Shown piece by piece: positions 1 to 64,000 of a stretch of 64,000 bases of DNA. The DNA is from Rhynchobatus australiae (Eukaryota). Each line of letters begins with the position of its first letter. Position 1 is the stretch's first letter. Under the pieces are notes generated by a model that was not told the origin of the DNA, did not search any database, and saw nothing but the letters and a program-made list of their open reading frames with translations. The DNA lies in the NCBI GenBank assembly GCA_034780895.1, contig JAUZTB010000127.1, positions 29,022,144 through 29,086,143 on the forward strand, written 5' to 3'. Both the position numbers and the translations under genes were made by a program.

Positions 1-1244
1 GAATCAATAGATTTTAATCTTTATTTCTATTTGCCAGACACTAATCTGTAAGTCTAATTGTGACATATATTCTGGTGGTGTTTTCAGAACAATATTATTG
101 TTGAGTTAAAACTTTCTGCACATGGTTTCTTTACTGCATGTTAAGTAGGTTAATTGTGATAAGTTTGAACAACTGATATAACAACATTACCTTCTTCCAA
201 TCATTGTATTCCAGACTTTACTTTGTTGCTTCAAGGGAAGGTCACCTCCCCAGTTTTCTGTGCATGATCCATGTTTTTAGATGCACCCCGATCCCAGCCT
301 TGTGCTTTAATGTAAGTACGCTCTATGAAATGAGTTTTCTCATACTTTGTCAACATTAAACACATCAGTGGAGCTTGTTTGGAGCCTTGTAGTCATTAAG
401 TGTGGTGACAGCAATGGATAGGGGGAAGAAGGAAAGTGAGGGTGGGTTGACCCAAGGTTTTACTGCACAGTCTCCCAAGCCTAGTTTTACAAACATGTGG
501 ACATGGGAATAGAGGCAGCTTGCTTTTGCCCTCAAAAACATTGATGCAAAGTAATCTTGCACCACAAAAGTCCTGAGGTTTTTAAAAAAAAAAGGGAGTG
601 CTTCAGTTTTGTTAGCATTGTGATTAAGTCTTCCAATAATCATTCAGTTTTTGTTTTCCATTTCCCCACTCTCACCATCCATTTCACATCCCGATGCTGC
701 TGTTCCTGTGTCCGATGTCTTATGTGCAACTTGTCCATGGTATTGAGGAGCATTGGAGATGAGAGCCATGAAGATGCACGGTCATCTGCTCAGTTTATAT
801 TTGATCCCTGAGGTATCCCTGACATAGCCAGAGGAAACCCACATGATATGGATATAATGTTATGTGTGATAGGTAGTGGAAATGACTATCCAACATTTGG
901 TAGGTTTTGATCTTTTCGTTAAAATGTTTCATGCTTGTGAGCGATCCTTTTCATTTGTCATATCGGTGGCATTCAGCAGTATGATATGATGTTGGCCTCC
1001 TTTCATCGAGTTTTTTAATCATTTCCCTTGTATTTTCACCCAACCTGACTGGGCAATGCAGTGCGCTCTGGAACCTGGTCAGTGTCCCACTGATGTGCTG
1101 TTGGAAAAGGGTGCAGCCGTAGTCTTTGATGAATTGGGTTCATTTGGACCCTCCTCTTCTCTAGAGTTGACCTGGATTTCTGCTCATCAGTACCTCCTCA
1201 ACCCGTTACCGAGTTGGAAAATTTGCTAGTTGAAACACAAATTC

Positions 1245-1512
1245 TATACACTCCAAAGTCTCTCTGTTCTACAACATTCCCCAAGACCCTACCATTTACT
1301 GTGAATGTCCTACCTTGATTTGACTTTCCAAAATGCAATACCTCACACTTATCTGAATTAAACTCCATTTGCCAAACCTTGTCCACTCACCCAGTTGATC
1401 AAGATCCCCCTGTAATCTTTGATTTTGAATCTGTATGCCACCTATTTTAATATCATCTGCAGACTTACTAACTATGCCTTGTACATTCTCATCCAAATCA
1501 TTGATATAGATA
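1245..1512 (-). mobile_element. CR1-type LINE fragment, reverse transcriptase region (degenerate)
   Basis: Minus-strand translations IYINDLDENVQGIVSKSADDIKIGG (decayed FADD motif), LQGDLDQLGEW and WQMEFNSDKCEVLHFGKSN are typical CR1 ORF2; frameshifted. Confidence 0.9.
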
Positions 1513-1728
1513 CGATTCTTCTTCACTGCCAGTGAAGATTTGAGGCTTGCCACTGGTTCTGTCCATTGGTAGGAAAATGAAAGCAATTGTCTTGCAGCTA
1601 GAGCCTCCTTAAGTATTCAGCCCCATCCAGTCACCCATCACGTGATCTCACTGCACTCCCTGATACTGCTGCTCCTGACGCCGCACACCTTTACTCCAGA
1701 CCAGCAGCTTACCTGCTTTCTTCTAGAG

Positions 1729-1860
1729 GAATTGGAATTGGTGTGTCATTGTCACATGTACCAAAGTACAGTGAAAAGCTTGTTCTGTATGAACAGTATG
1801 CAAGGCAAACTTTTCACTACAGCTCAGTACATGTGGAATTAGAATTGGTTTATTATTGTC
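1729..1860 (-). mobile_element. Two short LINE 3' tail fragments (Rex1/Babar-like)
   Basis: gaattggaattggt..tgtcacatgtaccaaagtacagtgaaaagc and gaattagaattggtttattattgtc resemble the reverse complement of the tail at 42810-42890. Confidence 0.5.
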
Positions 1861-4800
1861 CCAAGAAGAAAGCAAGTAAGATGCTGCTCAGGAGAAGCAG
1901 TATCAGGGGGTGGAATGGGGAAGCTGACTGAAAGGTTCATGTGTATGAAAGTCCATCTGTCACACACAGCTGCTTGAGCTGCCAGGTTCCCTGATGCAAA
2001 ACTCGCGCATGTTTTGAGGCACAGAACTCCTAGGCTGGAGAGTGCGGAATGTTGTTACACAACAGAAGTTGTATTCTGATAGCCTACAAATATCAAATGG
2101 TACACAAATCTGATAACATGTATACCTTCTGCCCACTTTTTAAACAGTTTCCCTCCCCTTTTAGAGGACCAATTTGTATACTCAATGCCAGGGAATTTAA
2201 ACACTGCATGAAAGGTTCCTAAAGTGAAATGAAGTGAAAAGGTATCATGATTTGAGTTCTGCAGTTGGATTTACCACAAGGCTTTTCAATGTACCTACCT
2301 TCTAATTTTAGCAGCATCAAATATCAAGATCATTCAAAACAGTTAATGTGTTTCCCAAAGTACAAACAGCCAATTTACTTAATAGATAAAAAATGAGGGT
2401 CCAGGTGCAACTGAAAAAGTAACAAATACTTTATGTATAGATATACATACAGCCTTCATAAGTTAAGAATATATTTGTTTGGGGCAATTGAATTAGACAG
2501 TGAGCATTCAATACCATAATGTAGATTGTAACCCCACACTAATGGTATTCCAGACTCAATCTTTTGATCACTATTGCAATAGTATCAACCATCCATTGCC
2601 TTCCCTTTTAGACAAGCAACTCCATTCTGATCAGTTGGGAAGGGAGAACAACCAGCTCTAATACTAGACCACCCTGCTGGCAGTAGCAACCACTGACCTT
2701 CTATTCGTGTCTTCTCTGGATTTGGTGAAATGTTAATTAGAGAAAGGTGGTGCAGGTGCCTTCCTGAAGTCAAGGAAGATTGCATTGGGAGCATAAGGTA
2801 CTGCATACCCACCTTGATGGGTGTCAAATGTGTTCAGAATTGGTTTATTATTATCCATTCTAAAGCATCCAAAATTATGAGTTGCAAATACAAAATATAT
2901 TTATTTTATTGGCAGTTGTCATGGCATAGTATTCTGGAGCATCAACAGTTAGGACTTTACCCGGCTAAATACCAATCCCTGCCATGAAATCATGGTGTGT
3001 TTCCCAGCACTCAAATATATGCCAGATCACTAATCAGTGCCACAGATGGCGGTCAGTCTCCAACCTGCTCCTGTCAGCATAGCTCATAAAGAACTCATAA
3101 TTGCATTAGATTACTTTAAAATGAAAATGGCTGGGTACTCAATGACCAGCCAGGACATTAAATAGCCAAGGTACAAAAAGAACACTTTTATTTAAAATGC
3201 TGTAAATGGTATAATTTTGTTTGTATGAGTATAATAAGTAGCATCAATGATCCACTACAAATAATCGGGAAACATAACTGAACATGCTGGCAAATATTAC
3301 AAGGCCAGGAGAACAGAGGGCAAGCCTTTTCATTTGAATGTTGAGTAGTATTTTTAGCTGCAGGGTTGGTAGTAATTAGATGGTGGAATACATTTCAGTA
3401 TTTGTTTTGTCTACAGTAGAGAAAACTCTTTCTCTTGGTTCATTGTATGACAGCCACGAAGATCGGTTTCAGATGTTTTGCAGAGTTTTTTTATGCTGGT
3501 TAACTATCCCACTGGTGGAGCAGCACAACCTGTACATATGGTGAAAAATGGGGCTCACACACTACCCCCAAATGCCAGATGTTAAAGCTCTACTGCCTGT
3601 GACTTCATCCTGTATTCAGGCTTCTGCATCATTTTGCTAACCGAAGTGAATGAGTTCAAGGAAAGCGAAATATGATCAAAGTTCAGCTCCTGTGGAATTG
3701 GTTAAAGTCACAGTCTCAAGCAGTTCTGCTCTCCAAAACTGAAGATGAAACATTTGAAAAAATTAGCTTCCCCTGCCTGAAGCCCTGATGTCTCAAATGA
3801 TTTAAAATTCAATTCTCTGCAACAGCTGATAGTGGAAAATAAATACAAGAAAAATTTAAGTGCAGAAGCAAACCATTTGGCCCACCTGGTTTATGCTGGC
3901 CTTTACATTCAAAACAAGTGCTGTCAACCGTATTTCTTTTAACCTTATCACTATACCCTTCAGTAACTTTCTCTTTCATGTTTTTATCTAATTTGCCATA
4001 AAATGCATTAACAGTACCTCAGAATATACTCCACAAGATGAACTATATTCTCAGTATATGAATTTCAATCTCAGATTTATTGAGCACTTTGCTCTCAAGA
4101 AAGCATATGCTAGTTTCTTTTTTAAACGGTTATCATTGTATCTCCTTCCTGCCCTGCTTTGTGGTAGGATATCACCGGGGCTGGAGCATCTGCTCTACAG
4201 CTGTTCTGTGTAATCTTCCATAGAATTCTTGCTCAAGTTTTTATTTTCCTTTCTAGTAGCAAGTTGAGAAATGTACAGAATGCAACTGGAACACAAGAAG
4301 GAGTTCCAGTTCCATTCCAAATGCCCAGCACTGAAGAACCTTCATAAATATATTATGTAGTCAGTAATCAGTTAGGTTTTCATGGCTACTGTTACAGTTT
4401 GAGGATTTTATGATTAGATGTTTAGTTTGGAGCCAGCATTACTGACACATTCCAGCAAGTAGACTTTCTATGCCTTATGAAACAAAGTGTGCCTTCACAT
4501 CTCCAATATCCAAGTAAATGTAACAATACCCAAAGTTCAAACAGAGAATCCTCAACTGCAGATGCACTACCTCCTTAACTGCAACTGGTGAAAAATAAAC
4601 TTGATCACGTTATAGCTTAGTTTACCCACCACAATACAAAAGCAAATAGGTGAGCATTTCCTTTCCTTCCTCCTTGTCAAAAATAATAGTTTCCCCTGCA
4701 ATAACCCCTACAGGAATGTTACCAACAAAATTCAGAAAGTTGTTTACACCAGCATGGACTCTCAGACCACCTTCATCGCTTGGATAGTCTCAGCTCCAAA

Positions 4801-5211
4801 TTCCTTTTGACTATTTCCAAAAAACAATTAATTCTCATTACCAAATTAGATTATCAGCTTTCAAAGGATTTGGGCAGGTTCTTTAGTGTTAATCCTTTGA
4901 AGGTCAAGATCTGTGATTATAGGAAGTTATCACTTTCTATACGTTATAGAAGGTGTTGCCAGGGACAGAAGCTAAAAGTTCCTATTTTGAGCCACACCCC
5001 TGATAACTTCTGGAAACAGAAGTCAGTAAATATCAGCCCATTAAATGGTCTTTGTATTAGCCAGGCTTGCCTATGAAAATAAATTAATATTGATAAAACA
5101 TCCTATTAAGTCATCCTGGGGGTTATCTGCACTGTGAGAAATCAGCTAACTGTAATGAATGAACTCATTGTGTACTGTGACCAGCAGGAAAAAAAATCTG
5201 ATTAAATAACC

Positions 5212-5547
5212 TGGTCTAGCTCAGTAACAGTACTCTTGCCACTGAGCCAGAAGTCAATGGGTTCAAGTGTGACTCCAGTGGAATATCAGATTCGACACAC
5301 CAGTACAACACTGAGGAAGTGATGCAACATCAAACTTAAACTGAAGCCCCATCTACTCCCCAAGGTGAACATAAAAGATGCCATGATGTTACTAGAAGCA
5401 CAGCTGGGGTCTCCTCCCTCATGTCCTGGCCAATAATTCTGCCTCAGCCAAAACTACTTAAAACCGATTATCTGGCCTTTATCTCATTGCTGCTTGTGGG
5501 TTCTTACAGTGCCCAAATTGCCTGCTGTGATTGTATGTCATAGCTAG
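5212..5547 (+). mobile_element. Deu-domain SINE (SacSINE1/AmnSINE1-like)
   Basis: tRNA-like head (gctcagt..actcttgcc..ctgag..gggttcaag) followed by Deu-like core gtcctggccaata..cctcagcca..gattatctgg..atctcattgctg..gtggg. Confidence 0.75.
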
Positions 5548-7449
5548 NNNNNNNNNNNNNNNNNNNNNNNNNNNNNNNNNNNNNNNNNNNNNNNNNNNNN
5601 NNNNNNNNNNNNNNNNNNNNNNNNNNNNNNNNNNNNNNNNNNNNNNNTCTGAAAAAATTGAAACCATGGTGCACAATCTTTCTCCAAACATTTTATATAA
5701 CTGAAAATTATTTCCAAGAGTACCATTAGAATATATGGCTGCAACGTAACTCAATGTGCAAATATATATTGTAAGTATCTTACAACCAACTTCATTTATA
5801 TTCTTAAATCCAGATGCTGTATTGTAAATGCAACCTAACTAATAGTATTATAATAAACACACACTTCCAACAGGAACTAAAAGTTAAAACAGATTTCCTA
5901 TACATTCTTCCCTCATTACCTTCAAAATAAAACTGATAATAATTGACTCAGCTAAACACATACTGCTACCACATTTGAATCCCTAGTGAGCCTAGCCAGA
6001 ATTGAGCTCCATTTATTTACTTTGAACTCCACGGTATGTATAGGATTACAGTGGATTGCTTTACACAGAAGGATAATATTTCAAGATTGTAACAAAAACA
6101 GTTATAATTTTAATAGCCAGACACAAACTCATCAGAGCCTCCAGGCTGTCCCTGCCTNNNNNNNNNNNNNNNNNNNNNNNNNNNNNNNNNNNNNNNNNNN
6201 NNNNNNNNNNNNNNNNNNNNNNNNNNNNNNNNNNNNNNNNNNNNNNNNNNNNNNNNNTCCCTGCCTTTATTTTGTAAGTTTGCAGATTAACAGTTGTACT
6301 TGCAGGCATGTTTAACCTTTGTTGTGTCAGTCTTATGTAAGACTCCTTGAAGACTCCACAATACTGATGCTCGGATCCCCCAGACATTAAACTAATTTGC
6401 TGAATATTCTGTTTGTACTTGTAAAAAAATTAACATAATGTAGTCCTACTCCATTCTGTGAGTTTGCATTTTTCCCACAATCAAAACCAGAATATCAAAC
6501 TCTCATATACCGCAAATGGAAAATACGAAGAATACGTACAATGTGATTTAAATTAATTGATGTCACTTTCTGCAAAAAAAAAACAGATGCTCCCTTCCAG
6601 ATGTAAATGAGGTTTTTCCACTGCGAAAAAACCATCCATCTATAAAAAGACAGCCCTGTAAATTCTCCCGGCTCTTGTGTATACAAATTTTCTTCATTAG
6701 AGGACTTTAAGTTGATCTCATGAATTTGAAGAGCTTATATTGGCAGAGATCAAATCAAAGTGCAGGAAAGGTACAGTGTGTATCTAGTGCAGATGGGTTA
6801 ATTTTTTTGCTTAGTATTAGCTGAAGATTTTTTATATAATTTAACACATGGCTTATTCTCTGTNNNNNNNNNNNNNNNNNNNNNNNNNNNNNNNNNNNNN
6901 NNNNNNNNNNNNNNNNNNNNNNNNNNNNNNNNNNNNNNNNNNNNNNNNNNNNNNNNNNNNNNNCCCCGCCCTCCCCCGGCCCCTACCTCACACTCCAACC
7001 ACTCCCTCCCACGGCCCCGCCTCACACTCCTTACCACCCACCACCCACCTTCTCCCCAGCTGGATGGTCAATGCTTTGTATCATTCCCCAGCTGCTTTGA
7101 AATGTGCAGTAACAAAATTCTAACACACCTCATTGTGTCTCATTTTTGTCCAAGGCACAGACAGGTGAGTTTCCCCAATGGAATATGGAAAAAAATCTAC
7201 TCCAGGTGTTGTATTGGCAAGGCAAATGAAATCATATCATCCTATTACTAAAGCACCTCCACAGTACATGAAGCATTCCAAGTAATGAGGAAATAAAGCA
7301 AGCAGAGAGCCAAAGGTGGAATTTTGGGTTATGAAGGTGTATGCTTCCAGGAAGGAGGAAAAGCTGTCACTGGGTATACTGGAGATATATGGAACAGATG
7401 TGAACACAAGAAAGAATGATAGAAAGAATGAACTAACACTCAGAGCACC

Positions 7450-7722
7450 TCGGAGCTTAGCATTGTCTCAAAGTATTTCACAATCAATGAGGTATTTTTG
7501 AAGTATAATTGCAGTAATTACATAGGAATATGATATATAGTAAGATAATTTTGATTAAGTGATTGGTTAAGTGACTAAGATGCTGATAAAACTCCCTTGT
7601 TTGACCATAGTGTGATACCACAGGATCAAGAGAGTCTTGCTTAACATCTCATCTGGATAAAGATACTTTCGAGAGTGCAGAATTCCCTTAGTGTTGTTCT
7701 GAGTTGCCAGCCTAGATGTATC
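7450..7722 (-). mobile_element. Degenerate Deu-domain SINE
   Basis: Reverse-complement similarity to the 5212 and 8905 copies (ttaacatctcatc, gagagtgcag..ttcccttagtg, cagcctagat). Confidence 0.5.
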
Positions 7723-7724
7723 AT

Positions 7725-8265
7725 TTAAGGAAGGATGTGCAGACATTGGAAGCAGTTCAGAGAAATTTACCAGACATACACTTAAAATGGTGGATTGTCT
7801 TATGAGGTAAGATTGAAGAGGCTAGGCTTGTGTCCACTGGAGTTTAGAAGAGTGAGAAGTAACAATTAAAACAGATAAGATTTCAAATAAAATGTCTAAT
7901 ATCCTGAGAAATCTTGAAAGGGTCTTGGTGGAGAGGATGTTTTTCTCTTGTGGTAGAATTTACAACCAGGGGTCATTGTCTAAAAATAAGATATAACCTA
8001 TTTAGGCATAAATAAGGTCATCTTTTTTCTCTTGGAGGGTTGTGAGTTTTTGGAACTCTTTTTTCCAATGGACAGTGGAAGTCGATGTTTTTTTGAAAAC
8101 TTATAAGGCAAAGTTAGATAGATTCTTAATGGGCAAGGCATGAAAAATTATTAGGATTAGGCAAGGATATGGAGTTCAGGTTAGAGTAAGATTAACATTA
8201 TTCAAAAGCAGAACAGCATTAAGGGCCAAGTGGCATACTCCTGCTGCTAATTTGTATGTTATATT
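7725..8265 (+). mobile_element. CR1 LINE 3' fragment
   Basis: aaggatgtg..ttggaagcagttcagagaa..ttatgagg..gctaggcttgt..ctggagtttagaaga..cttggagggttgtgagtttttggaactct; CR1 ORF2 end and tail. Confidence 0.8.
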
Positions 8266-8904
8266 CATGGGGTTTGAACATGCAATCTTGTGCAGCAGAA
8301 AGGAACATTTTACTGCCAAAGCACAGCTATTAGCTATGCAGGAAATCTGCAAGATCACCTTACCAGATAGTACAGCTCCATGCAGCATCCTCCCATGCAA
8401 ATTAAAAAAGAGAAATATTTCTGAGAATATTTCTAAATTATGGGAAAAACTGTATTAATTTGTTCCACCAAAACCACACTTACATGTGACGCGTTATAAA
8501 GACATGTGGAAACTATCTCATGATTTCTCACAGTCTTTCCTTGGGAACACAGTACAAGACAGTAAACAACCAACCCCATCCATCTGGTTATTAACTTTAG
8601 TTACAATATTCTTTAATATAATTTCTGCCAAACATATATCTATTGACCTTATGAAATTTATAGTATTGTGTAAACCAGACACATGCTGGCCCTTGCAGGT
8701 GGACCATGAAGGAAAGACAGGACATACACAATCTCCATAGAGAAATGGAATAGGAATAGAAGTGTCATGGACAACGTTGACATTTACCACGATGGCTCAG
8801 TGGAGTCAACAGGGTAGAAGCCAGTATGAACAGATTCAAACAATGGAATAGTGATCATGATGCATATACCTCCTTTGGAGAAGACCTACTTTGGGTCTGT
8901 GACT

Positions 8905-9312
8905 CTGGCTCAGAGGGAAGCACTCTTGCTTTTGAAATAGGACATAATGGGTTCAATCCCCATTCCTGAAACTTGAGTACACTGTTACAGTACAGGTGCT
9001 TCAGTGAAAAATTGATGGCAATGAAATTGAGATGTTAAATTAGTGCTCAATCTGCTCTCTGAAGTGGATGCAAGGGTGACATGCCACAATCTCAAGGACA
9101 AACAAGTGAGTTAAGCTGGTCAGTCTTTAACCCTCACTCAATATCACTGAAAGTAGTTATGATTATTATCACACTGAACCTTGATTCATCTGAATTGGTT
9201 GCTGTAGTTCATATCTTACTATGGTGGCTACACTACAAGCTGGTTCTTTGGGTGTAAAGCTTTTTGAGCATTTTGAAGTCAGTGATAACAAATTAGAAAT
9301 TGAAGCCTTTAT
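8905..9312 (+). mobile_element. Deu-domain SINE
   Basis: tggctcagagggaagcactcttgc..gggttcaatcccca..cttgag head and Deu-like body. Confidence 0.65.
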
Positions 9313-9402
9313 TTTCATGATCAGGGGCTGGAATAGCAGAGAACTTAGGGAAAAAGGCAACATTATGTTTTCTTAAAATCACAATTACTTTATAGCAAGA
9401 TG

Positions 9403-9518
9403 AATGGGTTCAATCCCCATTCCTGAAACTTGAGTACACTGTTACAGTACAGGTGCTTCAGTGAAAAATTAATGGCAATGAAATTGAGATGTTAAATTAG
9501 TGCTCATTTTGCTCTCTG
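9403..9518 (+). repeat. 116-bp direct duplicate of 8946-9061
   Basis: Manual alignment shows 3 mismatches in 116 bp, offset 457 bp. Confidence 0.95.
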
Positions 9519-10267
9519 TATTAAAGATTAACAAGAATGCAACTGTGCTTTAAGCTGCTGTCTTTTTGAAGATAGAAGCAATGCTCGCACATTCTGAAAT
9601 GCTTTAAGGTGTCCTTCAAGTCGGTTTGCAATTGAGAAAGAGCTGCTGAGCAGAGGTATGGTGTCTTCCCCAAGTATTAACAATTTTAAAGAGTTAAAGT
9701 ATTACTTTCAGTCAAGTCAGTGAGAGTTTCCTGAATTGCATTTGCATATCTCTAAGCAAACAGCTCATGGAGGTGTCTACGTAAATATGGGAATAGACAA
9801 CCTGCTCAATCAGAGTTTAAGAGAATAAGAGCTTGAGGCCATAAAATAATTTAAAGGAATTGTGAATCTATAGATTCTTTAGAGGATCTATAAACAGTCT
9901 CAACCGATAACTGTAATATCCTGTTCAAACATGATCAATTCAGGACTGAAATTATGGCATGCAATATCACATCTAGTTATAGTGTGTTCTCCATGTTGGA
10001 ACTGTTGATTAAGAAAATGGTATATTCCTGAAATAAGAAAGTTTGCCCTTGACTTAAAGACCTCAAATAAAGTAGACCACAACAAATGTGATCAATCATA
10101 TAGATGTGTGGACCTAGAAATTGTACTACACCTCAAAGAGCGTAGTAAACCATCAATGGTTGGCCTTGCATGCAACAGAATCAGCCTGGCACACTTTATG
10201 TTCACAAAGTCTTTTCCCTCGCAGAAGAAACCAGTTTAAGTGCAGACGGCAAATTGAGTTTTAAATC

Positions 10268-10478
10268 ACCTTAACTTGTCACCTCTGGCCTCTGTCTCAC
10301 AGCGCCCCCTCTCCTTTTCCTAATGGCAGTCTCCCCTCTCCACTCTTACTCTTCTTGCAGGATTAAGACCTGAAATGTCAACAATTCCTTTCTCCCACAG
10401 ATGCTGCTTGACCTGCTGAGTTCCTCCAGCAGATTGTTTATTGTTCCAGATCCCAGCATCTGCAGTCTCTTGTGTCTC
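10268..10478 (+). mobile_element. Penelope-like element 3' terminal fragment with TSD
   Basis: Ends cacagatgctgcttgacctgctgagttcctccagc..ccagcatctgcagtctcttgtgtctc; flanked by tgagttttaa(a/g)tc at 10255-10267 and 10479-10491. Confidence 0.8.
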
Positions 10479-11444
10479 TGAGTTTTAAGTCTATTTATAT
10501 ATTAAATATTCATTGAAATAAAGTCTGTCCAAGGATTGGACGTAAGCTCCATCAGTTTAATTTTAAGTATCAATGTATAACAGCAAAACAAAGTTTTCTT
10601 TGCCTAACCCACTCTGGCTAAATGGAATGATTTATTGGGGATTCATTTGAAAGGTGGTTTATTTATGTATTTTGTGTACCCTAAGGGAAGCAGTTGTAAT
10701 TAGACAATTTATACATTCCTTTGTTCCTCGTTGCAGCAAATGAACAAGCTGTGATTGGGTGATAGATTTCCTTGTGATCATCCGCAATGCTATTAGTCCC
10801 ACATGCTGATTGTGCTGCACCTGGCAGTCAAGGGCAGGCTTGGTGCCTCATTCCACGTTCTCAAATATGTGATCCGATCTAATCTGTACCCTTGGCCACC
10901 ACTTCCTACCATCAATCAGTGCTCACCCTCCCTTCCACAGATATAGAGACAAGAAAGAGACTGCTGGCTTGAAAGACAGCTAAACAACAATATCACTCAG
11001 TGCAGAGCCGCACTATGGTTTTGACACCAAGCAGATTAACAATAGGTGCCAGCCCACTAGTCAAAGACAAAGGGTTGCATCTAATCACGGTCAGATCATT
11101 GGCAAAAAAATTGGGACAGGAGATGATAAATATACAAGTCATCTTAAAGGGGAGTGGAAGCAAACTTGACTACAACTTTCAGAAAAGAATTGGATTGATA
11201 CTTGAAGAGAAAAATTCAGGACTTGGAGGGAAACAGGATGGGAATCAGATCAACTCAATAGTGACTTCACAAAGCAATGGAACAAATAGCCTCTTCCTGC
11301 ACTGTACGACTCTTTAGTTAATGGCATGCATGGAATGCAAGCATACAATATGGACTGCTCATCTCAACTAATCTCACAGCTGACTGTCACCCTTGTTGCA
11401 ATGTTGAGGCTTTAACCTGAGTGTCTGCCTGATGCATAATTGAG

Positions 11445-11590
11445 AGTCCTAGACCACTGAAACAGGCCCTTCGGCCCACCATGTCTATGCTAACTATGAA
11501 GTACATATCTATACTCATCCCATTTACCAATGCTCCATCCAGAACCTTCTATGCCTTAGCAATTTAAGTGCTCATCTAGAGACTTCTAAC
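11445..11590 (-). mobile_element. CR1 3' tail
   Basis: aacaggcccttcggcccaccatgtctatgc is the reverse complement of the elasmobranch CR1 tail. Confidence 0.7.
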
Positions 11591-12035
11591 TTATGATGTA
11601 AAAACCAACTCCTTCAACTGTTGGCTATTTAGCAAAATGAGTCAGGAATATAGGTGTCTAACCCATTTTCACAAGTTCCATTTCAGGTTTGTTTAAATTG
11701 CATCATCTTACAACTTGGTCCTTTGCTTACACAAAATACAATGGCCGAAGGTCCAATTTATACACCATGCTTTAGGCAACCATCTTCATCCAAACTGTGT
11801 CATAACCTATACAACAGCCCACCATTGTCCTCCCCTATTCAATCCCACCATGATGTCTGAAGGACCCAGTTTGTTCCTGGACTCTACATTGATAAGAGAC
11901 AAAAACCTAATTTTGCAGAAATAGACCTTGGTCCATGGAACAATGGATACGCTGCTTATATCACCTTATATGCCCTGGCAGCCAAGCACAGCAAACTTCA
12001 CAATCCTCAATTTGAGAAGCAATGCCTCAGATAAA

Positions 12036-12787
12036 TGAAAATCAAAAATCTGCAGATTCTGGAAATCTGAAATAAAAATAGAAAATGCTGGAAACACTCA
12101 CAGGGTCACGCAACATCTGCAGAAAGAAAAACGGTTAATGTTTCAGGTCAGAACGAGGAAAGAGAGAAAACAAGTTAGTTTTCAGATGGGGGGAGAGATC
12201 AGTAAAATAAAGAAAATGGCCTGTTCTGATACAGACAGGAGCCTGCACTGGGCTTTTAATTCACCATCCCACTTCCATCCTGACCTTTCTCTTTGTGACC
12301 TCCTGCACTATTACAAAGCCCAACACAAGCTTGAGGAACAATGCCTCATCTTCCATCTGAGCACGTTACAGTCTCAGTATCAAAATCTCCAACGGAACAA
12401 GACTCAATCTATCTTTCTGTCTATAGCAGAATTGGCCATTTCTGTCTGTCACTTATTTGGCTTATTTTTTCTTTTTCTATTTGTTCAACCTGATGTGACA
12501 GCCACGGACCACAGCCTTACAATTAGCAACACATTACACAAACAAGCTTAATTTGAACCTGCAGGCTACTTCACTGCAATATTTACTCTTTTGATCTCAC
12601 CTTTTCAGAGATATTCCCTTTGTTATACCCATCCCTCCCCCACCTTCTCCACTGTTGAAAATTAACTTGTTTTCTCCCTTTCCTAGTTCTAACAAAGGGT
12701 CCTAGACCTGAAACATTAACTGTTTCTCTTTCCACAGATGCTACTTGACCTGCCGAGTGCACCCAGCATTTTCTGTCTTTATATCAG
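12036..12787 (+). mobile_element. Penelope-like element remnant with inverted terminal copy and GIY-YIG C-terminus
   Basis: Translation FNSPSHFHPDLSLCDLLHYYKAQHKLEEQCLIFHLSTLQ matches the PLE endonuclease end; about 12065-12150 is the reverse complement of about 12700-12787. Confidence 0.85.
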
Positions 12788-12875
12788 GTAAACTTTGGCC
12801 CAATCGTGTTTCCGATTTCCACCACTATTACATAAAACTGACAGCCAAGACTTCTGCTAATTTCTGGGCCCGAAG

Positions 12876-13264
12876 TGTCATGGTTCTGAGTTCTGACTCT
12901 CAGTTTGGCTCCTTCAATGCCTCGTTGTACAGCACATGGATTCCATGCTGGACTGTTGGCATAATGACACACACCCAAGCCCCATCAGGGGCCTAGCATA
13001 AGTACCTGTGTTTCTCTAGCACTAGTTGCCAGAGTATTGGTTATACTTTGGCTCCTGGCTGCTTAGAATGTTCTACTCTAGAGCAATCCTGTGTTCTCTA
13101 TTCCTGTTTGAAGATTCAGTTTGTGTTGGGATTCCTACTCAGATCTCTGAGGCAAGATTCCTTCCAGCTGGTGTTTGGTCCTGAGGAAGTATCCTACTCC
13201 ACTCCTGTACCAGTATGCTACATTTGGGTTCTCTGTGAGCTTGCTCTTGCTTAACAGTGTGATA
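12876..13264 (+). mobile_element. Solo LTR, copy 1 (strand is relative to copy 2)
   Basis: Begins TGTCATGG, ends GTGTGATA (decayed TGACA); flanks cgaag/ccaag (4/5 TSD); homologous to 29575-30010. Confidence 0.8.
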
Positions 13265-15409
13265 CCAAGAGCGCCAGGATTTAAGTTCAGGAGCCACTTT
13301 CACAGCCCTGACACAACCTATAGTGAGCCCACTACCCAGGAGGATTCCAGCGACCCTCTCAGAGGCAAGGAGAATGTGGCTTATCTCAAAACACAGGGAT
13401 TTGGATGTCTTCTACGCCAGTGGAGATCAACAGCCTGGAGATTCCATCTAGATATTAATTCCCTAGTATTGGGTGTAGGGGTGGGAGGATTATCTAGGTC
13501 ACAATGCAATCTTTGCCATGCAATCTTTGGCCTATCTTCCTGAGCACTTTACCTTCCTCTCCCTATTTAATGGAGGCTTGGTTACAGGTTGCAATCCCAT
13601 ATTTATGTTTCAAACTGCAATGAAAATCAAAGTTCTCACATCAGTTGATTTAAATGTTAAATGGCAACTTACCTATTAATAATAAAACTGCCTTATTGTA
13701 ATTCAGTCCCACTTGATATGGTATGTGTATCCATGTCCATAATAAGCCCCAGCATTTCCAATAATAGTGTGGCCAATGAGAAATAATGCAAGTACAATAA
13801 AACATTTGTGGTGTGATTGCAAAAGCTAGACTCAAATCTTTGCACAAGTATCATATTTAATTCCCAAAACATTTCTCAGTTACATCATTTCTGTTGACCC
13901 ATCAGACTTTTTTTTTCATTTACATTCCTACTTACTGGGTTCAGCTCTGACCGAGTCATTTCATCTTCCTCTCCAGTATAAGATGGTACACTTTGATCCA
14001 CACCTTTGCTTTAATGTTTCCATCCTTGTGACTCACTGCCTTCTCCAAATTTGTTTTATTTTCCCATCCTCATCTCAAACCACCATCATGAGTATAGACT
14101 TCAGAAGGATTAGATACTTTACAAACGCTTTGGTTATTCCTTGCTATGTTCTTGGTCCTCATCATCTCTCCTCACCAAGAGAAATGATTCCGTTAAGCGG
14201 AAATAAAGTAGACTTAAAGTACAGCTAACGTGAAATAAATCTCAATATAGGCTTATCCAGCACCCAAACTGTGCACTAAAAAAAATAAACAGTAGCACTA
14301 CAGGTATTAACTAATACTTTAACCTGGGAGGGTTAATTTATGGCCTGGCAGTCCAGTTTCACTCTCTAAGAACCTTTTCCTCTGTAAGTATAGAACTAAA
14401 TGATATTCCAACTATGTGAGAACAATTAATCAATTGCACCCAATTGATGAAGGCGTGCATAAAATTAAATAAATAAATGGCCCTGCCAGCAAGCATCAAT
14501 TGATTTATCAAGCCTCGCCAATTTAACAACTCTCCTGGCTGTGCAGTTCCTCTCATCAGTGAAAGCAAATCACAATTAAATAACTTTGTCCTGTTTCATG
14601 CTGCATATATTTTTTAATTTCCACATCCCCATTTAAGCCCCAGTTTTTAGGCTGTTTACTTTAAAAAATGTTGCTCATTCTCATCTCCCACTCCACCGCT
14701 GCTACCTCCATCCTCCCCACTTTCCCTTTATTACTCCCCATTCCATCTTCTGCTTCACTTCTAATTCCTATTTCATTTCCTCAATGCATAATGTACCTTA
14801 ATTCCTTCTCCTGTCTCAAAGGCTTTTGGTAAAAAATAAAGGCCCATTTCTCCCATTTTAAAAAAATGAAGGTGCCCATAGCTATAAACCTTTTAATGAA
14901 GGCCATTTTCTCATCAGCCTTTTTCTTTCTCTTCCCCATCCTCCCAGTCCCTTTAACTACCGTCCCCAAGCACCAACCCAAACTATAAACTAAATTCTAC
15001 AAACTGCAGCTCCTCAACACTCCAATTTCCCCAAATACTTATCAACATCCTGACCTTGTCAACCTCCTATTTCATCCTTTTCCCAACAACTATCCTCATT
15101 ACTTTTCTTCCCAACATTCATGACCTCCACAACTGCAACCTATTTTACTTCTTCTAATTACTCCAACACTACTTGCAAATCCTTGTAAACCATATCACTT
15201 AATTTTCCTTGGGACAAGCCTCTATATAAAGGTAGAACAACAGAGGGATTGCATCATCAACTTGAAATGTTAACTCTGCCGATCTGCAGAATCTCTTGTG
15301 TCTCCATATTAACTCTTCTTTTTCTTTCCATGGATCCTGTTTGAGTGTTATCAGCTTTTCTATTTTCATTCCATATAAGAGGGATTGAGGCTACAAGTGA
15401 GCACGTCAC

Positions 15410-15990
15410 CAGATGACCTATATCAAACTGTGGGAACAGAACTGAGAAGCACAAGTTATGTTGACCATGTGTTGAAAGCTGGTGGACCACACTTTCTGCG
15501 TTCTGTGCACTTTCCATATTATAAAAAGGTTAGCAGGAGACACTGGAGAAGCTGCAAAAAAATTTACTTGAATGATACAATAACAGAGAGGCACACTTGT
15601 CTGGAAAGAATGAAGAAGTTGCAGCTTTTTCTTTAGAAAAGGAGAAAATTGAGGGATGACCTGACAGGGATCTTCCAGATTATGAAAGGGATAGTGAAAG
15701 AACAGATGCACAGGAGAGACCAGAACTTGGGATTATTAATATAAGATCGTCACAAATAATTCCAAAATGGAATTCTAAAAGCACCTTTATATCCAGAGGG
15801 TAGATGGAAAATGTAACTTGTTATGTCAGGGAAAAATTGGGTCATTGTCAATTGTTGCACTCAAACTGAGCTGGTTAAGCATATAAGCAAGAAGCAAAAG
15901 GAAGGAAACAGTGACAGGATTTGAAACAGAGAAGTGAGTGCCTCATGCAGAGTATGAGCACTGCCCTGGGCCTGTTGGGTTGAATGATCT
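15410..15990 (+). mobile_element. Old CR1 LINE fragment
   Basis: ctggtggaccacac..ttctgtgcac..ctttagaaaaggagaaaattgagggatgacctga..; degenerate CR1 ORF2 end and tail. Confidence 0.65.
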
Positions 15991-16009
15991 CTTATATATT
16001 TCCCTGAAT

Positions 16010-16320
16010 AATACTGCCCAGGAAAAGGTCACTTAGTCTATTGTGCCCCTGTGAGCTCTCAGAAAGAGCTTTCTGATTAGTCCCCGTTGCTACACTTTTC
16101 TCATGGCTAATGTATTTTTTCTTCAAATATTTATCCAATATCTCTTTAAAAGTTTCCACTGAATCTGCTTTCACTATCCTGCTGAGCTGTGCATTTGAGA
16201 TCACAGTTCTCAGCATTAAAGGAAAGATCTCCAGCTTGCATCTAGTTCTTTTGACAAATCTGTGTGTTTTGGTTATCAGTGCTTCTGTCATTAGAAACAG
16301 TGTCTCCTCATTCTATAATT
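16010..16320 (-). mobile_element. Old CR1 LINE 3' fragment
   Basis: Minus translation IVKADSVETFKEILDKYL matches the CR1 ORF2 terminus. Confidence 0.65.
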
Positions 16321-16663
16321 GATCTACATCCACAAACCACAGTAACCAGTTCTTTAGTATGACATTTCTATTCAACACATCACTCACCCCTTATGATTCT
16401 AATGAGTTTTAGCCAACTCAGTACTGAACCAAATTATTGCATGTTTTTTCGCTACGGATTACTGCCGAGTTGGAATTGGCTTGAGATCAAACAAAACTAT
16501 TTAATAAAGGACTACAGCCGGCAAATAGGGAAGATTTATAAACTAGCAAGCTGGGCTTCATTTAAATCCCGATCCCAAAGGTATAAATGATGCAATGGGT
16601 TAGATTGCTGGCTCCCCCAATAATCCATTCACCCACCCCCACCCCAACCCCATCATAGGATCT

Positions 16664-16689
16664 GAATTTTTATCTGCAGATAAAAATTC
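16664..16689. repeat. Perfect 26-bp palindrome
   Basis: gaatttttatctg|cagataaaaattc is self reverse-complementary. Confidence 0.95.
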
Positions 16690-17664
16690 CCTTTAAGTTC
16701 AATTATCTTGCATATTCTTTTTCGTACACTTTGGTTAAGTTCATGTGCTCAGCACATGTTGATGATGTGTGCAGTACGGCAATGTTCAATTATGGTAAGG
16801 AAAATGTCAAGATGCTCATGTTATTTGGAAAAGAAGCCTGGATAGATGACATCCGTCACGTTATCACTTCCCTTGATAAACTTGCCAATTGAAAGGGATG
16901 GTACATGCCCTTCAAGTCATCACAAAAGAACATCATTTAAAATTTGCGTCAATCGAGCCACAGAACCGTTTGAATAGAAAAATTAAGCACTGATGACTGC
17001 AGTGATCACATGACTAAAACATCCCAGGCTTATGAATCTAAAAGCTGACTGGAGATCTGTTCTCACAGGAAGACTGAAAGTGCTTACATGTTTTTTACTG
17101 TTTAATTTCATAAGGAGGACCAACAAAATTCAACGTAGCAGTTACCTGGTGTGGAACTGAATCATAAGTTAACAATTTGTAGCGGGTTTTGATTGGGTAC
17201 AACTTTTCACCCCAAGCATTTCGCAGTAGCATTATCAGACAAAAACTGACACCGAGCCAAAGGAGACTTCAGAGCAGACTAGATCAAAGTGGTAGGTTTT
17301 AAGGAATGCCTTAATGGGGAAGAGAAAGTTGTGGAGGTTTTGGAAGATAATTTCTCAGCTTCAGACTTGACCTCTGAAAGCGTAGCTGCCAATGGCAGGG
17401 CAAGAGGCCAGCATAAGGAACTTGGAGGTAAAGATCAAACATCATTAATTCAAATGCAATAGGCAACATTTTGATAGTGATTTGTAAAATTTTACCTCAA
17501 ATCTTAAATGGAAGAACATTCGCAAGAATCAAATCCATCTTGTGAAAACTACACCCCAGTTGGCAACCCAATTTGTGTGTATCACCCATGTTTATTTGGT
17601 TGCTCTCTGACCCATAGGGTTGCCACCTCCTCTCTTAGGTCAAGGTCTGATCTGTGTTCTGGCC

Positions 17665-17990
17665 AGTGTTTATTCCTGGCCATGGATACAACCCCTAACA
17701 TCAGGACATGGATCCAACGTGCCCAGTTTCTCTCCTGGTATTCTAAATCCAGAGGCTCCTGATCTCACATCCCGATTCCCCAGTCCCTGGACATGGATCC
17801 AAAGTCTCAGGCTCCTGACCACAAATCCCTACTCCCCTTAGCTACTGGGCATGGATCCTAACTGCCCAGTCCTCCAGTCCCAGGATATGGATCTCAGCTC
17901 CCCAACTCCTGGACATAGATCCCAACTCCCCCATCCCCCTGTCCTCAGATATGGATCCCAACTCCCCTTGGCTCCTGTACATGGATCTCA
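17665..17990 (+). repeat. Degenerate minisatellite, unit of roughly 30 bp
   Basis: Recurring cctggacatggatcccaactccc(c)cagt variants. Confidence 0.75.
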
Positions 17991-18894
17991 AAGATACTAC
18001 TTTGTCATCCTTGCTGAGTCACATCTGAAAGAACGCCCAACAGTTATTGACAGGAGACTGAATAACGCAATGGCTTAGGAACTCCTGCATAACATTGTAT
18101 TGACAGGTAATAGTAATGATTGATGATGTTAACAAGCCAAACTGTACTTTCACACAGTCAATCTTTTTCATCAGCTCTGACTTTCAGCTTTCTGCTTTTG
18201 AGCGAGCAGTACATTTCACTCAATCTATACTAGAACCCAGGAGAAATAACTACATGGTATCATTAGTCCCATCAATCCATCAATAATGTAAGCATTTAAA
18301 TCTATAATAAGCCTAGAAGAAAGCTCTGCAGTAAGAGGAATTGAATCATAAATTATAATATTGGTTTCTCAATATTGTATTTCAACCAAAAAGAGGTTTA
18401 TCTTTTGTACGTCTCCTCCAACTCAACATTAACTGTAAAACTCCACTCTCTTTCTGCTGTGTGTTCCATTTCTTCACTTTTATTTCAAAAAGTCAATATG
18501 AGTTACTGTTCTTAATCTAACATTACTTAACACAAATGATCTGATTTTTCTGAACATTAAATTGCCATTTAACATTAATTTCCTTGCTCAGTATTTAAAT
18601 TATTGCACAATTTCACTTTTATCAGCAAAAAGGGTTACTGAATTATCAGCAACTGAAGGATCAGTTTATCTGTTACCGTGATGTCTAATAAAAAGTTTAC
18701 GAAAAAAAAGTACAAAATCCACATTAGCTCAAATGAATAAACCTTGTCTCATTGAAAGTGAGAAATCTCAAGTCTCATCAACCATCCGGGTGACTAATAT
18801 TGTTACTTGCATAAGGCTCAAGACCTGGTGTTCTGAACATGACAACATCCCATCGAAAAAAGCAGCTATCATTTATGTACAGAAGCACTTGAGT

Positions 18895-18990
18895 ACCGGA
18901 TAGGTCATTGATCCAAAACATTCACTTTGTTTCTCTCTCCACAAATGCTGCCTGATCTGCCGATGATTTCCCATCAATTTTATTTCAGAT
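18895..18990 (+). mobile_element. Penelope-like 3' terminal fragment
   Basis: ggtcattgatccaaaacattcactttgtttctctctccacaaatgctgcctgatctgc..tttatttcaga. Confidence 0.7.
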
Positions 18991-19791
18991 CATGTCTCCA
19001 GTTCAAATGGAAGTGACTAAATTTAGCTAAATATGAAAGTATGAATAGAGCAAAGTGAACAAGCATTTGAAGTAGCTTTAGTTGTCATTGTGCCTCTGAA
19101 TGCTTAAAGTTTTGGTAAACTGTTGATACAGACATTTTGTAAGATCCTGGAGCTAATGACCTAGACCATAATACTCCTTTCCTAAGTATCATCTNNNNNN
19201 NNNNNNNNNNNNNNNTGTTGGGTTTATTCGTTTAACATTTGGAACCCTATATATTGTTTGCTAAAAAGAAAGTAATTGCCTAGAATTTCAAACTTACCAA
19301 ATGTTGAATCATTACACCAGAACTGGGTTTGTATGCACCTATGCCCAGCCTTCAATCTTTTATTCTCTTTTCTCTGTCATGTGATGCTAATGCCCAATAG
19401 ATGCTAAAAGCCCTCTCAAAGACAGCAGTTCATCAAGTGTTGGCCAACTGACCATGGAAAATCATCAGAGCCTCATTCAACCCCACGTTCACATCATGTA
19501 ACTACTTGCAAACTCTCAAGCAGCTATCTCCTGCCTGCTTCACGATGCTGAGGCAAAGGCAGTGCCTGCGGACCTCACCAGCTCCAATCAGCAAGCTCAA
19601 GAAAGCTCAGTCTTCACTGTTTAACAGGACCAAACCTCCAAACCATCTGAATTTTTGGCTCATTTAAATTAATCCTTCCTGAATACCAACCTTGGTTGCT
19701 CCTTTAGCTGTTCTTTTAATGTGCAGTTTATAAAAGGATCGTTTTACTGCTGGGGGAATAGACCAGGCGTTATCCTTCCCTGCTCTGTGAC

Positions 19792-19810
19792 TGGCCACTA
19801 GGGGGTGCAC
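19792..19810 (+). promoter_or_regulatory. CTCF-binding motif
   Basis: TGGCCACTAGGGGGTGCAC is a near-perfect match to the vertebrate CTCF core, in apparently unique sequence. Confidence 0.7.
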
Positions 19811-22800
19811 AGATGCACAATGATGACATCCCAATTTTTTTCATCTGTACACAAGGATTCAAACACCTGGCCCCAACTTATAGGCATAAAACCTATACCT
19901 CACACTGACAATGCTCTCACCTCAGAACCTTACAGCCTTTATTCCCATTCTGAAAGTTGTATAAGCTTACACATTTACAGTTGAATTCAAATAATTCATG
20001 TAAACATTTGCATTTTATATCCTGACTCTGATTGCAGAGTGCCTATATATCAGAGACACTAAATATGAAAACACATTTTTAATTCTCTGCACTTCTAAAG
20101 ATGCAATAACATCCTGAGCATCGCACAGCCTGACCAAAGGAAAAAAATCTTTCAGTCAACATCAACTATTTGGTTTGTATCAACATCTAGCTATTAAATA
20201 TTCAGTGTCAGAGATCACATTGCAAATTACACGTTGAAAATCTCTACATTTAATCACACTAGAGCAGTTTATGCTAAACTACATTGATATGAAATGTCAA
20301 TAATTAGAATTTTTGTAGAATCTTTTGACATTTCAAATCCCTGAAAAGTAATTCGTATGAATATTATAGTGCTAAAGCTGTTAAGATGCATTTCTGTCAG
20401 TGCCTGAATGTTTAATTTGTAAGGATGGCTAATATCAAGTTATAACAAATTCAATTATGTCAAAAGTTCACCTCACTACTCTTCAGCCTTCCCAGTCACA
20501 ATTTATCTGCCTGTAGAATTCCAGCTGGACACAAATGGCAAAGAGAGGGAAAAAGGTCACTTATAGGAACCTTTTAAACATTGTACATTTAAACAAGAAA
20601 CACCTTATCTTATGTAAAAATCTATCAAAACAAAAAGAAATAATTTTGGTGGTGACTGAATTTATGTTAAAAGAGGGTTGGTACAGTATATTATAAATGT
20701 TTCCAGGCTATGAATTGCTGAAATTGAGAGTTATTTCCCTCTGATATATTATGCCTAAATATGTTTTTGACAGCATCATTTTATGAAAAAATACCTTACA
20801 TTATAAGGGGCAAAGTTTTACGACACAAGGGCTTTTCTTAAGAAGCCAACAAGAAACCCTTGATACAAATCACCAGTTACTTTTCAAACAAGACTTTCAT
20901 CATCAGATTCTAAGGGAAATAATTCAGTAATTTGCTTTTCACACCATCTCTCTGATTACTTTCCTCAAATGTCCTTAATCCATTACATTTTATATTTCAT
21001 CACATGAACATGAAAGACTGGTGCTCCATAACATATCTTTAATTTAAGAATTTATTGCAGTAACAGTGATGAGGAGTAAAAGAAGGTCATATTCTTTTGC
21101 CTGGAATTTTTGCAATACAAACTTTTACCTCAGTGCATATCATAGAGGTTTTAAGGATAGATTATACTGATCTTTAATATTTCCACAAAGATGATACCAT
21201 TACTTTAAAATATTTTTTAAAAAATTATGTCTGTGAAGATGCTGCTATTATTAGCTGAATAATAGACTAAGAATCCTACATCATGCATATTTTCAACCAT
21301 TGTTTAGACATTGAATTTGGAAACTCCATGCAGGTCACAATTTTGTAATTTTCAGGAAAGATGCGAGTTTTGCCATTTGTGGTGTGGAAATTAAATAGGA
21401 ATATCACTGATCAGAGCACATTTGATAAGTGACTGGTATCAGAGGAACTCAAAAGTAATCATTTTATATAGACATGGAAAGGTTAGGCTGTAATAGAGTG
21501 TAATACCCATACTTTTCCTTTTAAATCAAAGTGCCTGTGATTAGGCAAGACTACTTATTCTCCCAGGCTCACACTAACCCTTTGGGCAATTAATTCTCAT
21601 TGTCACTTTGAGAATATAGTACTGACATTTTGACAGTGGATAATGAGGACAGGTTTCTGCATTTGCCCAAAATAAATGGATTTTATTGGAAACCATATCT
21701 GAATGATCAGTCGCCTTAGAACATCATATAGCATAGATATCTTATTTAGTTTTAATATCTTTAAGTGCAGGGAAAGGATTTCAAAACCAAAACAAATGTA
21801 AACTGTAATACCATGGCTTAAAAAGATCCTTCTTGTGGATACTTTGAAATAATACTTGATATCAAACATGCACATTAAAAACTAGTATGGGGCAAAATAG
21901 TTGTATCTGCTGAAAGCCACTAGACATGCTGAAGTGATGTTGTATTTTCTATCATTTTAATAATATCTAATATATACCAAGCATTCTAGCTCTCAGAATT
22001 AACTGCCACTGTGAACAATCTTGCAGATAACATTCCAAAAAAATGTTCCACAATCCTTAATCCCTTAGCATGTACACCACCATACATATCGCACAAATGA
22101 AGGCCTGTGGCTACCTGCAAGGCCTGCCACCTCATAAACGCAAACTTTCAATGTGAAAATAATAGCCCATAATAACAGCACAATTACTTCAAGACTGTGA
22201 CCCAAGACAATGGTTACAAAACACGTGAGTATTTCTCTGGCTATTCATGACTCTTCTGTACGATTTTATTTTGCAATCCTTCAGAAATATGATATTATTT
22301 TCCACGTTAAAAATGGATTCACAATGTTCTGACCAACCATGGCTGCTGTACATTGAATGATGATCCAAGAACTTGAAAATTCTCCCTAATGCAGTCTAAT
22401 CATTCTTAAACATTTGAATAGCTCCATGGAAGAGCAGATCTTTACTGTAATACCCTCTAAACCAAACGTCCACTATCTCTAATCTCCAAGGCTTGTTATT
22501 GGTACTTTTGCCAATTCTGAAACATCTGTCTAACACAGAAACTAACTTTGCATGACCACAGGCAGAAGGCTGATTGTAAAACAAAAAGGGAAGAGCCAAG
22601 GCATCAGCAGCATTCATAGCTGGTTAGAATATGAATAAAATAACAGAACTGGCATTCAGTGACACAGTTTCCATCTTCACCGAGTTATGGTCCATTGAAT
22701 TTCACTGATGGAGAGCTGGGCATCCCAACTACCACATTCTTATATTGTATCTCAAAAGATTTTTTTCTTATTTATGTGGCTGTGTGATGACTGGATAGAT

Positions 22801-24054
22801 TCATTCTTAAATGTCACATAATACTTATTTTACTTATCATGTGCTTGATATATTTTAAATATTAGCTGAATGAATTCTACTTTTGTACATCATTGTCTAA
22901 GGCTTTGATTGCTAAGGGAGGTTGTTCCATTACGCAGATTTTTAAACGTTATTATTCTCTTGCAAAACCTCTTTTATCCCTTCCTTATTGTTGAGACACA
23001 AATATTCAAGAGCAGCTGCCTCCCATTAACATTTTAGATTTTGTATATTTCAAACAGCATTCTAAATCAAAATGCAATCTCCAATACTGTAACTGAATCA
23101 ACAATTGGAATATAATAGCTATAATTAAGACATTCACCTTGTTAAATCTTATAGATGGGTCACAAACTAATAAATTCTTATTTTGAGAATACAATTGCAA
23201 TGCTGTGCAGGCTGACCCTGAACATTCCTGAAAAGATTGATTTTGTTTGGAGCTACAACGATAGGTCCAATTACTAATGTGTGTATATGCCACTCAGAAT
23301 GTCAATGATTGGGTTGGTCTAGTTGTCTTATTTTTAACTAGAAGAAACAGTAAAGAATTCCATTTAACATAGAATAGATTGCCATTCATATTAATATGAC
23401 TTCTCCAGAATAAGAATCTATCTGCAGCACTACTGCTTGGCAAAATGAATATTTTATATTTCATGAATCCAGAAAGGTTATAGCAGATTAATTTTTTCTG
23501 TGTGTGTGTGTGATTCCTGTTCACATCATAGCAGAACTGTAGTATTAAGTGCATTTTTCCAAAATACATAAAAATGTCACATTTGTGCCTATAACAGACA
23601 AAACTGAAAGTAAGAACTTAATATTCACCAAATTATGTCACAATTTCTATCATTTATGAGTTAAAAATAAATTTAAATACTCCCTCTCAACTTTATCCTG
23701 TATAAGGATTGGCACTGTGACAATGAAGTATGTGTCACATTCTGCAGACAATTTTTATATACTAACACAAACCTCTCCGGAAAAAGCAGGTATATTTTTC
23801 ACATTATTGTATTAATCAATCTGCAGAACACCCAAATGTAATTAAGAATAAATAGGGCTCGTTCAGAGTAATACCATGGCTTGGGAAAATAAATATTTCA
23901 TACTTCATAACTATCGTGGACGATGCTAGATTGATATTGCAGTTCCTGTTACATGAAAACATGTTAAGTTTTGCAAATGTATAATTTTTGGAAGTTTCTG
24001 AGCTTTACTATTCGCCTTTAACCTCAATCGATATCATTGAAAGGGAAGGTCGGT

Positions 24055-24362
24055 GAGTGTGTGAGTGTAGGTGTGAGTATGTGAATATGTGTGTTTGTGG
24101 GTGTGTGGGAGTGCCTGAGTCTATTTGTGTGTGAGTGTGCATGAGTGTGTATTTGTGAGAGTGTGAGCGTGTGTGTATGTGTCTGGATGAGTGTGCGTGT
24201 GAGTGTATGGTGTGTGTGCGTGGAGTCTGCGTGGGTGTACTTGGGGTGGGAGTGTGTGAGAGGGTCTGTATGAGGAGGGATGACTGTGTGTGAGTGTGTA
24301 TATTGTTGGTGTCAGCGTGTGAGTGTGTGGGGGGGTGGCTGAGTCTGTGTTAGTATGGGTGA
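24055..24362. repeat. Imperfect (TG)n-rich simple repeat at the start of intron 1
   Basis: gtgagtgtgtgagtgtaggtgtgagtatgtg.. directly visible. Confidence 0.9.
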
Positions 24363-24397
24363 NNNNNNNNNNNNNNNNNNNNNNNNNNNNNNNNNNN

Positions 24398-24562
24398 GCG
24401 CGGGGGAGACACAGGGATGGGGCTCGGCATGGTGTCGCAGCAGCCCGTCAGACAGTAGACAAAATAGGTGAAGACTATGATCATGGTAAGGAGAAGCGGC
24501 GCCTTCGACTGAGCCTTGAGAGAACCGAGGTGAATACAGGCACTCCAACTACAACATCCCAT
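24398..24562 (-). CDS. HS3ST6: Heparan sulfate glucosamine 3-O-sulfotransferase 6-like, exon 1 (partial; remainder in N gap)
   Basis: MGCCSWSACIHLGSLKAQSKAPLLLTMIIVFTYFVYCLTGCCDTMPSPIPVSPPR gives a short tail, type II signal anchor, Cys pair and Pro-rich stem. It resembles vertebrate HS3ST6 N-termini (human LRASRAPMLLVALVLGAYCLCALPGRCPP, recalled). Locally CpG-rich. The catalytic domain is not visible, so the paralog call rests on 55 aa. Confidence 0.8.
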
Positions 24563-25075
24563 GAGTCGGCTTCCTGCTCTGTAGAACGGGGGGAAACTTT
24601 GGAAACATGCTTTTCAACTGAATAAAAATTAATGCAGAATTAGCAACCAAAAGCCCTTCAAAACTTGCTCTCAGTTTCATCCATGCAACAGCGCTGGGAC
24701 CTTGCAAACTGTCCAAGTTATGAGTTCTTTCCCCAAGCCTCATTTATACTTCGGAGTGGGCTTGGAGAGATTTTGATCCAACGTTCCCCATCTCTGTCTC
24801 GATCTCTCTCTCTCTCTCTCTCTCTCCTCCACGCCGGTTATTTTGCCTCTCAATTTACAACCTGCCTGATTCCAACATGATGAACATTTTAACTCGCTGT
24901 AACTTAAGTGAGCGGTGGATCCTCCCCCCTAGCCTGGCCATTGGGCGATATTCAAATAGCCTTGAAACATATTCAAATCCTTACAAAAAGCGCCCCGGCA
25001 CCTGCTGAACCGAAGAGATGCATCCTCAGCACAGCATATGGAGAATGACAACTGCATAACCAGCAAACACGCGGA
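24563..25075 (-). promoter_or_regulatory. Probable 5'UTR and promoter of the HS3ST6-like gene
   Basis: CpG-enriched relative to flanks; (CT)n tract about 24790-24826; CCAAT on minus strand near 24940-24944; TATTCAAAT twice (about 24949 and 24970). Confidence 0.55.
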
Positions 25076-25494
25076 ATAGATAACATTATATATCTGCATC
25101 TACTTTAAGGAATCGTTTTTCAGTGCTCGACATTCCCATGTTAACGTTGATTTTAAGCTGCGGTTACGTGCCAGGGATTGCTTTAGGAGTGTGTGAAGTT
25201 AGAACTTTCCAAATATTCAACTCTTGTGGGCTCAGTTTCAGTGACACCAACGCTAGTTGTGTGACATAGAATTTACCAGAGCAATGTTTCAGAGTCCCTA
25301 TGTGAACAGGTTTAAAACTGTGGGGAATTTCAGTGTAAACCATTTTGATATAAAATGCGATATTTTTCCCTCTCCCAAACGATTCCACTTATCCCTCTTG
25401 AGTAAAATTCTCACTGGTCTTTTACATTGACTTTTCATTACTTCTCTGGATCACTTAATGCCCCTGGTTTCTCTTCTTGGGTTGCCCCTGAGGG

Positions 25495-25865
25495 ATTGAG
25501 GATGACCTGCTTCCAACTTGTGGCTGCCAAGGCCAGTGCAGGAACTGTAGACTCCTATGCAGGTGGGGCAGGAGGTTCCTGGCAAGGCAGGCAGGCGGCT
25601 AGTTGTGATAGTGTGCAGTCCGCCTGCTCTTCACGCTGGCCTTGTGCGTGGTCCTGTTACAGGGACCTGACGTTGTCAATACCGACCCAAATGCTCCTTC
25701 TCCACTTCGAGTGGTCACGGACCATGGTTTCCCAGGAGTTGGTGGGGATGTTACACCTTTCCACAAAGGCTTTTGAGAAAATTCTCAGATCTTTTTCTGT
25801 CTGCCTGCTAATCTCTTCCAGTTTCAGAGCTTGAATAATATATCTGTTTCAGCGGCCTGGTGTTG
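25495..25865 (-). mobile_element. RTE-like LINE 3' fragment
   Basis: gaggatgacctgcttcc..gccagtgcaggaactgtagactc..cccaggagttggtggggatgttacac; resembles 27350-27700. Confidence 0.55.
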
Positions 25866-26774
25866 GCTGGTTTACCTCATCAATTTAAAATACTTCATTG
25901 AAAATAAGCCCCTCTTCACCCAATCCTAAATCTTTCTTTTCCACCCACACTCTGTTGGACTCTGACCCATTTTGCACTACGTCCCAATGCTTTTCCTGCC
26001 CTTACCATTTGCAGGGGTATGACCCTCATTCAAGCCCATGCACACCAAGCCCTAATCTCTCCTACGTACTGAATGACAATACGGGGAACCAGAAGAACGA
26101 GCAGAGGCGAAACAGAGCAGGAAAAGTTGCAGGAAGTGGGAGGAAGTGGAGGGAGAGATAGGCTCTCAGAGGAAGACATTACTGATCCAGGGTCTGGAGA
26201 CAGGCATTCTCCTACCAGAACTTCAGTGAGGACCCTCACTGACCATCTGGCCCAATTATAAATGCATCCTCAAAGCAAGGCAAGAACCATTTTGCCTGTG
26301 GCTATGATGCCCTTTGTAGAGATCTTTGCCATGCTATGGCTAGAGGTATCTGTACAATTTTGCAATTTTCTGTACTTTGTTGCACTAATGAGGTTATGTA
26401 TCCAAAGAGAACCAACTATTGACATTCTTCCTTCCTCAAAGCAGCAAGAGGAGCAAAGACTTGGCTTTGCAAGGATTGCAAGCTTCCCAATGGCACAGGA
26501 TGCCACGGAGTTTATGCACATCACTTTTTGATGTGTGAACACAGGTACAACATAATGCATTCCAACGCTTTGCATTCTGACACCAGTAATGATGCTTTCA
26601 TTCTGCAGTAACCTGCCATGCCATTTGCATTGGAGCCACAATAACAAACCAAAGGGTGGTAACTGGTAACAAGGGCTACCTAAGAACATGTCTCATAAGC
26701 AATGCACACAGCAAAAGTCTTCCTGCACCATGAACTTTGATAGAGCACATCACTGATTTGATTGAACAATCAGG

Positions 26775-27212
26775 TGTCTTATGAGGACAGGTTGAGCGAG
26801 CTAGGGCTTTTCTCTTTGGAATGAAAGAGAATGAGAGTGACCTGATAGAGGTGTACTAGATGATAAGAGGCATAAATTGTGTGGACAGTCAGAGATTTTT
26901 TCCCAAGGCGAAAATGGGGGATGTCAGAGGTAAGTTTTTTACACAGAGAGTGGTGGGTGCATGGAACGCACTGCTGGCAGAGATTGTGGGGCAAATACAT
27001 TAGGGACATTGAAGAGACTCTTACATAGCCACATGAATGATAGATAAATGGAGGNNNNNNNNNNNNNNNNNNNNNNNNNNNNNNNNNNNNNNNNNNNNNN
27101 NNNNNNNNNNNNNNNNNNNNNNNNNNNNNNNNNNNNNNNNNNNNNNNNNNNNNNNNNNNNGTGGGCTGAAGGGCCTGTACTGTGCTGTAATGTTCTATGC
27201 TCTACGTTCTAA
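26775..27212 (+). mobile_element. Younger CR1 3' fragment spanning a gap
   Basis: tcttatgaggacaggttgagcgagctagggcttttctctttgga..; tail gtgggctgaagggcctgtactgtgctgtaatgttcta. Confidence 0.9.
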
Positions 27213-27349
27213 TGTTTCTACCACCAGAGTGCTCTGAAGGAGCCATCCTGTGTAGGCAGAGTGTATGTCAGTATTTCAGGTGATTTGCATTATGATGCAT
27301 GACCTTGCCATGAGAAGAGAATAACTCCTCTTACTTTTCTCCTGGGCTT

Positions 27350-28230
27350 GAGGATGATCTGTTTTCACTGAAATTCTTTGGGTTCTGAGGTGTTTAAAGA
27401 GTCTCATGTGGGATCTAGTGTCTGCAGTAGCAGCTGGAGCCTGATAGGGTGGTTGGATGGGCTTTTGGATGCTATACATTCCTTCCACTGTTGGCATTTA
27501 ACATTCACATACTACCTTCAGAGAGAGGAGAAATGTTCATTGCCTCTCAGTGCTTCTCCTACTGTTTACCAATAAGATGTTTTTTTTTATTTACAAGACT
27601 GCTTTGCAGACATTCTTGAGAAGAATTCTCTGCCTGCCCAGTCCTAATGGCATTTGGAGTGGAGGGCTTGTTTCAGGAGTCTGGCTTGTGACATGTGGAC
27701 AACTCAGGTCACCAATTGGAGCTGCTTGAGCATGATTGGAGCCAAGGCTGCAGCTTTTGGCCTGGGAGAGGACTCCGATATTGGTACAATTATCCTGTCT
27801 GTGGATTTTATGTCGGGAGTGTTGCTGGTACGTCTCCAGTGTTTTGAGATATCTGCTGTAGGTAGCCTATGCCCACAGGAGGACAGGGATCACTGCTGTA
27901 TTGTGGACAATGGACTCATGTGAGGTTTGATATCTTGGCTTTCAAATGCTATTTTATTCAGGGGGCTGAAGGCTGTGTTGGTGCACCAGAGATATTAATG
28001 GATTCTATCATTCTGCCAAGGCTGAGAGGTGGCTCCTGTGACTTGAGGAATGATTCACATTCATCAGGGCACTCCATGGATCTTGATTGCTGGGGGCAGT
28101 GTTTTCAAATGGGCAGGGTAGTGAAGGACCTTTGTCTTCCAGATATTTGGTTTAAGGTTCATCCTCTTTTATTGCCTAAGTTACAGTGGAGTTCAGGCTT
28201 CAAACGTTCATCAATGTGCAAACTAACTCA
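27350..28230 (-). mobile_element. Degenerate RTE-like LINE
   Basis: Reverse complement of about 28120-28160 resembles the RTE ORF segment L.lNI.KTKVL; shares 3' blocks with 25495-25865. Confidence 0.55.
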
Positions 28231-28362
28231 ATGACTGAGGGTGGACTGAATTTGGTTCTGAAATGGAACCAACAAAAAATGAATAGTTTCACACTAGTTC
28301 TGTAGATTAGCTCCACTCTAGTAAGGAACATTGGAGATGAGGTGAAGTATTGGAGTGAAGGT

Positions 28363-28535
28363 ACACATGCATCTTTAGAGGGAAATGGACAGTCAAGGTT
28401 TCAGGTAAAGACCTTTCATCTGGACTGAAAGACCGACATGTCCATTTCCCTCCACAGATGCTGCCTGACCAGCTGAGTTCCTCCAGCATCTTGTGTGTTG
28501 CTCCAGATTCCAGCATCTGCAGTCTCTTGTGTCTC
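28363..28535 (+). mobile_element. Short hairpin Penelope-derived insertion with 15-bp TSD
   Basis: TSD tattggagtgaaggt at 28348-28362 and 28536-28550; inverted arms gcatctttagagggaaatggaca / tgtccatttccctccacagatgc. Confidence 0.88.
28390..28427 (-). ncRNA. Minimal type I hammerhead ribozyme relic
   Basis: cagtc CAGATGA a aggt cttt acct GAAA cc TT gactg: stems I and II pair, core has substitutions, so probably inactive. Confidence 0.6.
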
Positions 28536-29479
28536 TATTGGAGTGAAGGTGCTTTGCCATGAGTTCACAGCCTTGTCTGTACTGTGATTCGGCCTGTGGT
28601 GGATTCCTGTTGTAAGATTCATGGCAGGCAAGGAGCAAAGTAAAGCAGGGTTTGGAGGTGGGAGAGGAGAAGGGGGAACAGAGAGGAGAAGAGAGAAGTC
28701 AAACTACAAAGCCCTGCTGTGTGGAGTCATCCCTAGACAATTGTTGGTTATCCCAGTAATTACATCAATATAAAAATAAAAGTCAACACAAGGCACAGCA
28801 AATGTTACCAAATCACATTGACCAACTGCCCTTGTCCTCTTGTGCTGGTCTTTAGGTTTCTAAGCAATGGCTGAAGCATGGCTGGTGAGAGGCTATTAAC
28901 TTTCAGTGGAGGATTCAGCTTATGGTGTTTGGGTCTAACTTAAGTCACTTCACTCGAAATAAAGTTCTTAATTTCTCAAAGGCAACTTGCCTTCTTTAAA
29001 TCCAGTCTGTATTGCTAATTGCTTACCAATTTGATCTTGGATTATGGACTGTAAGAGCTCGTCACAACTGATATTAAGTAATGTATTTGTGGTTGTTGAA
29101 TTGAATCATCCTTCCAATCTTGAAAAAAAACCTATTGCAAACTTGATGCTTAAACTACTTTTTTTTAAAGGGATTTGAATATTTTGCAGCTTAGCTTCTG
29201 TACTTTGCATTTAGCACTGATGGTGAATGCCAGAAGGACTCAATGACTCTCAACCTTGACTTTTATTCCTTTAAGTTAATTAAATTAAAGGCTTGACCTT
29301 ATTGTCTGAACAAGTAAAAGATAACCTATCAGTCAGAATTTCAGCAAGCATTGCAGTTCCATCCATAGTTTCTCATAATTGAAATTCCACTTCATTACAA
29401 AGTCAACATGTAAAACAAAAGAGAATATGGGAATTGTAAATGTACCATCTCAGCACATGGTGCTAAAATGGAAATAACA

Positions 29480-30220
29480 CATGGAAAAGTCACAAACAAG
29501 GGGACAAAACTACAAAATAAGGAGCTGGTCATTAAAAATGGTGCGTGTAGAAGTTTCTTCTCTCAGAGGGTAATTGTCACAATGTTGAGCAAAGAGCAAG
29601 CTCACAGAGAACTCAAATGCAGCACACTGGTACAAGACTGGAGTCAGGATANNNNNNNNNNNNNNNNNNNNNNNNNNNNNNNNNNNNNNNNNNNNNNNNN
29701 NNNNNNNNNNNNNNNNNNNNNNNNNNNNNNNNNNNNNNNNNNNNNNNNNNNTGAACTGAATCTTCAAACAGGAATAGAGAACACAGGACTGCTCTAGAGT
29801 AGACCACTCTAAGCAGCCAGGAGCCAAAACATACCCAAAGGTTGATCAATACTCTAGTAACTAGTGCTAGAGAAACCCAGGTACTTATGCTAGGCCCCTG
29901 ATGGGGCTCAGGTGTGTGTCGTTAAGCAATCAGTCCAGCATGGAATCCATGTGCTGTACCACAAGGCATCTAAGGGGCCAAATCAAGGGCCAGTGCTCAG
30001 AACCATGACAGTAATGATTCTTGGGATATCTCTGTCCAGAAGGGTGGTGGACACCAGATCATCAGATATATTTAAGGCGGAGGTAGATAAATAATCAAAA
30101 GATCAAGGAATTGAGGGCCATGAGGAACTGGCATCGAAGAGGAGTTGAGGCCGACCTAGATCAGCTATGATCATATTAAATGGCCGGCCCAGTCTGGTGG
30201 CTTGCTCCTGCTTCTACTTT
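29480..30220 (+). mobile_element. CR1 3' fragment interrupted by a solo LTR
   Basis: ttcttctctcagagggtaat | gattcttgggatatctctgtccagaagggtggtgg..atttaaggcggaggtagata rejoins into continuous CR1 sequence. Confidence 0.8.
29575..30010 (-). mobile_element. Solo LTR, copy 2, inverted relative to copy 1
   Basis: Termini TGTCA..TGACA; perfect 5-bp TSD gtaat (29570-29574 and 30011-30015); reverse-complement homology to 12876-13264. Confidence 0.88.
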
Positions 30221-31729
30221 GCTGTGGATTTTCTAATTCTTTCCCTCCCAAGTAATAGAATTTGACAAATATTTTTTAAATGAGTCAAACTTTTTAACTT
30301 CTAATCATTTGTCATAGAACTTGTTTAATCAAAATGAACTGAGTTTGAAGCAATTATACACATTTCCAGTGCAGAACAAAATGAAGCTTAAAACAGAAAT
30401 TTAGATAAAACCTCACCTTCCGTACATGATTGAACACTAATTTCCAGTCTGTTGTTACAAGCTCACAGCAAATGTACCACATATTATTGCCTCCATGTAT
30501 TATTATTGCATGCATGAGTGTACCTTTATGATATTACTTATTAATTGCCTTCAGCGTTCAAATTCTATAGAATTCAATGATGACCAGCAAGGCAGGGATT
30601 TTAGTGAAACCCTTCCCCTGCCACTGGATTCCACGTTCAGGAAAGGGGAAATTGTTAGGATTCAATCTACCCAAACCAGAAACCTCAACATTATTCACAT
30701 TGATAGTATACTATTTTCAAGTAAGCGTAGGTGAAGATAACCTTGGTCTAATCTTGCTCTATGACACACATACACTCTGGACTGGTGACTTTTGTGATAG
30801 ATACCTAGGACCCCAAAGCAGAAATAGAAGATGTGGTACTGAGTTGTATCCCACCATATTTTTGTGTGCAGAACCTGAATGTGCACTGTACAATTATGTT
30901 GCATGTTGTGTGATATTTGTTTAAAAATATTTGTTTAAAAATTTATATGATGATTAAAATATTTCCTTAATGATAAGGCATATTTATACCTCTTTGCCTT
31001 GCATTATTTCATTTGCATCTGTAGCCTCATTTACACACTGAATGACAGGAAGTTCACACTTTTTTTATAATTATTGAGGAAACACAGAGAATGATCAGGC
31101 GAACATCAAAGTTCCCTTTTCCTTTAAGTATTTGAGTATTTATAGTATTCTTAGCAATTTACTTTTCTTTTTCATTTTAGATGAATGGCTTTACCAAACA
31201 AGCTCTTTGCAAGTGTGGTTTCCAATGTATCAGATGACTTCTACAGAGTATTTCAGGCTTTTTTCTCCAGACTAAGAATGATTCCATTCCTCACATTTAT
31301 CTCAGTTGTCTTGTAAATCAATTAGAAGTGAATTGCTACTCGTAGTTTAATTCCAGCTGGCTTCATACTGATGCTGTCTATATTTCTGCAGCCATCATTT
31401 AGGAGTGGTTTGAACTGAGCAATAGTTACACTGGAATTTTAATAGAGGATGTATTATCTTTAAGCTGAAAGCCTGTGAAAGTCGTTACAGCTGGGAGGAA
31501 GACCTCATAGAACTGACAAACCACAACACAGAGTGATGACTCTTTTGGGAGTCCCCACTGCAGCATTCCCAATTTTGCTTGAATTGTTTTGGGGGCACTG
31601 AGGGGAGTTAAGATATTTTCTCAGAAGGTTGAAGGGCCTGAAAGCAAATTCAGTACATCATTCTCATACAGCTATGAGTATTAAAGGAAGGGTCTGAACT
31701 TCTTGTGGTGCCTTTTTTATTTCCTTAGG

Positions 31730-31785
31730 ACGGTCCAAGATTCGATCACGGTCCAAGATTCGATCACGGTCCAAGATTCGAACAC
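31730..31785 (+). repeat. 18-bp tandem repeat x3
   Basis: (acggtccaagattcgatc)3 with one mismatch in the last unit. Confidence 0.95.
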
Positions 31786-32249
31786 ATAAGAAATTGCTGA
31801 GGAAGGGAGCGTGCACATTGTCCTGTGTTCCTGCACATTCCACTCAGATTTAATCACTCAAATCAGTAGCTTGAGGCTACATGCACATTGTGAGATAATC
31901 ACGAGGATCTTTAGTGAATGGGCTCTCACAGTACTTGCACTGTCCTCTTCTCTGCTTCAATGAGTTCATGCGACATTGTTATTAAATAACCAGCTCAATA
32001 CATACATCTTGCTTATTTTTGTGCTAGATAATGGCAGGAAGTTCACATGAGAATCGTTATGTTTACCTGCTATAAATCTCCTACACTTTAGCTTCTTGTG
32101 GGCACAGATTTTAGTTCTTTATCTGAACAGTCTGCATATTTCAGGATTATACTCCATTTAAAAACTATTTTTACTGACAACATAAATATCTGCCCTGTGT
32201 TGGGTTGGCTGATCTCAGCTGAGGCAAACATGGGATGTTACTGGACTGC

Positions 32250-32606
32250 AGTCATGGAGGTGTATAAAACCAGGAGGGGCATAGATGGGGTGAATGCGCA
32301 CAGTCTTTTTCCCAGGGTTGGGGAATCAAGAACTAGAGGGCATAGGTTTAAGGTGAGAGGGGGGAAAGATTTAATAGGAGCCTGAGGGTGATACCTATAT
32401 GGAAGGAGCTGCCAGAGGAAATGATTGAGGGAGGTACAATAATAACATATAAAGGACATTTGGGCAGATATGTGGAGAGGAAAGGTTTAGAGGGGTGTGG
32501 GTCAAATGCTGGCAGATATGACTAGGTTAGATGGGTATTTTGGCTGGCATGGATGAGTTGGGCTCAAGGGCCTGTTTCCGTACTGCATTACTCCATGAAT
32601 CTATGA
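32250..32606 (+). mobile_element. CR1 3' end
   Basis: MEVYKTRRGIDGVNAHSLFPRVGESRTRGHRFKVRG plus tail gggcctgtttccgtactgcattactccatga. Confidence 0.92.
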
Positions 32607-32699
32607 ACTGGGCCAGGCATTGCGAAGGAGAAGAAGAGGCAGACCCTGCCTCTCATTGTCAGAATTTAATATCAGATGATGGAAGTACTCAGTAGTCCG

Positions 32700-33270
32700 G
32701 CAGTATTAGTGGGGAGAGAAGCAGAGTCAAAGTTTCAGATCAAGAACTCTTCGTCTGAACTTCATGAGAAAACAGACATGTTGCATAGAGGGAGAAAGGT
32801 GGATATACCAGCAGGAATGTATGTGATAGAATGCAAAACAAAGTTGTCAAGATTTAAGGATGAAAATTGGATTTAAGGACAAGATTTAAGGACAAAAAGA
32901 GAAGAAAAAAATTACCACAGAGAAGCAGAGCCACATCTATAGAGATTGTTAAATCCAAAATTAGGTCCTGGCTGAAATTTACCCAGACAGAAAATGAGAT
33001 GCTGTTCCTCAAGCTTATGTTGGGATCATTGGAGTAGTGTGGAAAGTTGGAGGCAGAGGTCAACATGGGAGTGGGGTAGAGGGATAAAGTGACAGGCAAC
33101 TGGAAGCTCAGGGTTACTCTTACAGACTGAATGGAGGTGTTCTGCAGAGTAATCACCTGATCTGTGTTTTACTTCTCCACTATAAAGAAGATCACATCAT
33201 CAACACCAAATGTAAAACTGAATTGCTACTTCACCTGGAAGGACTGTTGGGGTCTCTGGATGGCGAGAAC
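32700..33270 (-). mobile_element. Penelope-like element remnant (GIY-YIG region and 3' end)
   Basis: Minus strand reads approximately CDLLYSGEVKHRSGDYSAEHLHSVCKSNPELPVACHF..QHKLEEQHLIFCLG. Confidence 0.8.
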
Positions 33271-33651
33271 AGGAAGGATAAAAGAGTAGGTGTTGAGGAC
33301 AGAAGATCAGGTAGCGACTCGGAAAAGATGAGTGGAGTCGATGGAGAAGTTGTTCAATGCAAGGACAAGTGCATTCCTGTGTGTGTGCGTGTGCCTGTGC
33401 ATGTGCACGTGTGTAGGCTGAACTGTGATTTCTTCATGCTGCCCATTTTTACCGTCTTCACTCCTACATCAAAAATGATGACACAGGTGAGATACCCCAG
33501 ACATGTCACAATCAAGTATGAGTCATTACCTTTGGAAAATTTAGGGGCAAAGGAGCAATAATTCCTCATACCCACTCCACTGAGGAGAGGAATTATAAAA
33601 TAAAAGGGGCACATAATTAAATTCAGCCTCAACTCTGAACATTGTAAATAT

Positions 33652-33906
33652 TTTAATTTTTTTTTAAATTTTATTTACAGTGTGGTAACAGGCCCTTCTG
33701 GCCCAACAAGTCCGCGTCGCCCATTTTAAACCCCAAATTAACCTACCTGTACATTTTCAGAATGTGGGAGGAAACTGGAGCACCCGGAGGAAACCCACGC
33801 AGACACGGAACAACGTACTAACTCCTTACAGGCAGCGACAGGAATTGAACCCCGATCGCTGGCGCTGTAATAATGTTGCGCTAACCACTACGCTACCGTG
33901 CCACCC
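33652..33906 (-). mobile_element. V-SINE (HE1-related), relatively young
   Basis: tRNA-like head gggtggcacggtagcgtagtggttagcgc..ggggttcaattcc; V core gtgggtttcctccgggtgctccagtttcctcccaca; A-rich tail; many CpGs retained. Confidence 0.92.
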
Positions 33907-34209
33907 AAATATATTTTGCAATCCTAAAGTATTATGGTTTCTCTTGTTTTCCAGCGTCACTTTTCCCTGTTTTAGATCTTGCCACTTGTGAGCATTATTC
34001 AATAAATTCCTAACCATAACTGAGGCAACAGGTGAATCATGAGTGGTGATGCAGGAATGGATGGAAACCTGGAGGCTGAATGTGGTCAAAGTAGCCTAGA
34101 ATAAGTTGAAATAAATCAAGATCTTTAGTAGCCTCAATGCTAAACATGTCCACATAACAAAGAGCAGCAAGGGCTGTTCAACTGCACAGCCAAAACAGCA
34201 TCTGAAGAG

Positions 34210-34690
34210 AAAATAATCAAGCTTGATCATGCCCTTGCCAGACTGCAGTTAGAATACTGCAGTTAGAATCCAGTTCTTGTAAACAGAGAGTGAGACATCA
34301 CTTAATGGAAACAGTGCATGGGAAAACCACGAGACTATGGTAGCCCTTAGGGAGAGTCTGGAGAAACATGGACTTCTGGGTCTTGAAAATTTTGAAAGGG
34401 AAGTAACTGCGATTCTACACAGTTTTAACATACTATGGATGGTACAGAAAATGGAGAATAAGAAATCAAAGTGTCAGACTAGAGAAGGGGACATTCACTA
34501 ATGGTGCAGGAAAATTCATCATAGAAAGAATGATTGATACATGGAATAAACATTCAGATACAAAGATGGAGGAAAACATCTTCGAACAGTGCAAGGAGAA
34601 AATTGGATGCTGCAATGGAATGCAATAAGGATCACTTCTGTTGGATAGTTAAAGTGAGCTAAATGGGCTTTCTCTTTCCTATCTTCTTTA
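34210..34690 (+). mobile_element. Old CR1-like fragment
   Basis: ttagaatactgcagttagaatcc..ctggagaaacatggactt..atggaataaac.. degenerate CR1 pattern. Confidence 0.5.
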
Positions 34691-36298
34691 TGATTCAAGC
34701 AAGAACATTCTGCCCACTCTCACAGATGGAGAATGGTATTGTGTGGGAAGAGTTTTAAAACTAAAACATATATAATTTAAAACTTAGGTTAAGTTATGGA
34801 CCTGCACATGAAATGGTAAGTCTGGTCTCCAGAATTGTCCAGACGTAATTTACCAAGCTCAGTTATACTGAAGCAAGGAGATGCCATTTTAACGTTGATG
34901 ATAACCCTAAAGGTAGTTGCCCCAACTTTGTAACGGTCAGCTTCAGAACAGGAGCAACAGTCGGTCTTACACTCTGTGGGAATACTGAAACTTGGTAGGA
35001 GAAAACATCTTAAAGTGTCTTTGAAAACTGGGCCTTACGTTATGAGAGAGGAATTAAAGTGAGAAGTAATACATAAATAAAATGGCATCCCACTGACAAT
35101 CAGCAGTGAACTCCAAAGTTGATTCAACACCCAAAATGGTCCAAATTGGGTCAATTTAGCTGTTCTGAAAGTGATGACCATGGAAAGCATCTAATTAGAA
35201 GCTATGTTTTACTGACTGCCCAAAATGTTTCAGTGTGAGAAATAATGGCTCACTCAGCTGTTTAAACAACTCAAAATGCTTCAAGATTCAAAAGAGTAAA
35301 TTATCCTCCTCCACCTTGAGCTAAACTAGTTACTTTCATTGGGAAGTTACTATTTCAGGGGTGTATATTTAGATAAGGGAAACATCTTCATCCTTCTCTT
35401 GGTTAAACCATGCGAGTGAATATTGAACAGTTCTTGAGGTCTGAGATTTGTAATGTGCACAGGACATTGAAATGTTTAGTTTATAATATGCATAAGACAC
35501 TGACATCTAGAAGTACACTACAAAACAAAACCATGTTATTCCTTTCATCTTTCATGCAAGATCATCACGCCAAATTAAATTTTCATCGTAACGCATATCA
35601 TTCATAGCATTTTACAAAGTTGCAACATACCACATAATGGAAGCTAATGTTACTTCAGAGCTTCCTATATAATCATGATCCTCGCCTCATAATTAGCCAT
35701 TGGAAAAGAAAGAATGTGTATGCATTACATAAGATAAAAGCTTAACACAAGCAGGAATACGATCACTGGGTTCTAATAGCTTTGTAAAAGCTTTAGCTTC
35801 AATCTTGTGGTTCCTGACATCATCTGGATCATTGGACTCTGCTCCTGGTGTGCAACTTACTCCCAGCAGCTGCTATTTTGTGCATGTATTTATGAAATAT
35901 ATATTGCTGCTTATACATGGAAGTTTTTTTTAAGTTATCTACTCTTATCTTTATGTGCCAGGTGTGCTGACTGTGACTAGAGCTTGAAGCGATATAGTGT
36001 AAAACAAAAAGGTTTTGCTGGCTGAGTATGAACATTTGACCTGAAGCTGTGTCAGCTTTTCACATGACAGGTTCCGAAGTGCTAAAACTTTTTTTTTTAC
36101 AGAAGTGATTTACTGGTTTATGAAATGCTTCTGCCAGATAGTATTCTATAAAGGGTAATGGACACCCGCAAGTTAATCATGGAATTTTGGAACCACAGAA
36201 ACGTCATAAACCATGGGAGCAGAGTTTGTTCTGGTCATCTGGACCTTGAACTGGATTTATGCTCAGTATTTACTTCCATGTGTCTGTTATTATTTATA

Positions 36299-36328
36299 AT
36301 ATGTACCAGATAGTTATCTGGTACATAT
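36299..36328. repeat. Perfect 14-bp inverted repeat with 2-nt spacer
   Basis: atatgtaccagata gt tatctggtacatat. Confidence 0.95.
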
Positions 36329-39034
36329 GTTTTCTGTACCTTACCATTGTCCCAGTTGTTGCTTTATTGAAAGTGGAAATTTTCCAGTTGTGATTGAACA
36401 TGAATGAGGCATCATATGATGTCAAGGAGCATAATTCATTTCATAGCACCTCATTTTAAGGGACGTTGGAACACAATTCAGGGCAGCTGCTTTACAATTT
36501 CCCTTCACTTTTCCTGTAAGACTGGAGAAAAAAAAATGATTGGAAATGATGGAGGGTGGCAAGCGTGTGAAGATGAAACTCCAGATGATCTTTGCCTCCA
36601 GTACTGCCTTAGCTGAGATTATTTATCATGGCAAAGACTAGGATTAAATCCATGCTTTTTCTGGCCTGTATAAATCAGTACAATGTACCATATGCCCACA
36701 TAATATTTAGCTTTAGTCCTGTTTATTAAACAATACAAAATATACCAAGACACTGTGGTGAATTTCTGGTAAGAATGAGCTCCATAGAAAGAGCATTTAA
36801 AATTGCTTTTTAACCAACTATATAGCATTGCCTCCAAACTACTCAATCACTTTGTGCACACCCGCTGATTGCGCATCTATTCTGCTCATAGTTTCCTGGA
36901 AGGATGTTGACAAGCACAGGCTGCAAAGACAATTAGTTTCCGTTCTATAAACCTGTTTATGAGCATTGAAAACAAGCCAATGAATTTCTATTATGTGAGC
37001 TTTCCTGATAGTCAAATAACATTTCTGGCAAAGAAGTCATTAAATAAGCTGGGACTGAACAGGGTCCAATAAGCATTTCAGCACCTAATCAACAATGTAA
37101 GCTCACCATGGCATTTGAACACAAAAGCATATTGAAATCCTCTGTTAATGTACAGTTACTTTGCAAACACACAGTAATGATTGGAGATGTTATTAATAAG
37201 ATTGATTGCATTATTCATATAGGAGAAAAGAGTGGGTATATTGCAAACCATAATGAGNNNNNNNNNNNNNNNNNNNNNNNNNNNNNNNNNNNNNNNNNNN
37301 NNNNNNNNNNNNNNNNNNNNNNNNNNNNNNNNNNNNNNNNNNNNNNNNNNNNNNTCCAGCTTAACATGAATATGGCTTTGTCACAGCATTTTGTGTCAAA
37401 CCTAAATGTTTGCTTATGGGGAGGAGTGTGAGATCATTCACAGAGGTCAGGAGTGCCCATTTGGGTACAATTATGATTTCCCCTTTGGTTAGCGATCAAT
37501 CAATAACATCAACAAAGACTTATAAAGCTCCTTTAGCAAAATAAAACACCTTAAGATACTTCTTAAGAATGTTACCAACTGAAAGATGAGAACTTTTGTT
37601 ACAGAAGCAGGCTTCAGAGAGGTGGAGTGGTTCTTAGCAGCTGAAGGTACAGCAGGCAGACGGGGAGCCATAGAAACTCAGAATATACAAGAGGCAAGAA
37701 CTGGAGAACTACAGAGATCTGGAACAATTTGGCAGGTTTCACTCAGTCTGTATGGGACCTTGTTTTCTCCTCACTCAAATCAAGGTACAGCTGCCTGTAT
37801 TTGAATCCAAAAACACCTGGAACAAAACAAATATGGAACCGGCTAATGATTCCTGATTAGGTCATATAAAAGGATATTTTTAAAGCTGAGCATGGGATGG
37901 ATGTGCTGCAGAGAAAACATTAAAATTGGAATACAAGGCTGATGAATTTGATGCATTCAAAAATTGCTTTTATGTTATGGTATAATAGTAACCATATGCC
38001 ACCTTAGTTGAAATATTTACTAAATATTTCCCATTGGAGGTACCTGCTAACTGCTAATGCATTCTTCATTTCCTTTTATCTTGTCTAATCTGTATGGTCC
38101 CCGTATTTCCTACACCTCCTGTGATTATGCCAGTCAGCTATCATTAAACCATTCTTTGTTTCCTGCAGTGCTTTTCTCATCTATATTTTTTGTGCTTCTT
38201 TCTTCTTTGTTTAATTGTGCCAGGCACCCAAGCCTACACAAGAGTGACCACCAGTTCACAACCTGAAAGTCCTCATCTCTCTGCAGAGTAGCAGTCTCTG
38301 TTGTAATGTAGAAAATGCAATAACCAATTTGAACACCATATGTTTCCACAAAGAGCACTAAAACTAATACTGTAACATATTGTAGACTCTTATTAAGGAT
38401 AAGTGCTGGGACACCTGGAAAACTCTCACCAAGACACCTGTATGGTTCATTCAAAATCCATCTGAAAGTTTACACCTCCAAAATGCAAGCCAGGTTATGT
38501 ACACAAAGCCCTGATATGGGACTCAATCTTCTGCAAGAAAGCTACCACTGAGCTAAGCCTAACAGCTCAGAGAGAGTGTAGGAAATGTTGGAAACGATAG
38601 AGTGTGCTTGCGACAGCAAAGGCATATTTCTGAAGCAAAAGTTAAGGCACATTGAGATAAATGTTCCATAGGATAGATGAAAGGGAATTTTATCTGAGAA
38701 ATATAGTCAACACCTGGCCTCTCTGTGTTCCAGAATTAACACCCTACTACCAGTGTTGGTGGGAGCCTGCTTTCAAGCTATGAACAAGTTTGTGGAAATG
38801 CAGTATTTGTTCAGCATTGGGCTGACCATCCAAAAGTAATGCAATTGGAGCCATCGTATTTTAACCCAAGTACATTCTTAGGTTCTGCTGAGCTGTACCA
38901 AAAAATGATGAAGGATTACGATTCCACCCACACCAGTAAAGGTTCCAAACATTTACTATATCTATTTTTAGGCCGTATCCAATGTGTATGGAATTTTCTG
39001 TGTTTGTTTAACTATTACATTATGTGGATCAGAA

Positions 39035-39445
39035 TAAGTTGAGAGCACTCTCTCCTCCAAATCAGAAGGTTTGGGGTTCGATCCCTGCTACAGACTGTAA
39101 TACCTAGTATAACATGATTCTCCACAGAAGGAGTGCTACATTTAGAATTGCCACCATTCTGATGAGATGTTGAGACTTTAGGCTCAGTCTGCTTGCATAA
39201 GTGGTAAATAAAGTCCAATACTAAACGAGAAAGGGCAAGGTCCTAGTTAACAGTCCTCCTTTAATCAACATCATTAAAAACACATTATCCGGTCATTCAT
39301 TCATTTACCATAGTACGACCTTGCAAGACCTTGTTGTATGTAGAATTGCAGTCAGAATTGCAGACACAACAACAGAAAAAAGAAACCATTGTCTGTAAAG
39401 CACTGATGACTTGGTAAGGCATTGGATAAATGCAAGTTTATTCTT
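39035..39445 (+). mobile_element. Deu-domain SINE
   Basis: agcactctctcctc..atcagaaggtttggggttcgatccc head; attatccggtcattcat core; tail ataaatgcaagtt. Confidence 0.65.
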
Positions 39446-40559
39446 GTTCACTGTCAAGACTCATCTGTGACCAAGGGCCATACAGATGATGTACTGTAGA
39501 ATGGTTGGCACCTGTTCAATACCATTTCAGTGTATCATCAACTACAAGAAAGAGAATTAGAAAACAAAAGGACAGCAAATTGGAAACAAAAATTATCATT
39601 GGGTGTTGTGGACAATTTTGTGCACAGGAATCACTTGCCTACTGAATTCACACTAAGGTGGGAAAGCCCTGCTTTCATGTTGTATAAAGTAAATGAAAGA
39701 GTTAATTCTTTTACAAATAAAAAGTTAAATGCAAATCCTTTTCCAATGCAAATTGTAATCATTCCTATTGACAATGTGTTCACTCACAGTGAAAAGAGTA
39801 TAGATCACAAGATTAATTAGTAGCAATGGTCTATGAATGATTAAGGATATAATGTGTGGATTGCTCACTATGGGTGTGTATTGGGTAACCATTTGTATTT
39901 TTCAAGCTAATATTTATCCACCCAAGATGCTAACTCAAGGGCATTGGGTGTGTGCAGGTAATGCAGATATATTATAAAAGTGGCAAGGTGTTAAAGTTCT
40001 GAACAAACCCAGACCATTTATTTTTGTTTGATCATTCTGAAGCAGAGTGAAAAGTCTACTTATAAAAATGAGTTCTTTCGATTTAGGAGTTCAGCCAATC
40101 TCTCACATTTGCATCAGACTGATTCCAGTTCTGTGCTGAGATAAACTCTCTAGTGAGTCCAATCAGTTGGAAGAACAGCATTTACTGCCTTGTGGGAACA
40201 AGCAATTTCCAGTGTGGTACAGGTGGGTAGAGGGTAAATGTTTACTCACCTGTGTATGCTGTCATTACATAATGCCTCTGAGAATACACTTCCTTTTGTG
40301 ATCATTTATAGAAAGATCCTCCCTGGTAGCTGCATGGAAAGGACTCTAAGGCTTTCTGCGTTCTTTGCCTTGAGGGCAGACAAAATGACCACAATCTAAA
40401 TGGGGACTCTAGTCCCAGTTTTCTGACATGGCACATCATTCCCCAAAAGTTGATATTTGCAGCTAAGTGGGACGGGGTGAAGCTGTGGAGGAGATAGGCA
40501 TCAGGTGTGTAAAATGGCAAAATGTTCTGATGAGTTTCACAAAAATGATGCTGAATCAC

Positions 40560-40980
40560 ATTAAGTGATGTGCAAATGCTCATTCAAAGAGGTAGATTTG
40601 AAGGAGAATCGTTGAAGTGAGGTAAAGAGGCAGGGGGTTTAGGAAGGGAACTACAGAGCTTAGTGCACTGACAGCTGAAGGAATGGCCAGAGAATTTAGG
40701 GATAATCAAGAGGCAAGAATTAGTGAGTGCAGCTATCTTGGAGCCCTACAGGACTGGAATAGAATTCAGAGACGGGGAAGAGCGAGAGTATAGCTGTAAC
40801 CTATTCTGGTGCAAGCTGGACAGAGAGGTAAAGTTTTGGATAGACTCAAGTTTGCAAATGGTAGCAAGCAGGAGCCCTGCAAGGACTGCCCTGAAATAGT
40901 CAGGTTCAGACATTTTGGCTGCAGCTGGGATGAGGCAGGGTTAGAGATGGACAATGTATTGGGAGGAGTTAGTTCCAGAG
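40560..40980 (-). mobile_element. L2-like LINE fragment
   Basis: gggggtttaggaagggaactacagagcttag..cagctgaagg..gaaatagtcagg pattern of reverse-strand L2. Confidence 0.5.
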
Positions 40981-42210
40981 ACAGTCTGATTAGTCTCCTA
41001 TAAAAATTAAATGTAATTAAATGAAAAAATTCTTTTCAAAATACATTTTCTAACAATTTTCAAGTGCCAGTCAGATAGTGTCAGAAGAATATGAATATTT
41101 TTGGGCAATACTTACAATACTTACTTTCATGCCTTCTTATTTAGAGTGCATTTATATAATATCTGCTCCGCACTCCATGTCATTATAAAGCAACTAACTT
41201 TTTAAATAGTAACAATTTAATAATGATGATTTAACCATTAATTATTTTCTAAGTTTTGAATGACATAAGTACATGATTTCAGTCTAACACGTACTTAATA
41301 ATGGAAGAGGAATACTTGCTTCAAAAGCTGCAAAGGGGAAATCACTCTTCAAATGTGCTAAAGCAGCTGCCATTAGACAATGAATTGATGGGAGTGGACA
41401 TGTAGCCTATGGTGATTACTGTACAGCACCATGTACTACACCACTGGGCATAAATCAATGGGGAATCAATGTGAAACAACCTTCATTCTCATTAATACCA
41501 TGTACCACTGGACCTTATTCAAAGGAGGGCACTAGTCAGCTGGGGTTGTGAAGCTTTGCCTTTCCGCAATTCCCTTTTATATTAATGAGGCAGCGTCCCT
41601 TCTCTTATTCGACACAAGGTGGCTTTTACAATGAACCAAACCTCAAGCCTACGGGCCTCCTTGTTCACTCACAGAGCCTTGTTGTATGCTGTAAAGCTTC
41701 TCTGTTGACATTTTGATCCCCCCATCTCCCACCTCCCCCTTCCCTCCATGGGTTTTTGCTGTCAAAGAAACTCGGCTCAGTGCTCACCGGGAGGGATAAC
41801 TGCTGCAGGACATGTGGGATCAAATGTCAGTTTCCCCTTGGTTTCTTGCAGCCCAGCTTGGCCAAAACAAAATGAGTCAAGTATGTGGCAGGTGGGAGAC
41901 GGTTTCAAATTGTAAATGCATTATTAAATAAGCGAAATAAAATAATTATACTGTTGAAACACATCAGTTATTGATTAACAATATTTAGTATATTTGATAC
42001 TTTAGTCCATTACTTTTCTGGCAATACTATCAGGCATGTAATTGAAGGACGACATTGCATTAACTCTATATTTAACTATTCATTTCTACAGGTTCACTCT
42101 CTAAATAGTCAAATCTGCATCTATGAAGCATGTTGATGTTGAAAATTGTTGCAGAACGAATTAAGTTGTTGGAGTTCATTGAGAATTCACTACATGAAAT
42201 CAAATGAAAA

Positions 42211-42229
42211 CACTGCCCTCTATGGGGCA
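42211..42229 (-). promoter_or_regulatory. CTCF-like motif
   Basis: Minus strand TGCCCCATAGAGGGCAGTG. Confidence 0.45.
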
Positions 42230-42411
42230 CTCTGTTAGATATTGCCATCAGAACAGCACAACTATTGAATTACTGCATGATCAAAACTATCAATGATGGA
42301 ATATATTTAACAATTGTGTTAATAAACCTTAACACGACATCAGTAACAACATTTTAAAATGTACTCCACTGTCCATTTCGTGATCATGAAAGCTGCTAAG
42401 TGAATACAAAT

Positions 42412-42892
42412 CTGCATGGTGGAGAGCATTCTGACTGGTTGCATCATAGCCTGGTATGGAGCCTCCAATGCACAAGATTGCAAGAGGCTGCAGAGGGTTG
42501 TAGACTCACCCAGCTCCAACACGGGCACAACCCTCGCCACCATTGAGGACATCTTCAAGATGCAGTGCCTCACAAAGATGGCATCCATCACTAAAGAATC
42601 TCACTATCCAGGACATGCCCTCTTCTCGTTACCACCATCAGGGAGGAGGTACAGAAGCCTGAAGACCCACACTCAACAATTCAGAAACAGCTTCTTCCCC
42701 CCACCATCAGATTTCAGAACGGTCCATGAACCCATTAACATTACCTCAATATCCCTTTTTTTGCACTATTTATTTATTTTTTGTAATTTGTAGTAATTCT
42801 ATGTCTTTGCACTGTACTGCTGCTGCAAGACAACAAATTCCATGTCATATAAGTCAGTGATAATAAATCTAATTCTGATTCTAATTCTGATC
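42412..42892 (+). mobile_element. Rex1/Babar LINE 3' end
   Basis: VESILTGCIIAWYG..LQRVV..HYPGHALFSLPPSGRRYRSLKTHTQQFRNSFFP, then aataaa and an (attctg/a)n tail. Confidence 0.9.
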
Positions 42893-43064
42893 TTTCTTAA
42901 ATATTATAAAGCAAACAGCCTTTAATGGAAGGAGAGATCCTAATTGACTACTAATCCATGGGTTACAGATGAAATCACACTGTGCTATTTCACAGCTGAT
43001 ATATGACTGCCCTGCTGAAAGAATGATATAGGGCTCTTGATTCTTTTACTTCTGTTGGAAAGGC

Positions 43065-43670
43065 AGGCAAGGCACAGCCAGTAGACCTGCTGCCTCACAA
43101 CTCCAGTGATCTGGGTACAACCCTGACTTCCAGTGCTGTTAATGTGGAGTTTTGGATGTTGTCCCTGTGTCTCCAGGTTCTCTGGTTTCCTCCCACATCC
43201 CAAAGATGTGCAGGTTGGTAGGGTAATTGGTCGCTGTAAATTTCCTCTAATAGGTAGGTGAGTGATAGAAAGGAGACACAAGAGACAGCAGATTCTGGAA
43301 ATCTGGAGCAACACAGAAAATGTTGGAGGAACTCAGCGGGTCAGACAGCATCTATGGAAGGAAATGGATGGGCAATGTTTTGGGTTGAGACTGTTCATCA
43401 GGACTCAACAGTCAATGTTTCAGGTCAAAACCTCAAGAAAAGTCTTGACCCGAAACATTGACCATTGACTGTCCATTTCCCTCCATAGATACTGCCTGAC
43501 CCACTGAGTTCCTCCAGCTTTTTGTGTATTGCTCCAGATGAGTGATGGAATTTTGGGGGTGGTGGCGGGGGGGGGGGAACAATGGGGATGTAAGCAGTAT
43601 AGGCTACAAGGAAAATAAGTGAGGAATAGGATTTCTATGTGAGCCAGCCATGAACTTAATGGGCTAAAAT
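43065..43670 (+). mobile_element. HE1/V-SINE interrupted by a Penelope-derived hairpin
   Basis: gctgcctcacaactccagtgatctggg..ggtttcctcccacatcccaaagatgtgcaggttggtagg; resumes after 43538. Confidence 0.85.
43271..43538. mobile_element. Foldback Penelope-derived insertion with 12-bp TSD
   Basis: TSD tgagtgat(a/g)gaa at 43259-43270 and 43539-43550; about 43302-43368 is the reverse complement of about 43472-43538. Confidence 0.9.
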
Positions 43671-44414
43671 TACCTCCTTGTATGTTATAAGGTTGNNNNN
43701 NNNNNNNNNNNNNNNNNNNNNNNNNNNNNNNNNNNNNNNNNNNNNNNNNNNNNNNNNNNNNNNNNNNNNNNNNNNNNNNNNNNNNNNNNNNNNNNNNNNN
43801 NNNNNNNNNNNNNNNNNNNNNNNNNNNNNNNNNNNNNNNNNNNNNNNNNNNNNNNNNNNNNNNNNNNNNNNNNNNNNNNNNNNNNNNNNNNNNNNNNNNN
43901 NNNNNNNNNNNNNNNNNNNNNNNNNNNNNNNNNNNNNNNNNNNNNNNNNNNNNNNNNNNNNNNNNNNNNNNNNNNNNNNNNNNNNNNNNNNNNNNNNNNN
44001 NNNNNNNNNNNNNNNNNNNNNNNNNNNNNNNNNNNNNNNNNNNNNNNNNNNNNNNNNNNNNNNNNNNNNNNNNNNNNNNNNNNNNNNNNNNNNNNNNNNN
44101 NNNNNNNNNNNNNNNNNNNNNNNNNNNNNNNNNNNNNNNNNNNNNNNNNNNNNNNNNNNNNNNNNNNNNNNNNNNNNNNNNNNNNNNNNNNNNNNNNNNN
44201 NNNNNNNNNNNNNNNNNNNNNNNNNNNNNNNNNNNNNNNNNNNNNNNNNNNNNNNNNNNNNNNNNNNNNNNNNNNNNNNNNNNNNNGGGCTGCCTTTGGA
44301 GAGATTGAAGAAGTAAACAAGTAAAAGTTCAAAGTTTCTTATTCAGAACACAGGGGGAATTCTTTAGTTGTACTTTGGCATTATTGTACAGGTAGCAATA
44401 TGGCAATGCCAATC

Positions 44415-44965
44415 AGCATTCAGGCAAGTGTTGATAAGTGGCAAGTAACATTTGTGCTATTTAGTGCCAGGCAGTAACCATGTGCAAGAAGAGCGAGTTT
44501 ATCCACCTGTTCTTGACATTCAATGGCGTAATCATCACCCAGTCCCCCACTGTCAACAGCTTGGGGATCACCAGTGAACAGGATCTCATCATCCAAGGTA
44601 AAGCAGCCTGATCAATTGGCATCCCCACCACTGACCTAAACATCCATTCCTTCCAACACTGGCTTCAGTGTGTACTATTCCTGTTACGTGCACCTCCCAA
44701 ACACCTAACCTCTACAACCAAGAAGGTCAGCTGGTGCCTGGCAACGTCACCACCTACAGGTTGGATTCCTCTCATGTCCTGCCTTGGAAATATCTCGCCA
44801 TTCCTTCTTTGTCTCAGATTCTGAATCCTGGATTTTACCCACCAGCATTGTGGGAGTATCTGCACCAGAAAGACTGTCATGGTTCAAAAAGGCAGCTCAC
44901 CACCACCTTCTCAATGGCAAATAAGGATGGACAATAAATGCTGTGACACCTACAACCTGAAAAGT
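44415..44965 (+). mobile_element. CR1/L2-clade LINE 3' fragment
   Basis: gataagtggcaagtaacatttg..ttgacattcaatggc..aaggcagctcaccaccaccttctcaa..caataaatgctg. Confidence 0.75.
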
Positions 44966-46714
44966 GGATGAAGAAATGATCCAGCAAGTTATAGGAGGAT
45001 TCTACACCTCTGATCCCCAGGAGATACCAACAACAGACCCAATTTTCCAACCTCTGTAAGTAGTTTAGAGCAATCTTGTGACTGTATTAATAAAATACTC
45101 AATGGCCTCAGGGGAAATTACAAATGGATTAATGATCAAGTGATGTTTGATTGATATCACTGTGAAAGTCATGCACATTGTCACTAGACTTGTTTAATAT
45201 TTTAGTAATACTCCATTGTAAATAAATGTGTTGCTAAAATAATAAATATTAATATTATTGTATATGCTTCATACTTAAATTACTTTGCTGATGCATTGTA
45301 TAGTTGAAATATTCTTAGGCAGCTCAAGGCCCGAAGATAAATAATTATAGCCTAACTGCAAGCTGTTTCTTGGTTACAGAGATTTCTTGCATGCGCCAAG
45401 AAGCATCATGAAATTCTAGGGTGAAAACTTCCATTTGCCACGTGACAACATTTCCCAACTAAAACTAAGGCCAAATTTACTGATTAGTCAATTTATCACA
45501 CAATTTGCATCAATCAAGGAGTAAACGATTCAGGATTTTAAAATAATTGGAGGTTTTATTCACAGTGTTAACTGTCTCATGTGAAAAGCAAAGTCGCATT
45601 TCACGCCTGATTAACACATGAACAGCATTTTAAAATGCATTGTCTTAAACGCCCCCAGTATATCCTGAGGTGTCCATTCGTACCCATCTTCTAAAGAGGC
45701 AGAGAGCCTGTGCGTGTATCCAGAGTCCACAATCTAATACAATCCAACTGGCTCTCATGAGCCCCTTGGGATCTCTTGAATTGCAAATATTGATATTTGG
45801 AATCCTTCCAAATGACACATAGGACCCGGAAAATTGCACTTATGTTATGGTATTGCAATACCTCCTGACCTTATAGATTCAGCTGCCGATTCAACAAAAN
45901 NNNNNNNNNNNNNNNNNNNNNNNNNNNNNNNNNNNNNNNNNNNNNNNNNNNNNNNNNNNNNNNNNNNNNNNNNNNNNNNNNNNNNNNNNNNNNNNNNNNA
46001 TTGCAATACATCCTGACCTTATAGATTCAGCTGCAGATTCAACAAAAACAGAAGCTTGTTGTGATTAAAGGGGTTCAAGGAGATGAAAACAGTTACCATA
46101 TCTTTTTATGTAAAAATAAACAAATTGGAATTTGGTGCCCTGTTAACTTTACCTTGCTCTCTGAAGCATCAGCTCATGCCCAGCATGCTTGTCCAACAAT
46201 TGCTTTTCGTTTTGGATAGCAAAAAACCTTGCATACCCTTCATTGATAAAAATCTGTTAGAAGCCACAGGACAAAGACGTCTTCACTCTGCATCCAGGTG
46301 AAGTCTTGTCTAGATCGTGTACTCTACTGTAGATTACCTAGATAGCTGGACTATCTCCACATTAAACTATACCTGAAGTTTTAGCACAGATATAGATACC
46401 AAATCTGAATTTAAGGACAGCTGCAGCTGAGTGGAAGGCAATGCACTTTATAGGAATATAACTACATAGGAAATTGTGTAATGCCTTCATTTCAAAAGTT
46501 TGTCTTGGCTCATTNNNNNNNNNNNNNNNNNNNNNNNNNNNNNNNNNNNNNNNNNNNNNNNNNNNNNNNNNNNNNNNNNNNNNNNNNNNNNNNNNNNNNN
46601 NNNNNNNNNNNNNNGTAGTTTTCCCACCTCTGAGTTAGAACGTTACTATTTCAGGGCTTGAATGTTTAATCCACACTGACCCTTCTGTGCAGTATCAAGG
46701 AAGTACATAGAACC

Positions 46715-47946
46715 GGAGACACAAGAGACTGCAGATGCTGGAATCTGGAGCAAAAACAAACTGCTGGAGGAAATCAACGGGTCAAATAGTATTTGTAGAG
46801 GCAGTGGGATAGTTAACATTTCGGATCAAGACCCAGCATTAGGACTGAGTGGGTGGAGAGAAGGTAGCCTCTCAGAAGGGGAGAGGTGAAACAGGGGCTG
46901 GTGGGTGATGGGTGAAACCAGGTGAGGTGGGAGATGATGGGCAGATGGAGCCAGGTGAGGGAGGGGGAGATTAGGGGGCGAGAGGTGGAAATGGGTAAGG
47001 ACAAAACATAAGACAATGAGCAGATGGAGCCTGCTGGGGTGGGGAGGGGTAAGGCAACCTGGAAGGGCTGTTTTGACCCCTACATCTCCCTCCTCATCAC
47101 TACCCGGGGACCAAAACATCCCTTTCAGGTGAGGCAGAGATTCACGTGCACCTCCTCCAACGTCAACTACTGCTTTTGGTGCTCTTGATGCAGACTCCAG
47201 TACGTCATTGAGACCAAGCATAGACTAGGTGACTGTTTTGTGGAGCATCTGTGCTCTGCCCACAATGACCATCTTGAGTTTGCATGTCACTTCAGCTCCC
47301 CTTCCCATTCCCGCACCAATTTGCCGATTTGCTCCAGGTTTTTTGCTCCAGATTCCAACGTTGCAGTCTCTTGTGTTCCCACACCAGCCTGCCTGTCTTG
47401 GCCTTCTCCACTGCTGTGGTGAAGCCAAACAAAAACAGGAAGAACAACACATGATAGTCCATTAGTGCAGCCTACAGCTCAGTGATAATGAACACTGAAT
47501 TTTCCAACTCTCCATGTGTTCCTTTCTCACTCCTACAGGTCCAGCTAGGTTCTCTCTCCCTTTATTTACCTTTCCCATTTCCATCTGACCATAACCAACA
47601 CACCTATCCCCCTGGGGTTCTCCTCCCCTAGCCTACCCTCCCCATTCCCTCCCCATCCGACCATCATCCCTCCCTTATATGGTTCCACGGAACACCTTCC
47701 AGCTTCTGTCTCTTACCCCTCCCCTCCCCAGCTAGCTCCATTGTTTTTAGTTTTTTTCCTTAACTGGTTCCACCTATCACCCACCACCCCCTATCTCACC
47801 CCTCCCTCTAACCACTTTACACTAGCTATCTTCCCTCCACACTCTCAGCCCTGGTGCGGAGTCGCAAACCGAAATGTCGACCATCCTTTTACCTCCACAG
47901 ATGCTGCTTAACCCACTGAGTTCGTCAACTAGTTTGTTGTTTGCTC
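46715..47946 (+). mobile_element. Penelope-like element: inverted 3' copy, GIY-YIG endonuclease pseudogene and 3' UTR, nested in a Deu SINE
   Basis: About 47108-47510 translates GPKHPFQVRQRFTCTSSNVNYCFWCS*CRLQYVIETKHRLGDCFVEHL..FACHFSSPSHS..LGLLHCCGEAKQKQEEQHMI; about 46747-46925 is the reverse complement of about 47765-47946. Confidence 0.92.
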
Positions 47947-47947
47947 A

Positions 47948-48200
47948 ACTATTCAGGACTGTTCAAGATGCCATGTTTCGGATGTCAGCCCCCTCATATG
48001 GATCCCACCTCATGTTGAGGCACATGTAAATTCTTTCTAATGTTCTTTACTGGCCAATATCACATTGTTGTGTACAAACTGTGTTCCCTGTTGCCATTAT
48101 AATTGTGACCACATTCCAAAATTACTGTTTTTCATTTGTTACAAACCTCTTTGGGATATCCTAATGTTGTAAAAGGTTCTGGATAGTGGCAAGTTCTTTC
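47948..48200 (+). mobile_element. 3' half of a Deu-domain SINE whose head is at about 46615-46712
   Basis: gatgccatgtttcggatg..tggccaatat..tttgggatatcctaatgttgtaaaagg..gcaagttctttc. Confidence 0.6.
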
Positions 48201-48489
48201 TTTCCCTTTAAGTATCCTCATCAGCTCTAGGAAAAGAATTGGTTCAGGAAGGTATCCTCTGGGGACAGCATTGTAAATTGAAGGGGAGCATCAGCCATTT
48301 CACACAGAATTTACACTTCTACTGAAAAAGCCAGGCACATTCAGGGTTAAAGGATACTGGTCCCTGCACATCAGTAAACATTATTGTTAATAAAGTTTCA
48401 ATGAGATTACAATTATTAACGTTTAGTGGTCTCTTAATAGAATTAGAAATATAACATGAAAAAATAAAATCTTGTATGGTTCAGGGAAA

Positions 48490-49200
48490 TGGACAACTTG
48501 AGTCTGGGTCTGGAAAATGTGGGAGAACTGAGGTCGGATCATGGATGAGTGGAGATACTGGAACAGATGCTTGGGTTCCTGTTGAAGTGTAGGTTGTGGG
48601 TGATTGGACCGTGGGTCAGTGGGGAGATTGGATTGTGGCTCTAGGGAGGTTACATCATGGATCTAGGCATGTGTTGGGAAAGGTTGGGTTGTGGGCAGTT
48701 GGAAAATGATTGGAGCATAGTTCAGGGGAGATAAAATTATGGGTCTATGTGATCGTAGGGTGAGTCAGTCATTGTTGGGAGGGGAGAGGTCAGATTGTGG
48801 GCTCAAGAATGGAGCGTGGGTCTGGGATATGAATGTGAGTCTGGTGGAGCAGTGGATTGGGACAGCAGTTTAGATCAATGTGGGTTGGGAGGGAACTGAT
48901 GTGTGAGTGAGATTGGCATGAGTAAGGGCATAACAGTGTGCGTGGGAAGGAGATGAATGTGAATTGGCAGGGGAGGATGGTATGAGTTGGAAGAGGATGG
49001 TGTGGTCGAGGAGAGGATGTGTGTGTTTGGGTGAGATTGGTGTGAGCCAGGGAGGAGACTGGTNNNNNNNNNNGAGCAGATCGATGTGGGTTGGTGGGGA
49101 GAGTGGTTTGTATTTGGGTGAAATTAGGGACTGCAATGTGTGTGGGGAGGTCATTGGCATGAGTCAAGGAGGAGAATGGTATGGATTGGGGGAGATGGAG
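48490..49200. repeat. G-rich degenerate tandem repeat
   Basis: Recurring gagattgg / gtgggtc(t)gg / atgtgggttgg units. Confidence 0.65.
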
Positions 49201-52200
49201 CTGTTGCTGTTCCCTTTGGCATGATTGTTCTATGTTAAAGGAACAATGTATTTCAGATTTAGTGTCCCTTTGTTAGTTTCTGAGACACATGGTTACTTTA
49301 ACATTTGGGCAACTGGAGAGAGATTGGGGGAAGAGATTCACAGGAGAGTATATGGGGACTGTGTACCATGAACACTGGGGAAATGGTGGTGGGGGGGATG
49401 ATAAGAAGATTGGAACATGGGTCACAGTCATGTGTTGATAATGGAATGAAATGTTGAAATTTTACTTACTTCTCCCATCCACTGCAAGGCACTGCATTTA
49501 TAGCTGGAATAGAAACTGTTGCCCTTAGATTAAATCAGTAATGTTTTCCATGAGTAAGTTTTGAATTTGCTTCCCTTTCAAGTAATCTATTTCTGCTGTT
49601 CTGCGCAAGGTGAAATAGTTTGTCATGGACCACCTCCGGCTCCCAGAAACCGAAAGTGGAAACTGTGGCACTAATGATTAAAACAAGCTCCTGACAGGCC
49701 AACGACAATCGCTTCAACTTCTCATCAGTGACAGGTGACATCATATCAAGCTCCAACTCGAATGGCAGAGAGAATCTGAGCAACAGAACCCAGATAAAAG
49801 AATGGAGCATTGTTTCTTCCTGTGTAAAGGTAGGCAGTTCGTTCACGTTTATGATATTGTGCAGACAATTTGGTGTTTCCTTTACAACAGCCCACTTTCT
49901 TTCTTATCTTCCATCATTCCTGGTATGATTTTGAATTTGTATCAGTTGTAAGGTCAGTTCATATTGATTGATTGATAGTGGCCTCAGGGTAGAGGTTGTC
50001 AGAGCCTCAGGGAGAGAAACGCTCATTAAAAGCAGTCATTAATGTAGGGCAGTAGTTTCTTTAACAGCTGATGGCATCACACATGTGGGAACAGGATTTT
50101 AATTCCACTGATTATCTATCCTCTGATGTGACAAAGAATGCTAATATAGGCAAAATAAAAATTAATTTTAAAAAAAGGGAGAATCTTCAAATCTGACTAC
50201 GATGGTCAGACTTGACCACAATGAATAAAATCCATTTCTGGGGCTGATTGAACATGATTCATAGACTCTGTGTTGTAGCACAGGTGCCTGATAGTGCATC
50301 AAAATGTAACAGATATTTTTATACTCCAGTGTCCACTTTCACTGAAATGGACTCATTTTATTGGAAAGCATTTTATGTTTACACAGTTCCAAGGATTTTT
50401 TTAAGTTTAACATCTTTTACCAATTGTCTTGCCCACTCTTTCTATAGAAGCTGCAGTGTAACTCAAGGTTAGAAGTACATGCTTGTTGCAACAACGTGGA
50501 TTTGACTCGCATTTCTCTTACACATGCCATACATTTGGGCAGCATTCCAGAGAGATATTGCAATGCCATTGCCTGTAATATATGCCTCATGTTATTGTGC
50601 TGATAAAAAGGCTAACAGTANNNNNNNNNNNNNNNNNNNNNNNNNNNNNNNNNNNNNNNNNNNNNNNNNNNNNNNNNNNNNNNNNNNNNNNNNNNNNNNN
50701 NNNNNNNNNNNNNNNNNNNNNNNNNNNNNNNNNNNNNNNNNNNNNNNNNNNNNNNNNNNNNNNNNNNNNNNNNNNNNNNNNNNNNNNNNNNNNNNNNNNN
50801 NNNNNNNNNNNNNNNNNNNNNNNNNNNNNNNNNNNNNNNNNNNNNNNNNNNNNNNNNNNNNNNNNNNNNNNNNNNNNNNNNNNNNNNNNNNNNNNNNNNN
50901 NNNNNNNNNNNNNNNNNNNNNNNNNNNNNNNACCAGATTTATCACACTATCACTTTGTACATTAAAGAGACACCATCACTTTCTATACTTTCACCCGAGT
51001 AATTCAAAACCATGTAAAAAAATTTGAAGCCCAAGGATTTCAAGATTATCCATTCTAGTGTGCAGTTATCCAAATTTGCCTTCATGATACTGAACCATCA
51101 GGAATTTTTTATTTGTAAACATAAACTGCTTTCTAATAAAATGTGTCCAGTTCTAAATATTTAATCATGATTGTGATGAAGAGTCTTAAACCATGATTTC
51201 TTTTCCTCACACAGACCAGAGACGGCTGGTCATTAGTGGCCCGTGACGTACACTGCAGCAAGTCTGACATGAACACACAATGTCAAGAGATTAGCAAACA
51301 CAGCACTACAACGGCTATTTTTCCACATCATTAGTGCTCTAGATCCTGAAGCCTGAAAACTCAGGGGCACATACGCCACTGTACTTTAAAGAAGACATCC
51401 ACTCTGAGACCGTGCCAGATGCTCCTGCAGTAGTAGAATGGTAATTCATTGTCTCATGGGCTTGATGTGTAGTGGATCATCAAGGCAATGTGTAGAGTCT
51501 GCGTGTGAGGGCTGAGGCAAATTGGGTGGCCACCCAGCAATGAGATGTGTGGCTATGGCCCTTCCTGGTCAGCATGGTGACTGTGGGCCGCAGCTGGAGA
51601 CTGGCAGTGACTTCTCTGCTGGGATCCCACAGTCTTTCTCGTCACCCTCTGTTGAATGTGATGGAAGCTGCTGTCTCCCTCTTGCTTTGACTACACTGCT
51701 CTACCCAGCCTGGAGATTCCTCTATGGTAATAAGCTCAACAGATAGTGATCAACATTCAACTTATTGTCATAGAGAAATCACCCGCCACAGGGTTCCCCC
51801 CCCCAACCCNNNNNNNNNNNNNNNNNNNNNNNNNNNNNNNNNNNNNNNNNNNNNNNNNNNNNNNNNNNNNNNNNNNNNNNNNNNNNNNNNNNNNNNNNNN
51901 NNNNNNNNNTACCCCACCCAACCCTCATCACAAAAAAATCCTCCCCTTCACCCTTCTCCCCAGCGTAGAAAGAAATCTCTGTCCCCTGCCCTGATTACTA
52001 CATCCCTTGCTCCTCTCCACCCTTGTCTACAGCCCACACCCACCTCAGCTCTAATCCCATCTCCATTCACTACCCCTTTCCCCACTAGTTGTACCCCAAC
52101 CTCATTATGTGTCTGGGATAGTTCCCACAGACCCCAGCTCTGGGCTTCCGCACTCATTTGTGCTCCCACATGGTGATTCATTTGTCAGCCTGATCTGGTG

Positions 52201-54282
52201 CTCGACAACACACTGTGCCATCCAGTTTAAATGAGACTGTGCTTTTAGAGCAGTGGTACTGCCTTGTCCCCAGTTATGCCAGGGTCTTTGGACAACTGTT
52301 GTGTCCGGGGTTCCCTGTAACTGTGGTGGCAAAATGGGCCACCTGTCACAGTATGTCTCTGCTCTGCAATGGCCAGTATGGTTCCAGAGCACCATATCTA
52401 ACCACTGCCTGGCACTTATCCAACGTGAACATTACCTGTCAGTTGTCTGCCAGTGTCTGAATGGGATAATTTATTTTAGGAAAAGTTGTAAACTTTGGCA
52501 CCATTCATTCCCAACTTAATCACAGAAGAAGATCATTGATGAAGCCACCAAGGCTAGTTTTACCAAGGTCTCCATCTACAATGTTGAGTTCAAACTTAAG
52601 TGGTGTGGAGAAGTTTTAATTTGCATAGCTAAATTGTAGGTATTTTCAAACAACCCAATTGATTTTTCTGCATCCTATAAACATGGAATAATGAGGTCTG
52701 TTTTTATTACATTGTCAACCTTCCATCAGAATTATGTAGAAAATAATGTCTGAGAAGTAACTGAACATAAATATCTAATTAAAATTCCACAACATAGAAG
52801 TTTCAATTCCCTTTGCATGTAACTATCATCACAGAAAACCCGAGAAAGTCAATCAAAAGTTGTATTATTGAAACAAAACACAATTACTTCGAAGCTGACA
52901 GTGGCATATTAACCAAGCTCCATCTTTTGTCACACCACTATAATAAGCTGTATATGTACAGTTCTCTCGTCACTCTGCATAATATTTCATATACTCATAT
53001 AGTGTTTTACTCATATAGTGTTTTGCAGCTTACAAGGGGGTGTTACAATCGTGGCTGACTGCACTTACAGCCACTTCTTAGATCCTTTAGTGTACAGGGG
53101 AACCATGTTTGGGCCAGAGTGAATAAGGAAAGGGGCAGCTGATTTCCTTCACTGAAGGACATTATTCAGCACAGGCTAACAATTTGCATGGTCATTCATT
53201 GTGGTGTCATATCATAAATTCCCAAATTTATTGAATGTAATTTCACAATTTGCCACTGTGGGATTTCATAATCTATGAGTTGTCAGCCCAATGCCATAAT
53301 TGCAAGGTGAACACACCAACATTTGCTTGCTCCACAGTAATACTGGAGTTTACAAAGTGTATGAAGCCCTTTTTAAAGGTTAACTAAAGTGAACTTTGGG
53401 TAAAAAACAACAGATGCAAGTTGTTTAGCCTCTAATCTTCCATTCCTTGAGAACTCAGTCCTGTGAATGTACTCTTTTCACTTCCATTTGCTCCATATGC
53501 CTTAATATGTTTGGTTAACAGAAGCAGTCTCACCATTGAAATTAACAGTTGAATTGGCATCAATTACCATTTGTAGAAGAGAATTCCAGACTTGCACTAT
53601 TCCTCGTGTGTGGAAACTTCCTAACTACTCCCTTGAAAGAGCAGGCTTTAATTTTTAGGCTGTATCACCTAATCCTAGATTTCTCAAGTGGCTTGTGACT
53701 AGTAAAAGAGGATGAAAAGTAATTAGCAACCACCATTGATCACAACAGTGAATGTCAAACTGAGATGTTGCTAATATCTTTGATGCAGGACCAAGTAGTA
53801 ACCAGTTTACAAAGCAGTAATGCTCTGCTCAGATCTGTGGTTTGCTTTATAACTTCCACAGACGGTGGAAAGATGTAGGTCAATGGAGATAACTTAAGTA
53901 AAGATGCTGAACTCATGAAAAAAATCAGATGTAGAAACCCAAAAATGTCGCACACTTGATTGCTTAGTAAATAATTACATAAACATGTAATTCTTGAATT
54001 ATGGGTTCCTAGTTTCTGAAAAGTTAATTGTTTTCCTCCTGCGATTCCATCCATTTTCTTGTTATATTCAAACAAGATGATTTTACTGGACGGGAACTCT
54101 CTGTAGTGGGGCTGGTTTCTTGTTTGCTCCCCACATTTTTTTTCTCTCCTGTACGTTATTGCTCTTCAAAGAGCCAGACCAAATATGATGAGCTGAAAGA
54201 CCTTACTCATTGTTGTAAGATTTTATGCCTCTAAGAACTTTTTTCTTCTTTATTTTAATTTGAAACAACAATGAACTAGTCT

Positions 54283-54657
54283 AGAGTCACAGAGTCATAG
54301 AGTAATATGGCAGAGAAACAGGACCTTCAGCCAACTCCTCCATGCTGACCAAGATGCCCATCTAAGCTAGTTCCATTTTCCCATGTTTGGCCCATATCCC
54401 TCTAAACCCTACCTATCCATGTACCTGTCCCAGTGTCTTTTAAATGTTGTTATTGTATCTGCCTCAACAACTTCCTCTAGAAGCTCGTTCCATATATGCA
54501 CCACCTTCTGCGTGAAGAAAATGCTGCTCAGGTCCCTTTTAAATCTTTCTCCTTTCACCTTAACTCTTTGCCCTCTAGTTTTTGATTCCCTTTCCCTGGT
54601 AAAAAAAAGACTGTGCATTCACCCTATCTATGCCCCTCATGATTTTATATACTTCTA
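54283..54657 (-). mobile_element. CR1 3' end
   Basis: ESKTRGQRVKVKGERFKRDLSSIFFTQKVVHIWNELLEEVVEADTITTFKRHWDRYMDR. Confidence 0.93.
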
Positions 54658-54822
54658 TTATAGGATTATGATGTGTGGGATAGACCCTATGTGTGATAAT
54701 CTTATAAATAATAACACAAGGTATACATACCATCCATCAGCAGAATACAAGAACAATTATATATGGTACTTTCAGCAGACAGTGACCCCCTCACAAATTC
54801 CAGCAACAGATCAAGAGCCACA

Positions 54823-55425
54823 ATTGAGTTCAAGAGCCACGAAGTGATGTTGCAGCTCTATAGAACTCTGGTTAGACCACATTTGCAGTATTGTGTTCAG
54901 TTCTGGCCACCTCATTATAGGAAATGATGTGGAAGCTTTAGAGAGGGTGCAGAGGAGACTTACCAGGCTGTTGCCTGGATTGGAGAGCATGACTTATGAG
55001 GATAGGTTGNNNNNNNNNNNNNNNNNNNNNNNNNNNNNNNNNNNNNNNNNNNNNNNNNNNNNNNNNNNNNNNNNNNNNNNNNNNNNNNNNNNNNNNNNNN
55101 NNNNNNNNNNNNNNNNNNNNNNNNNNNNNNNNNNNNNNNNNNNNNNNNNNNNNNNNNNNNNNNNNNNNNNNNNNNNNNNNNNNNNNNNNNNNNNNNNNNN
55201 NNNNNNNNNNNNNNNNNNNNNNNNNNNNNNNNNNNNNNNNNNNNNNNNNNNNNNNNNNNNNNNNNNNNNNNNNNNNNNNNNNNNNNNNNNNNNNNNNNNN
55301 NNNNNNNNNNNNNNNNNNNNNNNNNNNNNNNNNNNNNNNNNNNNNNNNNNTAGAGCAGGATAAAATGTTGGCACAACATTGTGGGCCGAAGGGCCTGTAC
55401 TGTGCTGTAATGTTCTATGTTCTAT
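54823..55425 (+). mobile_element. Young CR1 3' fragment spanning a gap
   Basis: DVEALERVQRRLTRLLPGLESMTYEDRL; tail nearly identical to 27161-27210. Confidence 0.92.
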
Positions 55426-55582
55426 GTAGATCAGGTGCCCACACCTGTGGTCCTGTGATGATAGTGCCTGGACAATTAGAACATCAACTTATTCAGAGTC
55501 CTACCTCATTCAGAAGCTCATCTGGCTGAAATCTAAAATAATCATAGCTAGTATCCCCTGCTGATCAACCCTTGCTCTAAAG

Positions 55583-56215
55583 TTAAAACAGAGTGCTGGA
55601 AACACTCAGCAGGTCTGTGAAAGAGGAACAAAGAACTGGAAGAGTAAGAAAACAATTTAGTTTTAAACTGCAGAGAGAGTGGAGGGATGAATAGGACAAA
55701 GGGAATATCTCTGATAGGGTGAGGCCAGCGTTGATGACAAGCTTTATATGACGCCATCTGGTTGATAGATTGACGAGAAAGTTTAGAGAGAGAAAACAAA
55801 CAAAGGGACATGAAAAAGCTCTGAAATGAAGGTCAGAGCTGTTGCAAAGAATTGAAACCAAAAGGATTATGTTGTAGATGCCCAGCAGATCAGGTATTAC
55901 CTGTGGAGGGAGAAAAACTTGGTGAATATCACAGATGGATAACCTTACAGATCTGATAGAAGCAGAGAAATTGAGTTATCTGAAATTGATGAATTCAATA
56001 TTGAGTCCCAAAGGCTGCAACTTGCCCCGTGGAAGATGAGTTGCTCTCTCTCAAGCTTACATCTGGTTGGCAGGCAAACAAAAGCTTTTCACAATATCTC
56101 GGTACAATATTTAGTACCTTACAGCCCATAGTACAATAATAAGCCAGTTACCAATTACCTGTTGGACCATTGCAGTGGGCCACAGACACATAGGGTAGAG
56201 TGGGAGTTAAAATGG
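55583..56215 (-). mobile_element. Penelope-like element remnant
   Basis: gtgctggaaacactcagcaggtc..caaagggaatatctctgatag..tctgaaattgatgaattcaatattgagtcc..gaagatgagttgctctctctcaagctt; homologous to 12036-12787. Confidence 0.75.
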
Positions 56216-59200
56216 AACAACGTTCTGTTCCCTATACCTCCCTCTATAACTGCCTGCAGCATAAAGTGTTAAACATCATAGATGGCATCAAAAACATCAG
56301 GTTCAAAAGGGGTATGTTATAGATTTGTCCTAGGGATTCGACAACATAATGCTGCATTTTCAGCGCTACATATGGAAGTGATTTTTTCCCCTGAAACTTG
56401 GGCGTCTGGTGCCACTGAATTTCCATGCGGCAGATTCATGATCAAAACAGTCATCAATGTGCCATACAATGAGTGATTAACAGGCCATTTGAAGCACCAG
56501 TAAGTTACTGGACAGTTAATCCGATCAGCACATTGGCTTCAATTCAGTTAACTAGAACCAAAATTTAACGAGACACCATATTAGTAACAAGGCACAACAA
56601 TGATCCTTTTGTTGTCCAAGTTAATTAGATAACAGACTTTATTTTTAAACTATTCTGCAATCATGAGGCTGCACTTACGATACTATGGCTGTTACTATTC
56701 TAAAATGATACCTCACTGCTGGCTCTGGATGTGGGCCCATGTCATCTTATATACGTGTTCTTTCCCCTTATAGTAACCAGCTGGAGTAACCACAACTTGC
56801 AGTTACATATCGTGCCTCAAGAACTTTTGATGTGGCAATCATCTTGATTTGGATGATACAAAATGGCCCAAAGATGTTGAAGAGATCATGATAAAGAAAA
56901 AAAACTTTTAACTGAGTTCAGCTGGAGATATTAGGGCAAAACCCCATACTGACAGCTCCTATTCTATTAGGTGAGATCAGAGGTACTTGAGCAATAGTGC
57001 ACTAGGACTCAAATATGCTGGCTGTGCAAAAGCTCATTTGTCAAGTCTTTTTAATATGATAACTTATTATTAGCAGTTCACATGAATTAGACTAAATGTC
57101 TTCACCTAAATTATAGATCAGTTATGTGCAGAGATATACTTACAGCTAAATATTGTACTTTAGAGCATAGGAATCTTCAGCATTTTTTTAAAAACTGGAA
57201 GCTTTAAAGTTTATGTGTTTGTGCTCATTAAGGTTAAGCGTGATAGGGCTGTGCAATATTTTTGTACTTTCCTTCTGATATAATTACCAAGTGTTCACAG
57301 CACTCACTGCTCACAGCAACACTCCTTCAACAAAATATCAAATTATTTTGGTGCATCAAAACAAAACAGATCATGGATTTTTTCATGGAGATCTGTAATC
57401 AGGCTCTTGCATTAAGTAGCTAGCTAAGTCTAGTATTAGAAACTCTCATACTGAGATACATTAAAGGAAATTCAGTCAATAGTGACTCTACTTAATTCCA
57501 TTAGCCATACCACAATGCTCCTTCATTTAATCCATTAGTATCTCGCTGATATCTTGCACTAACAGTATCCTAATACTGACTACATTAGATGGACCTTGCT
57601 AGGGCTGCTGACCACAACATTGTCACACTCCAGCAGCAGTTTGGGTAATTTTAGTTCATGTTTGCCCCTGGTATATTTGGGTTGAGTGGGATGATAATAT
57701 TTAAAAATCTGAAACATGAACCTAAAACACCTTGAACAGAAATGGGACAGATGGACGACAACCAAGCCACTTCCACAGGGCAATTGACTCTTTAAATATT
57801 CCAATGAAACTGCTTGAATAAGATTTCATTATTTTTAAACCTGGAAACTAATGGTGGCTGAGGAATACCAGCTTAAAAATGGACATGCTTTTCCAGAGCT
57901 CCCTGTGGTACTGGAAAAGCAGAAATGTCTCAATATAAACCCTCCCTTTCCACACCGCAAAAGGGTTTCTCCCAGAAGATGAGACTGCCAACCCATGAAT
58001 GAACTGCATCCCATCCTGTAACCCCACCCACAACCTTCCTTCCTCAACTGTGTAAAATCAGACCACACTCTGAATGATTGGACCATGTTTCAATCAGGCT
58101 CACATCCCCAACTCTCCAAATGGGACCCACTCATGGGTAATAAGATCCACGCTACTAGATTGGACCACGGAGATTTCAAACAAACCCATCCCTTGTGAAT
58201 AAACAACCGTCCTGTGGTCAGAGTCTTGACCCCCTGACCACCCCCCAATCCAGAACTGTTGAAGACACTGGCATTCAACAATCNNNNNNNNNNNNNNNNN
58301 NNNNNNNNNNNNNNNNNNNNNNNNNNNNNNNNNNNNNNNNNNNNNNNNNNNNNNNNNNNNNNNNNNNNNNNNNNNNNNNNNNNNNNNNNNNNNNNNNNNN
58401 NNNNNNNNNNNNNNNNNNNNNNNNNNNNNNNNNNNNNNNNNNNNNNNNNNNNNNNNNNNNNNNNNNNNNNNNNNNNNNNNNNNNNNNNNNNNNNNNNNNN
58501 NNNNNNNNNNNNNNNNNNNNNNNNNNNNNNNNNNNNNNNNNNNNNNNNNNNNNNNNNNNNNNNNNNNNNTTCTTGCAAATAGGCCTTGTTAACATAAACT
58601 TTCCCTCATACTTTCTAGAATGAAGCCTTCTGAAGCAGAGCCCAATACATTCTCATTATATTCTCTCCAATAGCAGCACATCAGTTGTTGATCCTAAGGC
58701 TCATTCCAGTAATGTTCTTCTCAATTATATCTCCTGTTGTGACAACACCCTAGTACTAATATTTATTTGACTTCCAGTGAAATCCATAGGAATATGTACA
58801 TTCCTTTTTTTAAGAACATTGTGTGATTAAAATTGTACTTGTGCATTTGTTATGAACTATTAAAGTAGTATTGATCAAATATAAACTAAATATCACAGTA
58901 CATAAATTATGAAGACTGCAAGCATAACCTGTTCTGAAAATCTTCCTATAATTCATGCTGTTTGACCAAACTGAGAAATGATCCCCTTGTTATCTGTTCT
59001 ATGATTCAGTTAAAAAGAATTTCAGAGTTTGAAAGGTGACTGACAGAAATTGTTTCATTTCTTTATTAGCAGGAAAGGAATGTAATCGTGTCAAAGGTTT
59101 GAGGCCTTCAAGGGAACCATTACATTTTTCTTAAAGGCAAACAACTTCCAGAGTAAGGTGGGATACGCATGTCTGAATAACTTGCTGCCATTAAATTACA

Positions 59201-60009
59201 GTTCGTCTTTGCGCAATTATAGTCATTGAATGGAATCCCAGTGTCAGTGTAAATTAGAGCTAATAGTGACCCAAAATAGGGCCTTAAAGGAATCAGGAGT
59301 CTCTCTTATTGTTGTTTTCCTCTACTGTCCGGATAGTTCAGTGCCTGTGTGGAACTGAGACAAATTACCCAAGAGCTTTAATCATTAGCTTGTACAAAGT
59401 TGCCTGATTCCAACTCCAGCAATGGAAAAGTTGGTGCAGTGAACCTTCAGAACCTGAGCTGGTGACCAGAAGACAATACCATTGACTTTAGCTTCTACTT
59501 CTGAACACTATCCATTGGTTAGTGCTGGAAAGTACCTGAGTGAGAGTGAGTGTGAGGGCAGGATAGGACTCAGTTATGAATTTCATGGTCAAATATATTG
59601 GAAGCAACCACTCTGTAGGCCTACACATGAAGAATAGATACCAGACTGTGGTCCCAGACAGTAACTTGTTACTGCAGGACAATAACCAGCACAAGCCGAT
59701 AGCAGAAAGGAAGGAGCAGAAAAAAATTCAAAGGAAAAGGTATGGAAATGAAGTAGATGAAAATCAACTCCATTATTAAATGTCAAGGATCTTGAGAAAG
59801 GTGAGGAGTAAGGTGACGGAGGCCTTCAGATTACAGAGTTTGCAGTATTCGCACAGAAAGAAACCACGAGTAAGGGTCTGGTAGGTAGATGGGAGTTTCC
59901 AAAAGTAAGGGCTAAGTATTACATCAACACAAATAAATGGAGTAGGGAACTGAGGAACTTTTATTTTAAACCAATGTATGGAATGCATGATCACAAGGAC
60001 TCTGGCAGT

Positions 60010-60762
60010 CTAGAGTCTGAGACTGGGACTTCCTTAATGCCAGAGGCTTAGATGGAGCAGAATTTGTTAGGTGCATCCAGGAGGATGCATCCAGCGCTGA
60101 TGTGCAGAGAGATCCTTGGGGTGCAAGTCCAAAGCTCCCTGAGAGCTGCGACACTAGTGGATAAAGAGATAAAGAAAGCACATGGCATGCTTGCCTTCTT
60201 TGGACTTTGAGTGTCATAGTTGGCAAATCATATTTGGAGTATTTTGTCCATTTCTGGTCGCTGCATTACTGGAACAATGTGGAGGCTTTGCAGAGGGTGC
60301 AGAAGAGGTTGACCAAGATGTGGCCTGGATTAGAGAGTATTAGCTATAAGGAGAGGTTACACAACTTGAATTGTTTTCTCTGGAGCACTGGAGGCTGAGG
60401 GGCAACCTAACGGAAGTATAAAAAGTTCTGAGAGGCCTAGACAGGGTAGAGAGTCGGAGTCTTTTTCCCAGGGTTGAAATGTCAGAGGGCATAGCTTTAA
60501 GGTGAGAGGGGGAAAGGTTAAAGGAGATTTATGAGGCAAGTTCTTTTTTCCATAGAGAGTAGTTGGTGCCTGGATCGCACTGCCGGGGAGGTGGTAGAAG
60601 CAGATATGACAGCAACTTTCAAAAGGCATTTCGACAGGCACATGAACAGGCAGGGAACAGAGGGATATAGACCATGTGCAGGCAAATGGGATTAGTTTAA
60701 TTTGGCATCATGGTTGACACATACATCATGGGCCAAAGTGCCTGGTCTCGTGCTGTGTTCCG
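60010..60762 (+). mobile_element. CR1 LINE fragment
   Basis: LEYFVHFWSLHYWNNVEALQRVQKRLTKMWPGLESISYKERL plus full 3' tail. Confidence 0.92.
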
Positions 60763-61800
60763 TGAGTGATGGAGGTGATAAGCAGAGACAACTTGAAGGG
60801 TCAACTAGATAAACACAAGGAGGAAAGAGCGGAGGGGCACGATCACAGATTTAGATGGAAAAGCAATGGGAAGTACAAGCATGCCGAGGACCAGCTGGGC
60901 CAAACAGCCTGTTTCTGTACCATACATTCTATGTAATTCTATATGTAATTCTATGTAAATATTAGTCTAATATGGCAAGTGTAATACATACTGCTACAAT
61001 CTGATTTTTCATTAAACACCTGCTGGGCCTTTATTCTGGTTTGATGAAGAGGTATTTACATGAAAGGTGGGTGACAAGAGAAATGCCTTCCCTTTTTGTT
61101 AAAAGAATTAGTCTTTGTCTCTTGGTTTAAATGATGTAATGTATCACACAACACCTGGGGTGGACAGAGACAGGGGAACATCAATAGAAAAGGTGCTTCA
61201 TTCTCTCAGATGTCAAGCCAAACATTCTGATGTACCTGGAGGCCAGGTAAAAGGTGACTCACTCCAGGGCTGCTGTGAACATTAACCCAGAGGATTCATT
61301 TCCACTACTTTCCCTCTTGCAGATTCAAATCTGCAATCATTTATGATGGTTGGCTTTGTATACTTTTTTTACAAGAAGTTTCTTGTTTTTATTAACTACT
61401 GCCACAACATTTAAGAAATTAATATATTTTCAGAGCTTCAATATCATGGATGGAAATTAAATTAAACTAAGTTTAATAACCTTTTAATCAGAAAACATTA
61501 CCACATCATTCTGATGGGCAGTTGACAAGGGTTTTGATACTGTTCAAATATCACGCTGGCAAAGGCAAGAGATTATTCAGACTCTAGTTACTTAGTCAAA
61601 GATGATCAGATAAAACAAATGAATAATATTTGAAATCTCCTATTTGGGAAGTAGCAGGAAGTTACAGAAATGCTGACATCAATTCAATCTCAAAATGTAT
61701 GTAGCTTCAAAAACAGGGCTGCTCTTTGTTTTATTTAATCTTGGCTTGTATATATGGAAAAAAATCTCACTTTCATTCAGTAAATACCCAGGTTGAAATA

Positions 61801-62017
61801 CAGGTCCTCCCCAGCTTATGAATGCGTGACTCATGTATAGCCCGTACCTACGATCGAGTGTTTGGGAGACCAGTGGGGAGACTAGCAGGATGGATTTGCT
61901 GCAGGCATCTTCTGCTGTGTGAGAACTTGGTTTGCAGCCGCATTTCCGACTTGCAAACTGTTTGGGTTACGAAGAGTTCACAGGAATGGAACCCTGCCAT
62001 AACCTGGAGAGGACCTG
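61801..62017. mobile_element. Tc1/mariner-superfamily (Tigger/pogo-like) MITE
   Basis: TA|caggtcctccccagcttatg .. cataacctggagaggacctg|TA: 20-bp imperfect TIRs and TA TSD. Confidence 0.88.
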
Positions 62018-63006
62018 TAGGTAATTAGAAGTCATTAGGTACAAGATGTATTTCTTGACATAAACATGCTGCAGGTCATATATCATACTAGAGTTAAGAC
62101 AGATCTCCTTCACAGAGCATGTCTTCTGAAAATTAGCCTCAGTGCAAAGTATTTTAATCTCATGGTAACAAAATGTGAACATTAAAACAGAACTAACATT
62201 GTTCCTCAAGAGCAGATTTAGTATCAACCATGAATTGGTCAGTGGGACAAGGGAAAAGAGTCTTCCAAGCGATCAGACATTGGGAAATAGGTTTCATGTC
62301 ACTGCAGTTGACAAGTGTGTCCACCTATGCATCAAATAAGGAGCAGCCTGTCAGCTTAATGTGTATAATCAGGCACCACGGCCCATTTAAAGCAGGAATA
62401 TTAAAGTAAGGTTACATATGTTGAGGATAGATTGTGCTTCAGGACTGCACTCTCATATATTAGTAGGAGCAAAGAGTTACATTGCTGCCCTGGGTTTTAT
62501 TGGAGGAGTTCAATGGCTAGGATTAGGAATGTCCTGATCACTCAGTGTAGAACTGAGACATAATGATGATGTACCAGTTCAGTATCAAAGTCACCAATGC
62601 TGCATGGACCTGTATTATTCTCAGGACTCAGTTAAAGGAGAGAGGAACCAGCCATCAGTGCCTGCAGGAACATTCCCAAAACCATTCACCAGATGGCCTG
62701 AAGAATGGCTGAAAGAACTAATGTGTCTTCAGGAAATGACACCTTCCTTTAAAGGGCATTACCTCCAGAACCTGCAATCNNNNNNNNNNNNNNNNNNNNN
62801 NNNNNNNNNNNNNNNNNNNNNNNNNNNNNNNNNNNNNNNNNNNNNNNNNNNNNNNNNNNNNNNNNNNNNNNNNNNNNNNTTCCTTTAAAGAGCATTACCT
62901 CCAGAACCTGCAATCAGCTTGGAAGGGCGAGCATAGCACCTTGTCTTTCTGGTTCTTTTAACATTTTACTGGAGCTCCTGAGGATAATACAGGCACATTC
63001 CGGCAT

Positions 63007-63132
63007 CCTGATGCAGGGTTTCGACCCGAATTTCATTTCCTTTCCTCCAACAGATGCCCCTTGACCCGCTGAGTTCCTCCAGCAGATTGTTTGTTGCTCC
63101 ATATTCCAGCATCTGCATTCTCTTGTGTCTAG
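63007..63132 (+). mobile_element. Penelope-like 3' terminal fragment beginning at the hammerhead core
   Basis: cctgatgcagggtttcgacccgaa..cagatgccccttgacccgctgagttcctccagc..tcttgtgtct; flanked by attcc(g/a)gcat. Confidence 0.8.
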
Positions 63133-63239
63133 ATTCCAGCATTGTTGACTTTGGTGCTTGTAAACATCTTGGCTATTATGTCTTGGTTCTACACTAGGGA
63201 CTGAATGACTATAACATCCCTTTCCCTACAACTCCCATT

Positions 63240-63890
63240 ACTTCACAGAATCAGAGAATGATTCCAGCATTGAAGGATACTATACCAGCTTTATGTAAGA
63301 GTAGTTCAGTTAGTCTCATTTCTCTACCTTCTCTCCACACCCCTGCAAATTCTTTCATCACTAATACTTATCCAGTTCCCTTTTTAATACTGCATTTGAA
63401 TGTTTCCATTACTCCCNNNNNNNNNNNNNNNNNNNAGTTTGTAATCACCTGCTGCATGAAAGAAAGTTTTTCCTCATGTTACTTTTAGTTCTTTAGCCAA
63501 TTATCTTCATTCTATATCCCTTGGTTTTTGATCCTTCTGCCAATAGAAGTAGTTTCTCTCTGTCTATACCCATCACAATTTTAAATAGCTGGGATCAGAT
63601 CCTCTTGCAATCTATTTGATTTCAAGAACAACCCCAACTTCTCCAGTCAATACACATAACTAAAGTCCCTTTTTTGTTAAATAATGTAAATGGATCTCAT
63701 CTGCAATTTCTCTAAACCTTTTACATCTAATCCAGTGTGGTGCCCAGAACTGGATACAATATTGGATTTGTGGCTGAATTAGCATTTTATAAAAGTTCAG
63801 TGTGACATTTTTGCTCATGTATTCTATGCCTCTATTTTTAAAGTTCAGGATTCTGCATGTTATTTTAACCTGCCCTTCCACTTTCAACAA
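63240..63890 (-). mobile_element. CR1 LINE fragment
   Basis: RGIEYMSKNVTLNFYKMLIQPQIQYCIQFWAPH. Confidence 0.85.
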
Positions 63891-64000
63891 ACAGTGAACC
63901 TATACCCCCACCCTTTTTCTAAAAAGGCACATTTCTAAAAAGGCTGCTTCTACACCCTCTTTAGAAATGTGCCCTCTAGTTTATATTGCTTTGTCTCTTT

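Follow-up and report, generated by a model that had tools for sequence, protein, structure and literature searches.

Remnants of the 3' end of a Penelope-like element (PLE) recur along the window, by which we mean the whole 64-kb stretch of DNA that was analysed, and they are made up of pieces of a GIY-YIG endonuclease, a hammerhead-like motif, and a terminal tail (Table 1). A profile search of the window returned 15 motif copies or fragments, while the reversed window, used as a control, returned none. An earlier note on this DNA had listed nine places for the motif, and the common terminus is present on the expected strand at all nine, with qualifications at 18900 and 10355. The motif itself does not hold everywhere, however, being only partial at 18900, where the copy is 5'-truncated and lacks the CUGAUGA half, and at 10355, where that half is unrecognisable. 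Further copies or fragments lie at 12152(-), 28422(+), 32762(-), 43432(-), 55615(-), and 55956(-).

As the earlier note had stated, no copy in the window has an intact core; at least 2 of 14 core positions are missing in each of the 15, and an Rfam scan of the whole window yielded no hammerhead family at E<=5. The same database gave a match to MIR856 at 43324-43516, which was rejected because it coincides with a fold-back insertion and scores far under the gathering score. Tandem arrays of the unit were absent from the window. The fold-back insertion at 28348..28550 is flanked on both sides by an exact target-site duplication of 15 nt (28348-28362 / 28536-28550), and that at 43273..43539 by an exact duplication of 8 nt. 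The latter insertion is predicted to form a single long hairpin (-144 kcal/mol), in which both hammerheads would be hidden.

Table 1. Features of Penelope-like element origin in the window
Coordinates	Strand	Feature	Remark
10356..10479	+	PLE terminus, CUGAUGC subfamily judged by flank	Core decayed or missing in its 5' half
12050..12184	-	Inverted 5'-truncated arm of insertion 12050-12790	CUGAUGA half missing
12255..12371	+	PLE GIY-YIG endonuclease, decayed C-terminal piece	By-eye translation; DNA match to 32972-33024; under tblastn cut-off
12680..12787	+	PLE terminus, old AGTT/AACT subfamily	G5, G8, and G16.2 gone
18899..18971	+	Old-subfamily terminus	5'-truncated, without CUGAUGA
28348..28550	.	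Fold-back insertion	Arms 28431-28369 (minus; CAGAUGA subfamily) and 28422-28536 (plus)
32671..32762	-	PLE terminus with decayed core	182 nt behind endonuclease end
32939..33196	-	Remnant of a GIY-YIG endonuclease containing stops	47% to a genomic copy, E 1e-17
43273..43539	.	Fold-back insertion	Two arms, 43406-43273 (minus) and 43432-43539 (plus), and a short minus-strand fragment, 43432-43408
46716..47053	-	Inverted arm of insertion 46716-47947	Holds a 3' untranslated tract, a full tail, and a hammerhead relic at 46850-46745
47078..47477	+	Forward arm: remnant of linker and GIY-YIG	Broken by tail fragment 47326-47376
47843..47947	+	Forward arm: tail and hammerhead relic	338 nt behind projected stop
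55586..55956	-	Two strongly decayed old-subfamily termini	55956-55856, 55723-55586
63006..63130	+	Minimal insertion from helix I onward, CUGAUGC subfamily	ACGUC deleted

The hammerhead motif and its parent element

The motif is ordered as helix I of 3-5 bp (merely 3 bp in one subfamily), CUGAUGA with an additional base, helix II of 4 bp, GAAA, a palindromic ACGU, and C or U at position 17. The CUGANGA...GAAA...UH core in type I order is satisfied by the family, with 3,053 exact matches genome-wide against 15 in the control, and by 0/15 of the window copies. The palindrome at 15.1-16.1, with no loop 3, retains CG, TG, or CA in 46/55 copies and is present in all four of the copies that were folded. 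Both the G10.1-C11.1 pair and a single extra base that separates the core from helix II appear in a column profile. Because the base after G8 varies (A 66%, C 28%) while the next base is A in 91%, the extra base may precede A9 instead of following it. Pooled core columns are conserved at 85-92%, versus 31-89% in the neighbouring spacer.

Several subfamilies retain the core and have changed their paired bases together. For instance, helix I occurs as C-G or U-A, as evidenced by T on the 5' side with TA in 31/52 copies and C with TA in 4/52 (p=2e-8). At the helix II base pair, A occurs with TG in 18 copies and with CG/CA in 1, while G occurs with TG in 34 and with CG/CA in 41 (p=6e-5); the count of 18 versus 1 implies that an A-U lineage exists. 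The copies are related, and so each of these signals represents one or a few lineage events. The remaining helix pairs displayed no clear two-sided change. The earlier idea that stem pairing persists across variants is therefore borne out by compensatory change in helix I and at the helix II base, but most of the ACCT forms on which it also drew, about two thirds (34/52), are plain CpG decay. Such decay of the ACGT palindrome had likewise been suspected, and it is evident among 55 copies picked without reference to the motif, where positions 15.2/16.2 read CG in 17, TG in 16, CA in 13, TA in 4, and another pair in 5; CpG observed/expected in the window is 0.21. Core matches, the palindrome counts, and the compensatory helix changes together support a minimal type I hammerhead with palindromic ACGU.

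In the predicted fold of an intact copy, an alternative pairing within the core is favoured over the hammerhead helices (-12.4 versus -10.2 kcal/mol). Thermodynamic co-folding of two copies produced arm-swapped duplexes and no helix III dimer, and is uninformative on the dimer.

The parent PLE comprises a reverse transcriptase (RT), a Cys-rich linker, a GIY-YIG endonuclease, a stop, a pyrimidine-rich tract of ~180-400 nt, the hammerhead, and a tail of 65 or 105 nt. Its linker is of the Neptune/Nematis type, and usually 180-400 nt separate the motif from the GIY-YIG stop that precedes it. Of 14 sampled endonuclease C-termini, 10 have the motif terminus no more than 700 nt further along the same strand, against 0.08 expected, and the same pairing is seen in 12/20 endonuclease-selected and 5/5 motif-selected cases. 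Moreover, a 423-aa open frame with a weak RVT_1 match (E 0.0012, under the curated cut-off) has 89 full-length protein relatives (best 45-53% identity), whose domains include RT and, in many of these proteins, GIY-YIG as well. The pattern CX2-5CxxC lies near the C-terminus in 83/89 of them, and the relative P0001 contains GIY-YIG at E 2e-4. Pfam detected no relevant family in eight genomic endonuclease/RT fragments and RVT_1 in one of two further frames, and a search of solved structures with the RT frame found no match; the GIY-YIG assignment of the genomic endonuclease fragments is thus a putative one, made through relatives (P0001) and motifs. A clear CX2-5CxxC linker occurs in the genomic loci L082, L083, and L089, and in L260 and L087 the pattern matched only cysteines at the endonuclease start.

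Frames for RT and for RT-thumb-to-GIY-YIG are present in genomic copies, but always piecemeal rather than as a single intact ORF, and most long open frames are inflated by N runs in the assembly. No intact full-length element was seen; in 13 long loci, the interiors or 5' ends are N gaps, and the remaining sequence contains no partial tandem (pseudo-LTRs). A tandem that would give the helix I start was not observed because the young long copies are N-gapped. The Penelope origin that the earlier note had recognised is supported by the endonuclease remnants upstream on the same strand and by the relatives with RT and GIY-YIG.

Insertion ends and the origin of the short copies

The predicted abundance of the family was confirmed by the exact-core count and by evenly spaced genome samples totalling 1.07 Mb, which hold 235 motif copies against 0 when reversed and extrapolate to ~400,000 relics in the genome. 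An intact core occurs in only 3/134 sampled copies. Two subfamilies with non-canonical cores, which have A at position 4 (U4A, CAGAUGA) or C after G8 (CUGAUGC), number 2,055 and 1,941 exact copies and were amplified about as much as the canonical form (3,053). Since these subfamilies are widespread, the need for catalysis is questionable.

Relative to C3, 30 of 65 5' ends fall within 18 nt, 0 at 19-30, and 35 across 31-240. Core-selected samples cannot reveal truncation within the motif; in an independent, downstream-anchored set, 17/60 copies start at -9..0, in the 5' arm of helix I, and 10/60 begin inside the motif. Only 2/60 start at the cleavage site, one of them an internal deletion by eye, and cleavage-site 5' ends were therefore rejected. 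Copies often begin 3-5 nt before C3, with 5' ends piling up at -3 to -5, and identity falls to background 5-6 nt ahead of C3. A cluster of starts at -99 to -106 is probably the limit of the reference copies. Behind the core, 3' ends form two groups ~38 nt apart (47/84 at 54-81 nt, 30/84 at 94-115 nt), and 14/89 copies are inverted. The copies finish in the tail, retain an uncut motif, and are often fold-backs with target duplications, and there is no break in length between them and copies that extend into the untranslated tract, endonuclease, and RT. What the window contains are ends of the autonomous element, either truncated or folded back, with no separate mini-element.

Judged from sequence, the motifs in the window are very probably decayed, 5'-truncated or fold-back terminal-repeat insertions of an endonuclease-bearing PLE that carries a known minimal type I hammerhead, one that would likely self-cleave slowly as a dimer in RNA of the active element and is probably inactive in almost every copy in the genome. 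We infer that the endonuclease and RT would prime within the tail of uncleaved RNA. Copying would then enter the untranslated tract and ORF and halt at random, or would run off at helix I, where the RNA would have a fixed 5' end (probably its transcription start within the terminal repeat), to give minis of 100-140 nt. The finished cDNA end may fold back on itself, producing inverted units, and after insertion the three CpGs of the motif would decay and the core would be lost. We also offer, as a speculation that we hold to be somewhat improbable, that the RNA starts at the first hammerhead bases with the helix I arm as initiator, that the minis are run-off copies of uncut RNA, and that the A4 and C-after-G8 subfamilies are either new working variants (with the extra base before A9) or a sign that cleavage is dispensable for Penelope transposition.

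Another view is that the motif persists chiefly as an internal promoter, or as a structure recognised by RT or endonuclease, and that its self-cleavage is weak or vestigial; we consider this unlikely. An initiator-like YCAGTY does lie in helix I, with ACGT ~28-31 nt downstream and 5' ends concentrated at -3 to -5, but an initiator consensus is short and common. Non-canonical cores have been amplified, one subfamily makes do with a 3-bp helix I, minimal hammerheads have shown low activity in published in vitro work, and the internal promoter of Drosophila Penelope includes RGACGTGY as a downstream element (PMC2377424); the start in Drosophila, however, lies ~120 nt upstream of that element's hammerhead. 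An RNA catalytic core agrees better than a DNA promoter with the compensatory changes seen in helices I and II and with the retention of GAAA, G5, A6, and G8 across subfamilies.

The earlier note had favoured an abundant, ribozyme-processed system of mini-elements, which can be read as a family of non-autonomous, retrozyme-like units whose RNA would be cut to unit length, circularised, and reinserted. This reading accounts for the many 100-140 nt units with fixed starts and for their target duplications (6/28 short copies versus 28/544 in the control; 15 nt at 28348/28536), and a circular template would also fit copies that read through the site. Moreover, animal retrozymes have been proposed to derive from PLE terminal repeats (bioRxiv 10.64898/2026.07.22.740005). 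Nevertheless, the motif is kept uncut, units begin ahead of the core and hardly ever at the cleavage site, intact cores are rare, unit arrays are missing from the window, and the length continuum reaches into RT. RNA reads of a related species (three runs of one study and one contig set) showed no pile of ends at the cleavage site, a weak test, and no circular-type joint at that site among the joints listed (15 of 118; 15 of 75); reads came from both strands and mostly continued into unrelated sequence, as for passenger copies. We therefore regard this reading as very unlikely.

Finally, it is scarcely credible that the short copies come from spliced RNA, with the pyrimidine tract and its terminal CAG at helix I serving as splice acceptor, for although the tract is strongly acceptor-like, GTAA is conserved at the stop codon, and the intron end of Drosophila virilis maps to helix I, the spliced junction pattern had 2 matches against 3 in the control, both in unspliced context, short copies retain the G (23/28) and A (17/28) of the AG, and no GT..AG joint was among the RNA joints listed, which largely refutes a donor at the stop codon.

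Relation to known hammerhead-bearing elements

With its very extensive natural collection of insertion ends and successive subfamilies, this genome bears on where PLE RNA starts, on how inverted and mini insertions originate, and on whether the ribozyme is of use to the element or only a passenger. Its four or five natural core versions, among them the canonical, CAGAUGA, CUGAUGC-A, CYGAAGA, and AGUU/AACU types, are a ready panel for comparing cleavage. The arrangement itself is of a known kind, as PLE terminal hammerheads have been published for many animals. Lunse, Weinberg, and Breaker reportedly described, in 2016, PLE-associated small hammerhead variants that cleave as dimers. A short palindromic stem III and dimer cleavage, the latter predicted here, are shared with the PLE small hammerhead variants covered in the accessible part of a review (PMC6765202).

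Literature searches on Penelope hammerheads in sharks and on PLEs of cartilaginous fish returned no relevant paper, and one on PLE hammerheads, transcription start, and truncation nothing beyond PMC8557442; existing work could still cover the family or its variants. The available text of Cervera and De la Pena (2014, PMC4209133) describes minimal hammerheads in terminal repeats of metazoan PLEs, including Xena, Poseidon, and Neptune of fish. The U4A and C-after-G8 subfamilies go unmentioned in that text, and shark terms are absent from two of its supplement files. Its elements share with ours a type I topology with a short helix I, an additional base ahead of helix II, the G10.1-C11.1 pair, and a palindromic 15.2-16.2 that lacks loop 3; in both cases truncated PLEs leave single dispersed motifs, inverted pairs occur, and a genome holds several consensus families. 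The length of helix II differs, with 4-5 bp here and 7-8 in Schistosoma, and where coelacanth and frog have 4,000-9,000 motifs by a strict descriptor, this genome has thousands intact and hundreds of thousands decayed.

According to Craig et al. (2021, PMC8557442), PLEs typically show truncation, inversion, and tails, and Neptune/Nematis PLEs resemble ours in RT, CX2-5CxxC linker, C-terminal GIY-YIG, heavy 5' truncation, an inverted 5'-truncated arm, and an optional tail of 30-40 nt; no intact full-length copy of our element was seen. Animal non-LTR retrozymes (bioRxiv 10.64898/2026.07.22.740005) are alike in their type I hammerhead, PLE origin, and protein-less short copies. They form tandem arrays with a hammerhead in each unit, however, whereas no consecutive complete-hammerhead units occur in the window, whose copies are dispersed monomers and fold-backs continuous with the 3' end of a PLE.

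Penelope origin of the terminus

The nine places named in the earlier note all carry the same terminus, and its derivation from a Penelope-like element (PLE) bearing a minimal type I hammerhead is borne out by GIY-YIG endonuclease remnants upstream of the motif and by relatives with reverse transcriptase (RT) and GIY-YIG domains. The remnant near 33 kb yielded 18,144 first-look genomic candidates, 150 of which were scored. Counting only cases with enough room, a terminus followed the endonuclease C-terminus within 700 nt on the same strand in 10/14 sampled cases; the corresponding counts were 12/20 for endonuclease-selected and 5/5 for motif-selected cases, and the expectation from density was 0.08. 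Longer loci carry an RT upstream on the same strand, with N gaps in between. A 423-aa frame with an RT core (weak RVT_1 match, E 0.0012) matches 89 proteins of 742 to 1,690 aa, the best at 45 to 53% identity, which have RT domains and often GIY-YIG too. In 83/89, the last 200 residues include CX2-5CxxC, a linker described in PMC8557442 as a mark of Neptune and Nematis, not of Penelope/Poseidon. P0001, a database relative with GIY-YIG, has its PLE thumb and GIY-YIG fused to an APE-type endonuclease and an incomplete LINE RT; it is either a chimera or an assembly artifact, in an unrelated record. Neither an intact ORF nor a tandem was seen in the 13 long loci examined, whose interiors or 5' ends are N gaps, and the proposal of a distinct mini-element is unsupported.

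The assembly spans 2.23 Gb and is likely that of a vertebrate, perhaps a cartilaginous fish. The window has a G+C content of 38% and a CpG observed/expected ratio of 0.21, and it is rich in repeats; no host exons were evident by eye among its open frames of at least 110 aa (short exons are possible).

Features of the PLE insertions and of other repeats in the window
Feature	Position	Strand	Remark
GIY-YIG remnant	33196-32939	-	six-frame reading
GIY-YIG remnant	47078-47477	+	six-frame reading
GIY-YIG remnant	12255-12371	+	six-frame reading
Fold-back	28348-28550		15-nt exact duplication
Fold-back	43273-43539		8-nt exact duplication
Longer inverted unit	12050-12790
Longer inverted unit	46716-47947
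Three mutually related fragments	32254-32606(+), 54287-55008, 60229-60714		presumably CR1/L2-type LINE 3' end
Repeat of ~400 nt, two copies in opposite orientation	12876-13262, 29577-30010		85-88% identity; first copy directly behind the 12050-12790 PLE insertion
Short repeats	5229-5266, 8919-8956, 39044-39081; also 33741-33789, 43171-43219		presumably tRNA-derived SINE heads and SINE body
Near-identical local duplicates	8946-9061/9403-9518
Near-identical local duplicates	45852-45899/46000-46047		flanking 100-N gap; probably assembly overlap
Near-identical local duplicates	62744-62779/62880-62915		flanking 100-N gap; probably assembly overlap
129-aa open frame	42404-42793	+	resembles end of L2/CR1-type RT

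Abundance, structure, and variants of the hammerhead

A profile built from genomic copies gave 15 matches in the window versus 0 in the reversed window. That no copy here has an intact core, as previously claimed, proved correct: each lacks at least 2 of 14 core positions, and the CUGAUGA half (the 5' part of the core) is wholly absent at 18900, 12152, and 28422. An Rfam scan of the window did not report a hammerhead. Genome-wide, CTGATGA-N13-GAAACGT has 3,053 matches, whereas its reversed pattern has 15. A full form of 28 letters occurs 215 times (0 in the control). Across 130 stretches of 10 kb at round coordinates of large contigs (1,065,884 non-N bases), there were 235 matches against 0 in the reversed control, or one per 4.5 kb, which extrapolates to about 400,000 copies in the genome, with inverted-unit arms and fragments each counted. 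The canonical core is intact in 3/134 sampled motif-spanning copies, or 6/134 when subfamily variants are allowed.

In intact copies, the 5' arm of helix I precedes CUGAUGA and a single additional A; then come a 4-bp helix II closed by a 4-base loop, GAAA, CGU, C or U, and the 3' arm of helix I. A15.1 to U16.1 make up a loop-less palindrome, ACGU, which PMC4209133 treats as a minimal helix III formable only between two copies. Because the motif contains three CpGs, it decays fast; the 15.2/16.2 dinucleotide in 55 copies is CG in 17, TG in 16, CA in 13, TA in 4, and other in 5.

Clustering 114 of the 235 copies by flank columns 46-92 only gave groups that also differ in the motif: an old subfamily (47 copies, 77% identity to its own majority, helix I AGUU/AACU, triplet GUU), a CUGAUGC-A subfamily (26 copies, 3-bp helix I), one in which CAGAUGA is frequent (23 copies), and a CYGAAGA subfamily (8 copies). 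A young canonical subfamily was seen among exact-core genomic matches. The idea that stem pairing persists across variants holds in part: the inner helix I pair covaries (31/52 versus 4/52, p = 2e-8) and the A-U lineage at the basal pair of helix II is real (18:1 versus 34:41, p = 6e-5), with p-values that count copies, not independent events, but 34/52 ACCT forms are due to CpG decay.

Pooled conservation is 85 to 92% in core columns and 31 to 89% in the spacer behind helix I, with a further block (73 to 89%) at 16 to 50 nt behind the cleavage site; this pattern points to selection in active lineages and neutral decay in copies. Behind the hammerhead, terminus columns 57-97 (e.g., window 43480-43520) are conserved across subfamilies and possibly constitute a recognition or promoter element. 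The ends of these columns (GATGCTG ... CAGCAT) could pair, and there is another CAGCATC within the optional tail. Two non-canonical cores are abundant genome-wide (2,055 versus 1 in the control; 1,941 versus 18) and thus are not stray mutations.

Insertion ends and the RNA template

Fold-backs, which are inverted pairs of PLE termini, accounted for 14/89 core-selected copies. Among the 65 others without an N limit, shared upstream sequence was at most 18 nt in 30, 19 to 30 nt in none, and 31 to 240 nt in 35. The 28 short copies match long ones at -1 to -5 (before C3, the first core base) in 24, 21, 23, 17, and 12 of 28, respectively, and fall to background beyond -5; exact duplications of at least 7 nt flank 6/28, versus 28/544 shuffled. 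To avoid core-selection bias, a pattern behind the cleavage site was used, which had 2,102 matches; of the first 70, 60 were usable and 10 were dropped for N. Starts among these 60 fall at -9 to 0 in 17 (precisely -3 in 6), within the core in 10, beyond the cleavage site in 1, and upstream of -9 in 30.

Ribozyme processing, as advanced in the earlier note, is unsupported by these ends: copies retain an uncut motif, run beyond the cleavage site, and tend to begin at the helix I 5' arm, and 2/60 start within 2 nt of the cleavage site. Reverse transcription would be primed in the tail, the 3' end of the element, on an uncleaved or re-ligated RNA. Since the enzyme would meet the 3' side of the structure first, a stall would be expected there, and the 5'-side pile-up therefore fits run-off from a fixed RNA end better. 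Only 5'-end distributions (28 short, 60 downstream-anchored copies) tested the reading of this end as an RNA start. The helix I 5' arm resembles an initiator.

In three runs from one study on a related species, raw reads give the motif deep coverage on either strand; 93 to 97% of them continue into unrelated sequence, and fold-back joints occur near helix I. These reads gave no common start or end point of many molecules, a weak test (fragmented libraries, passenger copies dominant). Splicing from the stop-codon GTAA to helix I failed as a cause of short copies, a spliced form having been sought and none found. The ORF stop of PLE copies (L006, L022, L082, and others; window ~55956-55990, minus strand) often lies within a conserved GGTAAC resembling a splice donor, with an acceptor-like tract on either side of the hammerhead.

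Relation to known elements

Minimal hammerheads in PLE repeats, as dispersed singles and inverted pairs, are already published (PMC4209133), and the arrangement here is already known as a kind. As proposed in that source, the most likely role of the ribozyme in an active element would be slow trimming or circularization of the RNA as a dimer; a monomer assayed there was inactive and dimers were weakly active. Natural core variants are rare and often slow according to passages of PMC3088659 that mention neither of the non-canonical cores found here. These amplified cores and the fixed 5' start are the parts that merit experiment. The 3' ends form two groups, 47/84 at 54 to 81 nt and 30/84 at 94 to 115 nt behind the core, which fits the optional 30- to 40-nt tail of PLEs. 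Drosophila Penelope has an internal promoter within its terminal repeat (PMC2377424) and starts about 120 nt before the hammerhead, whereas PLE copies here start near the helix I 5' arm.
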